From IMG/VR virus record IMGVR_UViG_3300020204_000008: 64,000 nt of DNA. One strand, written 5' to 3'. The position numbers and the translations under genes were made by a program. The DNA is from a virus. Position 1 is the first letter of the stretch. The number at the start of each line of letters is the position of its first letter. The notes under the pieces were generated by a model. That model was not told where the DNA came from and ran no database searches. It was given only the letters and a program-made list of their open reading frames with translations. Shown piece after piece: positions 1-64,000 of this stretch.

Positions 1-276
1 GCTTATGTGAAGGATCCTACTCCAGGATATTATGGAGCAGTTGCCTGCTATGACTTTTCTTCAATGTATCCAAACATTCAGATTCAATTCAATATTTCTC
101 CAGATACCTATCTTGGTAAGACTGATAAAATCAAACGCGATGGCACTGAGATTCACACTAAGAATAACACATTATTTTCAACTAAGACCGACTCGGTAGC
201 TCGAACCATCCTTACTAGACTTTATGATGAGAGAATCAGAACTCAAGGAGAAATGAAAAAACTAAAAAGCTCATAA
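1..276 (+). CDS. gp43: Family B DNA polymerase, N-terminal gene (gp43A-like), 3' end only; runs off the window start
   Basis: Motif A YDFSSMYPNIQIQFNISPDTY; stops after the first fingers helix (RLYDERIRTQGEMKK) with no motif B or C. Confidence 0.9.
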   Translation, partial: AYVKDPTPGYYGAVACYDFSSMYPNIQIQFNISPDTYLGKTDKIKRDGTEIHTKNNTLFSTKTDSVARTILTRLYDERIRTQGEMKKLKSS

Positions 277-506
277 TGGCAAAACCTATACTTGTAATCG
301 CTTTACCCGAGGATTCAATAACTAAATTACAGCCCGTTAATGAATCCATTGCTCAATTGGAAAAAAAATTGACTGATTATCATGTGATAGCCTATCGAGC
401 CAGTGACATAGAAAAATTGACCTTGAATGTACTAAACGCAGATGAGGCTGACGATCTAGACATTGAAAAACTAAAAGAAGAGATAAATTTTAAAATAACC
501 AAATAA
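276..506 (+). CDS. hypothetical protein
   Basis: 76-aa ORF coupled to the upstream stop (TAATG). Confidence 0.7.
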   Translation: MAKPILVIALPEDSITKLQPVNESIAQLEKKLTDYHVIAYRASDIEKLTLNVLNADEADDLDIEKLKEEINFKITK

Positions 507-507
507 T

Positions 508-840
508 ATGGACACAACACAAGACTTTGTAAACTGGTTAGAGGGGTTTCTGGACGCATGTAAGAATACACCCTCTCCTCAACAAGTAAAAGAGATCAGA
601 AAAAAAATCTCTGCTCTACCTAAATCAAAGGATAGATTTCAAGTAAACCGTGCATCAGGTGAAGTTTATACTCCATTATGGAATTCTAATTCTGGTCCAG
701 TACCAGCTGATCACTTTTCAACGATCACACTGGTTCAACCGGATTCAGATCGTCCAAATAACGGTTCACTTGATGAAGAATTTATTAAAGCAGTTAATAA
801 CAATAAAACTGCCTCAACTATGGAAGAGCTTAACTCTTAA
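508..840 (+). CDS. hypothetical protein (F.NWLEGF N-terminus)
   Basis: 110-aa ORF tightly packed in the operon. Confidence 0.7.
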   Translation: MDTTQDFVNWLEGFLDACKNTPSPQQVKEIRKKISALPKSKDRFQVNRASGEVYTPLWNSNSGPVPADHFSTITLVQPDSDRPNNGSLDEEFIKAVNNNKTASTMEELNS

Positions 841-856
841 AAAAAATCAAGACCAG

Positions 857-1489
857 ATGCAGTTTGATGAAAATAAATTAATCTCCTTAATGGAGAACTT
901 TTCTGGAGCAAAGTTTCAATGGATCAAAACAAATCGACCTGAACTGTTAGGTAAAGTCGTGACTTGTAGAAACATTGAACCTCGCGGAGATCGATTCTTT
1001 GCTCTATTTGATGATGGGTCAAGCGTAGACACCGCTCAGCTTAATACAAGTTTACTTATGATACATGGAGACATGCAACCTTTAAGCAAAGCCGAGGTCG
1101 AATCCATCGCTGGCCCAAGACGACCTTCTCCACAGCCGACCGTTAAACCTAACTCTACCTCAGCTGGACCAGATCCAGCAGATACTCTTGAGCCTCGTCA
1201 TTTTCAACCAGCTCAACCTCAAACTAACATGTTTGAAATGTTTAATTCTGAGGAACGTAAGATTGATCTTCAAGTAACTATGAATTTACCTGAGAAAGAT
1301 TTCTTAAAGATGATGTACAGCAATGCTAAAGACAAGGAAAAGTTTTTAAGTGAGTTATCTGATTATGTTTTTCGAGCGATAAATAAAACTGTAATACAGT
1401 CAGCTATCTCAGACATGGTGGTTCCACCAAAAACTCAGAGAAGCAAATCTGGACCTACTGTAAATATCACCGAGATCCATGAAGAATGA
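857..1489 (+). CDS. hypothetical protein with Pro-rich linker; probable start ATG 857 rather than 650
   Basis: Frame is open from 650 but that part overlaps 508..840; ATG 857 follows an A-rich spacer. Confidence 0.7.
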   Translation: MQFDENKLISLMENFSGAKFQWIKTNRPELLGKVVTCRNIEPRGDRFFALFDDGSSVDTAQLNTSLLMIHGDMQPLSKAEVESIAGPRRPSPQPTVKPNSTSAGPDPADTLEPRHFQPAQPQTNMFEMFNSEERKIDLQVTMNLPEKDFLKMMYSNAKDKEKFLSELSDYVFRAINKTVIQSAISDMVVPPKTQRSKSGPTVNITEIHEE

Positions 1490-2036
1490 TCAGTTTAATC
1501 TAAAAGAAGAATATTCAGACGATAAGTTTAAAATTCTTAGTTTTACCGGAGAAAAGGGAAGCTTTAAAAGAATCTCATCATCAAGGGAAGCAATTTGTTT
1601 GCTTCCTTTTGATGTTAATGAAAACGATCAAATAAAAAATGTATACTTAGCCAAGTATCATGACTATGTGCTAGACGGAGAAAACCATCGATGTATCACT
1701 ACTACTCTTGAACCAGACGAGTTTAATACTTATCATGAATCACTATCTCAGTGTATCGATCAGGAATTAGGATTAAATGATATCAATGTAAACGATATCT
1801 TCTACTTAGGTCAGATTCAACACACCGTGCCCTTTACTAAGACATATAAATGTTATGCAGTTAACTTGACTAATTATAGTGAGGATCCCACAGGGTTTAC
1901 TGCAAAGCTGCTTAATCCTGAATCAAAGCTTCACTCGATAGATAAAGTAAGATTTAGCAGAGTTATGAGAGGAGAAATATGTGATACTTTAACTCTTTCT
2001 TGTTCTATTTTATTACTCTCGTATATCTCTGAATAG
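1479..2036 (+). CDS. Nudix-fold protein with degenerate Nudix box
   Basis: AICLLPF strand, then TTLEPDE..YHESLSQCIDQELGL in place of GxxExxE..RELxEExG; YLG..YKCYAVNL C-terminal strands. Confidence 0.55.
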   Translation: MKNDQFNLKEEYSDDKFKILSFTGEKGSFKRISSSREAICLLPFDVNENDQIKNVYLAKYHDYVLDGENHRCITTTLEPDEFNTYHESLSQCIDQELGLNDINVNDIFYLGQIQHTVPFTKTYKCYAVNLTNYSEDPTGFTAKLLNPESKLHSIDKVRFSRVMRGEICDTLTLSCSILLLSYISE

Positions 2037-2062
2037 AACTTTTGCCCATTCTCTAGTAGAAT
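2036..2062 (+). promoter_or_regulatory. early/middle-type promoter (A)AAC-N17-TAGAAT
   Basis: Same motif and spacing seen before several replication genes. Confidence 0.55.
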
Positions 2063-2081
2063 ATATTAAAACCGATTAATT

Positions 2082-2981
2082 ATGGCAAAGTCAACAAATG
2101 ACGCAATCAACGCTTTTAATAAATTCAATGATCTATTAGAGAAAAAAGTAAAATCCAAAGTCACCCTAATGGGATTTTCCGACATTGATGATTATATTCC
2201 TACCGGTAATTATCTCCTAAATGCTCAGATCTCAGGATCAGTCTTTGGAGGATATCCAAATACCAGAAGCATTGGAATCGCTGGAGATTCTGGAGCAGGC
2301 AAAACGTTTCTTTGTTTAAACGCAGTACGAGAACTTCAAAAGAAAAACTATTTTGTTTTCTATATCGACACTGAGGGTGCAATCGATCGTTCTGACTATA
2401 CTAAATTTGGCGTAGACTTAGAGAAATTAAAATACCTTCGTATGGGTCTAATTAGCGATGTTAAGTTCTTTATCAATGACTTTATTGAAACGATGAGAGA
2501 GAATCCAGGATTAAAAGCTGCTATTTTTGTTGATTCAGTTGGGATGCTTGATACTGATAAGAGCAAGAGAGATATGGATGCCGGTAAAAACGCATCTGAC
2601 ATGGGACTTCGTTCTAAAGAGATGAGATCTCTATTCAAATCATTTACTCTTGAATTATCTAACTTAAAGGTTCCATTCATCTTCACAAACCACACTTACG
2701 CCTGCTTTCCAGGAGAACAGTTAATTATTACTGAAAACGGAACCACTAGAATAATGGATTTAAAAATAGGAGATCTAGTTGATACTTTAGAAGGATTTAA
2801 ACCAGTTGAAAATATTTTTACATATGATAATGCTAATCTTCTAGAAATAGAATTTGAAGATGGGACAATAGTTAAATGCACACCAAATCATAAATTCTTA
2901 GTAAGCGAAGACTGGGAAAATGAAGAATCTTGGGTAGAAGCAATGGATTTAATTGAAGGTTCTGAAATAACCTGTAAATAA
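2082..2981 (+). CDS. uvsX: UvsX/RecA recombinase N-extein fused to split-intein N part (2703..2978)
   Basis: Walker A GDSGAGKT, IDTE, Walker B IFVDS, FTNHTYA; then intein block A CFPGEQLIITENG and block B CTPNHKFL; stop codon. Confidence 0.95.
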   Translation: MAKSTNDAINAFNKFNDLLEKKVKSKVTLMGFSDIDDYIPTGNYLLNAQISGSVFGGYPNTRSIGIAGDSGAGKTFLCLNAVRELQKKNYFVFYIDTEGAIDRSDYTKFGVDLEKLKYLRMGLISDVKFFINDFIETMRENPGLKAAIFVDSVGMLDTDKSKRDMDAGKNASDMGLRSKEMRSLFKSFTLELSNLKVPFIFTNHTYACFPGEQLIITENGTTRIMDLKIGDLVDTLEGFKPVENIFTYDNANLLEIEFEDGTIVKCTPNHKFLVSEDWENEESWVEAMDLIEGSEITCK

Positions 2982-2998
2982 AATAACATTTAAAAGAT

Positions 2999-3694
2999 AT
3001 GAAAAAGTTAAAAGTTAAATCAATTAAGAAAATCGAATCAAGTAAAGTATATGATATTCAAGTAAAAGATGTACATCATTTTGTCTTAGATAACTCAGTA
3101 GTGACTCATAATTCAATGGATCAATATACTCCAAAGGGAATGTCTGGCGGCGGAGGTCCTGAATTTTCTGCCTCAATCATCTTAATGTTGAGTAAAGGTA
3201 CGCTAAGAGACGAGGCAAAGACTACTACTGGAATCATCGTAAGATCCAAGACCAGAAAGAATCGTTTAGCTAAACCAATCGACATTGAATTCCACATCTC
3301 ATTCCATAAAGGTATGAATCAATATGTTGGTCTTGAACAATTCGTAAATTGGGAAAACTGTGGAGTCGGTCGAGGAAATAAACTTACTGAAAAAGAGTTT
3401 TCTAAATTAAAAGCAGATGAGCAATCTCTCTGTTCAGAGTTTGAGGTAGAAGGCGAAAAATTTTATTTTCTACCTAAAAAGCTTGGAAAAAATTACGTCA
3501 TTCGACATAATGGTGACCTAGTACCAATAAAAGAATTTTTCTCAGCTAGATTATTTACACAAGAGGTTCTAATGGAACTTGATGAAAAAATAATTAAACC
3601 GACCTTTAAATTTCCAGAAACTCAAGACGAGATCGATCTATTGGAGACTAGTGAACTTAACGACCTAAATGACGATGATGACTCTACGTTCTGA
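2999..3694 (+). CDS. uvsX: split-intein C part (2999..3112) fused to UvsX/RecA C-extein
   Basis: VYDIQVKDVHHFVLDNSVVTHN|S, then SMDQYTPKGMSGGGGPEFSAS...KTRKNR, the RecA L2 loop and downstream strands. Confidence 0.95.
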   Translation: MKKLKVKSIKKIESSKVYDIQVKDVHHFVLDNSVVTHNSMDQYTPKGMSGGGGPEFSASIILMLSKGTLRDEAKTTTGIIVRSKTRKNRLAKPIDIEFHISFHKGMNQYVGLEQFVNWENCGVGRGNKLTEKEFSKLKADEQSLCSEFEVEGEKFYFLPKKLGKNYVIRHNGDLVPIKEFFSARLFTQEVLMELDEKIIKPTFKFPETQDEIDLLETSELNDLNDDDDSTF

Positions 3695-4010
3695 TCTTCC
3701 AATAAAATACTATTTGAATCTATATAATGAGGAGGGACTAAGCGACGAGTTTACCCTCCTTTTTGAGATCCTACAGTACATAATAAAAGTCGCAAATTCT
3801 AAAGAAAAATCAATTGAACTAAAGACTCTTAAGTTTTCTTCTAAATCCTTAAAATATGTTTTTGGTGACAAAATTAAGGACGAAACCTTTAAAACATTTT
3901 TAGTTAAATCTTTAAAAAGTATGATCGGTGACGAATATCTCATGGCTGAAGGTGACTTCATCTACTTTACAAAAAAAGGATTAACCCATTTTTACTTAAC
4001 GAATGATTGA
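3669..4010 (+). CDS. hypothetical protein (possible winged helix)
   Basis: ORF overlaps both neighbours; ends IYFTKKG, a wHTH-wing-like pattern. Confidence 0.6.
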   Translation: MTMMTLRSDLPIKYYLNLYNEEGLSDEFTLLFEILQYIIKVANSKEKSIELKTLKFSSKSLKYVFGDKIKDETFKTFLVKSLKSMIGDEYLMAEGDFIYFTKKGLTHFYLTND

Positions 4011-5487
4011 TTTTACAGAAAACATTGACTCTCTTGAAAAGATGGTTTGGAATTTTATCTTAAGTTCCGAAAATGACATAAATGACTTGCGTCCATCTAA
4101 TCATGATTCGTTAAGAAGAGAGGAGCTGATCACCATGATGAAGCCCAGTTATTTCAATGAAGACGATCGTCAAGAATCATTTAAAGCGGCAGCTAAGTTT
4201 TTTAAAGAATACGAAAAGATTCCAAATCGAAAGGAACTAAAGAGCTACTTGGAAGTTAGCAATATAAGTCTAAATGACGATGAGTTTGATGAATTGTATG
4301 CAGTTAGCTTAACTGAATACAATTATGACTATCTCTATAAATACGTTAGATCATTTATTCTCTTAAGAAACCTAAACCTAACAGTCTTTGACTTGTTAAC
4401 CTATTTAAAGACTACTCCAATCGATCCAGGGAACATCGATAAGATCTCTGAAAAGATTAGAAACGATATAAGTAATAAGTTAGCACTAAACTTTTCTAGT
4501 GCGGATACTGGCCTAAATTTCTTTAATCCTGAATCTCACATCCAGATCTCTAAGACGGGCAGCCCGACTGGCTTTCCTTTCTTAGATAAGGTACAGGGCG
4601 GTGGCTGGAATTCAAAAGCGCTAGTCGTTTTTCAAGGTCGACCTAAAGTCGGTAAGTCAATGGTTCTTGGAAATATTGCAGCCCGATCATTCTTAACCGG
4701 CAATGCGACCGGTTTAGTGACAGTTGAGTTAGCTGACCGCGCCTATATGAAACGAATCGGCTCAAATATTCTAAATATTAAATCTGAAGATTATTCTAGG
4801 ATCACAGATGAGCGAGCTGCTCAACTGATTCAAAGCAAGATTCAAGAACTTAAGGACTCTGGCCAAACGGTCGGCGAATTAATTGTAAAGGAATTTCCGA
4901 CCGGCGGTGCTACTGCCATTGACATTGAAAACTACTTTGTTCGACTTGAACAAAAAATGAATAAGAAATTTAAAGTGATTGTAGTAGATTACTTAAATCT
5001 CCTAAAACCAATCAATTCTCAAAATGGTCTATACGAAAAGATTAAAGCCATCTCTGAGGAACTTAGAGGAGTGGCAATGAGAAATGAATGGTGTATCGTT
5101 AGTGCAACTCAAATTCGTAGAGAAGATATTGATAACTTTGACCTAGGCATGGATTCAGTTGCTGAATCATTTGGTCTCATTCATACGGTTGACTCTCTAT
5201 TTGGGCTTATGCGAAGTCCGCTTGAGAGTAGAATGAAGATTAAGGTGATTGCTAATCGAGATAACGGCTATGAAGAGAGCTATAAGTTCTATACGATGCA
5301 CAAAGACTATTTTAGGTTATCTGAGGAAGTCGGTCAAAACAGTGAATTCTATAGCGACGATGAGGAAGTAAGCCGAATGGCCGATGAATTGAGATCAGAG
5401 TATTCTGAGATAAATAAAGCATCAGCTGAACCCGTGTCAAGCATTCCAATTGAAGACGATTATGACGCTCTCTTCAATTCAATATAA
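4003..5487 (+). CDS. gp41: DnaB-family replicative helicase (gp41-like)
   Basis: PTGFPFLD..GGW, Walker A GRPKVGKS, KEFPTG, VVDYLNLL, SEELRG, SATQ, AESFG. Confidence 0.95.
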   Translation: MIDFTENIDSLEKMVWNFILSSENDINDLRPSNHDSLRREELITMMKPSYFNEDDRQESFKAAAKFFKEYEKIPNRKELKSYLEVSNISLNDDEFDELYAVSLTEYNYDYLYKYVRSFILLRNLNLTVFDLLTYLKTTPIDPGNIDKISEKIRNDISNKLALNFSSADTGLNFFNPESHIQISKTGSPTGFPFLDKVQGGGWNSKALVVFQGRPKVGKSMVLGNIAARSFLTGNATGLVTVELADRAYMKRIGSNILNIKSEDYSRITDERAAQLIQSKIQELKDSGQTVGELIVKEFPTGGATAIDIENYFVRLEQKMNKKFKVIVVDYLNLLKPINSQNGLYEKIKAISEELRGVAMRNEWCIVSATQIRREDIDNFDLGMDSVAESFGLIHTVDSLFGLMRSPLESRMKIKVIANRDNGYEESYKFYTMHKDYFRLSEEVGQNSEFYSDDEEVSRMADELRSEYSEINKASAEPVSSIPIEDDYDALFNSI

Positions 5488-5501
5488 AATAATGATTATG
5501 A

Positions 5502-6041
5502 ATGAGTCAGGAAGAAATAGAAGAACAGTTCGAAGATCAGGTCAGAGAGGACAAGATCTTCAATAATAGTTACTATAACGGTGATAAATTAAAAGATTCT
5601 GAAGACTATGAGTTTTCAAAAAAGATATCGGTCTCTGCTGATTACTCAGATAACTATCTAAAGGATCTATATGATTATGAGGAACAACTAGATTCAAAGT
5701 TTATATTAGACATGATCTTTGATTTTTTAAAAACCGATGAAGTATTAAGTAAATACGTTACTAACTTGACCAGTGATTCGTCTGTGTCTAAAGTAAAGTT
5801 TTCAAAGGAGGACATTAACCTACTTTTTAATCGAGTTCATGAAAACATAGACCTTGCCAATCAAGGAATAGCTTTTTATAGTCCTATTTATATTCTTGAA
5901 GTGATCTCATCGATTTCTTCGATGGAATATAAAAAGATCTTTGATTCACTGGAAACAGATGTTCAGGAGATCCTGATCCTTGAATTAAATAAGAAGTATA
6001 AGTTTCTAGAAGGAAAAATGAATAAAAAAAGAATACACTAA
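5502..6041 (+). CDS. hypothetical acidic protein
   Basis: 179-aa ORF in the replication operon. Confidence 0.7.
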   Translation: MSQEEIEEQFEDQVREDKIFNNSYYNGDKLKDSEDYEFSKKISVSADYSDNYLKDLYDYEEQLDSKFILDMIFDFLKTDEVLSKYVTNLTSDSSVSKVKFSKEDINLLFNRVHENIDLANQGIAFYSPIYILEVISSISSMEYKKIFDSLETDVQEILILELNKKYKFLEGKMNKKRIH

Positions 6042-6265
6042 TGGTTTGGATTAAATTTTCACACTCCAGTGGAGCAGCTCACATTAATCTTGAGCAAACA
6101 TATTTGATCACTAGAAATAGCTCAACTCAAATACAGTTCACCGACTCTGCCTCAAACAATACGATCTACTCCTTTTCAACATCCGCTGATGCTGATCTTC
6201 TTCTAAAAAAGATAAATCGGGTTGCTAAAATAATAGATATTGACCAGCTAGCTAATCAGGGATGA
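6041..6265 (+). CDS. hypothetical protein
   Basis: Coupled ORF (TAATG start, ATGA end). Confidence 0.65.
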   Translation: MVWIKFSHSSGAAHINLEQTYLITRNSSTQIQFTDSASNNTIYSFSTSADADLLLKKINRVAKIIDIDQLANQG

Positions 6266-7371
6266 AATTAGAAGGAATTAGGAGAATATTTGTCCTAGGA
6301 GATCTCCATTTAGGAGTAAGAAACAATTCAGTAGAGTGGTCAGAAATACAATCTGACTTTTTAATAAAGGAATTCTTAAATAAGATTAACGAAGAAGAAT
6401 TTGATCCTAAGACTGATATACTTGTACAAGTAGGAGATTGGAACCACGTCAGAGAATCAACAAATGTTCGAATATATAAGCTTTCTCTAAAAATAGCCGA
6501 AGAACTCACTAAAAAGTTTAAAAGAGGAGTTTTTGTGATCTTAGGTAATCATGACGTATATTATAAGGACAGAACTGATACTCACTCTTTGGAAGGATTT
6601 AGCAAAATCTATCCAAACTTTCAAGTTTATGAAAAACCTGAGATCCTTACCATTAATTCCCATAAGTTCTTAATGCTTCCTTGGATCGAGAATCTAAATG
6701 AACTTAAGTCTCAAGTAAAGTCTTATGGCTCAGCAAAATATGCTTTTTGTCATGCGGATTTCAAGGGATTTAATTTCAATAAGGTTCAAAAGCTTGAACA
6801 TGGGTTGGAACAAGAGGACATTCAATCATATAAAAGAATATACTCTGGACATATTCATATTCGACAAGAGAAGGGAAACGTTCTCTATGTCGGTACTCCA
6901 TATCAAATGGATCGTGGAGACAGGGGTAATGACAAAGGATTCTATGTGTTAGACGTTAGTGGAGCCGATGTGCAAGAAAAATTCGTGCTCAATACGTTTT
7001 CACCAAAGTACGTAAAGTTTGATGTCACCGATCTCTTGAATCTTACGTCAACTGAGATAACCTCACTATTCCATAATAATTTTGTTGACATCTTACTTGA
7101 GTCTGATTTTTCAAAAAAGTTTCCAATCTCTCAGTTTACAGAATTGGTAAAAAAGTTTGGACATCGTCATCTTGAGTTCGGCTCCTATTCAAAAGAACAG
7201 TTAAAGGAACGTAGTGAGATAGAAATCAATTCAAACTATGAATATAACGTGTTTACGATACTTGATGAAAGAATAAAGAGCATGAATCTGCCTTTTATTC
7301 AAGCCAAGGAGATAACCGACAGATTTAAAGAGATTTATGATTCACTAAGAAATACCAAACAATACGACTAA
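6262..7371 (+). CDS. gp47: Mre11/SbcD-like recombination nuclease
   Basis: GDLHLG, GDW, GNHD, H, SGHIH metallophosphoesterase motifs; adjacent to Rad50-like gene. Confidence 0.93.
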   Translation: MKLEGIRRIFVLGDLHLGVRNNSVEWSEIQSDFLIKEFLNKINEEEFDPKTDILVQVGDWNHVRESTNVRIYKLSLKIAEELTKKFKRGVFVILGNHDVYYKDRTDTHSLEGFSKIYPNFQVYEKPEILTINSHKFLMLPWIENLNELKSQVKSYGSAKYAFCHADFKGFNFNKVQKLEHGLEQEDIQSYKRIYSGHIHIRQEKGNVLYVGTPYQMDRGDRGNDKGFYVLDVSGADVQEKFVLNTFSPKYVKFDVTDLLNLTSTEITSLFHNNFVDILLESDFSKKFPISQFTELVKKFGHRHLEFGSYSKEQLKERSEIEINSNYEYNVFTILDERIKSMNLPFIQAKEITDRFKEIYDSLRNTKQYD

Positions 7372-9041
7372 TGAGACTGACTGAATTTTCATATCGCAAC
7401 ATCTTATCATACGGCAATAAAATACAGACATTTAAGTTTGATGATAATCCAGGACTCATCTTAGTTGAGGGAGAAAACGGTGCCGGTAAATCTTCCATTA
7501 AGGAAGCACTAACCGTTTCAGTATACGGCCGATCAGCTATTCGAAAAATAAAAGACATTCCCAATTGGATCAATCGTAATGCATACACAAACGTAAAGTT
7601 TGTGACTAATTCTGGTGAGCAGATTGAGCTGACTCGAGGAATAGATCCAAACTTTAGCGATATCAAGATAAACGGTGCTCAATTTAACTTGCCCGATAAG
7701 AGAAAAGTAGATGAGTTTATCGAAGACGAATTAGCTAGAATACCTTTTACAGTCTTTTGTAATACCATAAGTCTTTCGTTTGATGATTTTAAATCATTCG
7801 TCAGTCTAAGCAAAGACGATAAGCGAAAAATAGTAGATCGAATATTTGGCATTGACATACTATCTGACATGAGATCCAAAGTTAAAGAACAACTTCGAGA
7901 TAATAAATCAGAAATCGATATAATTTCAGCAACTCTAAAAACTGGTCAAACTAACTTAGACTCGTATGCGACCCAATTAGCTTCTTTAAAGGAAAAATTA
8001 GCTAAAAAGAAGGAAGAGATCACCGATCGACTTATTCTCGATATTGAGAGTAAGAAGAAGGAGGTTGATTCTGCTCTACTTACTAAAAATGAATATCGAG
8101 AAAAGGTTTCAGCAAAGAGTAAAGAGAGCACCGTTGCACAACAGGAATTAGCCAAAACAAAATCAGATATTCGAGACCTTAATACTAAGCTTTTAATCTA
8201 TGCTAAGAATAGGTGTCCTCACTGTTTAAATGATCTAAAATCTGATTCTTCAATTGAGATAAAAGAAAAAATTAAGTCTAAAATCAAGAGTTTAGAAACA
8301 AGCCTAGAAGATCAAAAAAAGGTCGCTGACTCTCTAAACGAAGAATCTACTCTACTCTTACTTGGTCAGAGCGACATTGACTCCAACTATTCTGATCTCA
8401 AAGCAGAATTACAATCTCTTGAAAGAGAACTTAAGTCTGCCCAACAAAATGATGATTCTGATGAAATAGATTCTGTCTCTTCGATAATCAGTAGCCTGAC
8501 TTCTCAAATAGAGCAAGAAGCGATTCAGCTTTCTAAATTAAATGAGACTCGATCCATCTACCTAAGTCTAGACGATCTTCTTTCTGATTCTGGAATAAAA
8601 AGAGACATGATCGATAAAATCATTCCTACTCTAAACGCAAGGATACTTGATATTTCTGAAAAACTAGAATTTAAGTTTTCATTTGAGTTCGATAATGAGT
8701 TTGATCCTCACATCACATACTTAGGCATGCAGATCTCCCCAGAAAGTCTCTCTAGCGGCCAGCGAAAAAAGATGAACTTGATCGTGCTATTGGCTTTTAT
8801 CGAAATAATCAAGATGAAACACAGTACCATAAATGTGATGTTCCTAGATGAGATTTTTAGTTCATTAGATAAAACAAACGTGTATCGTGCCATCTCAATA
8901 TTAAAAGATTATTCTACAAAATATGGCTTGACCATCTTTGTGGTCTCACATGAGGCTCTGCCAGAAGAATTATTTGACAGTAAAGTTCAAGTCTCTCAAA
9001 AGGATCACTTTTCAGAGATGACTATCATCAAATCCTCTTAA
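7371..9041 (+). CDS. gp46: Rad50/SbcC-like ATPase
   Basis: GENGAGKS, coiled coils, CPHC zinc hook, LSSGQ signature, FLDE, VSH. Confidence 0.95.
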   Translation: MRLTEFSYRNILSYGNKIQTFKFDDNPGLILVEGENGAGKSSIKEALTVSVYGRSAIRKIKDIPNWINRNAYTNVKFVTNSGEQIELTRGIDPNFSDIKINGAQFNLPDKRKVDEFIEDELARIPFTVFCNTISLSFDDFKSFVSLSKDDKRKIVDRIFGIDILSDMRSKVKEQLRDNKSEIDIISATLKTGQTNLDSYATQLASLKEKLAKKKEEITDRLILDIESKKKEVDSALLTKNEYREKVSAKSKESTVAQQELAKTKSDIRDLNTKLLIYAKNRCPHCLNDLKSDSSIEIKEKIKSKIKSLETSLEDQKKVADSLNEESTLLLLGQSDIDSNYSDLKAELQSLERELKSAQQNDDSDEIDSVSSIISSLTSQIEQEAIQLSKLNETRSIYLSLDDLLSDSGIKRDMIDKIIPTLNARILDISEKLEFKFSFEFDNEFDPHITYLGMQISPESLSSGQRKKMNLIVLLAFIEIIKMKHSTINVMFLDEIFSSLDKTNVYRAISILKDYSTKYGLTIFVVSHEALPEELFDSKVQVSQKDHFSEMTIIKSS

Positions 9042-9056
9042 AGTTATAAAATATCG

Positions 9057-9083
9057 AAACTTTTTAATCATTACTTGTATAAA
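9057..9083 (+). promoter_or_regulatory. early/middle-type promoter AAAC-N17-TATAAA
   Basis: Recurrent motif, intergenic, about 15 nt upstream of the start. Confidence 0.6.
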
Positions 9084-9098
9084 AATAAAAACTAAGTT

Positions 9099-9968
9099 AT
9101 GGTAATAATTCAATCTGAGACATTTGCAGCAGTCTATGAAGAACTGTTGCATGAATTAATCAATGAACCCGAATATGTGACTCAGCCTCGGGACATGAAG
9201 ATCAATGAGATCTGTGATGTTGCTCTAGTTATCGAAAATCCTCTTTCTTGTCTCTATACTAATGAATTTAGGTCTTCTCAATTCAAGTACATTGCTGCTG
9301 AATTCTTATGGTATTTCATGGGTAGAAACGACGTTGAATATATCTCAAAATTTGCAAAGTTTTGGGAATCCATTAAAAACGATGATGATACAGTAAACTC
9401 ATCATACGGTTACCTTCTCTTTAATAACAAGAATGAGCATGGTGTTACCCAATACCACTGGGCATTAGAATCATTAACACAAGATAAAGATTCACGACAG
9501 GCTGTCCTGCACTTTAATCTGCCCATTCATCAAAGGTCAGGCAATAGGGATTTTGTGTGCACAATGTATGGCATCTTTCAGATTAGAGATAATCGACTTA
9601 ATTTCACTGTAAGCATGCGAAGTAATGACGTCATTCTAGGGCTACCGACAGATATCGCATTTTTTGCAATCTTACAATCGCAGATGCTTAATCATCTTCG
9701 TCACAATGCAGGTTATCCTGAATTGGAATTAGGTACTTATACTCACATCTCTAATTCCTCCCACATCTATGAACGTCATTTTGATATTGCAAAAAAGATG
9801 ATTACTCGTAAATTTGAGTCAGTAGAGATTCCTAAAGTTGACTTAGACTTAATTAATATTAAAGGCACCCCGACTCTAAACCTTAAGTCCCTATTCGATA
9901 GTCAAGACGAATCTGTCGAATTGACTGATCCGTTATATGACTGGATTCTTAAAAACATAAATTTATGA
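9099..9968 (+). CDS. thymidylate synthase family enzyme, probably dCMP (hydroxy)methylase-like
   Basis: DFVCT catalytic Cys, MRSND, LGLPTD (Asp at the specificity site), SSHIYERH. Confidence 0.85.
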   Translation: MVIIQSETFAAVYEELLHELINEPEYVTQPRDMKINEICDVALVIENPLSCLYTNEFRSSQFKYIAAEFLWYFMGRNDVEYISKFAKFWESIKNDDDTVNSSYGYLLFNNKNEHGVTQYHWALESLTQDKDSRQAVLHFNLPIHQRSGNRDFVCTMYGIFQIRDNRLNFTVSMRSNDVILGLPTDIAFFAILQSQMLNHLRHNAGYPELELGTYTHISNSSHIYERHFDIAKKMITRKFESVEIPKVDLDLINIKGTPTLNLKSLFDSQDESVELTDPLYDWILKNINL

Positions 9969-10156
9969 AAAAAACGATACCGCCTATCATCCTAGCTGTA
10001 TTTAAGTTACTTGTAACTGCTCTTGTTTGTTATTTCCTATATGATTGGAATGAATTATCAAAAGTATTCGGTGCACCAATTAATTACAATCAATGGGTAG
10101 CAATAGTTGCGATCGCCAACCTATTCATGCCAGACATGCTTAATAAATCTAGATAA
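9965..10156 (+). CDS. small membrane protein
   Basis: Two hydrophobic segments; ATGA overlap. Confidence 0.6.
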   Translation: MKKTIPPIILAVFKLLVTALVCYFLYDWNELSKVFGAPINYNQWVAIVAIANLFMPDMLNKSR

Positions 10157-10160
10157 CAGG

Positions 10161-10580
10161 ATGACGAATAAGGATCTTAAATATCACATCACCTATCTAA
10201 AGATGGCAACTGAATGGTCTAATCTTTCTTGTTGTAAACGTAAGAAGGTAGGTGCGTTAATCGTTAAGGACGGTACAATCATCTCAGACGGGTTTAACGG
10301 CACCCCAAAGGGTTTTCCAAACGATTGCGAAGACGCAAATGGAGACACCAATTGGTATGTGCTACATGCTGAGGCCAATGCAATGATGAAGGTGACTCGA
10401 TCCACACAGAGCACAGATGGTGCCACTCTCTATGTGACCTATTCTCCATGTAAAGAGTGTTCAAAACTAATCATTCAAGCTGGCATAAAACTAGTAATTT
10501 ATCGTGAAACATATAGGGATGTTTCCGGTATCACGATATTACGCGCAGCTAACATCGACGTGGTAAAATTAGACATATAA
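10161..10580 (+). CDS. cd: dCMP deaminase (probable start ATG 10161)
   Basis: VGALIVKDG..GFNGTP, HAEANA, PCKEC zinc motifs. Confidence 0.93.
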   Translation: MTNKDLKYHITYLKMATEWSNLSCCKRKKVGALIVKDGTIISDGFNGTPKGFPNDCEDANGDTNWYVLHAEANAMMKVTRSTQSTDGATLYVTYSPCKECSKLIIQAGIKLVIYRETYRDVSGITILRAANIDVVKLDI

Positions 10581-10979
10581 ATGGAAAAGAGAAAGATATC
10601 GATCGTTTTTGTTAAGGACTATAAAAGCTTTATCTTGACATTTAGTCGAAAGGATCGTAGCGATTATATTCTAAACGTAAGCAAGCTAATCAAAGATAAG
10701 TTTAGTACAAAATTTATTGTTCCAAATAAGGTGCAGTCTTTCCTGCTAAATTATGAGATCAAGAAACTATTAGACAAGGCGATTAGCGTAAAAAACGAAA
10801 AATACGGTCGAATAATCTACTTAAACTCAAACCTTTCTAAATCAGCTGTCTTAAATACGATAGATTTTATCACTAGCGAATATCCAGAATTTGAATTTAA
10901 GTATAGCATAATCCTCTCGCCAAACGATCCGGACCCATTAGACCTTCCTATTGATATTGTCTCAACAATAACTATATAA
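10581..10979 (+). CDS. hypothetical protein
   Basis: 132-aa ORF abutting the deaminase. Confidence 0.7.
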   Translation: MEKRKISIVFVKDYKSFILTFSRKDRSDYILNVSKLIKDKFSTKFIVPNKVQSFLLNYEIKKLLDKAISVKNEKYGRIIYLNSNLSKSAVLNTIDFITSEYPEFEFKYSIILSPNDPDPLDLPIDIVSTITI

Positions 10980-10982
10980 AAC

Positions 10983-11009
10983 AAAAAACCTCATATTGCT
11001 ATGAGGTTT
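10983..11009. terminator. intrinsic terminator between convergent operons
   Basis: AAACCTCATA-ttgc-TATGAGGTTT hairpin with A/T tracts. Confidence 0.8.
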
Positions 11010-11013
11010 GTAA

Positions 11014-11676
11014 TCAATATCCTTCGGAATCTTCGGGATTTTGATTTAACTCTTTTACCCAGTCAGGTACCTCTCCAAACGGGCTCTCTTCGTCCTCCAT
11101 CGGATTCATACCAAACGCCTCTTCTTCAAACTCTTCTCCATTTTCAAATCTTCTAAGCATTGCCTCGATCTGACGCAAGTCTGACGCCGTATTATTGAAA
11201 GCAGTTGCCTCTTGACGATATTCATCTTCGCTCCAATCATTTGAGTCTTTTTCATACTCTCCTTCTAACTCATCTTCTAATTCAGCATCCAATTCGTCTT
11301 CTAACTCATCATCTACCTCTTCGTTAATGAATCTAGTAAATGAAGAATAGGCTCTGCCCTCTTCTACCGGTTCGATCTCCACTACTGGAATTCCAGTGAT
11401 TCGATCGTCATAGGTAAACGGCTTCTTCTTTTCTTGCTTGTATACAAGATCTCCGGTCATTGCCTTGTAAGTAGGATCGTATACTGGATGAGAAAAAGCA
11501 GGGTCTCTCTCAACTGTTCGTCTAAACCCTTTAAGTTTAGGATCACGATCATTCATATTACCTCGAGCATCTCTTAATTCAATCGCAGAGCTGGGTCCAC
11601 CGAATCCAGGTTTCTTAAGGTCCATATAATTATCGAAATTTAAGATATCTCGACGGTGTGTATCAAACATTTCCAT
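11014..11676 (-). CDS. acidic virion-associated hypothetical protein with CTS-like motifs
   Basis: ILNFDNYM and YSSFTRFINE motifs; downstream of the tail tube gene. Confidence 0.7.
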   Translation of the reverse strand: MEMFDTHRRDILNFDNYMDLKKPGFGGPSSAIELRDARGNMNDRDPKLKGFRRTVERDPAFSHPVYDPTYKAMTGDLVYKQEKKKPFTYDDRITGIPVVEIEPVEEGRAYSSFTRFINEEVDDELEDELDAELEDELEGEYEKDSNDWSEDEYRQEATAFNNTASDLRQIEAMLRRFENGEEFEEEAFGMNPMEDEESPFGEVPDWVKELNQNPEDSEGY

Positions 11677-11691
11677 TTTTATCTCGATTTT

Positions 11692-12267
11692 TTATACGTT
11701 AATCTGACCTATTCTGGTTTCCACCCAGTAGTCTGATCGATATTTCATCTGTACATCATAAATACCGTTTTCAGTATAATTTAGTGAAAGTTCAGTTAAT
11801 TTATCGTTTGGAATAACCGATTGAAAATTCCACTCTCTAAAGATCTCACCAGTCTTATTAGCCACGTGAACTGACATCGAACCCACATAGTCTCTTTTTA
11901 ATCCCTGACTACCCGTTTGAGGATTGTAAACGATATCGTTCCATGCTCTAAGGATATTATAAACGTATGCGTCATTCTCTTCATTTAAGTTGACTGTGAA
12001 CTTGATAGTCAAGTCAGCAGTTGTGGTGTCTGGAATTCCTCCAGCAAAGGATCTTTTTGCAAACTTGTAAGTCTGTTCAACTAACGTTCCGCTAGAATTG
12101 ATTTCAGGCAGACCTGAAATCTCGGTCACGTGCTCCACTAAAAGAGCTACATTGCTACCGGAGATTACTGTCGGTGGGTTCAAGATCACCTCAAACTGAT
12201 TCTTATAGATCGGTTCATAGTATGATCGAGCCGCGGCTGAATTGGTCCAATATGGTAAACCTGCCAT
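11692..12267 (-). CDS. gp19: tail tube protein (gp19-like)
   Basis: NQFEV, R.FAG, LTIKF, LRAW...YNPQTG..GLKRDY, W.F..V.P, DYW. Confidence 0.85.
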   Translation of the reverse strand: MAGLPYWTNSAAARSYYEPIYKNQFEVILNPPTVISGSNVALLVEHVTEISGLPEINSSGTLVEQTYKFAKRSFAGGIPDTTTADLTIKFTVNLNEENDAYVYNILRAWNDIVYNPQTGSQGLKRDYVGSMSVHVANKTGEIFREWNFQSVIPNDKLTELSLNYTENGIYDVQMKYRSDYWVETRIGQINV

Positions 12268-12286
12268 TGTGTATCGATTATTTTAG

Positions 12287-12294
12287 TTATTTAT
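12287..12294 (-). promoter_or_regulatory. late promoter ATAAATAA
   Basis: T4 TATAAATA-like; one of about 18 copies; overlaps the upstream stop codon. Confidence 0.7.
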
Positions 12295-13420
12295 TTTGCG
12301 GTTGAGCAATATTTTTTTCGGGCACCCTTGGTTCCTGTGTTTCTTCAGTATTCTCCTGTTCAAGATCCTCTCCCTCTTCAGTGTCTATTATTTCAGAAGC
12401 AGGCGCCTCCTCAATGTTAAATAGGTTTTCAAAATCAATGTTAGATCTGATCGATACTTGAGAAGATCGGTTTGAGTAGTTATCTATCTGTACTCGGTCT
12501 CCCTTGAATTCCAATACTAAGGAAGGTAAGATAGTTCTAAAAATCAGCTCATTCACGTTTTCGATAGGATCGTATACCATGATCTCAGAGATCTTGGGTT
12601 CGGTCGTGTTGTCTATCGTTAAAGACTCGTTATTGATTAGGGTGTTTTTACCCGACACCTTTACCTTAAATCCGTCCCAGCTATTGATTGCCTTGCCGTC
12701 AAGCGTGTCCACCATGCCAGTAGATAACTTAAGAGTCACGTTAGGTGAACCTGTATCAAGCCCGCTGGTCGAGACCTCACGTAAGACCATTCGATCTACC
12801 GTAAACCTTACCTCATAGTGTGTGTTGCTAAAATACTTATCGTTGATCGCCTTGATCTGAGCAGAAGTCAGCTTTGTGGTAAATAAAACCTCGTCCACTC
12901 TTGATTCAGAAGTTGCCTGTGGAAGACCGAGTGGAGCAGGCGGCCCTGAAGGCAGAGACACTTGACCTTGACCGATTCTCTTTTGCGGTTCAGGTAGCCC
13001 CAATGGAGGATTTGGACCAGCCGGTAATAGATTGTTCCAATCGTCGTCAGTCAGGTCAGTCTCAACCGGTTTAGGGGTCTCTTCTTCTGGCGTCACCTCA
13101 GCAGGTAAACCGTCCATCTCTCGAGCATAGTCCGGATTGAGTAGTCTCTTGATCGCCTCACTGGCAAGCTCAAACTTTCTTTTAAGTAGATTTACTTCAC
13201 TTAAGATGACATAAGTAAGAGTGGCATGGCCCTCTTCAAAACGCATGTCTGGAAAGACGTCTACCTGTTTAAGCCAGCCCTGGATATTTTTTTGATCGAG
13301 CGCAGTCTCACCGTTGACGATTGACCACGAAAGGTCGTAGTTTAGGATTGCTTGAAAGATGAAACCTCCGTCTTTTGAACTAGCCTCATCAGAATACGCC
13401 TTTTCAAAAATTTTATCCAT
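12287..13420 (-). CDS. hypothetical structural protein with Pro-rich linker
   Basis: 377-aa ORF in a late operon. Confidence 0.7.
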   Translation of the reverse strand: MDKIFEKAYSDEASSKDGGFIFQAILNYDLSWSIVNGETALDQKNIQGWLKQVDVFPDMRFEEGHATLTYVILSEVNLLKRKFELASEAIKRLLNPDYAREMDGLPAEVTPEEETPKPVETDLTDDDWNNLLPAGPNPPLGLPEPQKRIGQGQVSLPSGPPAPLGLPQATSESRVDEVLFTTKLTSAQIKAINDKYFSNTHYEVRFTVDRMVLREVSTSGLDTGSPNVTLKLSTGMVDTLDGKAINSWDGFKVKVSGKNTLINNESLTIDNTTEPKISEIMVYDPIENVNELIFRTILPSLVLEFKGDRVQIDNYSNRSSQVSIRSNIDFENLFNIEEAPASEIIDTEEGEDLEQENTEETQEPRVPEKNIAQPQNK

Positions 13421-13677
13421 TAGTCTTTTTTACGATCTCTCGTTCGTTTATAGTTCTTCCAAAGCTCGTTATAGATGTTACATGAAGCCCCTAAAAAGTT
13501 GATGATACCGACGTATTTTTTCTTGTCCTCTCCTTCCATATTAGCGACCTTGACACCAATCTTCTTGGCATCATTGATCGTAAGCTCTTCATCCTCGTCC
13601 TTACCGACTAGCTTCTTAAGATCGCCCTTCTTTTCAAGTAGAGCGTATTGCTCAAATCTCATGATAGCTCTATTCAT
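13420..13677 (-). CDS. small CTS-motif protein (putative internal head protein)
   Basis: MNRAIMRFEQYALLE. Confidence 0.65.
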   Translation of the reverse strand: MNRAIMRFEQYALLEKKGDLKKLVGKDEDEELTINDAKKIGVKVANMEGEDKKKYVGIINFLGASCNIYNELWKNYKRTRDRKKD

Positions 13678-13696
13678 TGGTCTTAGATTTTATTAA

Positions 13697-13930
13697 TTAC
13701 TTCTTCTTACCTACCACGTTCTTGTTCTTTGCAGTAGTCATGTATTGTTTAGTATACTTATCAAGTTGAGGAGTTCCTTTTCCCTTAACTGGACCTTCAA
13801 CTAAACCTTGATTGATCTTCATCGAACCCGATCTATCGTTTGCCGCAACGTTAGCTTTTCCACGGTATCCCGCTTCAGCCTTTTTGAATGCTGCCATAAA
13901 CTGGTTATAGTTCATAACTGGATTTGCCAT
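13697..13930 (-). CDS. small basic CTS-motif protein
   Basis: MANPVMNYNQFM; late motif at 13949..13957. Confidence 0.65.
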   Translation of the reverse strand: MANPVMNYNQFMAAFKKAEAGYRGKANVAANDRSGSMKINQGLVEGPVKGKGTPQLDKYTKQYMTTAKNKNVVGKKK

Positions 13931-14015
13931 TATACTTTTATTTTTTTATTATTTATCTTTTTAATCTTAAAGAATTTTTTGTATATTAGCTATATAACCA
14001 ATTAAATTTAAAGCC

Positions 14016-14468
14016 ATGAAAAAGTTAATTTTAACCCTATCGATCATCGGAGGAATATTTACCTCTAACGTATCATTATCTAACGAGTTAGATTCTACCG
14101 AAGTTAAAGATAAGTCTGAAAGGATTGCACGTATCAAGTACTCAATCGATTCCTTAATTAAGGCTGAGCTTGGCAACATTGAACTTACTAGTTCCTTTGA
14201 CTCTAATTGTCATGATTATGCAATAAAGAAAATTCAAAAGAGCGCAGATGCTGATTCATATAGTGGAGTTCAGTTTCGAACATTAAACTCAGTACCAAAT
14301 GATCAAGTATCAATATGTGATCTTCCATTATCTCACTTGATCTCAAGAGTCAAGGCGAACCTTATCAATGAGAAAATGGACATTAAGAGTTGGGAGTTTA
14401 CTAAATACTCAATAGTATTTGGTGACTTTGGCGGAAAGAGCTACATGGCAATCTCAATGGATTATTAA
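14016..14468 (+). CDS. exported hypothetical protein
   Basis: MKKLILTLSIIGG signal-peptide-like N-terminus. Confidence 0.65.
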   Translation: MKKLILTLSIIGGIFTSNVSLSNELDSTEVKDKSERIARIKYSIDSLIKAELGNIELTSSFDSNCHDYAIKKIQKSADADSYSGVQFRTLNSVPNDQVSICDLPLSHLISRVKANLINEKMDIKSWEFTKYSIVFGDFGGKSYMAISMDY

Positions 14469-14484
14469 TCTAGCCCATCTTCAT

Positions 14485-14514
14485 AAAAAAACCCATCTAA
14501 AAGATGGGTTTTTT
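14485..14514. terminator. bidirectional intrinsic terminator
   Basis: AAAAAACCCATCT-aaa-AGATGGGTTTTTT. Confidence 0.85.
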
Positions 14515-14533
14515 GTTTAACTAATTATTAGAT

Positions 14534-16303
14534 CTAGATGTTATCTTCTCCAGCAGGGGTTGCTTTTTCAATATGAGTAACGTATCTTTCTTCTGGTATG
14601 TCTACTTCCTTTATTAATTTAGGATTATTAGGATCAGTATAATCCATTAATTTGACTTTCATCGTGCCTTTTTCTGTTCCAGGTCCAACTACGAATATTT
14701 TTTTCGTATCAGTTCCCCCTACTTCATTCGGTGGAGTCGATTTGTCAAATATTACGATCTCTTGTTCAGGCTTTAATTCCTTAAACTTGATTCGGTTTTC
14801 CTTGACTGCACGATTTGCCTTTTTCTCAGCCTTTGCTGCCGCTTTTTCTTCAGCTTTACCTTCTCCTTTTCCCCAACCAATTGACGTAACTAGTCCAGGC
14901 GATTTCCAACTAGCTGCGACCGTATACTCTTTTATTGTAAGCGCATCGTAGTTTAGAGTAACCTCACCAGTCTCAGTCACATTGATCCATTTAGTAGGTA
15001 GTTTTCTTTTTTCAACCCTGTCTCCAGTTATAAAGAAGTTAACTACCCTCCATTCAGGTGCAGTATTTACATTATTATCTGGTTGAACTACTGCCGGTGT
15101 CCCAGCCAATGAGACCTGTACGCCCTTCGGCGCTCCAATTTTTGTAACAAACCATTGGGCTCGTCTTGTTGCAAGTGCCATGTTCTGTTTATCATCTCTT
15201 GCGCCAGCAGTCCATTCCCACGATGCGGATCCTTGAACCTTAATCGAAGTTATTTTTGAATACTGTCCAAGGATCTGGTTCAATGCTTCAAGGATAGCTT
15301 TTTCCTTTGTTGGATCTGGTTTATCCTTTCCTTGACCAAATAGTGCATCTAATCCGGGCAATGATGTCAATTCATCAGTTACTTGAACTGCCTCTTCTCC
15401 TCCTTCTATTGGAACGCTTACCGTAGTCGTTGTAAATTCTGTATATGGCTGGCCTCCTCCTTTAACAAAATCAGTCACAGTATAGAAAACAAACTTCTTC
15501 GTAAGGCTTTCATTCAGCAATCGTTTCGGGTCCTCTGGGAAATCCTTAGGTGTAAGTCCTCCCCCAAGTGAACTTGATGCTGGAGGAGAGCTCATATTAT
15601 ACTTTAAGTTTGATCCGTCCCACATAAGAATTGTTTGACTCAAATTAGCTCCATTTATATAACTGGCCCGATATGGCCAGTACGCTTTTCCCATAGTTTT
15701 TTTGGTTTCGTCCATATCAAAAGCCGGCTTATCGTTTAATTTCATATCCTTCATCCTCTCAATCGTCAATCCATCCGCATAAACCTTCGAAGTTACTGTT
15801 TCAAGTTGTTTAAACATTTCCTGATGATTTAGTGCGCTTATTGATTTACATATAGCTGGAGCGGACGTCCATATTACCTCAGTTTTATTTAACGTCGGAA
15901 CCTTTAAACCTTTAGCCGTTTTTATTTGAATCGATTTAACTGTTGTATTAAACGTTGGCTTTATGTATTTTTCGTTAGAATTAGTTTTAGTAAATTCAGC
16001 TACCGCCGATCCAACGTCAACAGTTAAGCTACTTGTAAAATGATTTTTTGTAAGGTTGTCAGTCGATGCCGTCATCCAACCGACCTTAGCATTCTGTTTC
16101 CATTCATTAATAAATGTAGCATATGCTTCTCCCATTGCTGTAGCTATGTCCCCCATTTTACTAACCAGTGATTCAATGCTAGTTTGTGAATTCACTAAGT
16201 TTGCAACAGTCTGCTCATTGACCGCTTCTCGGTATCGTTCATCATTCACAACTGATTCGTGAAGAGTTCTCCACATATTATAGTTTAATAAATAACCACC
16301 CAT
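14534..16303 (-). CDS. putative internal virion protein with OmpA-like C-terminal domain
   Basis: N-terminal LNYNMWRTLHES; LFGQGK..IKVQGSAS..NMALATRRAQ..RVVNF OmpA_C pattern; late motif at 16323..16331. Confidence 0.65.
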   Translation of the reverse strand: MGGYLLNYNMWRTLHESVVNDERYREAVNEQTVANLVNSQTSIESLVSKMGDIATAMGEAYATFINEWKQNAKVGWMTASTDNLTKNHFTSSLTVDVGSAVAEFTKTNSNEKYIKPTFNTTVKSIQIKTAKGLKVPTLNKTEVIWTSAPAICKSISALNHQEMFKQLETVTSKVYADGLTIERMKDMKLNDKPAFDMDETKKTMGKAYWPYRASYINGANLSQTILMWDGSNLKYNMSSPPASSSLGGGLTPKDFPEDPKRLLNESLTKKFVFYTVTDFVKGGGQPYTEFTTTTVSVPIEGGEEAVQVTDELTSLPGLDALFGQGKDKPDPTKEKAILEALNQILGQYSKITSIKVQGSASWEWTAGARDDKQNMALATRRAQWFVTKIGAPKGVQVSLAGTPAVVQPDNNVNTAPEWRVVNFFITGDRVEKRKLPTKWINVTETGEVTLNYDALTIKEYTVAASWKSPGLVTSIGWGKGEGKAEEKAAAKAEKKANRAVKENRIKFKELKPEQEIVIFDKSTPPNEVGGTDTKKIFVVGPGTEKGTMKVKLMDYTDPNNPKLIKEVDIPEERYVTHIEKATPAGEDNI

Positions 16304-16366
16304 TTTTAAATAAGTTTTTTAGTTATTTATCTTTTAAAAAAACCTAATTTTTAGTATCTTAATACC

Positions 16367-17158
16367 ATGCCAGAACTTGCAGAGATAAAAATAATGGCGG
16401 ATTTCATAAATCTGGCCAGTAGAGAAAAGAGTTTTACTACCGTTGCCTTTTCAGAAAGCGCTATGAATAGAAAACTAGGTATAGTCCAGCCGACTGACCT
16501 TCAGATATTCAGAATCACAGCTGAGTCTCGGGGCAAGGAACTCATGCTCTCCTTGATCCAGGGAGATCAGGTTTTCATGAAGATCAGCTGCTCGATGGGC
16601 ATGTCCGGCCATTGGGCGATGTGTCACCGAGATGATGTGCCCAAGCACACCCACATGAAATTTAATACGACCGATCAACTCAGTCTCTGCCTGGTCGACA
16701 CTCGTCGATTTGCTAGGTGGAAGGTCGCATCCGACTGGTCCCAAAATCGTGGGCCCTGCCCAGTACACGAACCTAATCCTTTTAGGGAGAATATCCTCGC
16801 TAACCTAGGCAAGAAGGAATTCGATAAACCGATCCACCTGGTGCTCATGAACCAACAATATTTTAATGGAATCGGCAACTATCTTAGATCCGAGATTATG
16901 TTCCATGCCTCACAAGATCCTTTTGCTGATGCCCGTACTGCACTCACACGAAATCCTTCAATACTCGATCTTTGTGAAAGGTTACCTAGGGAAGCTTACT
17001 TCCTAGGTGGAGGTCAGCTCAAGGACTGGCAAAACCCGTTTGAGGTTCCTGAAGGAGGATTTGACGAGTGGATGCAGTGTTACGGCAAGGGCAAATGGTT
17101 TACCGACAAGAACGGTCGACGTATGTGGTATCATCCCATCCAGCTTGAAACCAGTTAA
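16367..17158 (+). CDS. nei: Nei/Fpg-family DNA glycosylase, NEIL1-like
   Basis: N-terminal MPE, RGKE, GMSG, D.RRF, H2TH motif FNGIGNYLRSEI, zincless finger DKNGRRMW. Confidence 0.93.
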   Translation: MPELAEIKIMADFINLASREKSFTTVAFSESAMNRKLGIVQPTDLQIFRITAESRGKELMLSLIQGDQVFMKISCSMGMSGHWAMCHRDDVPKHTHMKFNTTDQLSLCLVDTRRFARWKVASDWSQNRGPCPVHEPNPFRENILANLGKKEFDKPIHLVLMNQQYFNGIGNYLRSEIMFHASQDPFADARTALTRNPSILDLCERLPREAYFLGGGQLKDWQNPFEVPEGGFDEWMQCYGKGKWFTDKNGRRMWYHPIQLETS

Positions 17159-17200
17159 TAAATTTGAGTTTTATTAATGTAACCTCATAAATCACGAAAG

Positions 17201-17383
17201 ATGTTAAGAAAAATACTTGGCCCCAAGCTTTCAAAAAGGGAACTCGCAATAATCAGGGAATGTTGTCGGCAAGTCTCTACCTCCATGGATAAAGCAGATT
17301 TTCAAAATAACTTGGATCCTGAGATAAAGGAGATCCACCAAGACATTAAAAAGATCATAAAAAAACTAGAGACCACTACATGA
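17201..17383 (+). CDS. hypothetical protein
   Basis: 60-aa ORF with ATGA overlap into the helicase. Confidence 0.6.
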   Translation: MLRKILGPKLSKRELAIIRECCRQVSTSMDKADFQNNLDPEIKEIHQDIKKIIKKLETTT

Positions 17384-18972
17384 GAGATATTCCTCTTGAG
17401 TTTTCACCAAGACCTCAACAGGTCCAGATCTTGGACTTCGTAAAGTCTTCCATTAAGGAGGGTAAAAAATTCATCATGGTGGATGCCCCTACTGGAGTAG
17501 GTAAATCCTATGCGGCGATCATGATCGCTGAGTGGTATAGAAACGAACACTCAAAAAAGGCCAAGACTGACATCATCACCAACACCAAGATCTTACAGGA
17601 TCAATATGTGAAAGATTTTAAGTTCGCAGCTAATCTAAAGGGAAAGAACAATTACTGGTGTCGTCATCAAGGAATGGGATGCGGTGATGCCCAGGTGCTC
17701 AATAAGGCCAGTGGTAAAAGATGCAATGTCTGCCCACACAAGATCTCTCAGACCAAATTCCTGAAGAGCCCAGTGAGCTTGGCAAATTTTCACCTGGTGA
17801 CTGCATACTCAATGTATTCTCCAGACATGTTGGCAGAGCGTAGTTCTAAGCTACTCATAATCGATGAGGCACACGCCTTTGAGGAGACCTTTTGTGATTT
17901 TATTCTCTCTACCTATTCCGAACGTAGCCTAAAGATATTGGACGTTTGGCACGATTGGATGGAAAGGGACCTTGATAACATCTCTAGCCTGACTGAACTT
18001 TCAGATTGGACTAAAGACGTATTGGTTCCCTTGCTTGATAAAAAAGCACACGATCTGCTTGACGAGGCCAAGGAGACTCGACAAAAAAAGAAAAAGGTAG
18101 ACCTAATTAAAAAAGCAGACCACGTCGATAAGTCAATGTGTAAGTACAATCGATTCGTCAACGACCGTGAAAACTACAAGACTAATTGGACCTTTGAAAA
18201 AGATCTAGACCAGTGGGGCAAGACCAGAATCCTAGTCGAACCTATTTGGGGCAACCTATACCTAAAAGAACTTTTTTGGGACCAATACGATCATGTGATC
18301 ATGATGTCGGGTACACTATTGGATCGAGAGCTCTTCTCCTTCATCATGGGAATAGACGAGACCGAGTCAACTTACCTCGCCCTACCGTGTCCGTTTGAGG
18401 CAGATAAACGACCGGTAATCTATGTAAAGTTCGGTAAGATGTCCTATTATAATAAAAAGGAGACCTTTACCAGAGCAGTACCGATCATCGGCAAGATCTT
18501 GGAGAAGAATCACGAACATAAGGGCATTATTCATACTGCCAATTATGAGTTTAGCAAGTGGATTCAACAGACCATTCAGGATTCACGTTTAATATTTCAT
18601 GATTCAGCAAGCCGAGAAAAATCTCTTGAAGATCATCTTACTTCTAAGATGGAAACCGTCCTAGTCTCACCATCGATGATCAATGGAGTCGACTTAAAGG
18701 ATGAGCTTTCACGATTTCAGGTGATCCTAAAAGTACCTTTTCCTAATCTTGTTAGTACAAAGATAAAGAAGAGACTCGATACTCGTCCAGAATGGTACAA
18801 TTGGAAGACCCTGGTGGATCTTTTACAGGCATACGGTAGATCAATAAGAAACGATGATGACTGGGCTGAGACCTACATCTTAGACGAGTGCTTCGATCAA
18901 ATATTAAATAACAAAGGCGTGCCTAAGTATTTTTTAGACGCGTTGAAAGTAAAAAAATTAGCAAAGAAATAA
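17380..18972 (+). CDS. dinG: DinG/XPD-family SF2 helicase (Fe-S type)
   Basis: RPQQ, APTGVGKS, four Cys after KGKNNY, DEAH, MSGT, GVDL, KVPFP, QAYGRSIR. Confidence 0.92.
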   Translation: MRDIPLEFSPRPQQVQILDFVKSSIKEGKKFIMVDAPTGVGKSYAAIMIAEWYRNEHSKKAKTDIITNTKILQDQYVKDFKFAANLKGKNNYWCRHQGMGCGDAQVLNKASGKRCNVCPHKISQTKFLKSPVSLANFHLVTAYSMYSPDMLAERSSKLLIIDEAHAFEETFCDFILSTYSERSLKILDVWHDWMERDLDNISSLTELSDWTKDVLVPLLDKKAHDLLDEAKETRQKKKKVDLIKKADHVDKSMCKYNRFVNDRENYKTNWTFEKDLDQWGKTRILVEPIWGNLYLKELFWDQYDHVIMMSGTLLDRELFSFIMGIDETESTYLALPCPFEADKRPVIYVKFGKMSYYNKKETFTRAVPIIGKILEKNHEHKGIIHTANYEFSKWIQQTIQDSRLIFHDSASREKSLEDHLTSKMETVLVSPSMINGVDLKDELSRFQVILKVPFPNLVSTKIKKRLDTRPEWYNWKTLVDLLQAYGRSIRNDDDWAETYILDECFDQILNNKGVPKYFLDALKVKKLAKK

Positions 18973-20835
18973 ATGGCTAAGAAATCGATAGAAACAAAGT
19001 ATCAGAAACTGACTGACGTTGAACACGTTTTACTCAGACCCTCAATGTATATAGGGTCAGTCGCAATCCATACTGGAGATCAGTATCTCTATGATGGCCA
19101 AAAGGTCACAATTGAAGAAGTTCACTACAATCCAGGATTCATTAAAATCTTTGACGAAATTATTTCTAATGCAGTCGATGAACATCGGCGAAATCCTAAG
19201 CTGAATGAGATCCGAGTAACTATTAATCTTGACACTACTGAGATCACAGTATGGGATAATGGTGGAATTCCAGTAGAAAAACATCCAATCCATAAAGAGT
19301 GGATTCCTGAACTAATATTTTCAAACTTGAAGGCTGGCTCCAATTTTGATGACTCAGAACAGCGTACTGTCGCAGGAACAAATGGTGTTGGTAGCAAGGC
19401 AACCAATATTTTTAGTAAAAAGTTCTCAATTTCAACCTGTGATGGTAAGAATCGATTCGATCAGGTTTTTACTGAAAATATGAAGGATAGAACTAAAGTT
19501 AAAATTACCCCAGCTAAGAGAGGATTCACTGAAATCTCATTTTTTCCCGATCTAGAAAGGTTTAAGATGCGATTAATTGACGAAAAGTCCTTTCAGATCC
19601 TATTTAAACGTTGTTTGGACCTAGTTGCATGTAATAATAAGCTTACTCTAAAGCTAACTAAGATCAAGGAGAGTAAAAAAGAGGAATTTGTGCTTAAATT
19701 TAAGAGTTTTGAAGAATATATTCAGCTCTATGCTCAAGAATATTTCTTTGAGGAGACAAAAGACTGGAAGATAGGCTTTGCAAAGTCGGAAAAAGGATTT
19801 CAGAACGTAAGTTTCGTCAATTCTGTCTATACGATGGACGGCGGAACTCACGTAGAGTACATTACTAATCAGCTAATCTCACAATTAAGGGAAATGATTA
19901 AGAAAAAACACAGAGTTGACGTAAAACCTAGCGATATCCGTAACCATTTATACGTTTTTATCGATTCTACCGTAGTAAACTCATTTTTTAGCTCACAAAC
20001 TAAGGAAAAATTGATCACCGAGGTCAAAGATTTCGGTACCAAGCACGAAGTTACTGATAAGATCGCAAAACTAGTGTTTAAATCTGAAATAATTCAGTCA
20101 GTTTTAGATTGGATCGAGAAAAAAGCCCTTGTACAAGAGCGAGCAGAGCTCAGAAAGTTAAATAAGGACTTGGACAAGACCAAAATACCTAAATTGATCG
20201 ATGCTCAACGAAAAGGAGATCGTGGAATATGCATTTTAGGAATTTATGAGGGGCTAAGTGCAGTTTCAGCAGTTCGTAAGTTTCGAGATACTCAAACGAT
20301 CGGCGCATTCCCTCTAAAGGGTAAGTTCATCAACGTAAGTGAGATGAAACCTTCTGAAATCGCTAAAAACGACGAAGCTGTGCAACTAATGGCCTCTCTG
20401 GGACTAAAGCTAGGCGAAGAACCCAAAGGATTGCGATACGGTCGCATCTACATCTATACAGATGCCGATCCGGACGGTAGTCACATCGCAGCTACCCTAA
20501 TTAACTTTTTTAATCGCTTCTGGCCCGAACTTTTTGATCAAGGTAGGGTATATAAGGTAATGACTCCGCTTGTAGTAGCTAAAAAAGGCAAAGAATCCAT
20601 CAATTTTTACACCAACGATGAGTTTGATGCCTGGTTGAGGAAGAATAAGGCCACCTCTTGGGAAATCGAATACAAGAAGGGATTGGGTGCACTCGAGGAT
20701 ACTGAATACGAAGAAATAATCAAGAATCCATACCTTGTACAGATCAAGAACGATAAAGACTATCGGGACTCACTTGAATCGTGGTTCGGTAAGGACTCTC
20801 AACCTAGAAAGGACCGAATCCTTGGAAATAATTAG
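18973..20835 (+). CDS. gp39: type IIA topoisomerase ATPase/TOPRIM subunit (gp39 and gp60 in one chain)
   Basis: EHVLLRP.MYIG, EIISNAVD, DNGGIP, GTNGVG, EGLSA, PLKGK, DADPDGSHI, YKKGLG. Confidence 0.96.
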   Translation: MAKKSIETKYQKLTDVEHVLLRPSMYIGSVAIHTGDQYLYDGQKVTIEEVHYNPGFIKIFDEIISNAVDEHRRNPKLNEIRVTINLDTTEITVWDNGGIPVEKHPIHKEWIPELIFSNLKAGSNFDDSEQRTVAGTNGVGSKATNIFSKKFSISTCDGKNRFDQVFTENMKDRTKVKITPAKRGFTEISFFPDLERFKMRLIDEKSFQILFKRCLDLVACNNKLTLKLTKIKESKKEEFVLKFKSFEEYIQLYAQEYFFEETKDWKIGFAKSEKGFQNVSFVNSVYTMDGGTHVEYITNQLISQLREMIKKKHRVDVKPSDIRNHLYVFIDSTVVNSFFSSQTKEKLITEVKDFGTKHEVTDKIAKLVFKSEIIQSVLDWIEKKALVQERAELRKLNKDLDKTKIPKLIDAQRKGDRGICILGIYEGLSAVSAVRKFRDTQTIGAFPLKGKFINVSEMKPSEIAKNDEAVQLMASLGLKLGEEPKGLRYGRIYIYTDADPDGSHIAATLINFFNRFWPELFDQGRVYKVMTPLVVAKKGKESINFYTNDEFDAWLRKNKATSWEIEYKKGLGALEDTEYEEIIKNPYLVQIKNDKDYRDSLESWFGKDSQPRKDRILGNN

Positions 20836-20984
20836 CAATCGATGAAATATTACAACGAGTTTGAAAGAAGACCAAAGATCGTCTTTATTTGGATGATTAT
20901 AATGGGATCCATAATAGGTCTCATTTCATGGGTTGTCAAAACTTTGGCTTAGCTCAAAGTAAAAGATAAGAAAATCCCATTTTT

Positions 20985-21326
20985 ATGACATTTGAGCGCT
21001 TTAAATTTATCACTGGCCTAATGGTCCAAAATTCATCTCGAGTAGACAAATCATACGACCAAGGAATAGACCTTGTAGAGTTTGTTGAAGGATATAATGT
21101 CGTAACCGAATATCTTTGGGGAGAGATATTGACCATTGAAGGATTAGACTGGTTCAACTGGTTCATGTACGAAAAGAATTATTTGCAAGACGGAATAGGC
21201 AATCCAGAAATGAATGCATATCATAAGATAAACGATGGAGAACAGGTAGAAATAGTCAAAGACCTAGAAGGTCTACATCAATATTTAGTAGAAAACAATT
21301 ATTTTAAATGCGAAAGCCAGAAATAA
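20985..21326 (+). CDS. hypothetical protein between the topoisomerase genes
   Basis: 113-aa ORF; DWFNWFMYE motif. Confidence 0.7.
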   Translation: MTFERFKFITGLMVQNSSRVDKSYDQGIDLVEFVEGYNVVTEYLWGEILTIEGLDWFNWFMYEKNYLQDGIGNPEMNAYHKINDGEQVEIVKDLEGLHQYLVENNYFKCESQK

Positions 21327-22675
21327 AGACGGTCACAGATTACCTGGACAACGACTATAAAGAGTACGCAGTATACGTAGTTGAGGAACGAGCGATACCT
21401 TCCGTTATAGACGGGTTTAAGCCAACTCAACGTAAGGTGATATTCGTAGCTAATAAAGTTTGGAAGAACGGCTCTGAAAAACCAATGAAGATCTTTCAAT
21501 TAGCCGGTAGAGTAGCGGCAGACGCTTTTTATCACCATTCAGACGGCTCGCTTAATTCTGCAATCATCGGCATGGCACAAAAGTTTAAGAACTCAATGCC
21601 AGTATTAGAAGAAATTGGGCAATTCGGTTCCCTACGTTCACCAGAAGCAGCCGCTCCTCGTTATATTGCAACCAAGTTACATAAGAACTTTAGATTGCTT
21701 TACAAGGATTTTGAGCTACTCGAGCCTAGGTACGAAGAGGGTAATGAGATCGAGCCCAAATATTTTCTACCAATCATTCCGACCGTCCTCCTGAATGGCG
21801 GTAGCGGGATCGCAGTAGGCTTCGCAACAAACATATTAAATCGCAATCCAATTAGCCTAATAGAGGCTTGCCTAAAATCATTAGACGGAAAGAAATACTC
21901 TGAACCCACTCCATGGAACCGAGAGTTTTCAGGCGAATGCTCGCTAATTGATTCAGAAAAGTTTTCCTGGATATTTAGCGGCAAGTATGATGTTAAAAAC
22001 ACGTCTACTGTTACCATTACTGAATTACCTCCTTCAATTACTTATGAGAAATTCGATCAGCATCTAATAGATCTTGAGGACACTCGACGAATTGCTAGTT
22101 ATGAAAATAACTGCAAGTCTAATATCAGTTACACCATCAAGTTTAGACGAGAAGATCTCAAGATGCTTGCTGATTCGACCAGACTAAAGAGATTGTTAAA
22201 GATGGAAGAGCGTCAGACTGAGAACTTTACGGTACTTGATGAACATGGTAAACTTAAGATATTTGGTTCTGCCAGTGAGATCATCGAGTATTTTGTGCAG
22301 TTTAGGCTCTCTTTCTATGATAAAAGAAAGCAATTTATCATCGATACCCTAAACCAGGAACTTACCCTTCTCTCAAATAGGGCCAGATTTGTGAAATCCA
22401 TCATCGGCGGTAAACTAAAGATCAATAACGTGCCTAGAAAAGAGATACTTCTCTATCTACAAACTGCGGATTTTGATGAGATTAATGGATCATATCAATA
22501 TCTACTCTCAATGCCCATTCATTCCCTAACTAAGGAAACATATGAAGACCTGATTAGTGCTGAGGAGAAAAAAAGAGTTGAGCTTGAAGAGATCAAGAAG
22601 AGAGAACCCATACAAATGTACAGAGAAGATTTACAAGAGTTGAAAAAGGCTCTTCAAAAAGAGTATAATAGCTAA
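21308..22675 (+). CDS. gp52: type IIA topoisomerase breakage-reunion subunit
   Basis: RAIP..IDGFKPTQRK, YHH, GQFGS, AAPRY catalytic Tyr, GIAVGFAT, ITELP. Confidence 0.96.
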   Translation: MRKPEIKTVTDYLDNDYKEYAVYVVEERAIPSVIDGFKPTQRKVIFVANKVWKNGSEKPMKIFQLAGRVAADAFYHHSDGSLNSAIIGMAQKFKNSMPVLEEIGQFGSLRSPEAAAPRYIATKLHKNFRLLYKDFELLEPRYEEGNEIEPKYFLPIIPTVLLNGGSGIAVGFATNILNRNPISLIEACLKSLDGKKYSEPTPWNREFSGECSLIDSEKFSWIFSGKYDVKNTSTVTITELPPSITYEKFDQHLIDLEDTRRIASYENNCKSNISYTIKFRREDLKMLADSTRLKRLLKMEERQTENFTVLDEHGKLKIFGSASEIIEYFVQFRLSFYDKRKQFIIDTLNQELTLLSNRARFVKSIIGGKLKINNVPRKEILLYLQTADFDEINGSYQYLLSMPIHSLTKETYEDLISAEEKKRVELEEIKKREPIQMYREDLQELKKALQKEYNS

Positions 22676-22677
22676 AA

Positions 22678-22923
22678 ATGAAACCACTTCTCACATTTTC
22701 CGTTTTATTACTGATGAGCTGCTCCAATTGGAGATACCAAAGGGTGCAATATCTAAGATGTAAAAAATTAGATGAGATCCACGTTCATCTATATCATCAT
22801 GATAGTTGTGAGTGGAATTGTCTTCATCTAAACGAACAGCATGTAATCGTCGTAGACTCATTTAAGGTAAAATATAGAGTAAATAGCAAAGGTGAAGTAA
22901 CAAAAATAAAACTAATAAGATGA
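22678..22923 (+). CDS. putative lipoprotein, His/Cys-rich
   Basis: MKPLLTFSVLLLMSC lipobox-like signal. Confidence 0.55.
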   Translation: MKPLLTFSVLLLMSCSNWRYQRVQYLRCKKLDEIHVHLYHHDSCEWNCLHLNEQHVIVVDSFKVKYRVNSKGEVTKIKLIR

Positions 22924-23048
22924 AAAAATACCTAAGATTTTTCTGTAGATCACTGCTCGCCCTGTTTATAATTCCAGGACTCATTTTAACCGTTCCTGGC
23001 ATTCTTCTTTTTTTATTATTTGAGGAATTCATCAACACAAAAGAATAA
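22920..23048 (+). CDS. 42-aa membrane peptide (not in the ORF track)
   Basis: ATGA overlap; MKKYLRFFCRSLLALFIIPGLILTVPGILLFLLFEEFINTKE. Confidence 0.55.
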   Translation: MKKYLRFFCRSLLALFIIPGLILTVPGILLFLLFEEFINTKE

Positions 23049-23081
23049 CTTTTAAATCATTAACCTTTAAATCAGAATAAG

Positions 23082-23315
23082 ATGGCAGAGTTTTCTAAAC
23101 AGTACTGTGAATCTCATGATCATGAGATTATTCCTGATTTTGATATATTGGAGATCGCGTCAGAACTATCCAATGAACATTACCTTCCTGCAATCTGTGA
23201 AGGTTATGGATTTATTGCAATCGGAAAAAACGAACTTGGTGAAATTATCCTTGCTTTTAGAAAGGATGCGGATCAAGTTGAATGGAAACCTTACCTAGAA
23301 GTAGTAGTAGTATAA
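23082..23315 (+). CDS. hypothetical protein
   Basis: 77-aa ORF after an A-rich leader. Confidence 0.7.
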   Translation: MAEFSKQYCESHDHEIIPDFDILEIASELSNEHYLPAICEGYGFIAIGKNELGEIILAFRKDADQVEWKPYLEVVVV

Positions 23316-23549
23316 TAAAAAACATATCACTATGACAATCGCACAAACGCCTAAAGAAAAAAATAAAAAGACCCGCTAAGTGTGGGCGACCGTGGATCAC
23401 AATCCATTAACCATAGCGAGTATAATAAAATTATAGGATTATTTCTAATATCTTTTCAGCCACTGCAATCGCATCGCTTTCACCCAATACTTCTTCTTCC
23501 GGTCTTCTAGCAACTACTGCGCGTATACTATCCTAGACATATTAATAGA

Positions 23550-23918
23550 TTATTTTAGGGTCAATAAATATTTAAGCTTATTGATTGCAGCCAGCATCTC
23601 ATCTCTTAAGTTTAAGAGATCACTGTCCTTGTTACCATCTAGTTTATGATTAAAACTTAATAAGAATTCTACAATAGTGTCCAGGAATTCCTCTATGTTT
23701 ACCTCGCCTATATTACCCAATAGGATGGTGTCAGTCTCTCCTTCTAGAGCAACCCGACCGTATTTTCCCATGTATATTTCCATAAAATCATCAGATAGTG
23801 CACTAAGAGTATCATAGATCCCCCCGTATGCAATGTGCTTGGAATAAGATTGTGTCTGCCAATGAAACACTTTAAACTGGGATTGGATACCTAAAAAGGT
23901 AGACATTAAGCTAGTCAT
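23550..23918 (-). CDS. ferritin/Dps-like protein (DUF5856-like)
   Basis: FHWQT.SY..H.A...Y..L....D...E.Y.GKYGR and DL.N.RDEM......KYLLTL; late motif at 23934..23942. Confidence 0.8.
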   Translation of the reverse strand: MTSLMSTFLGIQSQFKVFHWQTQSYSKHIAYGGIYDTLSALSDDFMEIYMGKYGRVALEGETDTILLGNIGEVNIEEFLDTIVEFLLSFNHKLDGNKDSDLLNLRDEMLAAINKLKYLLTLK

Positions 23919-23951
23919 AACTTGAAGTTTTTATTATTTATCTACTAAAAC

Positions 23952-23982
23952 AAAAAAAGAGGACTCTTTCGAATCCTCTTTT
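23952..23982 (-). terminator. intrinsic terminator after the major capsid gene
   Basis: GAGGAUUC-GAAA-GAGUCCUC followed by a U7 tract on the minus strand. Confidence 0.85.
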
Positions 23983-24003
23983 AATTATCTAAATATGTTT
24001 AGA

Positions 24004-25659
24004 TTATACTCCACTTTCTACAAATGAAGTAGAACCTGTAAGAACTCCAATAGCCTCTGGATCGATCTCCATGCTTACGTATTGAGTTTCAGGGTGCCAT
24101 CCTGCTTCAGTAATCGCGTATCTTGATTTCATACCGATTTTTGGAGAGAATGTTCCTTCAGAAATAGTCTGAAGAGATTCAGCCATGATGTATGGCATGA
24201 ATTTAACACCTGGTTCTTCGTCTGCTCCTTTACGCCCGATCGCAAGTCTAGAATCTCCCCAAGACAGGTTAGGGTCAACATAAACTTGTACACCGTAAAC
24301 TTTACCAGCTGGGTAAAGGTTACCTGCAACTCCACCAATATCGGTTGGAACTTGTGCGATTGAGTAACCAGCAACATCAGCCATTGCAGAAGCAATACGT
24401 CCGTTAGTTACTAAGAAAGTACCAGCTCCGAAACGTCCCCTATGGTAGATTAAGTTAGCAAGTTCAAGAACTTTAGTAACTAATCTTCTTTGTAGAGTAG
24501 ATGTGTTATCGAATCCACCAGCAGTCAAGTCAAGGTTAGTTACACCTGCACCTTCAACTAATGCAACTTCAGCAGAGTGAACGTCAGCTAATTGTAATAC
24601 TCGGTCAACTAATCTTTTGTTGATTGATTGAGCTAAGTCATTAACTGCTACGTTTTCTAACATAGAGATAACGTCATAATTCCAAACTCTGTTTAAGTCT
24701 TGGATTTGCTCAACAGTTGCAGAGATAGACACTTGGTCAGTCTCAGCCTCAACAAACTTAGTGAACATTCTTAATCCCATTTGACGGAATTTAGAGTTTT
24801 CACCAGCCTCTCTCCTCATTGATCCAGGAACGTCTCCTGTAGCAGGAAGGTAAGAACCGTTGAATGCAGTAGTTGCGTAATCTGCATCAGATACAGATGT
24901 GAAACCAGAGATGTGGTTTTCCAATGCAGAAACTAGAGAAACTCCAGTTGCAACGCCAGAAGAAGTATCACCATTGATAGTGATAGTGTTAGTAATGATT
25001 GATGAAGCTAATGTGTTAGTACCGTTATCTTCGACTACTTTAGCGATCAACTGACCGTCAACGCGAGAGTAACCTACGAATGTTAAATCAAAATCACCAG
25101 CACCAGATCCACCAACTGTGATTACATCACCAGGAGCTGGAACCGTGCTGAAAGAAGCTGAAGTAACTCCTTCGATTTTAACTAAATATGGATCGAAATC
25201 ACCAGCACCAGTTCTACCACCTGCATATAAATAATCCAAGTAAGGAAGGAATCCAACTGGAGAATCCATAGGGATAACTGGAACTAGGTCGAAACCAATA
25301 GTTTTTGCAGCTACTTGGATAGCAACTGGAAGAAGAGATGGGAATTTATCGCCAGATCCGTTTCCTGTAGCAGTGTAGCTGTTTTTTACACCAGCTGAAA
25401 AAGGAGTACCTCCGTTATTGAAAGTAGGTGCTTGTGGATTTCCCATAAAACCACCAAGAGAACCTGGAGTTTGGAAAAATACACCTGGAGCAGTGGATTC
25501 AAAGATAGGTGTAGTGTTATCAAAGATCGCGTGGTTGTGAGCGTACTCAGCTAACCATGGAGTCTTAGCAACATCAGCACCGTAACCTTCTAAAATCGGC
25601 TGCCATGTGTTCGTTAAGCGATTGTCGCTTGAACGTCTGAAAATTTTAGTACGTGCCAT
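24004..25659 (-). CDS. gp23: major capsid protein (T4 gp23-like)
   Basis: WQPILE, DLVPVIPM..P.G, E..QDL, INKRLV, VYVDP, FMPY, TFSPKIGMKSRYA. Confidence 0.93.
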   Translation of the reverse strand: MARTKIFRRSSDNRLTNTWQPILEGYGADVAKTPWLAEYAHNHAIFDNTTPIFESTAPGVFFQTPGSLGGFMGNPQAPTFNNGGTPFSAGVKNSYTATGNGSGDKFPSLLPVAIQVAAKTIGFDLVPVIPMDSPVGFLPYLDYLYAGGRTGAGDFDPYLVKIEGVTSASFSTVPAPGDVITVGGSGAGDFDLTFVGYSRVDGQLIAKVVEDNGTNTLASSIITNTITINGDTSSGVATGVSLVSALENHISGFTSVSDADYATTAFNGSYLPATGDVPGSMRREAGENSKFRQMGLRMFTKFVEAETDQVSISATVEQIQDLNRVWNYDVISMLENVAVNDLAQSINKRLVDRVLQLADVHSAEVALVEGAGVTNLDLTAGGFDNTSTLQRRLVTKVLELANLIYHRGRFGAGTFLVTNGRIASAMADVAGYSIAQVPTDIGGVAGNLYPAGKVYGVQVYVDPNLSWGDSRLAIGRKGADEEPGVKFMPYIMAESLQTISEGTFSPKIGMKSRYAITEAGWHPETQYVSMEIDPEAIGVLTGSTSFVESGV

Positions 25660-25686
25660 TTGTTAAAATGATTTTTTTAGTTTTTG

Positions 25687-26928
25687 TTACAATCTAGAAC
25701 CTGCGTTTCTCAACATCGTTTCTAAGTAACCTTGAGAGTAACCTCTCTGCATCTCAACAACCTGATTTACAGGTATTAGGCCTTCTGTACTTTGGCTTTC
25801 GTTGAGTTGTTGCGTTATTTTTGTGTTGTATTTTTGTGCTTCAATTCTTTCATTGATTCCTCTCATATCTAAGTCATCCCAAAATGCTTTAACTTGGTAT
25901 GGAGTGTTTACAGTATAAAGCTGTGCTTTTGCATGAACTTTACTTTGTTCTTTCTCATTCATCTCGCTCCAGATAGCTTTATATTCTGCTGGCATGAATC
26001 TAATATAAGTAGGAATGTTTTGCTCTTTATTGTTTACTACTGCTTCCATGATTCCAACGATATCGTTTTCGTTAAACCATACAGATCCGTTAAGAGCTTC
26101 AACAATCGCTTGTTTAGTGTCTGATTGTAAGTTAAAGAATACTTTCTTGTTTGCCTCTCCCATAACTTTTAAGAAAGGGTGTTTGCTTTCAAGAACTGCT
26201 TTAGAAGACTTATCGTTTACTTCAGTGATCACTTGGTCAACCTTAGAGATTAGGTGATCGATTGAAGACTCATTTAATTTAGAAACCGATCCAAGAACGT
26301 TTCTTCTACCTACAGTAGTTCCTTCTCCTAAAGACTCAGCGATATATTCAGAGTAACCGATAGATTGGCCTAACTTTTCAGCAACATACTGAGAATATTC
26401 TCTATTTAAGTTGATGTTTTCTGAAAGGTATTCTCCGAACTCGATAGAACGGTTAGTCCCTTCAGCAACGTATTCAACATACTGTAATCCCTTGTCTAAT
26501 TCTTCAGCCAAGTAATTTTGGTATTTAATAGAGTTGTTTACGTTTTCTTTAATGTATTCTGCGTAGTTAATTGACTCATTCAATTTAGATGAAAGGTAAT
26601 CTTGATAGTTAACTGACTGGTTTAATTTTTCTCCTAAATAAGAAGAATAATCGATTGAGTTGTTAACTGTCTCAGAAACGTGCTCAGTATATCTAACTGA
26701 CTCGTTTAGTTTGTGAGAAAGATAATCAGCGAAATTGATCACTCCTTCTAACGATTCTGCTAAATAATTTACGAATCTAATTAATTCAGGATTGCTTGAT
26801 CCATTATTTGATTGTGCAGACTCTAAAACAGACTTGTGATTCTTAAGTTCTTTTTTAATTCCATTGAATTGTGTTTTAAGAACTTCTGAATATTTGTCCA
26901 TTTGTTCTTTTGTTACAAACTCGGCCAT
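25687..26928 (-). CDS. putative nested in-frame scaffold protein (starts at Met245, 413 aa)
   Basis: Internal GATAAATAA at 26993..27001 and an A-rich leader before in-frame ATG (MAEFVTKEQ). Confidence 0.55.
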   Translation of the reverse strand: MAEFVTKEQMDKYSEVLKTQFNGIKKELKNHKSVLESAQSNNGSSNPELIRFVNYLAESLEGVINFADYLSHKLNESVRYTEHVSETVNNSIDYSSYLGEKLNQSVNYQDYLSSKLNESINYAEYIKENVNNSIKYQNYLAEELDKGLQYVEYVAEGTNRSIEFGEYLSENINLNREYSQYVAEKLGQSIGYSEYIAESLGEGTTVGRRNVLGSVSKLNESSIDHLISKVDQVITEVNDKSSKAVLESKHPFLKVMGEANKKVFFNLQSDTKQAIVEALNGSVWFNENDIVGIMEAVVNNKEQNIPTYIRFMPAEYKAIWSEMNEKEQSKVHAKAQLYTVNTPYQVKAFWDDLDMRGINERIEAQKYNTKITQQLNESQSTEGLIPVNQVVEMQRGYSQGYLETMLRNAGSRL

Positions 26929-27660
26929 TGTGTTGTTATTTTTTTGTTCTTGCAAAGTCCCTTGGAACTGTGTTCCTGAACCATTTTCTAATTTATTTAT
27001 CTTATAGACTTTAAAATTATCTGCAAAGTTTAAATTTTCTGAAATATCCATTAGTCCAGACTTATGAACAAAAGAGTTTTCCTTCATCGAGTTATAACTC
27101 TCAGTGATCATTGAAAAATCATTCTTTAGGGATTCACTAACCGTTTTACGTAAGATCGCATCCGTGAATCCAGGCTCTCCGACCAAGTCATAAGTAAAGA
27201 TTCTCTGTAACTTAACGTGTCCGCTCTCACCTACCTGTCCAGCCGCTCTTGAAGAAACTGATAATTGAACTCCTCCATCGAGTAAAGCTTTCGCTAATTT
27301 ACCGTGTGGAGTGTTTTCTAAGAGTCTAACCTTGATATAAACCTTATCTCCTCCGTCATAGTTAATACTCTCAATGATGTGAGAGGCTTCGCTTAATTTT
27401 GGTTCGAAATGTTGAGGATGGTCTACCGTTCCTACTAATTGTCTCTTAGAGATTTTTTCTTGAAGATAAGTAAGATGAGGTAAGTATTCCGATTTTTCAT
27501 ATACTCGTCGGTTGTTATTCATTTGACCGAATACCGCACATACTCCTTCAAGGACAGTGCCAGTGTTAGATGAATCCCTTACTTGAAGTTTTTCACCCAC
27601 GTTTTCAACGATTAATACCCAATCGTTGTTGTTAATTTGTGCTGAATTTAATTTTGACAA
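25687..27660 (-). CDS. gp21: prohead protease (gp21-like) fused to a scaffold/core domain; TTG start
   Basis: LEG, N.N.RVY, G..DHP, SH.I, TPHG, VSSRAAG, TYDLV.EPGF; then a long coiled coil with 14-aa repeats. Confidence 0.9.
   Translation of the reverse strand: MSKLNSAQINNNDWVLIVENVGEKLQVRDSSNTGTVLEGVCAVFGQMNNNRRVYEKSEYLPHLTYLQEKISKRQLVGTVDHPQHFEPKLSEASHIIESINYDGGDKVYIKVRLLENTPHGKLAKALLDGGVQLSVSSRAAGQVGESGHVKLQRIFTYDLVGEPGFTDAILRKTVSESLKNDFSMITESYNSMKENSFVHKSGLMDISENLNFADNFKVYKINKLENGSGTQFQGTLQEQKNNNTMAEFVTKEQMDKYSEVLKTQFNGIKKELKNHKSVLESAQSNNGSSNPELIRFVNYLAESLEGVINFADYLSHKLNESVRYTEHVSETVNNSIDYSSYLGEKLNQSVNYQDYLSSKLNESINYAEYIKENVNNSIKYQNYLAEELDKGLQYVEYVAEGTNRSIEFGEYLSENINLNREYSQYVAEKLGQSIGYSEYIAESLGEGTTVGRRNVLGSVSKLNESSIDHLISKVDQVITEVNDKSSKAVLESKHPFLKVMGEANKKVFFNLQSDTKQAIVEALNGSVWFNENDIVGIMEAVVNNKEQNIPTYIRFMPAEYKAIWSEMNEKEQSKVHAKAQLYTVNTPYQVKAFWDDLDMRGINERIEAQKYNTKITQQLNESQSTEGLIPVNQVVEMQRGYSQGYLETMLRNAGSRL
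26320..26775 (-). repeat. 11 tandem 14-aa repeats, (Y/F)xxY(L/V)xExLNxS(I/V)x
   Basis: e.g. YSSYLGEKLNQSVN YQDYLSSKLNESIN YAEYIKENVNNSIK. Confidence 0.85.
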
Positions 27661-27706
27661 AGCCCAAAATATTTTTTATTATTTATTAAGGGCTCTTTTA
27701 AACTTT

Positions 27707-28714
27707 TTAAGTTTTATTTTCGCAATTTGATAATATTGCTTTTAATTTAGTTAAATCTTTGTTTGATAACTCATCAGTTTGCGGCAGAGTCACGTTAAAC
27801 TTTACTAAATACTCTCCTAATTTACCCTGTTCATCCAGTATGCCCTCATTGGGTATGGAGAACTTAAGGTTTGATGCCGATCTGGGACTATTAAAGTCGG
27901 CCTCATATTTTTTACTTACAATCGTCTCTATCTTGATCTTTTCTTCTGTGAACACGACCTTAGATAACGGAAGATCGACCGTCTGTACTATCTTGTTACC
28001 CTCAATCTTAATGTTTTCAGGCACCACTAGTTCTAGCGTCACGTGTAGGTCTCCCATTAGAGGTACTTGTTCTATCTCTCCCCATATGTTTAATTGGGTG
28101 ATAACATCCTCATTTCCCAAGCCAGGTACTCTAGCGGATATTATGTAGGCTCCACTGTCCTTCTTAATCAAGATATACTTTTTTCTAAGATCGATCGTGA
28201 TGTTAATCTCCTTCTCCTCCTCTATCTTATCGAACGTAAGCATGTTACCCGACTTGCCCGTATAATTTATCTTTTCTCGCGTAAAACCAATCTCTATCTT
28301 TTTACCCAATAAGGCGTCCTTTAGTTCTATTTTATCGTGCACATAAAGGTTTAGGTGATCAGTTTTAGGCTGAGCTGGGTGAGTTCGGTGTTGGGTCTTC
28401 TTAGCTCTATCGTTAGACCTTCTCCTAAAATCCGCGTCTGCGAAGTTTCTCACGAAATCATCGAAACCAAAACCCGCGCTCTCGTAACTAGAAGACCAGT
28501 TATTTGTTGAGTTAGTTTTCTTATCGTATTCGCCTCTCTTTTTCTCATCTGAAAGGACAGTATATGAGTCTGAGATCTTTTTAAATAGCTCTTCCGATTC
28601 CTTGTTGCCGTTTGTCTTGTCCGGATGGTATTTTACTGCAAGCTTACGGTAGGCTTTTTTGATTTCTTCTTGAGTGGCAGTCTTAGGGACTCCTAAGTTC
28701 GCATAGTGATCCAT
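27707..28714 (-). CDS. dnaJ: DnaJ co-chaperone without zinc finger
   Basis: DHY..LGV...[18 protein letters not shown]-domain; C-terminal GLG..GDL, EGI..G.Y. Confidence 0.92.
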
Positions 28715-28777
28715 TAATTGGGATTTTTTCTAAACTTGATCTAATCTATATTGTATAAGAAAAAAAGAAAAGGTTCT

Positions 28778-29542
28778 ATGGAAAAGGCAAAAATATGCTT
28801 ATCGATAAAGTGGGAGGGTCAAGATCGGGAAAATAACCTGACTCGGGTAAAAAGTGTGATTCGATCCTTTAGTCTTGGAACGATTGATTATCTTGCTCTT
28901 GATCCAGCTAAGAGTAATATCTTGACCTCCAAGGAATACGATGAGATCGATTTAGAGTGTAGGGAAAGAGGAATCTCATGGTTTCCTATCGCCTCCTCCA
29001 TTCAAGATGTTGATCTGACTCGACCTTATTATGCTAAATTACCCAACGGGAAATCGGGTTTTATGCTCGGCATTGCTGAAACCCACATAAACGACTTTAC
29101 TCTTCTTAATTATGCAAAAGACTGTGCCGACTATGTTGTTCTCTATACTGGCGGAAACACTCAACGCGATATCGATCGAGCGATTGAGGCAGTTCAGCCG
29201 GATCTGGTCGTCCATCACTCCTTTGGAGAACCTCGACTCGACTACATCAAGTATCTTCAAGCTATCTCGATCGAATTTGAAAAGAGGTATCTAGTCGGCT
29301 TTAAAAATAACTCTTACATGATATCGGACGTGCTCTTATTGGCCGCATCGATGCTTGGTGCAAGCTTTCTAGAGTCTACTATTAGTATCCATGAGCACAA
29401 TGAAACCGACCTATTAGAAAACACCTGGTGTTTTGCTGACCTTATTGATATTACCAATCACATAAAGACGATAAATACTTCTAGGGGAGGATATGAGGCC
29501 CGCAAGATAACCAAAGTCGAAAAAGAAATGATGAAAAGATGA
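28778..29542 (+). CDS. degenerate NeuB/SpsE (sialic acid synthase)-like TIM barrel; probable start ATG 28778
   Basis: VVLYTGG.T..DI..AI, LDYI..L, VGF, AASMLGASFLE follow the NeuB pattern; promoter motif at 28732..28759. Confidence 0.6.
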   Translation: MEKAKICLSIKWEGQDRENNLTRVKSVIRSFSLGTIDYLALDPAKSNILTSKEYDEIDLECRERGISWFPIASSIQDVDLTRPYYAKLPNGKSGFMLGIAETHINDFTLLNYAKDCADYVVLYTGGNTQRDIDRAIEAVQPDLVVHHSFGEPRLDYIKYLQAISIEFEKRYLVGFKNNSYMISDVLLLAASMLGASFLESTISIHEHNETDLLENTWCFADLIDITNHIKTINTSRGGYEARKITKVEKEMMKR

Positions 29543-29826
29543 GAATCACACTAAAGAATATTAGGCACTATATTGAGGGCAACCTTAAGATGTTTGGAGA
29601 CAAGATTCATCTCCTGTCCGAACACGAAAAGGAACAAGTAGCATACCGAGCCATGATTTGTAAGGACGAGTGCATGAGATTAGAATACTGCGTCTATTGT
29701 GGCTGTGATGTTCCAGGCAAGTTATACGTTAAGGAGTCCTGTAATGGAGGAGAACGCTTTCCTGACCTAATGAAAAAGGAGGAATGGGAAAAGTTTAAGC
29801 TTGATAACGGGATTAACCTGGAATAA
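29539..29826 (+). CDS. small Cys-rich, probably zinc-binding protein
   Basis: C..EC....C.YCGC.........C; ATGA overlap. Confidence 0.7.
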   Translation: MRITLKNIRHYIEGNLKMFGDKIHLLSEHEKEQVAYRAMICKDECMRLEYCVYCGCDVPGKLYVKESCNGGERFPDLMKKEEWEKFKLDNGINLE

Positions 29827-30394
29827 GTGATAGTCCAGTAGTCACTATTGTCAACGTGCTAACCAGTGTCAAAACGACTGGCGGTAACTCAAACTTTAAT
29901 TTATTAGCCAGCATGATCACAGTCGTTAGAGAAGACAGAACGATATTAAGAGTCTTAAGTAGATTCTTTTTTGTCTGTAGGGCTATTCCTAAAGTATATG
30001 CTGGATTCGGTACGGCTGGTGGAAGAGCGGCTGGTAGAGCTGCAGTTGCGACGGTTGCTTGAGTCTCAGTCGGAATAGAATCAAGAGCCTCTTTAGCAGT
30101 TTTATATTCCTGTTTCATTTTAATAATATCTTCTTCCACTGCCGGTTTAAGGCTCCTTTTTAGCTCCTCTAATAGCTTTTTCTTGGCCTCATCCGATTCC
30201 TTATTCGCGTCCTCCTCTGACATTCCACGCTCAATCTTTTGAGCCTTTGAGTCATCAATCATCTTTAAATATTTACCAAGATTCTCGTCTTTTTTGATTA
30301 GGTTTTCAATCACGCTGTCTGCATTTAGTCCAGGAATATCAGTTCCTAAGGATCCCAACTTAGTCACAGCTTTTGCTTGATCTTCTAGTGCCAT
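29813..30394 (-). CDS. hypothetical baseplate-operon protein with hydrophobic C-terminus
   Basis: Follows the spike gene; coiled coil, PPAVPNP, hydrophobic tail. Confidence 0.65.
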   Translation of the reverse strand: MALEDQAKAVTKLGSLGTDIPGLNADSVIENLIKKDENLGKYLKMIDDSKAQKIERGMSEEDANKESDEAKKKLLEELKRSLKPAVEEDIIKMKQEYKTAKEALDSIPTETQATVATAALPAALPPAVPNPAYTLGIALQTKKNLLKTLNIVLSSLTTVIMLANKLKFELPPVVLTLVSTLTIVTTGLSLIPG

Positions 30395-30396
30395 CT

Positions 30397-31086
30397 CTAT
30401 TTAGTTTTTGTTATTTTACTGAGAACTGCATCACCCAGTCCAGGAGTAAGTATCTGAAGAGCCGGTGGTGCCCCTGCTGATGGGTGAATGTGAGTATTAA
30501 ACAAGTCAATGAAAGTATCTCCCTTTATCACCGCTTCAGAAACAGCAGGTGTTGTTTCTGGCCCAAGTTCAATATTTGGGGAATCCACAATCACCTTATT
30601 ATCAGTCTTGATCGTTATCAAGTTGTCTGGTGCCAGGTTAATGCTTGCTCCCTTTACTGAGATCGTCAGACCCTTACCTACAGTAAACCACAGCTTTAAC
30701 TCCTGGTCTCCATCAAATAGAATAATATGGCTTCCATCATACTCAGTGTTCAGCTCATCCTTGATATCTTGTGCCAGTTCATGGATTGCAAAGTATTCAG
30801 GTGAGTAAGGATTACCATTGTCAAATTTGACTGCAACTATACTGCCGACCTTTGGAATGGAAATCGACCCAGCCTTGCCTCCCTGTCCAAAGAAGAGACT
30901 CTTGTTTTTAGGGTAGGCCCATGGGATATCCTCAGCGGGCAAATCATCATGGATGCTATAGACTCTAACCCTAGCTCTTCCCTCTTTTCTGGGATCGTCT
31001 ATTAACTCGACAACGCCTAGGAATTGTTTATCCAATAGGTCATTAATGTCCCTGTTTGATATGTCGTGGTTTCGGTCTAACATCAT
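30397..31086 (-). CDS. gp5: baseplate central spike (gp5/gpV OB-fold)
   Basis: GVV...DDP...GRARVRV...H.....IPWA.P, IPKVG..V.V.F..G.P..P; HxH tip motif (NTHIHP); no lysozyme domain. Confidence 0.85.
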   Translation of the reverse strand: MMLDRNHDISNRDINDLLDKQFLGVVELIDDPRKEGRARVRVYSIHDDLPAEDIPWAYPKNKSLFFGQGGKAGSISIPKVGSIVAVKFDNGNPYSPEYFAIHELAQDIKDELNTEYDGSHIILFDGDQELKLWFTVGKGLTISVKGASINLAPDNLITIKTDNKVIVDSPNIELGPETTPAVSEAVIKGDTFIDLFNTHIHPSAGAPPALQILTPGLGDAVLSKITKTK

Positions 31087-31097
31087 GTAATATTATA

Positions 31098-32360
31098 TTA
31101 GTAGATTCGACCCAGGTTTCGGTCTCCATCATTGTTTGGAAACTTATCTGGGTAAATTGAATTATTTAATACTGCTTGAGCCATACTAGAAATTGAACTG
31201 TCGTTTCTTGGAAAATTGCCGCTGATTGGAGCTCCTTTGCCGTCGGTGAATGGATTATTGCCTTCATACAAGTCTCCGATGCTTCTGATCCCAGAAGAAT
31301 TAAAGGCAGCTTGAAGTGCAGGGTTTATAAGTCCGCCGATCGACTGCAGCCTGTCTTGAGAATACTGTCTTGCGTTATCTACGAATCCTCCGACGAATGG
31401 CAAGTCAGATGCTCCTTCTAATCGAGTCTGAAGGTTGGCCGCAGTGTTTCGAGCGTTCCATGGATTACGTAAAGAGCTAGTGATAGGATCGTCAGTTATT
31501 TTAGTAGCATCATTATACTCGCTCTCTTCTTGAAAATAACCAATATTGATCTTGAAGCTGCTTGCAATAGGTTTAGCAGTAGTTGATTCCATTGCGACAT
31601 CGAGTTTTTGACCTCCTGGAAAGCTACCTGAAAAGTCAAACTCGCACTGTCTACACTTAAATTTTACGAAACCGAATTGTTTTAGCGGACTGCTCTGATC
31701 CAACTCTCGATTGCCTAATAACGAACTGGCAGCAGATCCGGCATTAGTCAAGACCCGATTTATTCCGCTCATGTCTATTCCTAGCGCACTAGTCATGTTA
31801 CTAAACTGTCCTGCTGGATTGTATCTAATGTTCCTGGCCTCGGCCACATATATGTCCATGCAGAACCATCTAAGGTTATCCGGCACCAGTTCTCTCATGT
31901 ATTCAGTGTCGTATACTGAGGATCTATATAGGTTTGCCAATTGAGTTATTCTTAAGTCAATCGCTTCCATCGTATCTATCGTGACTGTCGCTGACTTGCT
32001 CTTGCGCGCTCCCGCGACATCAGTTGCGACCTCCCACATCTTATCTAGTCCTGAGATCGACTGAAAATACCATGGCGCGTTAAAGGTCAAGTACTCAAGT
32101 ATAGACTTGAATTTTGCAATTCGTTCCTCTCGATCCTTATAACCGATCGACCCTAAATATGTCTGTGCGCTATTATAATTTTCTTCTGATCCCTTTTCAA
32201 AGAGTGGGCTTTTCCATAATACGTCTCCAGATTTTTCGGGTTGGCTTTCAAATCTAAAATCTATTGCGAAGGTCAGATAAGTCGGCTGATCATATGGATC
32301 GATAAACAGACCTTTTCTAAAGTTATCGACCTTGTTTCGTACTCCATAAAAGTTATGCAT
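31098..32360 (-). CDS. baseplate/tail-tube initiator-like structural protein
   Basis: Position in the baseplate operon; tube-fold-like WYFQSISGL..T.E..D pattern. Confidence 0.55.
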   Translation of the reverse strand: MHNFYGVRNKVDNFRKGLFIDPYDQPTYLTFAIDFRFESQPEKSGDVLWKSPLFEKGSEENYNSAQTYLGSIGYKDREERIAKFKSILEYLTFNAPWYFQSISGLDKMWEVATDVAGARKSKSATVTIDTMEAIDLRITQLANLYRSSVYDTEYMRELVPDNLRWFCMDIYVAEARNIRYNPAGQFSNMTSALGIDMSGINRVLTNAGSAASSLLGNRELDQSSPLKQFGFVKFKCRQCEFDFSGSFPGGQKLDVAMESTTAKPIASSFKINIGYFQEESEYNDATKITDDPITSSLRNPWNARNTAANLQTRLEGASDLPFVGGFVDNARQYSQDRLQSIGGLINPALQAAFNSSGIRSIGDLYEGNNPFTDGKGAPISGNFPRNDSSISSMAQAVLNNSIYPDKFPNNDGDRNLGRIY

Positions 32361-33867
32361 TTGCAGTAAAGATTATTTTATTAGGCACCCATTCTCTTCT
32401 AGCTAGAATGAGTTCAGTATAGAATATGTGAGGATCGGTCGGGTCAAATGTGTATCGTGCCTCCTTTACATAGTACCACCCAGTAAGTTCAGAATCGAGT
32501 GTCTCTCCCTCAAACGTATTACCTGATAGGTCGATAGGCGTATCTCCATTTGGATCAGTTTCTTTACGAATCTTCTCTCCAAGCGAAAGAGTCATTAAGA
32601 CAGGTATAACCATTCCCCGGATTACCTGAAAGTTTACGCCCTTAAGCAAAACTCTAAGTTTTATCTTTTCTAGTTCCTTTAAGTTATGTGAGTTAAACAC
32701 TCTAGCTGCATTCCAGTGTTCGTGAGTGTTGCCATAATTAATGTTCATCCATTTCTTATTACCAATCTCATCCATTCCTTCATCGTCTGGAATCAACATT
32801 GAAGCTTCCGGTAAGTCTGGCGCATTATTCGGTGCAACAAAGAACTGTTTAAACTTATTTGGCTTACCAGTATCATCTGTTTCAACTGGTTCAAAGTGAT
32901 CGTAATAATAGATCTTTTTCTTATATCCGTCCTGCTTAAGAACCATTCCCTGATCAGATATTAAGTTAGCCTCATATATGTAGTTTGGCTTATTGATGTT
33001 TTTCCTTAAATTAGTCAAAAAATTGACAACTACTTCTTCTGCAAATGCAGCATTCGCCGGATCATTTTTTTGAGTTTGAGTCACGCCTAACGAAAGCGGA
33101 TTAGCGTTACTTGAAAAAGTGTCATCTACATCGTTCTTTATCAATTGTTCATTTACGTTAATTAAGTTAAAGATCAGTTCTTTACTAATAAACCCTGTAA
33201 AAAATGACTCATCGTCTTGATACACATAATTAGTTATTTCTCTTAGGAAGTTTAGTGGACTCGTATTATAATTTATCCAAGTCATGACATCCGCTGGTGT
33301 GAATTCATTTTGAGCATAACCCAATCCTAATTCAGAACATATCGCTTTTATTGCATCTACTGATGTCAAGTTAGGATAGCTTTTAGACACGTTATTGTAG
33401 AGTCGAGGCACAAATAACTCAGCCTTGATCATGTAAGTTGTGCCTTGACTAAGATTTATTCCAGATCCTCTATTTTGAGTGGGAATAGATTTTACCTTAG
33501 TAATTAAGTAGTCAGACCGTACTGGTTTAAGCTTATCGTTTCCGCTGTTTATAAAGACACTCACCATCAAATTCCTTTTTGGAAAATAATTACCTGAGAA
33601 TTCTCCAGAAGGGTCAGTAAATGTTAGATCAAGCTTTGGAATAAAGCTAGACTCGTCTATCATTAAATACTCAATATCAGTGATTACCTGCCCAGCCAAC
33701 TTAACAAAGGGTTTAATCGAACCTGCAAGCTGACTAAAGTCTGACCTGCCCTTGTTCTTTCTAGTGATCGACCCAGTTGTACTCTCAGCAGAGTTATCAA
33801 AATCGTCAAGCGTTATTAGTTTAATTGACGGTTGAATATGAGTCTTTATGACTTGATTAAATCCCAT
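32353..33867 (-). CDS. baseplate hub protein (gp27-like)
   Basis: F.P.L.L.F.D N-terminus; C-terminal LTGWYYV.....Y.F....YTELIL.RREW; lies between gp53-like and spike genes. Confidence 0.65.
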   Translation of the reverse strand: MGFNQVIKTHIQPSIKLITLDDFDNSAESTTGSITRKNKGRSDFSQLAGSIKPFVKLAGQVITDIEYLMIDESSFIPKLDLTFTDPSGEFSGNYFPKRNLMVSVFINSGNDKLKPVRSDYLITKVKSIPTQNRGSGINLSQGTTYMIKAELFVPRLYNNVSKSYPNLTSVDAIKAICSELGLGYAQNEFTPADVMTWINYNTSPLNFLREITNYVYQDDESFFTGFISKELIFNLINVNEQLIKNDVDDTFSSNANPLSLGVTQTQKNDPANAAFAEEVVVNFLTNLRKNINKPNYIYEANLISDQGMVLKQDGYKKKIYYYDHFEPVETDDTGKPNKFKQFFVAPNNAPDLPEASMLIPDDEGMDEIGNKKWMNINYGNTHEHWNAARVFNSHNLKELEKIKLRVLLKGVNFQVIRGMVIPVLMTLSLGEKIRKETDPNGDTPIDLSGNTFEGETLDSELTGWYYVKEARYTFDPTDPHIFYTELILARREWVPNKIIFTANA

Positions 33868-33869
33868 TT

Positions 33870-34454
33870 TTAAAAGTTATTCCCGTTTTTTAACTGATCC
33901 TGTACTCTACTTCTAGCCGACGACTGATTAGTATTTGTTGTACTAGTCTGTGTCATGTCTCCTCCCAAGATCACTCTTCCTTCGACCACCTTAACGTTTT
34001 TGGCACCGCTTAAGTTAACATTAGGCGGCACTACTTCTGGTACTTTGCTCCTAATCGATTGTAATCTTTGCTGATCTTTTGTAGTCTTTGGTTTGATCAC
34101 AGCCTCCTCATTCTTTTTAGCGGGTTCAGTTCCTTTCTCTAGGACACTCTTTGGAGGAACGATTAGTTTTGAGATCTCGCTTATTGCTGGAACTAGCATG
34201 ATTTCTCCCTGCTCTACTGAAAACGGATTAGATATTCCATTAAATTTAAGTAGCGCCTCCCAGTATTCCTGTGACCCAAGAACACGGTCAGAAACCAGGT
34301 CAGGCCGCATGTTTTCAAATTCTGAAACGACAGTCGGTCCTGCTGGACCAGCTGCCTCTCCAAAATTAAACGTAGAGCTGACTAGGTCTACCACTGATTC
34401 TCCAAATGCATTCGTAAAAAACTTTTTTACTCTTAATAATTTAGTAGTTAACAT
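33870..34454 (-). CDS. gp53: baseplate wedge LysM-like protein (gp53-like)
   Basis: RPDLVS...LG....W..LLKFNGISNPF....G....VP. Confidence 0.85.
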   Translation of the reverse strand: MLTTKLLRVKKFFTNAFGESVVDLVSSTFNFGEAAGPAGPTVVSEFENMRPDLVSDRVLGSQEYWEALLKFNGISNPFSVEQGEIMLVPAISEISKLIVPPKSVLEKGTEPAKKNEEAVIKPKTTKDQQRLQSIRSKVPEVVPPNVNLSGAKNVKVVEGRVILGGDMTQTSTTNTNQSSARSRVQDQLKNGNNF

Positions 34455-34456
34455 GA

Positions 34457-36349
34457 TTAATCGTTTGTATATAGTTTTAAGAAATAGTCTTTAAGTATAG
34501 GTGACTTGGCAAATCCTTCTCCGTATCTTCTTTTAACATCTACTGCAAAATACTCTGCTAAGTTTTGCGCTCTATCAGTAGCCCCATTATCTGATATGGT
34601 AGCAGTTGATTGTGGTCGCTGAGCAGCGGCTGCTCCATTTGTTGCAGTAGGCAATGTTCCATTAGCATCCAGTGCTCGCTGACTATTATATTCTCCGAAT
34701 GAATTTCTAGTACTTGCTGGAGGCTCCAACGCAGTAAAGAACATGTCTCCTCCTCCATGATTAAAAATTGATTCGATATCTTGTTTTGCTCTAGGTCTGC
34801 CGTGATCCAGCGTTACTTTAAATTTTACCTCAGTTGGGAAATCATCCGCTCCTAGTTCTTCTCCAAATTCAATGCTTGTGCTCTTTAGTATTAAGTTACC
34901 GATCACGGCAACTGGATCCATTGGATTTCCTACCATTAAGTGCCACTCTCCTACTGCTCGACCGTCGGCTAATGCTCTCATCACTAGTGGGGTCTGGTGA
35001 AGTGCGCCCAGTCTAGACGCAAGTAAATTTTGTCCGACTCGACTCGTAACAGCCTCCTTAAATATTGTTTCTATGCCTTCAGTATTAGTGACACTGTTTC
35101 CTGCAGCCGAGATCGCTTTATTTATAAAATCTTTAAGATCTGCTCCACCGCCAGCTACCATTTGAGTCAACATTGAAAGTAGATCCTTAGATGCATTAGC
35201 ATAATCACCTTGCTCCATACTGTCTGTATTAAACCCAGGCAATAATGGACCAGTCTGTTGAAAATATCGATATCCTCCTCCCCAAAAGCTAGCTCTATTA
35301 TACGTTAAACTTAAAAAATTACTTATCAGGTCTAACATCACAATCTTTGGATTGAGCCTAGGTGTTCCAAGAGTCCTTAATTTATATTCAAAGGTTAGGT
35401 CTATTGCGTTTGTAAAAGTATATCCTCTTTCTCTCTTTTGTGTCTCAGTTATCACATTAATCGGCCCTCTCACGCGATTAGCATATGCACCACTCTCGTA
35501 TTGTTGTTTTAAGTTTTCCTGTAGAGTTTTATCAAATCCAGATAAAGCGTATGGATTTGTTCCTGACTGATTAGCAAACGCAGTAATTAGTAAATTTCTA
35601 GCGGTCTCATTTTCTTTTTTTATACCAAGCGCATCGAATATTTGTTCAAGCTGTATTTCGTTTCCCTGTACATCTTGAATCTCTTCTCCCTCTTTTGGAT
35701 ATGTTTCCCAGTTAAATCCCCAAGTCATTGCCAAGATCTTACCAAGCGTGTTGCTGGTCCCTTCTCCCCACCAAGTAACGGCTTGTGCAATTGGTACAAG
35801 CGGAAGTTTCTCTGCAGCCACTGCCAAGTTATCCTCAACCGGTATTGGATATCGTCTAAGCGTTAACATTCGATTATTGGGTATCTGCCCGTACCATTTA
35901 CAGTGATAGAAATCCTGAAGAGAGTATGGGTATGGATACAGTGGCCCCTTATGATTAGCGGCTTGTGCGGCTTCCTTGTTTGTCCACGTAATTATTTTTT
36001 CTGCAGTTGGGTTCTGGATCTCTGCTCTTGCAGCGTTTCTTGATTGGGCTGCCGAGTTACCAAGATACCTTGCAGTATCATAGAGCAATCTATGCCCAGC
36101 TAAATCATAGTTACCAGTAGTATTTGCGCTAGTTCCTGCTGCAAAATTTGAATACCTAAAGATATAGAACGGGTTGAATGATGAACTGGTACCGATCAGA
36201 GGTATCTGATTTCCAGATTCCCCATCGACCTTTGCAGTCTTTTCAGTATTTCCGCTATCTGTCGTGTTTTGATCAATGCCAGTAGGTCTTGAAAGGTTTA
36301 TAAGACCGTCGCCAGCAACGCCGTCTAAGCCCAAATCAATGAATCCCAT
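34457..36349 (-). CDS. baseplate tail-tube cap-like protein (gp48/gp54-like)
   Basis: First gene of the baseplate operon; L.FEY.L, GNL......F...G..DFP...K..V.L; late motif at 36366..36374. Confidence 0.55.
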   Translation of the reverse strand: MGFIDLGLDGVAGDGLINLSRPTGIDQNTTDSGNTEKTAKVDGESGNQIPLIGTSSSFNPFYIFRYSNFAAGTSANTTGNYDLAGHRLLYDTARYLGNSAAQSRNAARAEIQNPTAEKIITWTNKEAAQAANHKGPLYPYPYSLQDFYHCKWYGQIPNNRMLTLRRYPIPVEDNLAVAAEKLPLVPIAQAVTWWGEGTSNTLGKILAMTWGFNWETYPKEGEEIQDVQGNEIQLEQIFDALGIKKENETARNLLITAFANQSGTNPYALSGFDKTLQENLKQQYESGAYANRVRGPINVITETQKRERGYTFTNAIDLTFEYKLRTLGTPRLNPKIVMLDLISNFLSLTYNRASFWGGGYRYFQQTGPLLPGFNTDSMEQGDYANASKDLLSMLTQMVAGGGADLKDFINKAISAAGNSVTNTEGIETIFKEAVTSRVGQNLLASRLGALHQTPLVMRALADGRAVGEWHLMVGNPMDPVAVIGNLILKSTSIEFGEELGADDFPTEVKFKVTLDHGRPRAKQDIESIFNHGGGDMFFTALEPPASTRNSFGEYNSQRALDANGTLPTATNGAAAAQRPQSTATISDNGATDRAQNLAEYFAVDVKRRYGEGFAKSPILKDYFLKLYTND

Positions 36350-36394
36350 ATCAGGTTTGTTTTTATTATTTATTATGTTTAGTTAAGATCCTCT

Positions 36395-38353
36395 CTAATC
36401 CACTCCTTTCAAGAAATCCTTAAAGCTCGATACCTTTTTTACCATTTGAGAGCCTGATTTCTTTTTCTTCTTTCTTCCTGGACCAGCTAGGGATAGCGTA
36501 TCCATTGTGTTGTCTGGTAGGCTTCCTGAAGTCTGCATTGCCGTTCCTGGAGAGGTTCCCATTCCAGCATCTTCATTAGTCTTCTTTTCAGCTGACTTAT
36601 AAAATTTAGGACCTTCTCCTTTTTCGTATGGAGTAAGGCCTATTGCGTCTAATCGTAGCTTATTTGTGACTTTACTTACTCCCTTTTCAAGGTCTCGACC
36701 TGCCTGTTTGCTTACTGCAAACACTCCGCCCTTAATTATGCTAAATATCCCATTAAATATTGCCTGATTTTGAGCAGCATTCTTTCTAGCTAATTCAGCA
36801 TTTCCTCTGTCTGGCACAGTTGAAAAGAGTCCGACGATGATCTGACCTAGGCCCTTAAGCAGATTCTTTAATGGACTCTCAGCGATCCTGTCTGCTTCAC
36901 TGACTGCAAGCCTAACCTTTTGATAAAGAGGCAGCCTAAGATCGGGCTTTAACTGTATTCCCTTAAAGTTCTTCATGTTAAAGTCCTTAGAGAGATAATA
37001 GTTCTTGATCTCCCTCTCTTTAGCTTGTGTGATTGCCTTGATCTTTGAGACAGCATTGTCCATGTCCCTCTTTGAGAGCTCGCCGTCAACCTCGCTCTCA
37101 ACGTATTTAGTTATCCAGGCACTGGTCGCATAGAGATAAGCCAATTGGTTTTCTTCTAGCGAGCTTTCCTCGTTTCTGGCCACTGCGTTAAACTGTGCGA
37201 TTCGACCTACATCCGTTAGTGACTCCTTAATCGATGCCTCAAGCCAAGCCGCGTTTTGCTCCTCAAGCTTTTTAAATAGCTTATAATAGTCTCCGCCAGG
37301 TTCAGAGATCTCACCGTTTGTCATTGGAGGAAGCAGAGATGAGCTTAGGGCAGTCATCAGCTTTTCCTTGATCCTATTCTTTTTTCTTAGGCTCGGTCGC
37401 TCAGTCTTGGTGATCTCCTTCTCCTTCTCCTTGATCGGCGCAGCAAAGAACTTTGAATAGCCTAGGGCGTCGATTAGAGGCTTCCAATCCACCTCTAACT
37501 TTTCTCTACCGGTCTCGTCATTCGGTAGCCCTGAGATGATGTTTTTAGTATCGTTTAGGGAGTTTAAGATCTCCTTTTTAATGGTCTCTTCGGTTCTTTG
37601 TAAGAGCTTAGTCAGTTTTTTCTTATGCGATTCCGCAGCAAAAGCCTTGGCCTTTTCTGCAAGCTCAGGGTTTTTCTCAAGGATCGAATTAAGTTCCTCC
37701 TTTTTAACCACCTTGCTCTCTCCGTTGGAATCAATCATCTCAAACTCATTGGATTCAATCTTGTTGTCGATTCGCCCAATCCTACCGATCTTTACTGTAG
37801 GTGCTCCCTCTTCGGTGGATACTGTAATCGGTGCTCCGATCTGCTTTAGAGCAAGCAACAGATTAGTGTCTTTGTCCAGGTCTGGAGCCTCGTTTGCATA
37901 CTTAAAAATAAGGTGCATCTTATAGATTCGACTCTTTATGTCAGCCTCTCTAATCAGGAATCTTTTATAACCCTCAAAGTTTTGGTTTGGATCCAACTTC
38001 TTTTTATCTGATGATATCGCGCTCAAGCTCTTTTTTGATCGAGTCAAGTATTCACCTAACCACTCGACCTTACCCGGAACCACCATTGCCATTAGGATCT
38101 TCTGCAATTCTGGGTTTGCCTGTACCTTTTCTAATAGAAGAATATCTAATTTTTGTAGCACCTGTTCGATGGATTCAAATGAAGTAGTCCTAGCGATCTT
38201 ATCGCTGGTCTCTCCACCTATTCCTGATTCAATGATATTGGTGATTTGATCCATTTCAGAAGGGGTGCCTCCTTCCTCTTTCTTGGACTCAGCGTCCCCT
38301 TCCTTGGCCTCGTTAAGTCGTAACCAATTTCTTAAGTATGCTTCAAAACTCAT
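36395..38353 (-). CDS. large helical CTS-motif protein (putative internal/ejected protein)
   Basis: N-terminal YLRNWLRLNEA, C-terminal VSSFKDFL; late motif at 38373..38381. Confidence 0.65.
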   Translation of the reverse strand: MSFEAYLRNWLRLNEAKEGDAESKKEEGGTPSEMDQITNIIESGIGGETSDKIARTTSFESIEQVLQKLDILLLEKVQANPELQKILMAMVVPGKVEWLGEYLTRSKKSLSAISSDKKKLDPNQNFEGYKRFLIREADIKSRIYKMHLIFKYANEAPDLDKDTNLLLALKQIGAPITVSTEEGAPTVKIGRIGRIDNKIESNEFEMIDSNGESKVVKKEELNSILEKNPELAEKAKAFAAESHKKKLTKLLQRTEETIKKEILNSLNDTKNIISGLPNDETGREKLEVDWKPLIDALGYSKFFAAPIKEKEKEITKTERPSLRKKNRIKEKLMTALSSSLLPPMTNGEISEPGGDYYKLFKKLEEQNAAWLEASIKESLTDVGRIAQFNAVARNEESSLEENQLAYLYATSAWITKYVESEVDGELSKRDMDNAVSKIKAITQAKEREIKNYYLSKDFNMKNFKGIQLKPDLRLPLYQKVRLAVSEADRIAESPLKNLLKGLGQIIVGLFSTVPDRGNAELARKNAAQNQAIFNGIFSIIKGGVFAVSKQAGRDLEKGVSKVTNKLRLDAIGLTPYEKGEGPKFYKSAEKKTNEDAGMGTSPGTAMQTSGSLPDNTMDTLSLAGPGRKKKKKSGSQMVKKVSSFKDFLKGVD

Positions 38354-38372
38354 ATGGCCGGTAAGATTTTAG

Positions 38373-38564
38373 TTATTTATCTCGCTTTTTAAGCTGCTCA
38401 TAGGGAATCGTCCACATGTTTCTACGAACTTCTCCCTTCATAAAATCATACACTGAGTTTCCGTTCTTGCTCTCCTCTGGGTGCTGTAATACAGCGTTTT
38501 TCAGCTTTGATTTGCCCTTGCGATAGTCGTCAAGGTTTTTCCAGTCTTGGTGTTTGTTAGCCAC
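38373..38564 (-). CDS. small basic hypothetical protein
   Basis: 63-aa ORF, GTG start. Confidence 0.6.
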   Translation of the reverse strand: MANKHQDWKNLDDYRKGKSKLKNAVLQHPEESKNGNSVYDFMKGEVRRNMWTIPYEQLKKRDK

Positions 38565-38573
38565 ATCCTTTGA

Positions 38574-40133
38574 TTATTTTAGAGTCGTATATTCTCCGTT
38601 TATAAAGTTAATGTGTTGAGCCTTACCGTCCTCGTGAATGATCACGTGAGACTGTAACCATGCGCTGGCTCCGATGTTGTATCCGACTCTTAATTGAGTG
38701 GTGGTACCGACTGCCAAGGCTCCGTCCTTTCTGCCAGGAGAGTGGTAGTGTCCAACTATGATCTTATGGTTAAGACGTCTAAATTGTTGTAAGCTTCCTC
38801 GGCTTCCGTTTGAGCCGATGTCTCCATGCTGACCTAATTCCCAGCCATTAACTATATAACTATCACTTCTACCTAGGGTTATGAAGTGCGGATATTTATT
38901 ATTTATCACCCATGGAATCACCCCGTTTGGTGCCTCTCCGCTTAGGATCGCCGAGGAATATTGCATGTACTCTAGCGAGTTTTTAGGAGTGACGGTCTTA
39001 CGCCAGTCAGTGTTCTTTAACCACCTGTCCACGAAATCGTCGTGATTGCTTCGAACGATCACAGTATTGTACTCCTCAAAGTCGCTAAGACCCTCTAATA
39101 ACTGATCGATCTCCTTCTTTAGAGAATTGGTACCCTCTAACTCCTTTTGATACTGTAAAAACGGATCCTTTTCCTCATGGTGACTGATTGACTTTCCATC
39201 AAACACGTCGTGTAGGATCACATGATCGGGATTAAGTTCTTCCATGATCTCAAAGGTCTTATTGACGACCCTAGTGTCATGACTGCCATAATGTAGGTCT
39301 CCCCAAACTATTGCCGAGATCTTATTGATTCTGGTCACATCCTCTTTTTCAACTCGATAGAACAGATCAGTAAAGCTACCGTCGTCCGTAGCTGTGACCT
39401 GTCTCATAAAAAAGATCTCACCGTTCTTGATCTCAACGATCACGAATCCAAGAGTGTGATGAAACTCTCCCTTTTTACCTGATTTAGAATCGGTGTAGTT
39501 TTTGATAGTGCAGGCACCGGTCGTTACCATCATCTTAGGCGCGTTTCCCTCCAGTACTGGAATCATCTCCATCTGTACCTTGGGTGAACCGAAAACGCAA
39601 GAATTGATACCGCTTAGTCCTTCCATACCCGTCATTGGATTCACAGCAGTCGGTTGGATCTTTACGTCAGACATGATGGATAAGTACTTATGAATGTCAT
39701 GACGATTCGCATCAAGATAACTCAATACATCGTCGGCCCAAACCTCTTCGTATTCTTGACTAGTGGACCAGATACTCGTGGGATTTTTATATCGACCTGC
39801 GATCACATGCACATCAGCGTTAATGAATTCGGCATACGCCTTGATGTTATTTAAAAAGTCTGTGTGTACTGGTGTGTTGTTTTGTGCCCAAGTTATGATG
39901 AACCTCTTAGTCTTTTTGTTATATTCCCTAGCTTGTGCAAGCTTCAACTGCGGTGACTCTTCAGCGGTTTTGGTACTAAAGTTAAGTTTTGTGATCCAGT
40001 TGTTGATTGTTCTAGTCGAACACTCGAATTTTTCAGAGAGACCAGTTATCCTTTCGTCCCAGGAAAGATCTCGGTTGTAATATGTCTCACAGATGTAAAG
40101 TTTATCGGATTCTTCAAGTTCATTAAACTTCAT
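38574..40133 (-). CDS. calcineurin-like metallophosphoesterase with N-terminal HTH
   Basis: GDLH, HDVFDG, SNHD, HGD, GHYHSP; LSEKFECSTRTINNW HTH; promoter motif at 40153..40179. Confidence 0.85.
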   Translation of the reverse strand: MKFNELEESDKLYICETYYNRDLSWDERITGLSEKFECSTRTINNWITKLNFSTKTAEESPQLKLAQAREYNKKTKRFIITWAQNNTPVHTDFLNNIKAYAEFINADVHVIAGRYKNPTSIWSTSQEYEEVWADDVLSYLDANRHDIHKYLSIMSDVKIQPTAVNPMTGMEGLSGINSCVFGSPKVQMEMIPVLEGNAPKMMVTTGACTIKNYTDSKSGKKGEFHHTLGFVIVEIKNGEIFFMRQVTATDDGSFTDLFYRVEKEDVTRINKISAIVWGDLHYGSHDTRVVNKTFEIMEELNPDHVILHDVFDGKSISHHEEKDPFLQYQKELEGTNSLKKEIDQLLEGLSDFEEYNTVIVRSNHDDFVDRWLKNTDWRKTVTPKNSLEYMQYSSAILSGEAPNGVIPWVINNKYPHFITLGRSDSYIVNGWELGQHGDIGSNGSRGSLQQFRRLNHKIIVGHYHSPGRKDGALAVGTTTQLRVGYNIGASAWLQSHVIIHEDGKAQHINFINGEYTTLK

Positions 40134-40178
40134 TTTAAGAAAAGTTTTGTATATTATATTCGAGAAAGGTCTAAAGTT

Positions 40179-42053
40179 TTAGACAACCTCCTCTGAATCT
40201 TCCTGCTTTTGGTCAGGCTCACTAAATCGTGCGTCCTGGTTCATTTCGTTCACTCTAATGTTCTGTCCTACTTCCTTCTGTAAGTTAAAAAACTCTGCTG
40301 AAACTGATGCCGGCGTCTCCTTCTTAAACTCTTCAAACTTCGAATCCTTAATTAGCTCAAGTATTTCCTCTGACTTTACGAAGCTTGGCAGCTCCACTAG
40401 TTTAAAGTCCTTGGATATTCTCAATGGGATATCCCTCTTCTTGATGTAATCAAACTGTAGAGCATAGTCTTTTACTCGACGATCAGTCGTTCCCCATAGG
40501 ATCGGTTCGTACTTGGGTCTAAGTTCTCTTATTATGTCAGAGATCTGCCCGCTAGGGACGATCATGACGTCGACGATCAGTTCCGGATATTCCTGTTGCA
40601 CCTTGTTTAACATGAGTCTAGTTGTCGCAAGAGAAAAAGGAGACTTTTTAGTCTGCACGTCCCTTTTTATAGCCACTAGAACGGTCTTGTTACCGTTGTT
40701 CTCCTTTAGTGCCTTGGCTGCTTTGATGTGACCCATCGTCACCGGTTGAAATCCTCCAATCAGGATGTTTACTCTTTGTGCCTCAGTCGACTCGCCGATC
40801 TTTTTTGCGTGTTCGACTTCGCTTAGGGTCATCCAATCGTTCGGTGATCCGATAAACTCACTAAAGCTCGGAAAGAGCCCTTCGTAGACCGCATCTCCCA
40901 TGATTATGTTTTTAATCTTTTGTACGATTAAGTTAAGCTGTGAGATCATTTCTGGAGTAAAGAATCCAGCGCTTGATCTTTTTCTCACCTTTCTAAAAAA
41001 GTTAAGCAATACTTTATAGATCTCCAAATTAGTCGCGTTCTTGCTGATCAGGTTTACCACTTCTGGATCTCCTACCAGGTTCAAGTCTAACTCAAACTCA
41101 GGTCTTTTTAAGTATTCAGGAACGTCTAGCTCAAGTCCATCGTACTTTTGAGAATATTCATTTAGGAAATCCTTAAATATCTGATTAATCAGACCGATGT
41201 ATTTCTGCTCATACTGATCTGAGTCCCCAATCATCTTACGTAGGTTCTCTATGTCGTACATCTCAAAGTGATTCATTAGATCAATGACGATCAACCAGAT
41301 ATAATCTTGTGAGTTTGAGGTTTTTGGTTGTGCTTCTTGCGATCTTTGTTGAAATATCGGATCCACAAGTTTTGCTAAGAATGCCTCGTTTTCAGAGTCC
41401 TCCCCATAGAACCTAAACACCAAAGTTTCCAAGTCCCTATCTGAAAAGGTTGACTTCTCATCTGGGCACAGGACTGAGATGATGTATTTAGTAAAAGAAG
41501 TGGTCTTAAACTTTTCCTCAAGCTCCTTTTGTTCAGTGTATATGAATTCTAGGATCTTGCTCTTTTGTTCGTCGTCAAGCTTGCCCTCAAATAGGATCGG
41601 CGGTGCCTCTACTTCTAGGTAATTTGCCCACCTCGTGAGCTGTTCCCTTGACTGTAGAGTCTCAGTGATCTTGCCGTCATCGTCTAATCTATGAATGTAT
41701 GAAAGTACCAAGTTATTCTTAGGCAGCTCTGCTCTTTTACTCGATAGAGTATCGCTCTTAGTAAAGAATTCAAAACCAAAAAAGAAGTTTGCTGGAATTC
41801 TTTGTCTCTTTTCAATGGGTAACTCATGAAAGTGCTTTATTGCAGGATTGTAGTACTTCATCAGCACCTGATCAACATAGGTGATTTCACCTGATTTCTT
41901 AAAATACTTGAACTGATCGTCCTGTGTCTTTTTTACTCCAAAAAAGGCTCCATCCATCTTTTCATTAATGATGACGTATTGATTAAGTAGTCCATTTAAG
42001 AAGGACTCGCCCCTCTTTTCGTAGACTTCCTTTAAGTTGTTTATTCCTGCCAT
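40179..42053 (-). CDS. fusion of a ligase-like covalent nucleotidyltransferase domain and an HxGH cytidylyltransferase-like domain
   Basis: INEKMDG (motif I), FGFEF, E.LV.R, AKLVD; C-terminal GGFQPVTMGH, SPF. Confidence 0.75.
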   Translation of the reverse strand: MAGINNLKEVYEKRGESFLNGLLNQYVIINEKMDGAFFGVKKTQDDQFKYFKKSGEITYVDQVLMKYYNPAIKHFHELPIEKRQRIPANFFFGFEFFTKSDTLSSKRAELPKNNLVLSYIHRLDDDGKITETLQSREQLTRWANYLEVEAPPILFEGKLDDEQKSKILEFIYTEQKELEEKFKTTSFTKYIISVLCPDEKSTFSDRDLETLVFRFYGEDSENEAFLAKLVDPIFQQRSQEAQPKTSNSQDYIWLIVIDLMNHFEMYDIENLRKMIGDSDQYEQKYIGLINQIFKDFLNEYSQKYDGLELDVPEYLKRPEFELDLNLVGDPEVVNLISKNATNLEIYKVLLNFFRKVRKRSSAGFFTPEMISQLNLIVQKIKNIIMGDAVYEGLFPSFSEFIGSPNDWMTLSEVEHAKKIGESTEAQRVNILIGGFQPVTMGHIKAAKALKENNGNKTVLVAIKRDVQTKKSPFSLATTRLMLNKVQQEYPELIVDVMIVPSGQISDIIRELRPKYEPILWGTTDRRVKDYALQFDYIKKRDIPLRISKDFKLVELPSFVKSEEILELIKDSKFEEFKKETPASVSAEFFNLQKEVGQNIRVNEMNQDARFSEPDQKQEDSEEVV

Positions 42054-42064
42054 GAATTTTTCTT

Positions 42065-42628
42065 TTAGATTTCTGGTTCAGTAGGTTTCGGTGCTGGTTG
42101 AGCAGGTTCAGTCGCAGGTTTAGCTTCCGGTTCTGGCTTTTCTTCGGGCTTCGGTGCTGACATTGCTTTTCTAATACTTTCAGAGTCAATGCTTATCGAT
42201 AAGCTACGCAAGTTATCAGAATCTTCAGGATTAGCCTCAAAGTATTCGATTACTTTTTTCAAATTGACGTTATTCGCCTCTTCGCCAAACCCTCCAGCAT
42301 CCTCGATCTTTTTTCTAAGGTTTTTAGCCGCTTTCCAGGTTCCGCCGTAGCTTAGTGACCAGCAGTAGAATCTCACCTGTTCCTGTTTACTGTCATAATA
42401 GTGCAAAATATCCTTGATTCTTTGAATAGCTCCATTTGCATCACGATATGTCGTTGCTCTACCTAAGTTATCTGAAGGAACTCCAAACCTTACTTGATCT
42501 GATAGAACCTCCATTAGTTCCTCAATTCGAGTGATCAGCTGATCTGCTGGATAACCCTTTAGAGGAGAAGCAGCTTCTTCTGCTTCCTTAATGTATTGTA
42601 AATAGCTTGGTATGTATTTGCTAGCCAT
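42065..42628 (-). CDS. CTS-motif protein with Pro/Glu-rich tail
   Basis: MASKYIPSYLQYIKEAEE; late motif at 42645..42653. Confidence 0.65.
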   Translation of the reverse strand: MASKYIPSYLQYIKEAEEAASPLKGYPADQLITRIEELMEVLSDQVRFGVPSDNLGRATTYRDANGAIQRIKDILHYYDSKQEQVRFYCWSLSYGGTWKAAKNLRKKIEDAGGFGEEANNVNLKKVIEYFEANPEDSDNLRSLSISIDSESIRKAMSAPKPEEKPEPEAKPATEPAQPAPKPTEPEI

Positions 42629-42651
42629 CCTAAAATATTTTTTATTATTTA

Positions 42652-43257
42652 TTATGACCCTTGACCTCTATTTATTAGATCGTCTAGCATTGTATTGAAT
42701 TGGGTTGAGCTTGTCTCATCAAAATGGTTAATCATTCGATTAAACTCATTACTTCGACTCAAATCAGTCATTTGAGGCATAAACTCCGAGAATACCCTTT
42801 CGAAGAGTTCTTTTTCGCGATCAGCATTCTCAAAATTACCAAAGTAGTCTTTTATTCCACGACTGGCTTCAACACCATCGGCTCTTTCTACATAGAGTAC
42901 TTTACTCATTTGATAAAGCTCACTGTCGAGTATCTTCTTGAACTCTTCAAGAAGTCTAAGCTGTCCCATTCTTTCCCGATAGATCGACCACACGTATGCT
43001 GAAAAGATGCAACGATCAAAAACTAGGATGTGATCCTTTAATAGGGTCTGATTGAGTTCAAGAATGGTAAGGACGTTTGCGATGCTAAAATAGTGAACGC
43101 CTGGACCGGTTTCTTGATCTCTCATCTTGAGATCATCAACGTACTTTGCGAATTGAAACTTATAATAGTGAACCTTTGGATTTTGATTCTGTTCAAAAAA
43201 TCGATCGATTAAAAAAGTTTTTCCGCTCAATCGGTGGCCTTCGATTATAACTATCAT
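42652..43257 (-). CDS. P-loop nucleoside monophosphate kinase (dTMP-kinase-like)
   Basis: IIIEGHRLSGKT, VFDRCIFSAYVW. Confidence 0.8.
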   Translation of the reverse strand: MIVIIEGHRLSGKTFLIDRFFEQNQNPKVHYYKFQFAKYVDDLKMRDQETGPGVHYFSIANVLTILELNQTLLKDHILVFDRCIFSAYVWSIYRERMGQLRLLEEFKKILDSELYQMSKVLYVERADGVEASRGIKDYFGNFENADREKELFERVFSEFMPQMTDLSRSNEFNRMINHFDETSSTQFNTMLDDLINRGQGS

Positions 43258-43841
43258 CGTAATTGTATTCTTCTTGATTCGCCTGAACTAAAGTCATAGA
43301 GTGAGATCACCTTAGACTTATCGACAAACTGCATGTTTAGTATTATCATATCATCTAGACTCCTTATGGTTTTTAATCTAGTCACCTTTTCATAGAAGAA
43401 GTCCTGATACTTTCTCAACTGCTCTAGTGAATCCTCATAGATCGCGATCTCCTTGATGTTGGGCAAGTTGCCTAATTCTTCTTCGAGAATCGCGACCTTT
43501 TCGCTCACCCGACCTAAGAAATACTTTTCATCGAACGTTATTCCATGCATCTCTAAAAGACGATCGGCTTCGGGTCGAAGCTCCTCAGTCCTGTGAGTTA
43601 TCAGGATCACTCGTGCATTGGGATCATCGCTTGCGGCTTTCCAGTCTTCATATACTGGGCCGATCAATTGAATGTTATGTATGTCAGGATCCATTGAGCT
43701 CGGATGATCGTAGAAAGAGTATGGGTCGGGAAATGTCAGGCCCGAATAGAGTCTCTCTACTGAAAATCGATCGGTGTATCCCGGCATCCTAAATATCGTC
43801 TCATCGAAATCAAAGACTAAAAGTCGAGTTATATTATTCAT
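43254..43841 (-). CDS. HAD phosphatase (Swiss Army Knife RNA-repair-like); probable start MNNITR
   Basis: LLVFDFDETIF.MP, ILITHR, K, IYEDS. Confidence 0.8.
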   Translation of the reverse strand: MNNITRLLVFDFDETIFRMPGYTDRFSVERLYSGLTFPDPYSFYDHPSSMDPDIHNIQLIGPVYEDWKAASDDPNARVILITHRTEELRPEADRLLEMHGITFDEKYFLGRVSEKVAILEEELGNLPNIKEIAIYEDSLEQLRKYQDFFYEKVTRLKTIRSLDDMIILNMQFVDKSKVISLYDFSSGESRRIQLR

Positions 43842-43885
43842 ACTATATTCTATTGATAAATAACAAAAAGTTTTATCCAAAAAAG

Positions 43886-44377
43886 ATGACTAAATACATC
43901 AAGCTGTACGAAGACTATCAACAGGACATCAAGACCACGACTGAGGAGACCGGCCACACTTGGACTCAAATCAGAGATGCGATCCAGACCAAGATCCCAT
44001 TCGTGATAATCACCTTTAAGGACAAGGAGAGCTATACTTCTGCTCTTGATTCTGATCTTCTCGATGACGACTACATAAAACAGTCTGCTGCAATCAGTCA
44101 CGACGGTAAGTTAATAGACTATCCGTCCATCTTTATGGTGCTTGATGACGATGTCGAATTTAAAGATAAGATACCACAAATCTTTGAAAAATATAAGATT
44201 AAGAACCTGATTCTTGGTAAAAAAGGAGAGGAATACGTAGACTATTATTTTGAAGACGGCTCGACTTCACCGGCAGGAAACGAAGTAGTCTCTTCAATCA
44301 GTAAGGACGATATGGAGAATGACGAGCATTTCAAGATAGGTTCTACATACTACAGGTTTGTCGATTTTGTGAGTTAA
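43886..44377 (+). CDS. CTS-motif protein; probable start ATG 43886
   Basis: MTKYIKLYEDY; late motif GATAAATAA at 43855..43863. Confidence 0.7.
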   Translation: MTKYIKLYEDYQQDIKTTTEETGHTWTQIRDAIQTKIPFVIITFKDKESYTSALDSDLLDDDYIKQSAAISHDGKLIDYPSIFMVLDDDVEFKDKIPQIFEKYKIKNLILGKKGEEYVDYYFEDGSTSPAGNEVVSSISKDDMENDEHFKIGSTYYRFVDFVS

Positions 44378-44419
44378 ACTTTTATTCTTTTTTAAGTATA
44401 AGGATAAAAACATTCCGCT

Positions 44420-44854
44420 ATGAACGAGGAGACCAAGACCAAGATTTCTAAAAAGTTTCAGGACAGAAGGGCTGAGGTCTCTAAGGAGATCTATGAAAAC
44501 ATTGAAAAGCTTTCCAATCTCAAGACTCTTAAGGAAGCCCAGGTCAACATGCTCTCCCTACGTCAGCGATTATTGGAGGACAATCATACTCTATTGGAAC
44601 ACGTGACTCTACTCAGAAAAAAATATAGAGACGAACGTTCAGTAGAGATGGAAAACATCTCAAGAAACCTACAGATAAGATATCAAGCTAACGAAAAGAA
44701 TGTTGTGATCGAGGGCAGGACCTCTGCGACTAAGGAATCCTTAGAGATAATTGAGAATCAGGTCTCATTCTTCAATGAGTCGATCAAGACCATCGATAAC
44801 ATCATCTTTGGTATCAAGACCCGACTCGATATAGAAAAGACCCTAGGTCTATAA
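44420..44854 (+). CDS. uvsY: UvsY-like recombination mediator
   Basis: About 140-aa coiled coil ending IKTIDN..FGIKTRLD.EK, directly upstream of uvsW; promoter motif at 44376..44402. Confidence 0.65.
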   Translation: MNEETKTKISKKFQDRRAEVSKEIYENIEKLSNLKTLKEAQVNMLSLRQRLLEDNHTLLEHVTLLRKKYRDERSVEMENISRNLQIRYQANEKNVVIEGRTSATKESLEIIENQVSFFNESIKTIDNIIFGIKTRLDIEKTLGL

Positions 44855-44869
44855 AAATAATGCACTGTC

Positions 44870-46303
44870 GTGCTAAGATTCAAAGTATCACAAGACAAGA
44901 AATTCATTAAGCTCGTAGATTCCACTCTAAACAGTGAAAAGACGAGCTTGTTTAGATTTTTTAAGCGAAAGTCTAAAAAAGCGGCATTCAATGTCCTTGT
45001 TGATCGCGGAGTGTGGGATGGATTGGACTCTTTTATTACTAAAGACGGCAATATCGCAATCGGACTGTGGAAAGAGATTTATAACTTTGCTGAAAAGTAC
45101 GGATATGACTGTGAGATCGAGGGAGCAGACCAATTCGTTAACACTAAGCTTGACAAGGCTAAATATCTTAAGTATGTTGAGAAACTATTAGACGGAATAG
45201 TCGATGAGAGAGGCTTTCCAATCGTGCCCAGGGACTATCAGATCGAAGGAGCGTTTAGAGCTATCAAATATAAGTTCTGTACCCAAGAGTTGGCGACCTC
45301 TGCCGGTAAGACTCTCATCTTTTTCATCTATAACTCATTCTTAAGGGATGGAGGCAAGATCACAAAGGATCGAAAGTCACTAATCATCGTTCCAAACATC
45401 TCGCTAGTCGGCCAGACTGCCGAAAAGTTCGAAATGTATGCTCAACCTGGTAGAGAATGGAGCGTGTGTACCATTGGAGGTAAGGACAAGTTCACTCAAG
45501 AGCGTTTTGATGATGCTGAAGTCGTGATTTCGACCTATCAGAGCCTAATTAACCTTCCAGTAGAAGTATTTAGGAAGTTTACGATAGTTCAAGTGGATGA
45601 GGTACATAAATCAAAGGGTAATTCCATTCGAGAGATCCTCTTGACCTGTGTTAATTGGGAATATCGACTGGGTTTATCCGGAACAGTTAAATTAGACGAG
45701 CAGTTTTCGGATTTTTTTAGGGTTCAGGAAAACGTTGGCCCTCTGGTGATGGTCCTTTCAGCAAAACACCTAATTGATCACGGATATTCGCCAAACATCC
45801 AGATCAAGATCATAAAACTCAAATACGATGAGTCGGAACCGATGATTCAAAAATACTGGCATCTAAAGGAGACCGGTAAGGAGATGTATAACAATCCCAA
45901 GGACTTTGGGCGGGACATGTTAGCCATCGAGAAGGGAATTATCTTCGATAGTAAAGAGAGATTAGACTTTATTAGTGATTTAGCTCGAAAATTCGGAAAA
46001 AACTCACTAGTCCTCTTTTCAGACGTCAAAAACGGTTACGGCAAGGCGATTCAGTCTAAATTGTTAGAGTGGAATCCAAATACTTTCTATATTGACGGCG
46101 AAGTTGACTCAAAGGATCGCGATAGGTTTATTAAAATTCTTGAAAATCCAAGTGACTTAACCGATATTGAATTTGGAGAAATTAAAATTACAGTTCATCA
46201 ATATTCTATTGTTCCTTTAAATAATGGTAAGTTTAAATTAGCTAAGGATATTACAATAGATGATGATATATCAGATGAGTGGATAAAAAATAATATGATA
46301 TGA
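44870..46303 (+). CDS. uvsW: UvsW helicase, N-terminal piece, plus a 52-aa foreign tail
   Basis: WDG, PRDYQ, ATSAGKT, IVP...LV.Q, STYQS, DEVH, GLSGT, YIDGEV; lacks motifs V and VI. Confidence 0.93.
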   Translation: MLRFKVSQDKKFIKLVDSTLNSEKTSLFRFFKRKSKKAAFNVLVDRGVWDGLDSFITKDGNIAIGLWKEIYNFAEKYGYDCEIEGADQFVNTKLDKAKYLKYVEKLLDGIVDERGFPIVPRDYQIEGAFRAIKYKFCTQELATSAGKTLIFFIYNSFLRDGGKITKDRKSLIIVPNISLVGQTAEKFEMYAQPGREWSVCTIGGKDKFTQERFDDAEVVISTYQSLINLPVEVFRKFTIVQVDEVHKSKGNSIREILLTCVNWEYRLGLSGTVKLDEQFSDFFRVQENVGPLVMVLSAKHLIDHGYSPNIQIKIIKLKYDESEPMIQKYWHLKETGKEMYNNPKDFGRDMLAIEKGIIFDSKERLDFISDLARKFGKNSLVLFSDVKNGYGKAIQSKLLEWNPNTFYIDGEVDSKDRDRFIKILENPSDLTDIEFGEIKITVHQYSIVPLNNGKFKLAKDITIDDDISDEWIKNNMI

Positions 46304-47292
46304 CGAAGGAACAAATAATGAATATTTTTATTGAATTCTGCGGAGCTCCGCAATCACTAGATAAATTAATAGAATATCTTGATTTTGTTATTTTATCAAA
46401 AAAGGATGATTTGTGCCAAGAGTATTGTGAAACTCATCATATTTTGCCTAGAGCACAATTTTTAGAGTATCAAAATAGCGAATGGAATCTAGTTAAATTA
46501 AAATATGAAGATCATATAAGAGCCCATGAACTCCTATTCATAGCATATCCAATTAGAAAAAATCAGCGTACTTTAAATTTCATGAAAAGTGAAATGAATA
46601 AGAATTCACAGTTAATATCAAAGTCATCTAAAAATGGATGGAAAAATTTAAAGCTCAATACTGAAAAATATGAAAATTGGAGAAATTCTCGAATTAACTA
46701 TATGAAAAATAATTCCAGCTGTCTACAATCAAAAAGAGCTAAACGTGGATGGGATACTCCTGAAAAATATGAAAAACGGTCTCAACTCAATAAAGAAAAT
46801 TGGACACCTGAACTAAGAGCTTGGAAAAGTAGAAGCATGTCTCAATATTTTAAAGATAATCCTCAAGAAATAGCTGAACGTAATCAAAAAAGATGGGATA
46901 ATATGTCACATGAAAAAAGAGAACAATTTAATAATAAAATGAAAATTATAAATTTAGATCCAATTAAAAGAGCAAAGGCCGGCGAAAAAATTAGTAACAA
47001 ATGGAAGGATCCTGAATATAGAGATAAAATGAAAAATCGAAATACTTATAAACTTTCCTTTAGGTTTATTTCTCCTACTGGCGAAATATATGAAAGATCC
47101 GGATTTTTTGAAATGATTAATGAGTTTAATTTTTCTCCATATTTTGTAAATAAATTTAAAAATACTGGAAAACCTGTGAGTACTACTAAAAAGAGTCAAG
47201 ACGCTTTAAATACAGTAGGATGGATGTTTTTTCAAAAATAATAAACTAATATGGCAAAACCAAGTAAACATAAAAATTATAGAGATGAAAAT
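46148..47292 (+). mobile_element. AT-rich HNH insertion splitting uvsW, bounded by TGAAAAT repeats
   Basis: TGAAAAT at 46141..46147 and 47286..47292; removing the insert gives KILEN-EATAVIVASY. Confidence 0.75.
46300..47241 (+). CDS. free-standing HNH homing endonuclease (Mob-like)
   Basis: ETHHILPR...NLVKL..EDH..AHELL, followed by basic helical repeats. Confidence 0.9.
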   Translation: MTKEQIMNIFIEFCGAPQSLDKLIEYLDFVILSKKDDLCQEYCETHHILPRAQFLEYQNSEWNLVKLKYEDHIRAHELLFIAYPIRKNQRTLNFMKSEMNKNSQLISKSSKNGWKNLKLNTEKYENWRNSRINYMKNNSSCLQSKRAKRGWDTPEKYEKRSQLNKENWTPELRAWKSRSMSQYFKDNPQEIAERNQKRWDNMSHEKREQFNNKMKIINLDPIKRAKAGEKISNKWKDPEYRDKMKNRNTYKLSFRFISPTGEIYERSGFFEMINEFNFSPYFVNKFKNTGKPVSTTKKSQDALNTVGWMFFQK

Positions 47293-47596
47293 GAGGCAAC
47301 GGCTGTGATCGTTGCCTCATACTGAGGACGGAACATTTGCCACTGGAATCGATTCTAAAAACCTTCATCACATCATCTTAGCCGAATCGATCAAGGCTGA
47401 GGTCACACTACGTCAAGCAATCGGTAGAGGGATGAGAAAATTGGCAGAAAAGACAAAAGTGCTCGTTTGGGACCTAGTTGATCAGCTTGATGGCTATTCG
47501 ATTAGGCACGCTAAAGTAAGAAAAGAGATCTATCGAGAACAGAAATTCGAGACGTCAGACAAGACAGTCGACTTAACGAAAAAACGACCTGAGTAG
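47251..47596 (+). CDS. uvsW: UvsW C-terminal piece (motifs V and VI), interrupted by a 7-nt gap containing TGA
   Basis: ATG 47251 reads MAKPSKHKNYRDENEATAVIVASY-TGA; GTFATGID.KNLHH..QAIGRGMRK resumes in the +1 frame at 47330. Confidence 0.8.
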
Positions 47597-47604
47597 GTCG
47601 TTTT
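47581..47604. terminator. bidirectional terminator hairpin
   Basis: AAAACGACCT-gagt-AGGTCGTTTT. Confidence 0.8.
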
Positions 47605-47666
47605 ATGCTATTTTAAAAAAAAGAATATCTTTAATCATTATATAATACCTCGGTGAAGTTAATTGA

Positions 47667-47924
47667 TTATTTTTGTCTTTTTATTACATTACGAAGTATT
47701 TCAACAGTCTTATTGTCGAATTTACCTGTAACTTTGGGAGCATGTGTTTCTTGAAATCCTTTAAGTGCCTCAACTGTTTCTGAGTCAAGTTTTCCGGTCT
47801 GAGACACACCCAACACGTTTTGAAAACTTTTCAATTCTTCCTCAGTTATGATTGGACCTCCAGGACCAGCGACTTCGTTTACAAACTGACCGAATGTTTT
47901 TACGTGGTTCTTATTCATCATCAT
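47667..47924 (-). CDS. CTS-motif protein with peptidoglycan-binding (PGBD-like) repeats
   Basis: HVKTFGQFVNE; LKSFQ..LG...TGKLDSET and LKGFQ......TGKFDNKT. Confidence 0.7.
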   Translation of the reverse strand: MMMNKNHVKTFGQFVNEVAGPGGPIITEEELKSFQNVLGVSQTGKLDSETVEALKGFQETHAPKVTGKFDNKTVEILRNVIKRQK

Positions 47925-47940
47925 TATTATTTATTTTTAT

Positions 47941-48702
47941 TTATCTATTCAGCCTTTCAGAATTTTCGATCTTTTCAAACACCTCTTCCAATTTCATGAT
48001 GATAGGGTGGCGCACGATATCCTCCTTAGACAACTGTGCTATTCCAATCTCCTCTATCTCTACGAAATGTTCGATCAGGATCTCAAGAGCGCTCTTCTGA
48101 CCCTTATTGACCGACTTCTGTTTAATATCTCCCAAGAATACCATCTTGGAATTACTGCCGATCCTGGTCAATAGTGTATGTAGGTGATCCTTCGCTATCT
48201 GTTGAGCCTCATCGATCAGGATGATAGCATTGTCTAGGGTCACACCTAATGCGAACTTGATCGGTAGGATCTCAATGTTTCCGTTTGCCTTTAGAGACTC
48301 GGTCGCCTGCTTGCCGATCACCTTGTGAAAATTGGAAATAAATGGATACATGTACATCTCCATCTTCTCCTCTAAGGTTCCCTTTAAGTAACCTATCTCC
48401 TCATCCTTAGGCACGTTAACTGATTTTATTAAGATGATCTTTTTGTAGGTTCCAGGATCCTCCTTTAAGTACTTGAGTGCTCTAGCACAGGAGAGATAGG
48501 TCTTACCCGTTCCTGGAGGTCCAGTTATGATTGATATGTCATGGTCCTCAATAGCGGTTAATGCATCCTTTTGGGCTCTAGATTTACACTTTATCTCTAT
48601 CTTGTTTGAGAACATCTTAGCTGCGGTTAGTGCCTCACGCTCTCTTTGCCAGGTTTCGATATCTTCTAATTCCTCTTTGCTTAGTTTTTTTCTCTGTGCC
48701 AT
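47941..48702 (-). CDS. phoH: PhoH-family ATPase
   Basis: GPPGTGKTY, IGYLKG...EKM..Y, DEAQ, LTRIG, GD..Q, DIVRHP. Confidence 0.93.
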   Translation of the reverse strand: MAQRKKLSKEELEDIETWQREREALTAAKMFSNKIEIKCKSRAQKDALTAIEDHDISIITGPPGTGKTYLSCARALKYLKEDPGTYKKIILIKSVNVPKDEEIGYLKGTLEEKMEMYMYPFISNFHKVIGKQATESLKANGNIEILPIKFALGVTLDNAIILIDEAQQIAKDHLHTLLTRIGSNSKMVFLGDIKQKSVNKGQKSALEILIEHFVEIEEIGIAQLSKEDIVRHPIIMKLEEVFEKIENSERLNR

Positions 48703-48705
48703 AAG

Positions 48706-49332
48706 TTAGTATATTTTAGCTGCGATCACGATCCCAAGTAGGATCTTTATGTAGTGGATCTGAAAGTTAAGGAAAGCTCGTACCGCTTTAAATTGTTTTT
48801 CTGAAAACTCAGTGGATCTTAGTGTGGCTGCGCTTAGTTTCTGTAAACCCAGTCTTATCTTTGAATTCAAGGCAGTATCGTAAATGCTCGTAAAGTCCAC
48901 GATTATGTCGCTAAAATTGATCCCAGTAACGTTATCACAATTTAGGAGCTTTAAGAACTTTCTGCCTGCCTTGATCGTCTTGATCTTTAATAGAAGGTCA
49001 TCCTCCTTTAGTGAATTATCCAGAGCCTTGCTTAGGGCGTCCATCTTTTTTATGTTTACTGCCTCTTCGGCTATCCACTCAACGTCTCCTCTATAGAGTG
49101 AAATTGAGACGTCTGATCCGTCTTCAATATAGTAGAAGTTAAGGCTCTGTATCGTTCCATTGTCCCCAAACGCCTTCACTAAGATCGGTGAGATTCCCAA
49201 TTTTATAAGGTCATCTCCTCGTTCAACCATCGATATGTCATAGTCTCCAAACGGAAACTCTGTCATGAATGGAAGAACCGTCTTTAATTCTGAAGTCTTA
49301 TCTACTGCTCCATCTTGGTCACGGTCATCCAT
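48706..49332 (-). CDS. hypothetical protein
   Basis: About 208 aa; late motif at 49350..49358. Confidence 0.7.
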   Translation of the reverse strand: MDDRDQDGAVDKTSELKTVLPFMTEFPFGDYDISMVERGDDLIKLGISPILVKAFGDNGTIQSLNFYYIEDGSDVSISLYRGDVEWIAEEAVNIKKMDALSKALDNSLKEDDLLLKIKTIKAGRKFLKLLNCDNVTGINFSDIIVDFTSIYDTALNSKIRLGLQKLSAATLRSTEFSEKQFKAVRAFLNFQIHYIKILLGIVIAAKIY

Positions 49333-49453
49333 ACCCAAACCTCTTTTTGTTATTTATTTCCAAGAAATCCATGGAATCTTTAATGTGCTGACACTATATA
49401 GTATTTTTAGTCTAGTCTGAAACTGTATAATACAGGCTAAGTATAAAAAAGAC

Positions 49454-50116
49454 ATGGAAGATAAATCAAAACAAATTAAAAAACTTGATCTTAAGCAGAA
49501 TGCGATCAAGATCTTAATCAACTCTATTTATGGAGCATTTGGGAATAAGTGGTTCTATTTCTACAATCCCGATATTGCCCAATCAATTACGATACAGGGC
49601 CAAGACCTAATCAAGTTTTCAATCAAGGCCGTGAATCACTACTTCCTAGAAAAGTGGCACCTTGACACCGACCTGCATAAATTATTGGGTCTAGAAGGTT
49701 ACACGATCAATAAGATCGAGGATGAGGCTGCTATCTACACGGACACTGACAGTGTGGTAGCAGACACTATTATTACTAGCGGAAAGTATGGCAGTTTATC
49801 AGTCGAGGATTGGTATGATCTCAACGTCTCAAATGGATCAGCCGGTAATACTCTTGCTGGTCATGAATCAGTAAAGGTCGATTCGTCTGATTCAATTTTA
49901 AATTGGGATAAGTCAAATGGACTACATGAATCTAGAGTAAAGCGAATCATTCGACATCGAGTTACTAAAGAAAGATGGAAGCTAACTACTGAATCCGGAA
50001 AGACAGTTATTGTTACTGGAGACCATTCACTTATCGTGTTTAGAGATAATGTGCAACTTGAGATAAAAGCCCGTGATATTAATCCGAAAACCGATTTAGT
50101 TTTAGTAGTAAAATAG
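49454..50116 (+). CDS. gp43: DNA polymerase B middle piece (motif B to YTDTD) fused to split-intein N part (49751..50113)
   Basis: KQNAIKILINSIYGAFGN, YTDTD|SVVADT; block B VTGDHSL; promoter motif at 49420..49447. Confidence 0.95.
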   Translation: MEDKSKQIKKLDLKQNAIKILINSIYGAFGNKWFYFYNPDIAQSITIQGQDLIKFSIKAVNHYFLEKWHLDTDLHKLLGLEGYTINKIEDEAAIYTDTDSVVADTIITSGKYGSLSVEDWYDLNVSNGSAGNTLAGHESVKVDSSDSILNWDKSNGLHESRVKRIIRHRVTKERWKLTTESGKTVIVTGDHSLIVFRDNVQLEIKARDINPKTDLVLVVK

Positions 50117-50142
50117 ATAAGCAGTATCTGTATATATACTAT

Positions 50143-51321
50143 ATGGCAAATAGAATATCATCATCACGTGAATTAGAGAAAATATACTTAGAAAATAATA
50201 TATCTCACTCTCCATGTAAAGAGTGCTCATCTGCTATTTGGTATCCACATACAATTGTCTCTAGAGATAAAAAAGGAAACGTTAAAATCGTAAATGCAAA
50301 TCATTTAACAATTAAGAACTTTAACGGAAAAGACTATCCTCTAGTTGTGTGTTATGACTGTCTAACTTTAAAATTTCCGGAAATTTCTAATAAGAACTCA
50401 AGTAAACTTTTTAACACTTGTAATGAATACGTAAAATTTGCATTTAAAGTAGAAGATGATGAATTTCTAAGTAAAAGAAAAGATCATGGAATAACTTTAG
50501 ATAAGATGATTCAATTACATGGTGAAAGAGAAGGTACTCAGAAATGGGAAAAATACTGTTCCTTTCAAAGAGAGAAAAATACCTTTGAATATAAAAAACA
50601 AAAATACGACTTAACTAGGGAGGAGTTTGATGAGTTCAATCGATCTAGGGGAGTCACTGAAGCTAATTTAATTAAAAAATACGGTACTGATATTGGAAAA
50701 GCTAAATGGCTGGACTATATAAACCGTCAGCGATTTACAAAGAGCATAGAATATTATATTGATAAGTATGGAAAAAAGGAAGGTCCTCTTAAATGGAGCG
50801 AATTAAATTCATCAAAGGCATTAACTTTATCGAATTTTGTAAAAAGGTATGGCGAAGAGCTCGGATCAAATAAATTCGAAGAGTATTTGTCTAGATTTAA
50901 GACATCAACAAGTAAAGTGTCACAAAGCTTCTTTAATTCTCTTGATTTAAAGTTAGGTGAGTTTAATTTAAAGACGTATTATCATTCAAAAAATACTGAA
51001 TTTTCAATACTTCTTAAAAACCTAAATAAGTATTATAAGTTAGATTATTATATCTTTGATTTAAAAATAGCAATTGAATATAATGGAGACTATTGGCATG
51101 CTAATCCTGAAATATACTTAAGGGATGACATAATTCATTCCGATCTAACCGCTAACGAAATATGGGATCGTGACACCGCTCGAATAAATAATTTACTTTT
51201 GGAAAAAGGAATTGAGACTATTAAAGTATGGCAAAAGGATGATTTTATAAATAGAGAAAACATTTTAAATAAAATATATGAAGAAATTAAACACAGAGTT
51301 CGAGAAAATAAAATCAATTGA
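50143..51321 (+). CDS. free-standing Vsr-like/PD-(D/E)XK homing endonuclease with KYG repeats
   Basis: LDYY......IEYNGDYWH.NP...WDRD..R....G...VW; repeated KYG..G..KW; AT-rich. Confidence 0.85.
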   Translation: MANRISSSRELEKIYLENNISHSPCKECSSAIWYPHTIVSRDKKGNVKIVNANHLTIKNFNGKDYPLVVCYDCLTLKFPEISNKNSSKLFNTCNEYVKFAFKVEDDEFLSKRKDHGITLDKMIQLHGEREGTQKWEKYCSFQREKNTFEYKKQKYDLTREEFDEFNRSRGVTEANLIKKYGTDIGKAKWLDYINRQRFTKSIEYYIDKYGKKEGPLKWSELNSSKALTLSNFVKRYGEELGSNKFEEYLSRFKTSTSKVSQSFFNSLDLKLGEFNLKTYYHSKNTEFSILLKNLNKYYKLDYYIFDLKIAIEYNGDYWHANPEIYLRDDIIHSDLTANEIWDRDTARINNLLLEKGIETIKVWQKDDFINRENILNKIYEEIKHRVRENKIN

Positions 51322-52552
51322 AAGGCTTACTGACTTTAATGACGAATTTGTGTATGATGTTGAAGTGGACGAAGAGTCTCACTCATTTATCGCAAACGAT
51401 ATATTAGTTCACAATTCAATCTATGTCCAATTTGACTCTGCTATAGATTCAATAATAGGTGCCGAGTTTACTAAGGACGAGGCTCTAAACGTCTGTATCA
51501 ACATTGACCGATATCGTCTATCTAGTTATTTTGATGCCTGTTTTGAAAAGTACGGCAAGGTCTTTAATACTAAGAATCGACTAAAGTTTAAGCTTGAAAA
51601 CCTTTCTGAGACTGGAATCTGGCTTAAGAAAAAGAATTATGCTATTCGAGTGGCATACGAACCTAATCCAAACTATGAGTTAGAGCCTCAAGAAAAAAGA
51701 TACTTAATCATCAAGGGATTGGAACCAGTAAAGGGTTCATATCCTATTTGGGCAAGGGACCGATTGACCGATCTTACCTCCTTCATCATGGACAGAGGTA
51801 AGAGGCTAGACATCGAAAGGGATATTATTCCAAGACTAGTGACTTTAAAAAATGAAGCCATTTCCATGCATCCCGATGAATTGGCCTTTAATTTTAATAT
51901 CCGAATCTACAACAAGTATGTCGCTAGCGAAGAGCGGCTTGAACTTAAGAAGGGAATATCGATCTTTCCTCGAGCGGCTGCGATCTATAATCACATCCTA
52001 ATCAAGACCGGCCTTACTGAAAAATATCCCAAGATCAGAGAAAAGGACAAGATCAAGTTTTATTACTGTAATCCTGAACACAATGATGGAGGACATGACG
52101 TGTTCGCCTATTCTCCAGGAACCTATCCTGACGAGATAGCTCTTAAGATGGATATCGATGCTCAGTTCTTTTCCTTAATCGTGGAACCGGTGAACCGACT
52201 CTTGACTGCAATGAAGATGAGCTCGCTTGATATTAATCTAAAAAGAGCGGTCGATATGGTCACAGTAAAGAGCAAAAAACTTCTCACTGACGAGCAGTTA
52301 TATCCGCTATACATCGTCGATCAAGAGACTCTAGAATACGTTGAAGTTCCTGAAAAGTTCTGGAAGGTGATCGGAAATCCGGATGCAGATATTCCGGAAG
52401 CCGACTTTCAAGAGTACTTGGCAGTGATCACTCGATACGGGCTAAATACCACTATCGTGCCCAAGCCTGAACTCGATAAGTACTTGAAAAGAATGACTAA
52501 AAAGCTAGAGAAAAAGAATCCAGTACCCGAATTAGAGGAGGAAAATGCTTGA
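51278..52552 (+). CDS. gp43: split-intein C part (51278..51415) fused to DNA polymerase B C-terminal piece
   Basis: VYDVEVDEESHSFIANDILVHN|SIYV; KLE, KKKNYA, IKGLE, DKIKF. Confidence 0.95.
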   Translation: MKKLNTEFEKIKSIERLTDFNDEFVYDVEVDEESHSFIANDILVHNSIYVQFDSAIDSIIGAEFTKDEALNVCINIDRYRLSSYFDACFEKYGKVFNTKNRLKFKLENLSETGIWLKKKNYAIRVAYEPNPNYELEPQEKRYLIIKGLEPVKGSYPIWARDRLTDLTSFIMDRGKRLDIERDIIPRLVTLKNEAISMHPDELAFNFNIRIYNKYVASEERLELKKGISIFPRAAAIYNHILIKTGLTEKYPKIREKDKIKFYYCNPEHNDGGHDVFAYSPGTYPDEIALKMDIDAQFFSLIVEPVNRLLTAMKMSSLDINLKRAVDMVTVKSKKLLTDEQLYPLYIVDQETLEYVEVPEKFWKVIGNPDADIPEADFQEYLAVITRYGLNTTIVPKPELDKYLKRMTKKLEKKNPVPELEEENA

Positions 52553-53681
52553 TCTCATAACCGGTTACAACATACATCAGTTTATTAAGGACCTTCTTAA
52601 AAAGAGGTTTCCGGAAGACCGATTTAAGCAGGAACCTTACGATTCCGGTGACAAGATCAATTTTGCCTGCCCATACTGCGGAGATTCCAAGTCTGACTCT
52701 AGGAAAAAAAGGGGCAACCTCTATCCGGAACGCGGATTCTATAAGTGCTACAATGACGGTTGCGGAGTAAAGGTCGACTTGCCCAGATTCATCTCGAAGT
52801 TTTCTCTAAAATACTCTCTTGGAGTACCGGACGTCAAGGCTCAAGTAAAGTGGGTACCCCAGACCACCAAGAAGAAGAGAGGTTCCTTAATTGAACTCTT
52901 AATCAATAACCAGGTTGGGGAGCACCTCCTAAGAATAGATCAACTCGTAGAGAGGTTCTCGCTTACTCCTTGCGATGAAGCTGAACCGGAGTCAAGGGTT
53001 GGAGAATTCATTGAGACTCGAAGACTTAGTGCCATTCCTTCCTTTCATGAGTGTGCCTATTTCGATTCAAGGGACGATAAAGTCTACCTATTTAACCTAG
53101 ACTTACGTTCAGGCAAGGTGTTAGGTTTTGCCATACGTCGACTTGGAGAAGAGATCACTGGTCCAAAGTACCTCATAAAAAACTATTCTGAGCTTAAAAA
53201 GAATGGGCTTGTTCGAGGAATCGCGGATGAAGTCATATCAGATATCGATAACATCAATAATTACTTTAACGTCTTAAATGTCGATTTTACTAAACCGGTA
53301 ATGGTGACTGAAGGTCAGATCGATGCGATGTTCCTAAGAAATGCAATAGCCACCACCGGTATCTCCAAAAGTAAGTTACTCTTGGAAAACCTTCTTAGTA
53401 AATCAAACACTCTGATCCTATTCGATAGTGACATTGCCGGCAAGACACAGTCAGTCGACCTGATCAAAAAAGGATATCATGTCTTCTTATGGAATCGGGT
53501 AATGATGGACCTTCGTCAAAAACATCCTAATGTAGACTATCGCACGATCCGTAGTATTAAAGACGTCAATGACCTCTATCAGTTCATGCAAAGGGTCGAC
53601 TCTAGCCTCGATTATAGTTCATTTAATGAGTTTGTTTTGGGATACTTTTCAGATTCTCCCTTAGATTTGCTCTACATCTAA
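52545..53681 (+). CDS. gp61: DNA primase (gp61-like)
   Basis: CPYCGDS.....KKRG...YKCYN.GC zinc domain, TEGQIDAMF, LFDSD.AG, KDVND. Confidence 0.93.
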   Translation: MLDLITGYNIHQFIKDLLKKRFPEDRFKQEPYDSGDKINFACPYCGDSKSDSRKKRGNLYPERGFYKCYNDGCGVKVDLPRFISKFSLKYSLGVPDVKAQVKWVPQTTKKKRGSLIELLINNQVGEHLLRIDQLVERFSLTPCDEAEPESRVGEFIETRRLSAIPSFHECAYFDSRDDKVYLFNLDLRSGKVLGFAIRRLGEEITGPKYLIKNYSELKKNGLVRGIADEVISDIDNINNYFNVLNVDFTKPVMVTEGQIDAMFLRNAIATTGISKSKLLLENLLSKSNTLILFDSDIAGKTQSVDLIKKGYHVFLWNRVMMDLRQKHPNVDYRTIRSIKDVNDLYQFMQRVDSSLDYSSFNEFVLGYFSDSPLDLLYI

Positions 53682-53706
53682 ATAAATAATAAAAAAATTA
53701 ACGATC

Positions 53707-54015
53707 ATGAGAAGAATCATGAATTTAAGAGAGTTTCGAATAAACGAGATGGAGGAACCGGAAATGCCATTTGAGATGGACGAGTCCCTACTTGACGAAT
53801 TGGTAGAATTAGTCGGATCTGAAGAAGATGTCGAAGAGGCGGCTGGGGATGCATACGACGACTTGGCAGAAGCTGCCGAGAGCGGAGAGATCGAGATGAC
53901 AGAAGAGGACATGCCGGAAAAACTAGTAATCGCTGCTCTTCTAGTTAAGCTCGTAGAAAAAGGAAAGCTTGGCCCAGACGATGCTGATGGACTGATCGAA
54001 AAATACTTAGGATAG
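53707..54015 (+). CDS. acidic CTS-motif protein
   Basis: MRRIMNLREFRINE; late motif at 53681..53689. Confidence 0.7.
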   Translation: MRRIMNLREFRINEMEEPEMPFEMDESLLDELVELVGSEEDVEEAAGDAYDDLAEAAESGEIEMTEEDMPEKLVIAALLVKLVEKGKLGPDDADGLIEKYLG

Positions 54016-54041
54016 ACTCAGTCTCTCATATTAAAGTCTAG

Positions 54042-54070
54042 ACCTCGTTCCTACAAGAACGAGGTTTTTT
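54042..54070 (+). terminator. intrinsic terminator
   Basis: ACCTCGTTC-ctacaa-GAACGAGGT followed by a T tract. Confidence 0.8.
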
Positions 54071-54089
54071 CTTGAAATAAATAATCAAT

Positions 54090-54590
54090 ATGGCAAAGGA
54101 ACGAGACATACATGACTTTCTTAAGCCCCAACGGGGCAAGGTCAAGCAGGGTTACTTTACCCCAATGAATCCTGAAAAATACAGCGGTGACGTAACCAAG
54201 ATCATTTATAGGTCCAGTTGGGAACTCAAGTTTCTCACCTATTGTGACAACACGGATGCTGTAGTAGAATATGTGTCAGAACCCATGCCCATTAAATATT
54301 GGAATCCAATCCTAAAACAGGAATCCACCTATTGGGTCGACTGTTACATGGCAACTCGTTCTCCTGAGGGCGAGATCACCAAGTGGTTGATAGAGGTAAA
54401 ACCTCAAAAGTATCTTAGTCCACCGGAACCTCCCAATCGACTTACTGAAAAGGCAACTCTTAATTATGCTCGACACGCCAAGGCATACATCATCAATGAT
54501 GCCAAGTTTAGAGCTGCAAAAGTCTATGCTAAAAAGAATAATATGCGATTCGGAATCATTACGGAAAACTTTCTCTTTAATAAGGTGTAA
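54090..54590 (+). CDS. gp4: head completion nuclease (gp4-like, TnsA fold)
   Basis: QG.F.P.NPEKY.GD...I.YRSSWE, SEP..IKY, Y.VD, IEVKP, N.AKF.AA, F.IITE. Confidence 0.92.
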   Translation: MAKERDIHDFLKPQRGKVKQGYFTPMNPEKYSGDVTKIIYRSSWELKFLTYCDNTDAVVEYVSEPMPIKYWNPILKQESTYWVDCYMATRSPEGEITKWLIEVKPQKYLSPPEPPNRLTEKATLNYARHAKAYIINDAKFRAAKVYAKKNNMRFGIITENFLFNKV

Positions 54591-54598
54591 AATATTAG

Positions 54599-55219
54599 GT
54601 GAAGGATTTTAACGACATACCTAAAAATAACAGCACTCTGCCCCTTAACGTAGTCGCTAGGGATTTCGGCATTGCTCAAAAAAGAGGAGAAATGATTCCC
54701 GGAAGATTCTATTCACTTAGGACTCAGGTACAGGTGCCTGCTTTAACTGAAGAATACGTTCATGCAATCACAGGTAAAAACTACCTAGACTTAAATCCAG
54801 TAGGGCTGCTTCTATTTCATGATAATTGGAAGGAGACTGCTCTTGTCCTAAATCTAAAGGTGATGCCACCTAGAGCCAGTGCAAAGATCTTGGAGTCATA
54901 CTGGAAGTTTTCTCAACTCAACGGTCTCAATAATCTCTTCGATAAGGAGGGTAACCTACGACCGATTGAGGAGCGTCGATTGATCGATCAGCGATTCTAC
55001 TTGATCACACCGACCGCACTGAGCACAATACTTGGTGTAAACAACCTGAATTACGCAATAAATAAATATAACATGGACCAGGTACTTGAGGCTAGGTTAA
55101 TTGATTGGGACAGATTCGGCATGCTAGTCAATCCTACGCTTACGGTGGACGGTCTCTATCCAGATCCAATAAATCTGGCACGGGTCTACGAAGACTTTTT
55201 AACAAATACTTTAACATAA
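54599..55219 (+). CDS. gp2: DNA end protector-like protein (gp2-like)
   Basis: PGRFY, D..P..L, LNL...PP..., YAI.KY; next to gp4 and portal. Confidence 0.6.
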   Translation: MKDFNDIPKNNSTLPLNVVARDFGIAQKRGEMIPGRFYSLRTQVQVPALTEEYVHAITGKNYLDLNPVGLLLFHDNWKETALVLNLKVMPPRASAKILESYWKFSQLNGLNNLFDKEGNLRPIEERRLIDQRFYLITPTALSTILGVNNLNYAINKYNMDQVLEARLIDWDRFGMLVNPTLTVDGLYPDPINLARVYEDFLTNTLT

Positions 55220-55220
55220 T

Positions 55221-56948
55221 ATGAGTGGATTTTTAGACACATCAGGAAGAAAAACAAGCGGTACCCTATCGAACTTAAGTAAGTTCGGTACTCGACACGA
55301 GGACCTCCTACTTAGAAACTCACAGGCGATCGGTTTTATCGAGAGTCAGTTGCAGTCTAGGACGTCTCGGCTTAACGCAAACGATGAGTTGCTTAAGTTT
55401 TCAATGGCGATCTCAGACACGACATCCCAATTAAGAACTAAAGCCATTGCATTTTTTCAGTTGGACTATGTGGTAAAAAGGGAAAGACTAAGAGACGTTG
55501 CAGCAAACGGTGAAATCGAGTTTATTCTTGAGACCATCGTCGATGACATGATAGTATACGATGAGGAACAAAGATTTGTGCATCCTAAGGACCTTACTGG
55601 AAAGATGCTCTATCGTGGAGACACTAAAGAAGAGCGCCTAAACTTTCAGGAAAAGGTGCTTAAGAAATATACTGATAATTTTGAACGCATCTATAACTCT
55701 TGGAGCTTTGGAGAGGGAATCTCTGCATGGCAGTATGCCTTTCAGTTCCTAGTTGAGGGCCACCTCTCTTTTGAGATCATCTATGATAACTTAGATAAAC
55801 CTAAAGAGATAATTGGATTCAAGGAATTGGATCCCGCTAGCATAGCTCCTCAGTTACAGAAGGACGCTAAAGGCAAGATCTTCTTGCAGTGGCTACAGTA
55901 CGACCAACAGACTGGTTCTACTAGAGTGCTTAATGATTCACAGGTGATCTATATCTCGTATGCCAATCACTTTAGGACCAAACGAGTAAGTTTCGTTGAG
56001 CGACTAATCAGATCGTTTAACCTATTAAGAATCATCGAACACAGTAAAGTTATTTGGCACGTAATGAACGCTCCGATTCGTCTAGCAACGACCGTGCCGA
56101 TCGGAAGTAAGAGCTTTCAAAAGGGTCAAGAGGACGTTCGTGAGTTCCTAAACATGTTTAAAGAAGACATCTACTTCAATGGAGACACTGGAGAACTAAA
56201 CGTTGAGGGCAAACCTAACATCTTATTCTATAAGAACTATATCATGCCAGTGAACGATCAGAATCAGCAGGTAAAGATCGAGACCCTACAGACTCCCGGA
56301 CCAAACCTATCGGGTTCAGAGCTCCTAAACTATTTCTATAAGAAATTAAAGATGGACTCCAAGATTCCTTATTCTAGATGGGAGGGTCAGTCTGGAATGG
56401 GTGCATTTACCCTTAATGCTGAGGGTATCACTAGGGAGGAGGTTCGTTACCAGAAATTCATCAATCGATTGAGGACTGCGTTTTCGGAAATGATGGTCAA
56501 GCCTTGGTACTTACAGATGTGTTTGGACTTTCCCGAATTAGCGGATGACTATAAGTTTAATAACGCTATTGGAATCAAGTATTACAACGATAACGTGTTT
56601 GAGGAGATGAAGAAGAACGAGATTGAGGCAAAACGAATAGCTTCTTTCCAAGGCAAAAAAGGAGTCATGAAAGACGACGGCACACCTTACTTCTCTACTG
56701 AATACTTGATCAGAGAAGAACTTAAAATGACAGATTCTGAGATTAAAGCTAATCTTGCATGGTTCGATCAAAAACCAGATGCTGAAGAGGCCGAAGAGCT
56801 TCCGCCTCCTCCAGGAGGTGCTGCTCCTGGAGGAGCTGCTCCTGCCGGTGGTGGAGGCGGTGCTGCCGCACCGGCTGCCGCTGCTGCTGAAGGCGGAGGT
56901 AGTGAAGTAAAAGACGGAGGCGAGACTTCCGGTGAAGGCCAACTTTAA
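55221..56948 (+). CDS. gp20: portal protein (gp20-like)
   Basis: R..A...EI...LE.IVDD.IV, F..EG, LDP, N.LR..E...VIW...AP.R, IETL..G.NL, YF.KKL.....P.SR, ITREE..Y.KFI.RLR. Confidence 0.93.
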   Translation: MSGFLDTSGRKTSGTLSNLSKFGTRHEDLLLRNSQAIGFIESQLQSRTSRLNANDELLKFSMAISDTTSQLRTKAIAFFQLDYVVKRERLRDVAANGEIEFILETIVDDMIVYDEEQRFVHPKDLTGKMLYRGDTKEERLNFQEKVLKKYTDNFERIYNSWSFGEGISAWQYAFQFLVEGHLSFEIIYDNLDKPKEIIGFKELDPASIAPQLQKDAKGKIFLQWLQYDQQTGSTRVLNDSQVIYISYANHFRTKRVSFVERLIRSFNLLRIIEHSKVIWHVMNAPIRLATTVPIGSKSFQKGQEDVREFLNMFKEDIYFNGDTGELNVEGKPNILFYKNYIMPVNDQNQQVKIETLQTPGPNLSGSELLNYFYKKLKMDSKIPYSRWEGQSGMGAFTLNAEGITREEVRYQKFINRLRTAFSEMMVKPWYLQMCLDFPELADDYKFNNAIGIKYYNDNVFEEMKKNEIEAKRIASFQGKKGVMKDDGTPYFSTEYLIREELKMTDSEIKANLAWFDQKPDAEEAEELPPPPGGAAPGGAAPAGGGGGAAAPAAAAAEGGGSEVKDGGETSGEGQL

Positions 56949-56989
56949 TCTAACTCATTAATTAAGTATAATAGCTAAAAATTATACTT

Positions 56990-57373
56990 ATGAAAGAAAA
57001 ATTAAATGACCTAATTGAGAGATTAGGTGCACTTCCTGCTGAGATCGCAGACCTACAGATCAAGGCATTGACCGTGAATGATGGAATTCAACTCATCTCA
57101 GAAAAAATAGTTCAGAGGGAGTCTGAGATTAAATCAGAGATCAATTCAGCACTGGATGAAAACGGTAAAAAGATCTATTCTAATGATGAGGCCAGAAAGA
57201 TTGCTTTCTTGACTGATGCGAAGGACGACTCTACTCTATCCATGCTCTATGCTGAAAAGTCCGAGCAGTCACATCAATTAGATCTAACTAGGATCCTGAT
57301 TGAAAAACACTCAAATGAGCAGAGAAACATTAGATCGATCCTATCAGTGATCAATTTGGTTTCTGAAGATTAA
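56990..57373 (+). CDS. coiled-coil hypothetical protein
   Basis: 127-aa ORF. Confidence 0.7.
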   Translation: MKEKLNDLIERLGALPAEIADLQIKALTVNDGIQLISEKIVQRESEIKSEINSALDENGKKIYSNDEARKIAFLTDAKDDSTLSMLYAEKSEQSHQLDLTRILIEKHSNEQRNIRSILSVINLVSED

Positions 57374-57747
57374 TCGTAAAAAAGAGCAAAGGAATTCTTT
57401 GTCTCAGGTATGTCGATCAGCAGCACGAAGATGTCACGATTTGATTTATCGTCTGGATATAGTGAAGGAGATACTGTGATCTGTCTTTTTCGTGCTTCTG
57501 CGACATACTTATTGATCTGACCAGTCGCATCCTTACCTAATCTACTAGGGTCAATCGAATACTCAAAAAGGTAATTGTCCAATTCTATTCCAAAATCGGG
57601 TTCTCCCAGAACCTCTCCTTTTCGGGTAAAAAGAGTCATCTTTACCTGCTGAATAGCAGATTCAAGTTCATCACTGATCTCTAAACGATCCCCTAAATAC
57701 TTAGGATCCTCATCAGTTCGGGTATAAAAGTCTCTAAGGCTTGCCAT
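57370..57747 (-). CDS. gp25: baseplate wedge protein (gp25-like)
   Basis: QQV.M.L.TRKGE..GEPDFG..L..YLFE. Confidence 0.88.
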   Translation of the reverse strand: MASLRDFYTRTDEDPKYLGDRLEISDELESAIQQVKMTLFTRKGEVLGEPDFGIELDNYLFEYSIDPSRLGKDATGQINKYVAEARKRQITVSPSLYPDDKSNRDIFVLLIDIPETKNSFALFYD

Positions 57748-57756
57748 ATTAAATAA

Positions 57757-58491
57757 TTATTGTCTAGTAAGATAAAACCAATCGGGAGTATTTTCTCCCT
57801 TCATCATCGTCTTAACGTCCTCCATCTCCTTCTCTGCGGTAGTGACTATGTTTTGATAGTTCACCTTGATTCCTCCAGGTAAGGAATAGTCGAATGTCTG
57901 TAGCATGTGAGCGAGTCTCACCTTTGCATGGGCACGAACGTATCTTTGAAACATCTCGTCCTCGAATAGCTTGTCCTGATCGAGTTTTTTAAATATCTTG
58001 ATTACTGCATTCGTTTTTGGAGTCCGACCTACAACTCCTAAAAGCTTACTGTTCTTGTTATAATCGTATGCAATGGTGTCCAACAACATCGCTTTTGTCA
58101 GGTCCAAGAATGAAAACATCACCGTTCTGTACATGATGCTCTCTCCAATAAAAGGAGTCAAGAATATCTCAGCTCCGATAAATTTCTGTTCGGCGAAGTC
58201 TCGGTCAATCGTTCCAAAGATCGATCCGCCCTTTGCCTCTTTAAAATCAACCACGAACTGAACACAGTCTGGCAATTGGATTTGTCTTAATTTTTTAAAA
58301 GTTGCAGTCTGGAATAACTCTAAGGGCAACAGCAAATATCTGCTCTCGACTGCGTGTCTCCAGTTATCCCAAAAGTATCGAGAATCGTTTTCGATAATAC
58401 GTTTGATCTCCTTTTCAGGAAGACCATATGGTAGGGCTCCTGAGAAGGTGATCTCGTCTATGATGTCAGTAATAAGCTGTTGTTCAGTCAT
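57757..58491 (-). CDS. gp13: neck protein (gp13-like)
   Basis: YDYN.NS..L, ..RY..A..K......L..F...LPGG..VN. Confidence 0.75.
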   Translation of the reverse strand: MTEQQLITDIIDEITFSGALPYGLPEKEIKRIIENDSRYFWDNWRHAVESRYLLLPLELFQTATFKKLRQIQLPDCVQFVVDFKEAKGGSIFGTIDRDFAEQKFIGAEIFLTPFIGESIMYRTVMFSFLDLTKAMLLDTIAYDYNKNSKLLGVVGRTPKTNAVIKIFKKLDQDKLFEDEMFQRYVRAHAKVRLAHMLQTFDYSLPGGIKVNYQNIVTTAEKEMEDVKTMMKGENTPDWFYLTRQ

Positions 58492-58494
58492 GTT

Positions 58495-58938
58495 CTATTG
58501 ATTTTTACCTGTACCGTTTCCTTTTTCATCACTAAATCTAACGCTAGATTTGTCTACGTCTAATTTGAAATCTCGATCTCCCATCATTCTACCCATCGCA
58601 CGTTGATTCTTTTTAGCGATCACGTTATCCTGTTTACCTGCTCTTTCCATAGAGTTCTTCATCACTTGATCCAGTGCTTGTGTCTTCATCTTCTTTTTCC
58701 AATCGCTGTGAAAGATCATGTTCATTGCTCTAGTGATGTCCACCTCTTGCACATGTCCGTCATATCGACTTGGGTTTCTAGCTGCTTTTTCATTGGCTAA
58801 CTCTCTAGCTATAGCCATAATCGAAGTATAGAGTCCACCAAGTGCGCCTTGCACCATGCCTTTAAAATTAGTTAGGTATACAACTTCTTTAGTCGATTCA
58901 TTTATGTATTGATGATATGTTTTTATCTTTCTTTCCAT
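58495..58938 (-). CDS. CTS-motif protein
   Basis: MERKIKTYHQYINES. Confidence 0.7.
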   Translation of the reverse strand: MERKIKTYHQYINESTKEVVYLTNFKGMVQGALGGLYTSIMAIARELANEKAARNPSRYDGHVQEVDITRAMNMIFHSDWKKKMKTQALDQVMKNSMERAGKQDNVIAKKNQRAMGRMMGDRDFKLDVDKSSVRFSDEKGNGTGKNQ

Positions 58939-59240
58939 TATGTAGCAGGTGCAGCAGGAGTTGCTGGTTGTTGTGGCCGGTTTGCAGCTGCGTTTTGAGC
59001 GGCAGCTGCGTTTTTAGCAAGAGTATCGCCTAATACTTTTTTGCGGTCCTCAATAGCCTTCTCCCAAAGGTTTATCTGAGTCTTATGCTGAAGTATCTTT
59101 GCGCTTAGGTCCTTTAGGGTCGGGTCAGTCAGCATCACGTCTTCCTCCTTGATCATTTGCGGATTCGCTCCTGCTTCTACCTCTTTAGCTGCCTTTTCTT
59201 CAGCGTTTTGAAAGCTCTTAAAATTCTTTACGTAAGCCAT
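58938..59240 (-). CDS. CTS-motif protein
   Basis: MAYVKNFKSFQNAEE; late motif at 59259..59267. Confidence 0.7.
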   Translation of the reverse strand: MAYVKNFKSFQNAEEKAAKEVEAGANPQMIKEEDVMLTDPTLKDLSAKILQHKTQINLWEKAIEDRKKVLGDTLAKNAAAAQNAAANRPQQPATPAAPAT

Positions 59241-59258
59241 TTAATTCTCTCTTTTTTA

Positions 59259-59534
59259 TTATTTATTCGTAAACTTCTTGTGAGCCTCCACGAATTCATG
59301 ATATGACATGACTCTAGTCTTTTTGTCCGCTCTAGGATTGGATCCGAATGCGCTGGTGATCCTACTTCCGCTCAAGAACGGAGAATTATTCCAATGGGAT
59401 GGAATGGTCCCAGAAGCGCCCGAATAAAACATCATGGCGTTTGCACGTTTAGTGTCTGGTTCCAATATCCTTTCTGCATGATCTGGTTCCATTGAGATAG
59501 CGCCAAAACCCTCAATCAGTCTTTTTAACTTCAT
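59259..59534 (-). CDS. small protein with CTS-like motifs
   Basis: MKLKRLIE at the N-terminus and VMSYHEFVE at the C-terminus. Confidence 0.65.
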   Translation of the reverse strand: MKLKRLIEGFGAISMEPDHAERILEPDTKRANAMMFYSGASGTIPSHWNNSPFLSGSRITSAFGSNPRADKKTRVMSYHEFVEAHKKFTNK

Positions 59535-59535
59535 C

Positions 59536-59991
59536 TTATTCCTGCGGAAAGTCTAGCTCGGCTGACGGTTGGGATAGCGAAAACTCAGGAGCTTGGGGTT
59601 CCATCTGTTTTGAAAAGTTAAGATCAGTCTCCTGACTTAAAACGTCTTCTTCAGGTGCTTCTCCAGTAGTCTGGCTCATGATGGCTTCTTGGTTTAAGTT
59701 AATAAATTGCTCCAATCCCATACACACTAAAGGGTTGATGCTTTGACAACGATCTATTAATTCTTTAACGGTTAAGTTCATCACATCAGGTTGAGGCAAT
59801 GCCTCCGGTTGGTCCATTGGATTTTCTTTCTTTTCTTTTGGCCCTTCCTCAAAGCTAAAATCTGGCATCATCTCAGCCGGTGATTGTACTGGCGCTAGCG
59901 GAGCCATTTGTGGCATTTCAGCAGCAGGTGCTGGTGCTCCCATAGGCATTTGTTGAATATCATCTGCCTCATAAAGTCTCTTAATTCTCAT
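59536..59991 (-). CDS. Pro/Glu-rich late protein
   Basis: MRIKRLYE; late motif at 60016..60024. Confidence 0.65.
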   Translation of the reverse strand: MRIKRLYEADDIQQMPMGAPAPAAEMPQMAPLAPVQSPAEMMPDFSFEEGPKEKKENPMDQPEALPQPDVMNLTVKELIDRCQSINPLVCMGLEQFINLNQEAIMSQTTGEAPEEDVLSQETDLNFSKQMEPQAPEFSLSQPSAELDFPQE

Positions 59992-60060
59992 TTTCTAAAG
60001 GTTTATTTTATAGTGTTATTTATTCTGAAACCCAACGACCGTTTTAAGATATAATAAATT

Positions 60061-60309
60061 ATGAATGAAAAAGAAATATCTGCGGCTTCTGCTGCACTAA
60101 AGATGGAACTTACTAATTCCATTCTTAATAAATTAGAACAGATCAAGGAAAAGATCAATTGTGGTCAGGGTTCAGACAAGTCTTCTTATTATAAAATGCT
60201 GATCGATATTGATGAAGAACTTGATGATGTTCTACTTAATTGGGAATATTCTCCCATAAATCCTCGACTCTCTTTTCCGGACTCAGATGGTCTAGATGAT
60301 GATTATTGA
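60061..60309 (+). CDS. hypothetical protein
   Basis: 82-aa ORF; AAAC-N18-TATAAT at 60028..60055. Confidence 0.65.
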   Translation: MNEKEISAASAALKMELTNSILNKLEQIKEKINCGQGSDKSSYYKMLIDIDEELDDVLLNWEYSPINPRLSFPDSDGLDDDY

Positions 60310-60767
60310 TTTATATCTACCGTAAACTTGCCGGCCTTAAGAAAGTTTCGTCCGAGGATGCAATCATATTTCATGTTTGACCTATCAGTAAGGGATACCT
60401 TTATCAAGAACTCCTGCTCTCCAAACTTAACTATCGTCTCGATCTGATATCGATCTTGGCTTTCTCCAGTTGAGCTCTTCACCTTTATCTTCTTAAATTC
60501 CTTAAAGTCTAGTCTTTTTTTGGGAGATTTGATCCAAAAATAAAGCGTCCCATCCTTCTCCTCTATTCCATTCGCATGAATTGCAGTATTGTCTGCACCA
60601 GTATCGATTTTAGATTTTATCCTAGTTATTCCCAATTCAGGAAAAGACACTTTTTCAACGTGTGAAACTGATTTAGGATTTGAACCATAAATGGTCCATC
60701 CGTCCGGTCCTTGATTGATCTTAGCCAAGTCTAGGAACTCTCTAAAGCTTTCTACTATTCTTATCAT
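60303..60767 (-). CDS. retropepsin-like aspartic protease (RimK-associated family) with CTS motif
   Basis: KIDTGA, VKSS.G....R, SLTDRS.M.Y..ILGRNFL; N-terminal IVESFREFL. Confidence 0.85.
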   Translation of the reverse strand: MIRIVESFREFLDLAKINQGPDGWTIYGSNPKSVSHVEKVSFPELGITRIKSKIDTGADNTAIHANGIEEKDGTLYFWIKSPKKRLDFKEFKKIKVKSSTGESQDRYQIETIVKFGEQEFLIKVSLTDRSNMKYDCILGRNFLKAGKFTVDINQ

Positions 60768-61370
60768 TTAGTGTGTGGTAGTTAGTGCTCCTCCTAGAGA
60801 AGATGCGTGTACGCTTAGATGATTGGTGTCATCCTGATCAAGCTTCACCTTTTTCTTAGTGTAATCTATTCCAAGTACTCCAATAAACTTGTCGTCAATC
60901 GTCTTTATCGCAAACAGGTATCCTGATTTACAGCCAGATTCCTCAGCTATGTATTTTAATCCGTATGTTGCTATCGTATCGTCTTTATAGTCAGCGATCT
61001 CAATCGTATCTCTCTCTAGAAGCCTGTTCATGGACTTAGTGAATAGGTTTACTGGGATATTTTGAAAATTGCTCTGAATCGAGGTTGTGTTCGGAGACAC
61101 CGTCTCGTATATGACGCTAAACTTGGCGATAGATTTTCCAGTAGGATAAAAATGTCCACCGTTATGAAACTGAGTCACCCAAACTCGATCTGCTTTAAAC
61201 TCTTCCCTGATCTGATCCATTTTAGCCGAAACAAGTTCGCCAGTCTTTAAGGCATCAGTCAACAGGTCAGGTTTCGCTCTCTTATCTAACCAATTCTTGA
61301 TCAGGATAATCAATAATGGTCCAATGACACCAGTGATAAACGCGATAACGATCGGAGTAAAAGAATCCAT
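60768..61370 (-). CDS. single-TM, GAF-like protein; putative T4 gpT-like holin
   Basis: N-terminal TM helix; KADRVW..QFHNG, FS..YE, FIGVLGIDY. Confidence 0.6.
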   Translation of the reverse strand: MDSFTPIVIAFITGVIGPLLIILIKNWLDKRAKPDLLTDALKTGELVSAKMDQIREEFKADRVWVTQFHNGGHFYPTGKSIAKFSVIYETVSPNTTSIQSNFQNIPVNLFTKSMNRLLERDTIEIADYKDDTIATYGLKYIAEESGCKSGYLFAIKTIDDKFIGVLGIDYTKKKVKLDQDDTNHLSVHASSLGGALTTTH

Positions 61371-61393
61371 TTCTTAAGAATTAGTATTTTTTA

Positions 61394-62431
61394 TTACATG
61401 TTACATCCACAAGAGTATCCATACTCGTTTGAGATCGGAACTTCTCCACACATTTGACATTCGTCATCTTCTGGATACATTCCGAACCAGCCGCTCTTTT
61501 CGTCATTCCACTCTTTTTCTGCCTGTCCTTGTGCATAATAGTTATGACCTCTTTCTCGACTCGCGAATGCTGCATCTTTAAATATTACTGATGCAAGCGC
61601 AGTTACCCCTAATGCTGCTGCTATTCCTCCACTGATAAACATTGCAGCCGGTACTATTCCCAATCCTGCAACTGCACCAGTATAATTAATTATCTTATGA
61701 ATGATCTTTCTGGCTTCGAATTCGTTCTTGTCCATTCCAAGTTGTTCATAATCTCTTTCTCTAGGATTAGACCCAAATTCAGCTTCCTCAAGCTCATCCT
61801 TAACCAGTTCACTGAACTCTTCAGGATTGTTTTCTAAATAATCTTTAAGTATTTGCTTTTCTCGATTGCTTAATTCATCGACCGCTTCTTCTGCTTGGGC
61901 AGAAACCTCCTCACCTTCTGATCCTTCTTCTTGAGAAAGATAATCTCCATGGATTCCCATTTCATCATCGGGATTAGATCCATATCCGCTATATGATTCA
62001 TTCACAAATTGACTAAATCCTTTTACTAGAGAAAAACCTTCTTCTACTTTCTTCTTAGGGTTTGCACCGGCTTCTGGATTTCCTTCTTCAACATCATCCT
62101 CTTCGGATTCTTCAGTCTCTTCACCTTCAGTCTCTTCTTCCTCAGGCTCGTTCTCTTCTGTTTCTTCATCTTCCACTGGGGCATTCATACCTTCAGTGTT
62201 TTGTGTTGAAAATGCAGGAGAACCCTCCTCTCCAGGCCCGGCCGGAGTAGCTTCATAGCTTCCAGAAACCGGTCGGTTTGGTCCTATTTGGGGTTGGTCA
62301 TATGTCTCATCATCAAAGCCTTCTTCGAAATTTGAGGCAGCATTCGTTAGGTCATCTACGCTTGATGGTTCGTTGCTTGCGTTAGAATATTTATCAGAAA
62401 ATTCTAAAAAATTTAAAACTCTACCTGGCAT
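61394..62431 (-). CDS. acidic CTS-motif protein with hydrophobic hairpin and C-terminal Cys cluster
   Basis: VLNFLEF and internal VKGFSQFVNES; AVAGLGIVPAAMFISGGIAAALGVTALASVIF; CQMC..CGC; late motif at 62450..62458. Confidence 0.7.
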   Translation of the reverse strand: MPGRVLNFLEFSDKYSNASNEPSSVDDLTNAASNFEEGFDDETYDQPQIGPNRPVSGSYEATPAGPGEEGSPAFSTQNTEGMNAPVEDEETEENEPEEEETEGEETEESEEDDVEEGNPEAGANPKKKVEEGFSLVKGFSQFVNESYSGYGSNPDDEMGIHGDYLSQEEGSEGEEVSAQAEEAVDELSNREKQILKDYLENNPEEFSELVKDELEEAEFGSNPRERDYEQLGMDKNEFEARKIIHKIINYTGAVAGLGIVPAAMFISGGIAAALGVTALASVIFKDAAFASRERGHNYYAQGQAEKEWNDEKSGWFGMYPEDDECQMCGEVPISNEYGYSCGCNM

Positions 62432-62508
62432 TGTGTATAATTATTTTAGTTATTTATCTTAAGCTGCTCTCCAGTTTAGATGAATAGGTTTAAAAAAATA
62501 ATAAGAAT

Positions 62509-62718
62509 ATGTCAATAAAAGTAACTGACGAACACAGAAAACACGAGTTAAGCTTGACTCCAGGAGGGTCTGAAGTAAAGACAGTATTAACGAATGGTAA
62601 AACTTTTATCTATGATAAGATAAAATATGTAAAAGGCTATTGTAGTCGCCTCATCAAGGATCCCAACGTTGTTGAGATCTGGGTAGACGATGAATTGTAT
62701 TGGACAAGTAACAAATAA
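62509..62718 (+). CDS. hypothetical protein
   Basis: 69-aa ORF. Confidence 0.7.
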   Translation: MSIKVTDEHRKHELSLTPGGSEVKTVLTNGKTFIYDKIKYVKGYCSRLIKDPNVVEIWVDDELYWTSNK

Positions 62719-62730
62719 AACACAATAAAT

Positions 62731-63120
62731 ATGACAGATGAAATGGAAAAGCTAATTGATCTCTATTATGAAGATTCAATTGAGTTAATGGACGGAAGAC
62801 TGCTTACGTTTAAGCGTATTCCAAACCATAACTGCACTTACCGTAGAGCAGTAAGGGTTTCACTAGACGATCTTGAGACCGGCACGATAACGGATTTAGG
62901 AATCTATTTTGATGCGCGTTGGGAGTTTACTTCACCAATGAATGAAAGAACTTTCTGGCTACTTGCAAAGTCAAGTCAGCCACAGTTTATGGAGATCTTT
63001 GACCGCATGCGAATGAGGATTCCTGGAAGAGAATTTCATGCGTATCGAATGAGAGCTAAGCAGATATCTGAATACGCTTCATCTAGCATCGATCGTTTAA
63101 CCCAAATCTTTAAAAACTAG
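62731..63120 (+). CDS. hypothetical protein
   Basis: 129-aa ORF. Confidence 0.7.
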   Translation: MTDEMEKLIDLYYEDSIELMDGRLLTFKRIPNHNCTYRRAVRVSLDDLETGTITDLGIYFDARWEFTSPMNERTFWLLAKSSQPQFMEIFDRMRMRIPGREFHAYRMRAKQISEYASSSIDRLTQIFKN

Positions 63121-63123
63121 ATT

Positions 63124-63390
63124 ATGGGAAGATACATTACCGTCTATAAGGAAGTAGGTGTAGAAATAACGTTTGATGACGTGATGGAATACATCACAGA
63201 GTATGCGTCAGATTCTGAATTGCAAGACATTCGAAACGAAGTCAAACCGATAAGCACTGCTGAGTTCAATAACAGTGTTGATGGATCGTATATCATAGAA
63301 GAGAAGAAGATCTTACTGATTAGAGCCGCAAATAAGTACACTCTTGAAGAGCTTGAACAGAGGTTGGGAAACAAGTTTGATTTAGCATAA
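63124..63390 (+). CDS. hypothetical protein
   Basis: 88-aa ORF. Confidence 0.7.
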   Translation: MGRYITVYKEVGVEITFDDVMEYITEYASDSELQDIRNEVKPISTAEFNNSVDGSYIIEEKKILLIRAANKYTLEELEQRLGNKFDLA

Positions 63391-63393
63391 AAT

Positions 63394-63420
63394 AAAAAAG
63401 CCGAGCGTGGCTCGGCTTTT
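63394..63420. terminator. bidirectional intrinsic terminator
   Basis: AAAAGCCGAGC-gtg-GCTCGGCTTTT. Confidence 0.85.
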
Positions 63421-63586
63421 AAATCCTTTATTATCTTTTACTACTTTTTTTAATACTTCTATTTTTATTATTTTTTTTGTTTATTTTTATAAATATTAAC
63501 TAATAATTCTTATTTCATTTTCAGTTTTAATAACCATTTTATTACCACAAGAAAGTATTGATTTTATCACCACTTACAAAATATTT

Positions 63587-64000
63587 CTATACCCAATTTT
63601 TTCCATTCCAATATTCAAAACCAGGTAATAATGACTTATAATTGAAAACGTCATAAAAATCTGTTATGTATAGATAATCAAATTTACCTAAAAATCTCTG
63701 CAAAAGATAGTGATAAGATAATGTGCCGTAAGATTTTTTTGATTTTGTATGATTCATGACTGAAAATAACAACTGGTCTTCAATATACAAAATTCTACCC
63801 CAAAAAATGTCATCAAAATAAAAATCTTCATAGTGTCCTGATTTATACCATTCAATTCCTATTGGTTTTTTAATTTCAGTATTATTAGTGACTTTCGATA
63901 TTTTTAGTTTTTTTAATTCATCGATTCGTCTTGGTGATATTTTTTTTATTTTGAGTCTCGAGGATTTTGTTTGGTACCAACATTCCTCATTGTTATCATA
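63587..64000 (-). CDS. GNAT-fold aminoacyl-tRNA-protein transferase (ATE/Bpt)-like protein, 5'-truncated by the window
   Basis: Frame is open to position 64000 (..WYQTKSSRL..); C-terminal SYGTLS......YLY.......YK..LPGFEYWNG..W. Confidence 0.55.
   Translation of the reverse strand, partial: YDNNEECWYQTKSSRLKIKKISPRRIDELKKLKISKVTNNTEIKKPIGIEWYKSGHYEDFYFDDIFWGRILYIEDQLLFSVMNHTKSKKSYGTLSYHYLLQRFLGKFDYLYITDFYDVFNYKSLLPGFEYWNGKNWV

Follow-up and report, generated by a model that had tools for sequence, protein, structure and literature searches.

Split family-B DNA polymerases and comparison with the present locus

Two-gene forms of the T4-type DNA polymerase gp43 (43A/43B) have been described in the Aeromonas phages 25, 31, 44RR and 65 and in Acinetobacter phage 133 (Petrov et al. 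2006, 2010), and the gap between the cistrons in published T4-like cases ranges from 2 bp to 3 kb (PMC3061061). The gp43A and gp43B proteins of phage 25 co-purify and are active (PMC2988022). Split inteins flanking a Vsr-like endonuclease have been described as fractured genes (Dassa et al. 2009, PMC2677866), and in Aeromonas phage Aes509 (JN377902) gp43A is followed by gp43B1 with an N-intein, a putative VSR endonuclease and gp43B2 with a C-intein. Family-B polymerases (PolB) in pieces are also known from phage PhiKZ, where DNAP-N (gp82) and DNAP-C (gp50) form a stable 1:1 complex (PMC13648687), from Methanothermobacter, with pieces 85 kb apart (as cited in PMC3061061), and from Nanoarchaeum equitans, with a split intein (as cited in PMC2677866). 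In addition, Pfu polymerase split at the fingertip was fully active after being rebuilt from separate fragments (PMC3061061).

The window analysed here is a stretch of 64,000 nucleotides of viral DNA (IMG/VR record IMGVR_UViG_3300020204_000008). It belongs to a large freshwater T4-type phage whose family-B (T4 gp43-type) DNA polymerase is divided among three genes (A, B and C) at two loci. The first-pass annotation placed the motif A piece about 49 kb from the motif B/C pieces, which was borne out: 49,177 nt were measured from the stop of A to the start of B, an interval that holds about 50 genes, on both strands. The features are as follows.

1..276, + strand: 3' end of the gp43A-like gene (A), 91 codons plus stop, with a Pfam DNA_pol_B profile match
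2082..5487, + strand: uvsX, a 113-aa ORF and a gp41-type helicase (context, gene content 3' of A)
48706..49338, - strand: divergent gene upstream of B, with the late-type motif ATAAATAA on the other strand of the spacer
49339..49453, + strand: divergent spacer 5' of B, with AGTATAA at 49440-49446 and a second GTATAA at 49425
49454..49750, + strand: B extein, 99 aa, running from the second fingers helix through motif B (KILINSIYG) to YTDTD, the start of motif C
49751..50116, + strand: N-intein, 121 aa plus stop, with Ser1 and block B TGDH
50143..51321, + strand: free-standing putative Vsr-like homing endonuclease, 392 aa, in a frame other than that of B and C
51278..51415, + strand: C-intein, 46 aa, ending in ...VHN, its start overlapping the 3' end of the endonuclease gene by 44 nt
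51416..52552, + strand: C extein, 378 aa, with the SIYVQF start, the remainder of the palm, a KKxY-type motif (KKKNY) and the thumb
52545..53681, + strand: gp61-like DNA primase (context), overlapping the end of C by 8 nt

The bicistronic gp43 phages share with this phage a break at the fingertip between the fingers helices, but their cistrons are adjacent, whereas the halves lie 49 kb apart here and 52-67 kb apart in relatives. The Aes509 design is that of the window phage, with a homologous endonuclease at the same motif C site. Since Aes509 groups with T4 in the A-region tree, its split arose independently, and the fingertip of the window clade is short and of archaeal type, unlike that of the Aeromonas T4-like phages. 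In PhiKZ, Methanothermobacter and N. equitans one PolB is likewise made from unlinked genes, but the lineages differ and the break lies elsewhere (a palm insertion, the palm and an intein-mediated site, respectively), and none of the three combines a non-covalent with a split-intein break. The engineered Pfu split (Hansen et al. 2011, PMC3061061), at 467/468, is only a few residues from the break mapped here; unlike the phage arrangement it is artificial, archaeal and bicistronic. The order B, endonuclease, C, in which the endonuclease has a reading frame to itself at the canonical intein split site, agrees with the fractured genes (PMC2677866), but the loci of Dassa et al. lack a further, intein-free break far away in the genome. 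The PolB of Pseudomonas phage MIJ3/PA5oct has a split intein (PMC6892783) and no fingertip split, its N-terminal piece spanning the N-terminus to motif C.

The Flavobacteriia jumbo phages, Tenacibaculum phage PTm1/PTm5 and Chryseobacterium phage MA9V-1/2, cluster with the window phage in one PolB group of the tree and also have intervening genes between A and a downstream B. The PTm1 B is annotated as an 'intein-containing split DNA polymerase precursor', and a VSR endonuclease gene is present. The gap in PTm1 and MA9V is only about 2-3.5 kb, with two hypothetical genes (plus TnpB in MA9V-2), and a search for homologues of the window's intervening genes between A and B of PTm1 and MA9V found none. 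The three-gene design has thus already been annotated, as adjacent genes in Aes509 and PTm1, and is itself not new; every ingredient has published precedent, and the novelty is limited to the A-B distance among T4-type phages.

Structure of the polymerase genes

In window positions 1-276, profile positions 47-142 of Pfam DNA_pol_B were matched (E 4e-9), and a profile search for an intein or Hint match over the same positions found none. The complete A gene, taken from independent assemblies, encodes 472 aa (L002:4467-5885), starts 1,142 nt before the window and matches both PF03104 and PF00136. Besides the N-terminal domain and the first fingers helix it encodes Exo I-III and motif A (DFSSMYP); an upstream check for the exonuclease part, proposed in the first-pass annotation, located all the exonuclease motifs in A (Exo I DIE, Exo II NVTEFD, Exo III YNVID). 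The stop at 274-276 was the same in the window and two other assemblies and overlaps the following ATG (TAATG). Residues 377-468 of A align on solved structures to Deep Vent 383-470, and the RB69 and T4 structures were matched at E 1e-30. The structure alignment and the profile search agree with the earlier reading that this gene halts at the fingers tip past motif A without an intein. The position of A is that of the undivided gp43 in cyanophages (order gp43-uvsX-gp41). The uvsX near A is itself divided by a second split intein.

The B ORF (49454-50116, +) runs from the second fingers helix through motif B and YTDTD to an Intein_splicing match, and the C ORF (51278-52552, +) opens with the C-terminal block of the intein (...VHN|S), followed by palm and thumb. 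On solved structures, residues 9-91 of B align to 9 degrees N / Tgo 477-562, in agreement with the claim that the gene at 49454 opens with the second fingers helix. The PF00136 matches on the A and B pieces (E 4e-9 and 1e-12) and the RB69, T4 and archaeal PolB matches (HMM and PDB) abut at the fingertip. From alignment with T4, Aes509 and others and from PDB mapping, the break separates the two fingers helices, with a real stop in A and an own start in B; the A and B ranges on solved structures place it at the fingertip with no part missing. No obvious extra interaction segment reinforcing the A-B contact was found, the fingertip being minimal in the window clade.

Motif C is completed only at the B|C joint (YTDTD plus SIYV giving YTDTDSIYV). 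Since motif A is on A, motif B on B and motif C needs B-C joining, a single active site requires all three products.

Split intein and endonuclease cassette

All splice-critical residues are present (Ser1, TGDH as TxxH, terminal HN and Ser+1), and Pfam Intein_splicing matches both intein halves, the C half under the gathering score. The starts of B and C have a coordinate mod 3 of 2 and the endonuclease is in frame 1, with stops at 50114-50116 (B) and 51319-51321 (endonuclease). The endonuclease matched phrog_22677 (E 2e-64), the 'putative VSR endonuclease' of Aes509 at the same site (38% identity, E 1e-51) and PTm1 ORF-240 (28% identity, E 5e-25); the sole Pfam match, to REase_MTES_1575, was weak (E 0.006, below cut-off).

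The intein was absent in 53 of the 56 IMG/VR relatives, where B is joined to C exactly at the predicted junction: extein B residue 99 directly adjoins extein C residue 1, and the codon after YTDTD is the first of SIYVQF. The endonuclease gene was absent in 54/56. One relative (L024) carries an unbroken mini-intein within a single 639-aa ORF, and another (L023) has the window-type split intein and endonuclease gene. The intein-free, whole-intein and split alleles at one site fit the gene-breaking or fractured-gene model, of which the series (intein-free, whole-intein, endonuclease-broken) is a clean illustration. The intein and endonuclease cassette is probably a recent, sporadic mobile insertion.

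Independent assemblies and conservation in relatives

An assembly artefact, that is, a chimera or misjoin with A truly adjoining B in the genome, was considered as the window is metagenomic data and several short-read contigs end at identical points near window positions -5,608, 25,640 and 63,490. Against this, window 1-60116 is tiled collinearly by five loci from five sequencing runs at 99.99-100% identity, with overlaps of 1.5-12.8 kb and no rearrangement. A 69,099-bp contig was recovered in each of two runs; for one of these, extrapolation from the mapped middle part gives window -5,608..63,490, a span that includes both loci, and the second has an identical left end.

The synteny check suggested in the first-pass annotation gave the same picture. 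In five IMG/VR relatives (A identity 52-92%) the A-B distance is 52.1-67.0 kb on the same strand, the genes from A through to B keep a collinear order in all three relatives compared gene by gene, and A lies less than 10 kb from B in none of the 56 relatives. The artefact explanation, which has a negligible probability, is effectively refuted by a spacing of 52-67 kb retained in relatives down to 52% identity together with the tiling. The chimeric contig named as a possible refutation was accordingly rejected, on the independent assemblies and on the collinearity of three diverged relatives. The three-gene layout with a distant front half is confirmed as real and is conserved in relatives.

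In five related contigs of 125-207 kb, PF00136 occurs in exactly two places per contig, with complementary ranges (about 20-145 and about 137-321), and PF03104 in one place above cut-off in each; these contigs are 50-81% complete (CheckV), so a second polymerase could lie outside the sequenced part. The complete Lak genomes have one A and one B each and no second polymerase. For each half dN/dS is about 0.02-0.04 with similar dN (rough values, as dS is saturated at >1.5), both halves are under strong purifying selection, and A and B/C diverge in step among relatives. A close fused form was sought in a set of 5.8 billion proteins, in which the best full-length relative was at most 36% identical.

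Proposed assembly of the enzyme

A single replicative PolB is very probably made from three genes in two unlinked transcription units. The first-pass annotation's reading of one non-covalent assembly step and one trans-splicing step is supported, both steps being predicted from experimentally tested homologues. From the first unit would come the 472-aa subunit, which contributes the N-terminal domain and the proofreading exonuclease along with motif A of the palm and the first fingers helix; the second would supply B, in which the second fingers helix, motif B and YTDTD precede the N-intein, and C, in which the C-intein precedes the remainder of the palm and the thumb. The intein halves are predicted to associate and trans-splice first, giving a 477-aa gp43B-like chain with motif C (YTDTDSIYV) intact, and this chain would then bind subunit A non-covalently. 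The antiparallel fingers helices and the palm would thereby be rebuilt from two polypeptides, like the two-gene gp43 of the Aeromonas phages.

It is also conceivable, and quite unlikely, that splicing has been lost and that B and C are separate chains held by the intein fold, giving a three-subunit enzyme. Inteins with Ser1 and Ser+1 can be slow, which would suit this; but Ser1, TxxH, terminal HN and Ser+1 are all intact, an unspliced 167-aa domain inside motif C would be expected to disrupt the active site, and homologous cassettes at the same site occur in the viable cultured phages Aes509, PTm1 and MIJ3/PA5oct (PMC6892783).

Less likely still is that the halves are not partners, with A a stand-alone exonuclease or proofreading subunit and B/C working with another protein, or with one half a relic. 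The replicase would then be the host polymerase or a split minimal Pol III-alpha-like enzyme, such as that reported for the jumbo-phage group of the window phage (PMC7824862). The loci are unlinked and transcribed separately, a sub-threshold DnaQ-like exonuclease ORF occurs in relatives, and the related contigs are incomplete. Against these points, only A supplies the metal-binding Asp of motif A and only B/C supplies motif C, and neither half has a whole active site; the exactly complementary profile ranges in single copies, the equal strong purifying selection on halves diverging in step, and the activity of homologous two-gene enzymes (PMC2988022) also speak for one enzyme. The possibility that each piece has a different partner elsewhere, raised in the earlier annotation, did not hold with one A and one B/C per related contig, and separate partners were rejected on the single copies and complementary ranges in the five contigs, with the Lak genomes likewise.

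Transcription units and upstream motif

The first unit would comprise a MazG-like gene, a small ORF and A, with its start in a divergent spacer some 1.9 kb 5' of the window, and the second B, the endonuclease, C and the primase, with its start in the divergent spacer 49339-49453. The primase is probably in the transcription unit of C, given the 8-nt overlap on the same strand. As the neighbour at 48706-49338 is on the opposite strand, there is no read-through into B from upstream.

AGTATAA lies 8 nt before the ATG of B, as it does in most relatives. It is found just 5' of the ATG in both polymerase units, each of which begins after a divergent gene, and is distinct from the late-type ATAAATAA motif found upstream of structural genes. 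It matches no recognised promoter consensus, and a canonical sigma-70 promoter was not found on the + strand of the spacer 49339-49453. The claim that the gene at 49454 has its own promoter motif thus stands as to a conserved AGTATAA in a divergent spacer, but not as to a sigma-70 consensus. A and B/C may be co-regulated via this common motif, and the arrangement raises the testable question of equal dosage of halves from separate transcription units.

Unlinked halves in Lak megaphages and evolution of the split

The Lak megaphages and the uncultured phages LR756500, LR756501 and LR756504 (462-735 kb), which are unannotated records, have the same fingertip split with unlinked halves. In Lak-A2, LR756504 and LR756501 the halves are on opposite strands, separated by about 221 kb, about 281 kb and, counted along the linear record, 619 kb (about 116 kb for a circular genome), respectively. 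In Lak-B5 and LR756500 they are about 10 kb apart, and in Lak-B5 B and C are upstream of A. The Lak B piece also carries an N-intein. Distances, strands and even order differ from those of the window clade, and the fingertips are long and T4-like. A search of the available literature collection for a published description of the unlinked split PolB of Lak and these LR7565xx phages found no paper.

The statement that split pieces are normally neighbouring genes fits the T4-like cases in the literature, with gaps of 2 bp to 3 kb, but not this huge-phage group, in which unlinked halves are usual; adjacency is a description of the known bicistronic gp43 cases and not a mechanistic requirement.

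In the A-region tree, Lak, the 462-735 kb phages and the window clade form one well-supported group (98/99 branch). Shared ancestry of the split across Lak, the 636-735 kb uncultured phages, the Flavobacteriia jumbo phages and the window clade is fairly well supported. The fingertip split is probably old and common to a large group of jumbo and mega phages. An essential replicase can remain split and unlinked over long evolution, A identity being about 52% in the clade and lower across the super-group. It is doubtful that the unlinked fingertip-split PolB is ancestral and fixed in the super-group and was retained as useful rather than merely tolerated. If so, the split could allow the exonuclease and polymerase halves to be dosed separately, or could leave the fingertip open and nucleotide selectivity relaxed, as in the engineered Pfu split; relaxed selectivity would suit phages with DNA-modification genes. 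Known mechanisms are unchanged by these findings.

Phage classification and completeness estimates use PolB as a standard marker. As its half-genes lie tens to hundreds of kb apart throughout this group, automatic pipelines will mislabel or miscount it. In the PTm1 and MA9V-2 records the pieces are named 'DNA polymerase', 'DNA polymerase II' and 'DNA polymerase family B'.

Piece A and the 49 kb separation

The start of the window falls within the gene whose stop codon is at 276, and the 91 residues of piece A in the window have Pfam DNA_pol_B positions 47-142 as their sole match. Upstream sequence was taken from independent metagenome assemblies carrying the window's first bases, and the complete gene for piece A, the gp43A-like half of the polymerase, was found in the retrieved contig L002:

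L002:4467-5885, piece A, 472 aa, matches to PF03104 and PF00136

The exonuclease part, which the first-pass annotation had proposed to look for upstream of the window, is thus present: piece A carries motif A as well as Exo I, II and III, with a long helix at the C-terminal end. The stop codon is the same in the window and in two other assemblies. In a set of 5.8 billion proteins, no full-length fused PolB near piece A exceeded 36% identity, which is weak evidence but suggests that the split is fixed in the window clade.

The separation of about 49 kb between piece A and pieces B and C is real. Positions 1-60116 of the window are covered by five loci from five sequencing runs at 99.99-100% identity and without rearrangement, neighbouring loci overlapping by 1.5-12.8 kb, and the spacing is kept in relatives. 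A chimeric contig had been named as one way in which the distance could be false; this is rejected, since both the independent assemblies and the gene order of three relatives are collinear with the window.

A 69,099-bp contig was obtained from each of two runs. Mapping of the middle of one of them places its ends, by extrapolation, at window positions -5,608 and 63,490 (negative positions lie upstream of the window start), and the other shares its left end. A circular 69-kb element was considered and rejected, since nothing in the window matches the first 5.6 kb of L002 and the window extends beyond the contig end. Contigs from several independent short-read assemblies share start or end points at about -5,608, 25,640 and 63,490; such common breakpoints probably mark repeats, or junctions that vary between strains of the population.

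Pieces B and C and the fingertip break

The remainder of the polymerase lies at 49454-52552 and is encoded as follows:

From 49454, piece B, 220 aa, helix into motif B (KILINSIYG), reaching YTDTD at residue 99, then the intein N-half
Between B and C, ORF of 392 aa in a different frame
Piece C, 424 aa, first 46 residues intein ending in VHN, then SIYVQF... into palm and thumb

Residues 377-468 of piece A were aligned with Deep Vent 383-470 and residues 9-91 of piece B with 9 degrees N / Tgo 477-562 (solved structures), indicating that the break is at the fingertip and that no part is missing. It maps only a few residues away from the engineered break 467/468 of Pfu polymerase (PMC3061061). Piece A (472 aa) and the exteins of B (99 aa) and C (378 aa) sum to 949 aa, an ordinary gp43 size.

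Conservation in relatives

An exact-match search of IMG/VR with the window gave no hit. IMG/VR was also searched with piece B, giving 56 related loci that were then examined by tblastn. In 53 of them the B and C exteins form a single uninterrupted frame joined exactly at YTDTD|S, which fixes the intein boundaries. Piece A was absent from the flanks (up to 10 kb on each side) of all 56 B loci by tblastn. A whole-record search of five long contigs found one A gene per record, of 469-479 aa and on the same strand as B.

Distance from A to B and identity of A to that of the window in five long contigs of relatives
G002, 52.1 kb, 91%
G005, 52.7 kb, 92%
G003, 53.5 kb, 52%
G004, 53.6 kb, 59%
G001, 67.0 kb, 76%

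In each of these contigs PF00136 matches at exactly two places, whose profile ranges are complementary, and PF03104 matches above cut-off at a single place; this speaks against the other alternative raised earlier, that each piece has a different partner elsewhere. Strong purifying selection acts on both halves, which diverge in step (dN/dS about 0.02-0.04, with dS saturated). Three relatives were compared in full, and their genes between A and B follow the same order as in the window: uvsX, gp41-type helicase, Mre11/Rad50, a thymidylate-synthase-like gene, topoisomerase II, gp23, prohead protease, baseplate genes, RNA ligase, UvsW-like helicase and PhoH.

G001 has additional DNA in two places, one between the homologues of Rad50 and thyA and the other ahead of the baseplate block, which accounts for its 67 kb spacing. 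The window itself has a variable patch at 12287-17158, where the three relatives compared lack counterparts of two ORFs (14016-14468 and 14534-16303), and only one of these relatives has a counterpart of the Fpg-like glycosylase (16367-17158). A conserved bridging or adaptor gene beside A or B was also considered and rejected, as the small ORFs that follow A are not shared throughout the clade; the neighbours also differ in PTm1, MA9V-2 and LR756500.

Transcription motifs

A gene on the opposite strand precedes both the A unit (MazG-like gene, small ORF, A) and the B unit (B, endonuclease, C, primase), so each unit needs its own start. Two motifs were found ahead of genes. In the window, the late-type motif ATAAATAA[C/T][A/T]AAA, akin to the T4 late TATAAATA box, lies 10-20 nt ahead of structural gene starts, with examples at:

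14534-16303 (-)
25687-27660 (-)
36395-38353 (-)
53707 (+)
61394-62431 (-)

The different motif AGTATAA lies 5-20 nt upstream of several ATGs:

Ahead of the first two genes of the A unit
Ahead of the thymidylate-synthase-like gene (variant TGTATAA)
Ahead of gene 44420-44854, just upstream of the UvsW-like helicase
Ahead of piece B
Ahead of the gene at 56990

Upstream of B, AGTATAA is retained in most relatives despite divergence in the rest of the spacer. No sigma-70 consensus promoter was found on the + strand of this spacer, so co-regulation of the A and B units is plausible but only inferred. Leaders are generally A-rich and lack Shine-Dalgarno sequences, which would fit a Bacteroidota host.

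The fingertip split in other phages

A break at the same fingertip position was found in seven further phage records. Two of them are the unannotated Lak megaphage records MK250024.1 and MK250019.1, in which PolB is in pieces (A, B with N-intein, and C).

Distance between A and B in other phages with the fingertip split
PTm1, about 2 kb, same strand
MA9V-2, about 3.5 kb, same strand
LR756500.1, about 10.5 kb, same strand
Lak-B5 (MK250024.1, 505-516 kb), about 10 kb, same strand, A downstream of B and C
Lak-A2 (MK250019.1, 123 kb and 345 kb), about 221 kb, opposite strands
LR756504.1, about 281 kb, opposite strands
LR756501.1, 619 kb on the linear record, opposite strands

Published separations range from 2 bp to 3 kb in T4-like phages, with 85 kb in Methanothermobacter (PMC3061061), whereas that of the window phage is 49 kb and conserved. 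In the searchable literature, whose coverage is incomplete, no description was found of Lak or huge phages with unlinked halves of a fingertip-split PolB.

In a maximum-likelihood tree of the A region (19 sequences, a small sampling with an arbitrary root), a 98/99 branch places the window clade with all seven records listed above on one side and T4, Aes509, two cyanophages, a Campylobacter phage and PA5oct on the other. This tree would need two origins of the split, one in the large group including the window clade and one in Aeromonas phages, which is an indication rather than proof. Cyanophages have the order gp43-uvsX-gp41, while in the window piece A occupies the gp43 position and B/C adjoins the primase; relocation in either direction is compatible with these positions.

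Proposed assembly of the polymerase

Most likely, B and C would trans-splice to a 477-aa chain that would then bind A non-covalently. This working of the enzyme is proposed from tested homologues: gp43A/B of phage 25 co-purify and are active (PMC2988022), Pfu polymerase split at the fingertip has full activity (PMC3061061), and the PhiKZ PolB, encoded by two distant genes, forms a stable complex (PMC13648687). The split polymerase reported in the first-pass annotation is real, and its interpretation, with one non-covalent and one trans-splicing step, is sound.

Intein and endonuclease cassette

The B, endonuclease and C layout corresponds to what Dassa et al. described as fractured genes (PMC2677866), an arrangement also reported for the PolB of phage MIJ3 (PMC6892783). 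The 392-aa ORF matches phrog_22677, the Aes509 'putative VSR endonuclease' between gp43B1 and gp43B2 (38% identity, E 1e-51) and PTm1 ORF-240 (28% identity). The complete three-gene design is already annotated in Aes509, but the genes are adjacent there, whereas A is far from B/C in the window.

Among the relatives, L024 (IMGVR_UViG_3300042197_004886, 10001-11920) has an unbroken mini-intein at the same site in a single 639-aa ORF, and L023 (9722-12821) has a broken allele like that of the window with a 57%-identical endonuclease gene. The intein is absent from the other 53 loci with a readable junction. In L084 (Campylobacter phage CC_R7, 3354-6461), the alignment of an undivided PolB shows intein-like sequence after YNDTDS; a whole intein thus seems to occupy the motif C site here too, which would mean that inteins have repeatedly targeted this site in distant T4-type phages.

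Of two other genes of the window, one is also interrupted and one may be:

2082-2981 and 2999-3694 (+), UvsX/RecA, interrupted by a second split intein (Cys1 ... THN|S)
44870-47596 (+), UvsW-like helicase (ResIII/DEAD, weak UvsW_N match), pieces 44870-46303 and 47312-47596
46300-47241 (+), ORF of 313 aa between these two pieces

The UvsX intein halves are separated by 17 nt without an endonuclease gene, and the UvsX parts are contiguous in G001, G003 and G004, indicating that this intein is also a sporadic insertion. The 313-aa ORF lacks both a Pfam match and a counterpart in three relatives, where the pieces on its two sides adjoin each other; this comparison suggests that the UvsW-like helicase gene, too, has been split by insertion of an ORF.

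Follow-up and report, generated by a model that had tools for sequence, protein, structure and literature searches.

Why should so many otherwise unrelated genes of one phage genome begin with nearly the same short peptide? The stretch of DNA analysed here (64,000 nucleotides, called the window throughout) comes from an AT-rich genome (35–43% GC), and a preliminary description had reported that a motif resembling the capsid-targeting sequence of T4 recurs at protein N-termini across it. On checking against the sequence, all eleven N-terminal strings quoted there were found at the starts of the genes concerned (11/11), as were all four of the quoted internal and C-terminal strings at their own positions (4/4). 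The tag consensus in the window and its relatives is [IV]-K-[ST]-[FY]-x-x-[FY]-[IV]-N-E, and two aromatics spaced three apart are present in ten of the eleven N-terminal tags, the exception being 53707 (genes are named here by their lower coordinate; Table 1). As a caution, short amphipathic helices bearing a pair of aromatics are widely used for docking. We nonetheless consider it likely that the motif is a capsid-targeting and processing peptide of the T4 type, and judging from its genes the source is probably an uncultured giant relative of T4 that packs many different proteins into its particle.

Table 1. Tagged and tag-like late proteins and head genes of the window. Strand is given in parentheses and scores are PSSM bits.
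Feature	Coordinates	Tag, domains and late promoter motif	Family and context
Tagged late protein, 147 aa	58495..58938 (-)	tag aa 4-14 (DNA 58897-58929), 21.3 bits	39/44 family members among relatives tagged; in late operon behind 58938-59240; no Pfam or PHROG family matched
Tagged late protein, 85 aa, tag then peptidoglycan-binding domain	47667..47924 (-)	tag aa 7-17 (DNA 47874-47906), 25.5 bits (window's top score); Pfam PG_binding_1, E=3.6e-13; late promoter motif directly upstream	no hydrophobic signal peptide found
Tagged late protein, 100 aa	58938..59240 (-)	tag aa 3-10, 20.8 bits; late promoter at -26	19/19 family members tagged
Tagged late protein, 187 aa	42065..42628 (-)	tag aa 5-15, ends aliphatic-K-E, 17.5 bits; late promoter -24	20/34 family members scored tagged; some ORFs called from an extended start
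Tagged small basic late protein, 77 aa	13697..13930 (-)	tag aa 5-11, 15.4 bits; late promoter -26	tag kept in relatives L018, G1 and G2
Tagged small basic late protein, 85 aa	13420..13677 (-)	tag aa 4-15, ends L-L-E; regex match at residue 5	follows 13697 in the same late operon; L018 homologue keeps tag with different residues
Tagged late protein, 589 aa, OmpA-like peptidoglycan-binding domain	14534..16303 (-)	W-type tag aa 5-16, 9.9 bits; second, weaker copy aa 61-67; late promoter -27	homologues keep a tag; no signal peptide found
Tagged late protein, 154 aa, retropepsin-like domain	60303..60767 (-)	tag aa 4-11, 14.9 bits; Pfam PF05618, E=5.9e-15	last gene of late operon starting at 62431
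Acidic late protein, 345 aa	61394..62431 (-)	N-terminal tag aa 5-11, 12.0 bits; internal copy aa 136-145 (DNA 61997-62026), 12.8 bits; late promoter -26	conserved C-terminal Cys motif
Very acidic late protein, 102 aa	53707..54015 (+)	variant tag aa 3-14, Leu for first aromatic, 6.5 bits; late promoter -25	family of 52; relatives have F or S at first-aromatic position; conserved N-E after tag
Late protein, 163 aa, short tag class	43886..44377 (+)	tag aa 4-11 from ATG at 43886; late promoter motif just upstream of ATG, within longer ORF call	30/36 family members tagged
Late protein, 91 aa	59259..59534 (-)	degenerate N-terminal L-x-E propeptide; C-terminal tag copy aa 75-83, 14.6 bits	
Pro/Glu/Gln-rich late protein, 151 aa	59536..59991 (-)	conserved N-terminal I-K-R-L-x-E (family alignment); late promoter -32	
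Late protein adjoining baseplate genes, 652 aa	36395..38353 (-)	tag-like N-terminus; tag-like extreme C-terminus aa 641-648, 6.6 bits	no family or atlas match
Acidic late protein, 220 aa	11014..11676 (-)	tag-like segment aa 11-17; internal copy aa 110-119, 5.4 bits; strict 7-mer aa 113-119	N-terminal segment conserved in L018
Prohead protease (S77, gp21-like) fused to scaffold	25687..27660 (-)	protease aa ~20-160; C-terminal helical domain aa ~490-620	
Major capsid protein, gp23-like	24004..25659 (-)	PHROG major head protein; BLASTP to T4 gp23, E=5e-20, full length	
Portal protein, gp20-like	55221..56948 (+)	tblastn matches to annotated portals and T4-like phages	

One account of such a recurrence is chance or composition, ancestry shared by whole genes, or a nucleotide signal at the start of late messages. 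It draws on the high AT content of the genome, expected to raise the share of K, N, I, F, and Y, and on the closeness of the tags to a conserved promoter. The regular expression h-x-x-Ar-x-x-Ar has a per-position rate about six times higher in residues 1–15 than in the protein interior. When a PSSM was trained on twenty tagged families from relatives, with no members in the window, the nine best of the 19,749 window positions were all in late genes, seven of them at residues 4–8. At a cut-off of 9 bits or more, nine N-terminal matches were observed in the window against 0.15 expected from shuffled proteins of the same composition, so composition is rejected as the source of the motif. Similar excesses appear in the 94% relative (18 vs 0.4 expected), the 70% relative (12 vs 0.75), and the complete 430-kb relative (21 vs 0.75). 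A de novo search of the kind proposed in the preliminary description, run as a Gibbs sampler without a prior pattern on eighty-seven late-promoter-proximal N-termini, recovered the same motif in twenty-five. A nucleotide signal was also rejected, given that the tag's position ranges from residue 1 to residue 8 and the codons differ; because they vary even at conserved tag residues, the conservation is at the protein level. Beyond the tag, the tagged proteins have no detectable similarity when compared with one another (all E>0.07), which rejects common ancestry of whole genes and agrees with the earlier claim that the proteins are unrelated. Within families, moreover, tags are conserved while neighbouring residues change. 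We give this account almost no weight.

The tag is concentrated in late genes. A GATAAATAA motif lies ~20–30 nt upstream of head genes and tagged genes alike and is a putative late promoter. With genes classed as late by this conserved motif, the function of which is predicted from sequence, the tag occurs in 8 of 39 late and 1 of 41 other genes in the window (Fisher, p=0.013). The corresponding counts are 17/120 and 1/91 in one relative (p=7e-4) and 12/117 and 0/131 in another (p=9e-5). The association with late genes that had been described by eye is thus upheld; an equal frequency in non-late genes, which would have spoken against it, was looked for and is not what these three genomes contain. 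The strict 7-mer Ar-x-x-Ar-aliphatic-x-E is found fifteen times in late proteins (eight of these in the scaffold repeats described below) and twice in non-late proteins, with 3.8 expected overall. About a dozen tagged proteins are encoded in the window and 12–21 or more per genome in relatives, among which the system persists over sizes of ~200 kb to 635 kb. For the weaker members, family alignments are better support than the score; these are 53707, 43886 (4.2 bits, with a tag of the shorter class), 13420, and, at their N-termini, 36395 and 11014.

In T4, a capsid-targeting sequence (CTS) is carried by the internal proteins IPI, IPII, and IPIII and by Alt (Mullaney and Black 1996; PMC9026906, PMC3012670). 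IPII and IPIII begin M-K-T-Y-Q-E-F-I-A-E, and the clade consensus agrees with this at the positions that our pattern did not impose (K, S/T, I/V, and E). When the clade-trained matrix was run over the whole T4 genome, the second- and third-best positions were those of IPII and IPIII, in keeping with the resemblance to the T4 signal noted at the outset. Like the T4 CTS, the tag is a peptide of ~10 residues with which unrelated late proteins begin; its two aromatics stand three apart and are followed in most tags by aliphatic-x-Glu. As in T4, a protease of the gp21 family, a scaffold, and a gp23-like capsid protein are encoded in the same genome. T4 mutagenesis assigns residues 4 and 7 (the aromatics, numbered as in IPIII) to targeting and residues 8 and 10 (Ile and Glu) to processing (PMC9026906), and the clade conserves this two-part pattern, the processing half in most of its tags. 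There are also differences. T4 has three internal proteins and Alt, whereas the window has its dozen or so tagged proteins as candidates for packaging; the T4 tag starts at residue 1 but the clade tag usually at residues 3–8; Asn is favoured before the Glu where T4 has Ala; and the clade, unlike T4, has a W-containing subclass, a short subclass, and C-terminal copies.

Machinery to match the tag is also encoded in the window, and one part of it is the gene for the prohead protease. Its product matches the PHROG head maturation protease family (E=6.6e-34) and Pfam PF03420 (39 bits; cutoff 27) and is 29% identical to T4 gp21, in an alignment that pairs His81 and Ser137 with T4 His85 and Ser140; both catalytic residues are invariant in fourteen relatives. 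In the scaffold part, eleven 14-residue repeats (aa 296–449, DNA 26314–26775), helical by prediction, share the tag core aromatic-x-x-aromatic-aliphatic-x-Glu. A late-promoter motif inside the gene is conserved and Met245 is invariant, and from these a separate scaffold product could be made. Proteases fused to, or nested with, scaffolds are known from lambda C/Nu3, P2 gpO, and the herpesvirus protease/assembly protein. Here too, protease and scaffold share one reading frame, but the protease is of the S77 (T4 gp21) family and the scaffold bears a regular array of 14-residue repeats, in contrast to those systems; in T4 itself gp21 and gp22 are separate genes. The propeptide of the capsid protein likely ends at an aliphatic-x-Glu site, with the predicted cleavage around aa 52–54. 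The portal is at most 38% identical to that of any GenBank phage, and the closest entries in GenBank are huge phages from metagenomes that lack annotation. A gene with a DnaJ domain (27707–28714) directly precedes the protease gene on its upstream side.

That neighbour raises the thought that the peptide docks late proteins onto some other common partner than the head core, be it the DnaJ-domain chaperone, a membrane, or a tail or baseplate part. Peptides of this amphipathic, aromatic kind can dock onto many partners, and 36395, with its tag-like ends, sits among baseplate genes. Yet there is hardly a difference between the peptide and the T4 capsid tag that experiments have defined, its core is common to the scaffold repeats, and most tags end in a gp21-type aliphatic-x-Glu, and we regard a different partner as quite improbable. 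Gene 36395 may itself encode a tail protein in which a similar peptide serves another contact.

Gene 47667 occupies a hypervariable slot downstream of PhoH, in which twenty-four different small-gene families were found across the sampled relatives, eleven with strong tags and about six with the short tag class seen in 43886. In the T-even phages T2, T4D, and T6, hyperplastic loci encode internal proteins that differ from phage to phage but keep a conserved CTS (PMC9026906, PMC3012670). The PhoH slot is alike in its constant tag, variable body, and different small orphan genes in each relative; it differs in belonging to a far more distant phage clade and in its twenty-four families. Two tagged proteins, 47667 and 14534, have peptidoglycan-binding domains and no export signal. 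For 14534 there is a weak Pfam OmpA match, and the confident part of its structural model gave Foldseek matches to MotB, TagL, OmpA-C, and Pal domains (E 2e-4 to 1e-2). At the other extreme, 53707, 61394, 11014, and 59536 are strongly acidic or of low complexity and resemble the T4 core proteins gp67 and gp68 more than enzymes. We treat 53707 as a candidate core protein and 59536 as a candidate core protein with a cleavage-type propeptide only, its N-terminus resembling the short L-I-E N-termini of T4 gp67 and gp21. Given these four core-like proteins, the earlier proposal that the cargo consists of effectors was too broad. The T-even-like hypervariable slot favours the reading of the motif as a counterpart of the T4 capsid-targeting sequence.

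The predicted cleavage site varies among the tags. A clear aliphatic-x-Glu follows the aromatics in 47667, 58495, 42065, 13420, 14534, and 53707, and the internal copies in 61394 and 11014 have one too. Four of the eleven N-terminal tags (13697, 60303, 61394, and 58938-59240) either lack it or have it displaced, and for this reason cleavage at those N-termini is uncertain. The motif might be no more than a maturation-protease site on structural or core proteins, where it would serve to clip propeptides and neither recruit proteins nor deliver them to a host. In the scaffold repeats, the same 7-mer recurs in a setting where it would most naturally be a site for cutting; several tagged proteins are acidic and core-like; and the site at which T4 gp23 is cleaved, F-x-x-F-L-x-E, is similar. 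But it is the aromatics that are best conserved, the residues that T4 mutagenesis ties to targeting and not to cutting (PMC9026906), and the Glu is missing from several tags and from every C-terminal copy. Small orphans in a hypervariable slot, and wall-binding domains that lack an export signal, are likewise hard to explain as structural parts, and we judge a pure protease site unlikely.

Internal copies of the motif had been taken as possible marks of polyprotein processing, which is not supported in general. Such copies are at chance level: internal PSSM matches numbered twelve in relative G003 against 11.6 in shuffled proteins, one in G2 against five, and four in the window against 1.7, with an excess only in G1 at a high threshold (5 vs 0.8). 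The idea does hold some ground in the 61394 family, where a second site at about aa 136–145 closes a variable acidic stretch; both copies are kept in twenty-seven unique members, with identities as low as 34%, and the acidic spacer between them is variable. C-terminal PSSM matches exceed expectation in two relatives (3 vs 0.2 and 5 vs 0.3) and not in the 430-kb relative. The C-terminal copy of 59259 is conserved in twenty-eight unique members, down to 27% identity, and diverged members of this family have a canonical aromatic tag at the N-terminus; in the 36395 family, an alignment shows both ends to be conserved. As an example of how common two-aromatic docking helices are, a T4 protein of the size of NrdB scores 12 bits at its C-terminus with the clade matrix.

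The ~135-residue spacer between the two copies in the 61394 family resembles the long propeptides of another group of phages. In the giant phages SPN3US, phiKZ, and 201phi2-1, ejection proteins have long propeptides that are cut by the prohead protease; many proteins are loaded into the head in this way, and the protease, a relative of gp21, cleaves them behind a Glu (PMC5694885, PMC7411985). Their propeptides are 100 residues or longer with no common short tag, whereas a short T4-like aromatic tag dominates in this clade, and their cleavage motif, small-x-Glu (A/S/G-x-E), is also unlike that of the clade.

Taken as a T4-type targeting and processing peptide, the tag suggests the following course of events. 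Late in infection, a prohead core would be built from the fusion of gp21-family serine protease and helical scaffold. Tagged proteins would dock into this core through the two aromatics three apart and the preceding aliphatic residue, and the capsid shell would close around the loaded core. The protease would then cut after the Glu of the aliphatic-x-Glu behind the aromatic pair, freeing the mature protein within the head, and would chop the scaffold at its own eleven similar sites. That tagged proteins dock, are cleaved, stay in the head, and enter the next host is what we infer from the genes and their comparison with T4. The tagged set is probably mixed. The acidic low-complexity proteins (53707, 61394, 11014, and 59536) would be components of the core; because several tagged proteins look like this, the reading as injected effectors is one that we only infer. 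The small orphans of plastic loci (47667 and its slot-mates, 58495, 58938, 13420, and 13697) would accompany the DNA as internal proteins. The two proteins with wall-binding domains, 47667 and 14534, would act in the periplasm after ejection, and the pairing of peptidoglycan-binding domains with the lack of an export signal is an indirect hint that tagged proteins may be delivered to the next host together with the phage DNA.

The 64-kb window derives from an uncultured phage that is distantly T4-like. Its genes include those for a gp20-like portal and a gp23-like major capsid protein, together with baseplate, neck and replication genes. A megablast search with 20 kb of the window against GenBank phages gave no match, indicating that there is no close cultured relative. 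The closest matches to the portal and protease (30–38 per cent) are unannotated metagenomic 'huge phage' records, followed by phages PAU, Lak and PTm1, while IMG/VR holds many relatives at 56–97 per cent identity on contigs of up to 430 kb. A conserved GATAAATAA motif lies about 20–30 nt 5' of the head genes, as well as of many others, and by comparison with the T4 motif TATAAATA we infer that it is the late promoter. Features are collected in the table, where genes are named by their start coordinate unless a range is given.

Coordinates of features in the window, in its 94 per cent (G1) and 70 per cent (G2) identical relatives, and in T4
Sequence	Coordinates	Feature
Window	7-276, 49454-50116, 2082-3694 (+)	DNA polymerase apparently in separate pieces far apart; UvsX/RecA-like gene, then ORF resembling the C-terminal part of an intein
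Window	13420, 13697, 42065, 58495, 58938	Tagged proteins; orphans
Window	14534	Tagged, 589 aa; predicted OmpA-like peptidoglycan-binding fold
Window	24004-25659	gp23-like major capsid protein; PHROG match; BLASTP against T4 gp23, E=5e-20
Window	25687-27660	Protease-scaffold fusion, 657 residues
Window	26928-27001 (-)	Inside the protease-scaffold gene: exact GATAAATAA, then in-frame Met245 ~65 nt on
Window	27707-28714 (-)	DnaJ-domain protein, 335 aa; immediately upstream of protease-scaffold and capsid genes; without its own late-promoter motif
Window	40179-42053 (-)	Late-operon protein, 624 aa; RNA-ligase-like N-terminal domain and cytidylyltransferase-like domain; directly after tagged gene 42065
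Window	47600-47940	PhoH slot, the gap between PhoH and a convergent uvsW-like gene; same place in loci L028-L130
Window	47667	Tag and PG_binding_1 domain, nothing else
Window	50-53 kb	Several HNH-like ORFs
Window	55221-56948	gp20-like portal
Window	60303	Tagged; retropepsin-like domain
Window	61394-62431 (-)	Tagged; a conserved Cys motif, C-x-x-C ... C-G-C-N-M, closes the sequence of every family member, after a very acidic variable middle; three members, window copy included, have an extra ~130-residue module with a hydrophobic segment
G1	8858-10075; 153031-153498	Late proteins whose tag is at the extreme C-terminus; last residues F-I-N-S or F-I-N-D, no Glu (one protein in G1/G2 is tagged at both ends)
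G2	156402-156863; 167184-169031	As for G1
T4 (NC_000866)	18966-19130	gp61.1, 54 aa; N-terminus M-K-T-F-K-E-F-I-K-E closely resembles the internal-protein capsid tag

All of the peptides quoted in the preliminary description were found where it had placed them, and the loose pattern aliphatic-x-x-aromatic-x-x-aromatic occurs in the first 15 residues at about six times its per-position frequency in protein interiors. To avoid circularity, a position matrix was trained only on 20 tagged families of relatives, none of which has a member in the window. Of the 19,749 positions in the window, the nine that scored highest are all in late genes. Seven of them lie at residues 4–8 of 47667, 58495, 58938, 42065, 13697, 60303 and 61394, and the other two, an internal copy in 61394 and a C-terminal copy in 59259, had both been listed in the preliminary description. 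At a threshold of 9 bits, nine N-terminal matches were observed in the window compared to 0.15 from shuffled proteins. The corresponding counts are 18 and 0.4 in the 94 per cent identical relative (176 kb), 12 and 0.75 in the 70 per cent relative (207 kb), and 21 and 0.75 in the complete 430-kb relative. This control rules out an artefact of composition. A Gibbs sampler run without a prior pattern recovered the same motif in 25 of 87 N-termini from non-redundant, promoter-proximal genes. In a set of 186 related loci with 1,118 ORF families, the tag is in excess at start positions 1, 4 and 5; it is carried by 109 families, of which 44 have at least two members. Different codons encode the conserved residues, and the tag lies at varying distances from the ATG. 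This places the signal in the protein and rules out one at the nucleotide level. Paralogy is likewise ruled out, as without their tags the tagged proteins are mutually unrelated (all pairwise E>0.07).

We assigned genes to the late or other class from the promoter motif and operon position. The tag is carried by 8/39 late and 1/41 other genes in the window (P = 0.013), by 17/120 and 1/91 in G1 (P = 7e-4), and by 12/117 and 0/131 in G2 (P = 9e-5). The proposed tie to late genes thus held up, and an equal frequency in non-late genes was not seen.

The consensus of the clade tag, [IV]-K-[ST]-[FY]-x-x-[FY]-[IV]-N-E, can be set beside the N-termini of the T4 internal proteins IPII and IPIII (M-K-T-Y-Q-E-F-I-A-E) and IPI (M-K-T-F-K-E-F); its preferences for K, S/T, I/V and E are at positions that the selection pattern left free. 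When the clade-trained matrix was run over the whole T4 genome, IPII and IPIII took ranks 2 and 3 of all positions, and rank 1 was the N-terminus of gp61.1, a small hypothetical protein. In mutagenesis by Mullaney and Black, as reviewed (PMC9026906), targeting by the T4 capsid-targeting sequence (CTS) depends mainly on the two aromatics at residues 4 and 7, and residues 8 and 10 (Ile and Glu) are needed for processing; with Asp at position 10, cutting is blocked and targeting persists. This two-part logic agrees with the residues conserved in the clade tag and would account for the clade tags that lack Glu. In the literature searched, reports of the CTS cover T4 and its near kin only, and the T4 CTS serves as a protein-delivery tool. 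These sequence comparisons make it likely that the clade tag serves for T4-type head-core targeting and processing, with an expansion to about a dozen proteins in the window and to 12–21 or more per related genome. Rather than consisting of injected effectors throughout, the tagged set probably combines core components with true internal or ejected proteins.

The preliminary description had suggested that internal copies possibly mark polyprotein processing. As a general feature this reading was not supported, as internal copies are at chance level overall. The 61394 family is an exception: the tag at its N-terminus and another copy some 135 residues in both persist down to 34 per cent identity, on either side of an acidic spacer that varies, much like a long propeptide with a site at each end. 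In the 59259 and 36395 families the C-terminal copies are conserved, and two relatives show an excess of such copies (3 vs 0.2 and 5 vs 0.3); the 430-kb genome does not. Several C-terminal copies end without Glu and, by analogy with the T4 data, would direct targeting without cutting. Gene 36395 adjoins baseplate genes and may encode a tail protein that uses a similar peptide for another contact, which leaves its assignment ambiguous.

The first ~160 residues of the 25687-27660 product form a gp21-family S77 protease (Pfam 39 bits, cutoff 27) with 29 per cent identity to T4 gp21, and His81 and Ser137 align with the T4 catalytic His85 and Ser140. The remainder appears scaffold-like, with a long predicted helical region and a confidently modelled C-terminal helical domain. 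Residues 296–449 hold eleven 14-residue repeats, Y-[TAS]-E-Y-[LVI]-[AS]-E-x-[LV]-N-x-[SG]-I-x, which are conserved in 23 relatives. The repeats are more regular in huge phages, with thirteen copies at Y-S-E-Y-L-A-E spacing in the 430-kb genome and eleven in the 635-kb record LR745206. The GATAAATAA inside this gene is in the same place in 13/13 relatives checked and Met245 is invariant, which suggests a nested gene from which a scaffold product would be made separately.

Tag and scaffold repeat have a common core, aromatic-x-x-aromatic-aliphatic-x-Glu; the repeat of the huge relatives reads Y-S-E-Y-I-A-E, and the T4 tag Y-Q-E-F-I-A-E. Late proteins contain this strict 7-mer 15 times, with 8 instances in the scaffold, and non-late proteins contain it twice; 3.8 are expected in all. 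T4 gp23 is cut at a similar site, F-G-S-F-L-T-E. The common core could reflect either shared protease specificity or docking of the tag as a repeat mimic. One tentative hypothesis, which we consider possible but do not favor, is that the tag is a one-unit mimic of the 14-residue repeat. Cargo would then join the core through repeat–repeat contact or the substrate groove of the protease, the peptide would work from either protein end, and one conserved 'head address' would extend from T4 to 635-kb phages. AlphaFold models had low overall confidence (mean pLDDT 58 and 50), with usable parts limited to the OmpA-like region of 14534, the protease domain and the scaffold C-terminal domain. The repeat region was modeled as helical at low confidence, and no cis docking was seen. 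Across the relatives, tag and repeat residues are too conserved at the sampled depth for informative co-variation.

Most tagged proteins have no PHROG or Pfam family, a viral-contig search with 14534 found no relative, and protein-atlas look-ups gave no usable lead. The wall-binding proteins 47667 and 14534 have no signal peptide, so ejection from the particle makes most sense as their route to the wall. Four others (53707, 61394, 11014 and 59536) are very acidic or of low complexity and recall the T4 core proteins gp67/gp68 rather than effectors. The N-termini of 59536 and 59259 are a plain aliphatic-x-Glu propeptide, which is replaced by a canonical aromatic tag in diverged members of the 59259 family. 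The PhoH slot, occupied by 47667 in the window, holds 0–3 small genes from 24 families across relatives. Eleven of these families have a strong tag, and about six more have a short class, M-K-[YH]-[IL]-K-L-[YF]-E, to which gene 43886 also belongs. Ten slot cargos were searched and none had a Pfam or PHROG family. Variable internal-protein loci have been described in T-even phages (PMC9026906, PMC3012670) and are mirrored by this plastic slot.

In this widespread clade of uncultured phages, with genomes of 200–635 kb, the tag is found on at least a dozen unrelated proteins per genome. If it is a T4-like address, the code would be ancient, sequence could be used to predict which proteins of uncultured phages are internal or ejected, and the many small orphan proteins encoded in plastic loci would become candidate first-wave host-takeover or anti-defence factors. 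The likeness between tag and scaffold repeat points to a binding partner for the T4 tag that can be tested. If the mimic reading is true, it would also explain mechanistically how the T4 tag works, and the packaged proteome of uncultured T4-superfamily phages would be readable from sequence alone.

Follow-up and report, generated by a model that had tools for sequence, protein, structure and literature searches.

What becomes of the second half of a phage gene that has been cut in two, when its reading frame resumes only behind a stop codon? In the window analysed here (the whole 64,000-nt stretch of IMG/VR record IMGVR_UViG_3300020204_000008), the uvsW gene is cut in two by a cassette carrying a nuclease gene, and a 7-nt stop-containing gap lies behind a hairpin. 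A first-pass annotation had described the split uvsW, the HNH insertion and the stop-containing gap, and all of the features that it described are present in the sequence. The reading that we favour, at a probability of roughly 0.55, is programmed recoding, by a +1 shift or a short hop, in a MobA-type HNH cassette of uvsW. The locus comprises the following parts:

44870 to 46147, plus strand: host-derived N piece of a UvsW-like SF2 helicase, up to KILEN (Pfam ResIII, DEAD and UvsW_N)
46148 to 46303, plus strand: C-terminal extension (CTE) of 51 aa and TGA, in frame on the N piece and cassette-borne
46300 to 47241, plus strand: freestanding HNH homing-endonuclease gene, 313 aa (PHROG, tblastn)
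47251 to 47286, plus strand: leader (NTE) MAKPSKHKNYRD, cassette-borne, with its own ATG 9 nt behind the HNH stop
47287 to 47322, plus strand: re-encoded host segment (HomR) ENEATAVIVASY, ending in the Tyr codon TAC (47320-47322)
47291 to 47320, plus strand: conserved RNA hairpin of 12 bp with a 6-nt loop (minimum free energy, covariation)
47323 to 47329, plus strand: 7-nt gap TGAGGAC, opening with the stop TGA (allele series)
47330 to 47596, plus strand: helicase C piece, GTFATG..., with motifs V and VI, 88 codons and TAG (tblastn)

The helicase has more than 1100 homologues, and T4 UvsW (2OCA) compared with a 91% relative gives an E value of 1.5e-42. The gene is split in the loop just ahead of the central beta-strand that precedes motif V, and the ORF of the N piece runs through the CTE (44870-46303), whose stop is overlapped by the HNH start as ATGA (46300-46303) in a different frame. 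The inserted element, 46148-47329, amounts to 1182 nt in place of 30 nt. The displaced host nucleotides encode QDDVILVASF, and HomR replaces them with a segment of the same length that keeps the hydrophobic strand pattern through synonymous and conservative changes and reads EATAVIVASY. Removing the insertion restores KILEN-EATAVIVASY, as first proposed. The insertion had been given as 1145 bp bounded by TGAAAAT; the heptamers exist (46141-46147 and 47286-47292), but the mobile element is 46148-47329 and includes the re-encoded strand and the gap, and the direct repeat is a reflection of Glu-Asn codons duplicated in the re-encoded segment. The AT-richness of the insertion is evident, with G+C falling from ~0.42 to ~0.27 over ~46140 to ~47290. 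The new ATG at 47251 opens a 24-codon ORF, MAKPSKHKNYRDENEATAVIVASY, in which TAC (47320-47322) is followed directly by TGA (47323-47325), and the helicase frame restarts at GGA 47330; the ATG and the stop adjoining the Tyr codon had both been recognised correctly. An ATG-started ORF of 19-26 codons occurs in every allele. Basic character, which had been ascribed to the leader, is not conserved; what is conserved is the form M(A)KP..(H)KNI (consensus of 20 aligned alleles).

In T4 UvsW (2OCA), as in 102 of 102 uninterrupted homologues, VAS(Y/F) is followed directly by G/N-T-F, and for this reason the 7 nt are truly extra and the joint between the strand and G-T-F is evidently under tight constraint; tblastn matches of the C piece to uvsW genes begin at the Gly. 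That the 7 nt arose in assembly or sequencing, a possibility allowed for in the first-pass annotation, has a negligible probability: no point in its support was found, the Logan assembly of run SRR7053050 is identical to the window over 1839 nt, gap included, L166 (from other samples) has TGAGGAT at the gap position, and the gap occurs in at least 26 distinct alleles. In a 92% relative the gap is shared and differs by a single substitution. Neither chance nor assembly error can account for the gap. A blastn search of GenBank phages with the locus gave no nucleotide match, relatives there being found only at the protein level at ~30% identity, a scan of prokaryotic genomes gave no relevant match, and a published description of a stop-containing gap in a split uvsW was not found. 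Gene callers annotate such loci as three or four unrelated small ORFs.

The gap alleles, of which at least 26 were collected from diverged relatives (C piece 35-92% identical), form an incomplete catalogue, and those taken from a hairpin-pattern scan of metagenomes, in which the matches listed were mostly unrelated hairpins, are biased towards stem carriers. They read UAY, a stop, 1-4 nt and GGN ACN TTY, the exceptions being one allele with GCA and one with UGU before the stop. The gap measures 4 nt (TGAC), 7 nt (TGAGGAC, TGAGGAT, TGAGAAC, TAGGAAC, TGAGGTC, TGAGTAC and TAGGTGC) or, rarely, 5 nt (TGAAC and TGACC; L033 and L071, each known from DNA of a single assembly). Its length is 3n+1 in 24 of 26 alleles, and has changed at least 2-3 times by exactly 3 nt, the changes being mostly 3-nt steps. 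The stop is TGA in 24 alleles, TAG in two and TAA in none, and its next base is C or G (UGA C in at least ten alleles, UGA G in most 7-nt alleles); TAA ends 36 of the window's 51 long ORFs. Tyr precedes the gap in all 26 alleles, whereas uninterrupted homologues are divided between Y (52) and F (50). Before the Gly codon stands mostly GAC, GAT, AAC or TAC, though TAC occurs in one allele only, with GTC, TGC or ACC in some alleles; the near-cognate GAC noted immediately before the window's resume codon is part of the gap TGAGGAC. A proposed check on whether the gap keeps company with the HNH cassette gave a clear outcome, since all 26 alleles contain the cassette or a remnant of it and the gap was found in none of ~31 uninterrupted loci and none of 120 further uninterrupted sites. 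A UGA followed by C or G would be a weak stop, which supports recoding, and the invariance of Tyr, Phe being equally common in uninterrupted homologues, points the same way.

Next to the gap lies a conserved structure: in every gap allele examined, a hairpin of 10-12 bp ends at the Tyr codon. In the window its 3' strand ends on the first base of that codon (47320), and its minimum free energy is -20.4 kcal/mol (z -2.8), while relatives range from -22 to -28 kcal/mol with z down to -5.8. The uninterrupted allele L001 has no comparable hairpin, and at 120 uninterrupted sites sharing the 3' arm the 5' arm occurs in none. One stem pair is seen as T-A, A-T, C-G and G-C and is paired in 20 of 21 cases, a degree of pairing that 0 of 20000 shuffles reach. 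Further changes comprise one A-T to G-C swap and six G.U wobbles, and such wobbles fit a structure in RNA rather than in DNA. Pairs were counted by script on anchored arms, MAFFT having misaligned the 5' arms where loop lengths differ. Among loci found through their proteins, the exact stem is present in L023, L025, L033, L034, L166, L168, L172 and L175, and L174 has a compensated variant. A different, take-off hairpin, CCTCA-TAC-TGAGG (47315-47327), had been proposed; the letters are there, but the minimum-energy fold does not contain the stem. As a conserved signal this 5-bp stem was rejected, since it shrinks to 3-4 bp, or disappears, in relatives.

A strong conserved hairpin adjoining a gap might suggest that the gap is removed from the RNA, whether by splicing of a micro-intron, by slippage of the polymerase or by a cut at the hairpin followed by religation, and a kinase/phosphatase/ligase-like gene cluster does lie upstream. 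That cluster, however, also adjoins uninterrupted uvsW alleles, 4-7 nt is far smaller than any known intron, and a homopolymer run for slippage is absent. Moreover, Rfam covariance models applied to 44000-49000 at E up to 1 gave no match, either to group I or II introns or to any other known RNA family. We consider such removal very improbable.

In 15 of 15 extracted gap alleles the C piece is an open frame of 82-99 codons that retains motifs V and VI undamaged, and it is intact also in five alleles that have lost the HNH gene, in keeping with the early impression that the rest of both pieces looked sound. Between the window and L166, whose cassettes have diverged by dS 0.6, dN/dS is 0.035 for the C piece and 0.037 for the N piece (dN 0.056 and 0.057), and across the range observed for the C piece (0.035-0.3, dS saturated) the values stay below 1, the signature of purifying selection that had been suggested as a check on the downstream frame. 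By these estimates the downstream frame is under purifying selection and as constrained as the N piece. A simple inactivating mutation, also once entertained, is unlikely. It is also improbable that the cassette is a purely selfish disruption, in which uvsW is inactivated, the cassette persists by homing and the downstream piece is an untranslated remnant. The C pieces have stayed open even where the HNH gene is missing, the two pieces have the same dN, and the start codon, leader, in-frame tail and re-encoded strand have all been kept, which in a dead gene would be useless; the conserved leader and strand are useful only if joined to, or assembled with, a working helicase. Nevertheless, T4 can do without uvsW, and because the cassette is mobile, some of the purifying selection recorded for the C piece may have acted before the insertion. 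Mobility is indicated by the window and L164, with cassettes 93-97% identical and a host gene 82% identical, and by L025 and L168, with N pieces 89% identical and HNH genes 44% identical. Between alleles the HNH gene has a dN/dS of 0.18-0.38.

The HNH protein matches phrog_12434 (HNH endonuclease, 2.5e-19) and phrog_655 (homing endonuclease, 2.4e-11). By tblastn it matches T-even homing endonucleases, two of the records carrying the annotation mobE; alignments over most of the protein are mostly at 26-30% identity. In a direct comparison with the defective T4 mobA, the HNH core alone was found (E 0.066). The analogy with T4 mobA/gene 60 drawn in the first-pass annotation is borne out by the anatomy, as the tail, Mob-type HNH gene, leader, re-encoded segment and stop-containing insert are all present. 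The MobA element (gene 39/mobA/gene 60) likewise consists of a CTE, an out-of-frame overlapping HNH gene, an NTE, a HomR and a stop-containing insert (bioRxiv 10.1101/2022.08.31.505936), which in gene 60 is the site of a 50-nt translational bypass (Manning and Atkins, bioRxiv 10.1101/2022.08.31.505936; Bonocora et al. 2011 cited there). In both elements, a Mob-type HNH gene splits the essential-motif region of a DNA-metabolism gene, the upstream piece has an in-frame tail of ~45-50 aa with the HNH start overlapping out of frame, the downstream piece has gained a start and a leader, and a stop-led insert sits at invariant residues after a re-encoded host segment. The endonuclease is often lost with the insert kept, and a re-fused 'hit and run' form exists, here in L033. 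There are also clear differences. MobA elements were reported exclusively in Topo2L and the cassette was called unique (bioRxiv 10.1101/2022.08.31.505936), whereas the host gene here is uvsW rather than the gene for the topoisomerase II large subunit. The insert is 4-7 nt rather than 50, the take-off UAY has no matched landing codon, the stop is not enclosed by a conserved stem-loop, the leader has 9-14 aa instead of ~30, and a covarying 5'-side hairpin is conserved where the 5' stem-loop of T4 is reported not to be. In phage Aeh1, MobE splits nrdA (Friedrich et al., as cited), and the pieces, which also gain a tail and a leader from an HNH insertion, are described as still assembling; the cited account, as far as it goes, reports no stop-containing insert or recoding there.

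The CTE is kept in 12 diverged alleles as VPLxNGxxKxAKDIxxxDDIxDxWI, although its alignment is too variable for back-translation, and it has no Pfam match of its own and lacks catalytic residues. A true split intein is present at motif II of uvsW in L187 (Hint, 33.8 bits), and the CTE aligns with the end of its N half (hhalign probability 80%, E 1.4e-5), while the T4 gp39 tail matches the CTE profile weakly (probability 16%). The CTE thus probably shares its ancestry with the end of an intein N half and is Hint-derived. Fractured genes, as Dassa and colleagues reportedly described them in 2009, have split inteins around a freestanding endonuclease gene, and the present order of N piece with Hint-like tail, endonuclease gene, and short leader with C piece resembles theirs. 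In contrast to split inteins, the junctions here (ILEN/PSDL and YRD/ENEAT) have no Cys, Ser or Thr, block A, the TxxH motif and the terminal HN are all absent, and there is no Pfam Hint match. Protein splicing is excluded because these residues and motifs are missing and the leader has no detectable likeness to an intein C half.

What the sequences show is the anatomy of the cassette, a conserved gap and hairpin, covariation in the stem, a mobile cassette and purifying selection on the downstream piece, and programmed recoding would connect them in the following way. By analogy with MobA, the insert would immunise the carrier against its own HNH enzyme, breaking the endonuclease target within an otherwise immutable stretch and so protecting the allele. 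Two disruptions 30 nt apart would make sense if, as with gene 60, the second left no trace in the protein. Leader, strand and motifs V-VI would all belong to one polypeptide, the downstream piece. The ribosome would pause at UGA, a weak stop, in its A site while peptidyl-tRNA-Tyr occupies UAC, and the strong hairpin, re-pairing as it emerges behind the ribosome, would aid forward movement, either by a +1 shift reading GAG GAC (product VASY-ED-GTF) or by a 7-nt hop onto the near-cognate GAC (product VASY-GTF). The tail and leader may then hold the two helicase pieces together.

Sites of programmed +1 frameshifting, such as prfB (CUU UGA C) and antizyme (UCC UGA U) (PMC5009743), provide the closest comparison for the first of these routes. 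As in those genes, there is an in-frame UGA in a weak context (UGA C exactly in at least ten alleles), the downstream frame lies at +1 in 24 of 26 alleles, and a stimulator stands directly 5' of the shift codon. The event would not be a prfB-type slip, because in the +1 frame tRNA-Tyr would face AUU (from UAU U) or ACU (from UAC U) and cannot pair with either, and Phe codons, for which the slip would be perfect, occupy the Tyr position in 0 of 26 alleles. Furthermore, the stimulator is an mRNA hairpin rather than a Shine-Dalgarno duplex, a +1 product would add 1-2 residues where 102 homologues tolerate none, and, unlike prfB and antizyme, two alleles (L033 and L071) have 5-nt gaps, which do not fit a +1 shift.

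A more specific version of recoding, to which we give tentative and rather low credence, is a natural family of 4-7 nt hops, in which peptidyl-tRNA-Tyr leaves UAY and lands unmatched on NAY. The re-pairing of the covarying mRNA hairpin on exit from the ribosome would be the driving force, VASY-GTF would be restored exactly, and the signal would serve an intein-derived HNH homing cassette of uvsW as its immunity device. In E. coli reporters, short hops past a stop have been described (Weiss et al. 1987; O'Connor et al. 1989, as cited), in which, as would be the case here, a peptidyl-tRNA moves a few nt beyond a slow stop codon; as those citations present them, however, such hops need matched codons and are inefficient laboratory events rather than conserved natural signals. 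The codons of take-off and landing in uvsW are unmatched, which counts against recoding. In addition, a product read in the +1 frame, by frameshift or reinitiation, is favoured over a frame-blind hop because gap lengths change by 3 nt.

Termination-reinitiation is a serious rival to programmed recoding, although the less probable of the two. The 24-codon ORF would end at UGA and the ribosome would restart nearby in frame, at UUG 47312, which lies within the hairpin's 3' arm, where the gap is 4 or 7 nt, and at a UUG overlapping the stop (UAUUGA) where it is 5 nt, so that the helicase would consist of three polypeptides, namely the N piece, a 24-aa strand peptide and a separate C piece. The hairpin would then enforce coupling by hiding the start from free ribosomes. 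An in-frame TTG is nearby in 25 of 26 alleles, gene callers predict ORFs of this kind (e.g. 94 aa in the window and L166, 85 aa in L033), and in the 5-nt alleles stop and start overlap in classical fashion as TTGA, with the frame correct. Steps of 3 nt preserve the reinitiation frame, the other genes of the cassette are already coupled stop to start (ATGA and TAA-N9-ATG), and coupling is common where recoding is rare. Conversely, in L174 the C-piece frame contains no ATG, GTG or TTG from the upstream stop as far as the Gly codon, and yet the hairpin of this allele is kept by compensatory change; across alleles, three different start solutions would be needed. The TTG, moreover, is buried in a hairpin whose energy is -20 kcal/mol or stronger, its presence is accounted for by the Val-Ala codons and the stem, and it is served by no spaced Shine-Dalgarno sequence. 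The central beta-strand would become a free peptide of 19-26 aa, with leader and tail tethering that peptide alone, and the avoidance of UAA and the invariance of Tyr would be left without explanation.

The T4 gene 60 bypass has so far been an isolated curiosity, and in the only survey of its relatives it was found in topoisomerase genes alone. The cassette logic of MobA is now seen in a different gene, with a signal that is minimal, consisting of 4-7 nt and one hairpin. Dozens of natural sequence variants of the uvsW gap are available, and compensatory changes at two pairs of the stem exist among them already. If ribosomes cross the gap, the locus would be a naturally occurring, shorter relative of the T4 gene 60 bypass and a compact system in which mRNA structure behind the ribosome drives forward movement, and homing endonucleases would protect themselves through untranslated bases placed in otherwise unchangeable sequences. 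Were the hop in particular to prove true, the gene 60 strategy would be a general solution of homing elements in several genes.

A fragmented gene for a UvsW-like SF2 helicase lies in the window, as judged from its open reading frames (ORFs) and their helicase family matches:

44870-46303: N-piece ORF, 477 aa, with helicase family matches up to ...KILEN
46300-47241: HNH ORF, 313 aa, starting at an ATGA overlap
47251 (ATG) onwards: 24-codon ORF, MAKPSKHKNYRDENEATAVIVASY, ending in TAC TGA
47291-47320: predicted hairpin, 12 bp, -20.4 kcal/mol (5' arm 47291-47302)
47323-47329: 7-nt gap, TGAGGAC
47330-47596: C piece, in the +1 frame after the gap, opening with GTFATGIDSKNLHH...

The last 51 residues of the N-piece ORF, after KILEN, have no matches, and G+C content falls from about 0.42 to about 0.27 within 46140-47290. 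The N and C parts stand 1182 nt apart, compared with 30 nt in uninterrupted relatives, and identity to a close split allele (L164), 82% within the host gene, climbs to 93-97% from the ILEN codons on, which places the element at 46148-47329. Its parts, in order, are a tail on the N piece (CTE) in frame with it, the HNH gene, which is read in a different frame, a leader (NTE) opened by an ATG of its own, a host segment in re-encoded form (HomR, 47287-47322) and the gap. HomR reads ENEATAVIVASY and replaces an equally long SQDDVILVASF-like sequence. An inverted repeat, CGACCT/AGGTCG followed by TTTT, lies across the uvsW stop codon (47581-47604) and is likely an intrinsic terminator.

The first-pass annotation had taken the 7 nt to be extra, and the homologues agree. 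The Gly codon is the exact start of C-piece tblastn matches to phage uvsW genes. When T4 UvsW (PDB 2OCA) is aligned with P0003, an uninterrupted relative that is 91% identical, ...LAENGKGIIIVASY is followed by GVFSTG with nothing between, and no residues occur at this joint of strand and motif in any of the 102 uninterrupted homologues among the top 120 of the search; the 7 nt are thus truly extra. Complete identity across 1839 nt of the Logan assembly of run SRR7053050, together with TGAGGAT at the same site in L166 (a 92% relative from other samples), rules out assembly error as their source, and the probability of an artefact is negligible.

Protein searches found more than 1100 homologues, most of them uninterrupted and about 524 aa long, along with a scattered minority of 476-486 aa that terminate in the same CTE. 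Collecting loci by protein, identity look-up and DNA pattern yielded at least 26 distinct gap alleles in relatives, and all 26 share one layout: a Tyr codon, a stop, 1-4 bases and GGN ACN TTY. The gap is TGAC in at least ten alleles, TGT plus TGAC in one, and TGAAC and TGACC in one each; the other gap sequences are TGAGGAC, TGAGGAT, TGAGAAC, TAGGAAC, TGAGGTC, TGAGTAC and TAGGTGC. No gap occurs in any of the approximately 31 uninterrupted loci checked, and every gap allele found carries the cassette or its remnants. Such remnants are seen in five alleles whose HNH gene is lost or reduced while the hairpin, gap and open C piece are retained; of these, L034, L039, L174 and L175 have the CTE and NTE as well. 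L033 (4180-4600) is a 'hit and run' allele: its CTE, HNH gene and NTE have all disappeared, HomR follows the N piece in one continuous frame, and the hairpin persists together with a 5-nt gap (TGAAC, forming a TTGA overlap).

The cassette is mobile, and its HNH protein is itself under purifying selection (dN/dS of the gene 0.18-0.38). The protein's PHROG matches are to phage HNH and homing-endonuclease families, and it resembles freestanding T-even homing endonucleases, with identities mostly of 26-30% in alignments that cover most of its length. Between the window and L166, dS is 0.6 in the cassette and 1.6 in the host gene. Two relatives, L025 and L168, have N pieces that are 89% identical and HNH proteins that are just 44% identical, and divergence is also higher in their C pieces (dS 2.1 against 0.6), a pattern suggesting that the cassette was replaced and the downstream flank co-converted with it.

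Other mobile elements are found in these phages. At motif II of uvsW, L187 (800-2930) carries a true split intein, with a Cys directly after VVCVDE, a Pfam Hint match of 33.8 bits, a C half that ends in ...NGINVSN followed by C, and an enclosed 272-aa endonuclease gene; the motif II element is also present in L177, L182, L071 and protein P0083. With a split intein besides the HNH cassette, such alleles are fractured twice, by two kinds of element. In the window, from 49454-50116 onwards, a DNA polymerase B fragment continues into Hint-like sequence (...TVIVTGDHSLIVFRDN...). Upstream of an uninterrupted uvsW allele, L165 (458-1321) has a NUMOD3 and TnsA-like endonuclease gene, which appears to be another freestanding homing element of this phage group; at that position other loci have unannotated genes of about 185-200 aa, and in the P0074 locus it is likewise occupied by a TnsA-like gene. 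The CTE, which is kept across 12 diverged alleles, matches as a profile the C-terminal part of the split-intein N half of L187 (probability 80%, E 1.4e-5), and on this similarity it probably originated as the end of an intein N half. It has none of the catalytic residues, so protein splicing is not expected. For the leader, comparison with an intein C half gave no support for a likeness.

Each of the 15 C pieces extracted has an open frame of 82-99 codons and retains motifs V and VI. Between gap alleles, pS in this piece is 0.64-1.0 and pN is 0.05-0.41; comparison of the window with L166 gives dN/dS values of 0.035 for the C piece and 0.037 for the N piece. Because the cassette moves, part of this selection may predate insertion. 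The equal dN of the N and C pieces despite a cassette dS of 0.6, the intact C pieces of HNH-less alleles, and the in-frame tail, start codon, conserved leader and re-encoded hydrophobic strand of the cassette together argue that carriers have a functional helicase, and we regard a dead gene as improbable.

Each gap allele examined has a strong hairpin 5' of the gap, reaching -28 kcal/mol and z of -5.8 in relatives, whereas folding of the uninterrupted allele L001 gave no comparable structure; alleles found by DNA pattern are biased towards having the stem, which loci reached through their proteins have as well. The 3' strand of the hairpin is GTTGCCTC-N-T, in which the final T is also base 1 of the Tyr codon. 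Across 21 alleles with anchored arms, one stem pair occurs as T-A (5), A-T (5), C-G (1) and G-C (9), with 1 mismatch, a level of pairing reached in none of 20000 shuffles, and its varying 3' base is a synonymous third position of a Ser codon. A second pair changes once from A-T to G-C, and a third is G.U in six alleles; such wobbles suit pairing in RNA better than in DNA. Many uninterrupted uvsW genes have the 3' arm by itself (Val-Ala-Ser codons), but the complementary 5' arm is absent from all 120 uninterrupted sites with the 3' arm, so hairpin and gap belong together. The smaller hairpin first proposed as the signal, CCTCA-TAC-TGAGG, is not in the minimum-energy fold and decays in relatives. 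The original observation is confirmed, and its interpretation holds in part.

We hypothesize, at a probability of roughly 0.55, that recoding takes place at the stop, by a +1 shift or a hop. Among the gap alleles, UGA is the stop in 24, UAG in two and UAA in none, with C or G next, while TAA terminates 36 of the 51 long ORFs of the window. Tyr precedes the stop in 26 of 26 alleles; at the same position in uninterrupted homologues Phe is as frequent as Tyr, and predominates in the close clade. Recoding is favoured by this avoidance of UAA, by the invariant Tyr, by the fact that extra residues are never tolerated at the joint in homologues, and by the position of the hairpin at the P-site codon, where it can re-form only upon exit of the mRNA from the ribosome. 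For gene 60, a driver of forward movement of this kind has now been proposed. A 7-nt hop would give the junction VASYGTFATG, and the codon preceding Gly is NAY in most alleles, so that tRNA-Tyr could pair at two of three positions. However, on the HNH tree the 4-nt state gave rise to the 7-nt state at least two to three times, each time by 3 nt, and gap length is 3n+1 in 24 of 26 alleles (the 5-nt gaps of L033 and L071 are each known from the DNA of a single assembly), which cuts against a frame-blind hop. An antizyme-type +1 shift, with the U of UGA occluded, fits these lengths; it would give the junction VASYEDGTFATG, and would add D, ED, EN, RN, EV, EY or RC to a motif of invariant spacing. 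The main rival is that ribosomes terminate and then reinitiate at an in-frame TTG (47312 in the window), which would yield a separate product beginning fMet-PHTEDGTF. This has reasonable prior plausibility and accommodates the 3-nt steps as well as the TTGA overlaps that the 5-nt alleles show. It is nonetheless less likely than recoding: the TTG is buried within the stem, L174 has lost it and has no canonical in-frame start while keeping the stem through a compensatory change, and three distinct start solutions would be required. Moreover, the central strand would have to act as a free peptide of 19-26 aa, just the peptide that tail and leader tether. Removal of the gap at the RNA level we consider less probable still than a dead gene.

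In the topoisomerase gene of T4, the MobA element consists of a CTE (about 44 aa), an HNH gene that overlaps it out of frame, an NTE with HomR and a bypass insert (Manning and Atkins, bioRxiv 10.1101/2022.08.31.505936). The window cassette likewise has a CTE, an out-of-frame HNH gene and an NTE with HomR, then a stop-led insert; it differs in its host gene, its far shorter gap and a different, covarying stimulator. By eye, the cassette-borne tail of T4 gp39 (...EWFTFELNGDTIIVNENDEVQING..., L176 1279-1428, the gene 39 C terminus) resembles the first half of the uvsW tail; with an hhalign probability of just 16%, common origin is a lead. A survey of gene 60 found MobA elements in topoisomerase genes only, with the bypass cassette still unique (bioRxiv 10.1101/2022.08.31.505936), and our literature search turned up no account of uvsW being recoded or split by an HNH gene. 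The logic of the MobA/gene 60 cassette is seen here in another gene, uvsW.
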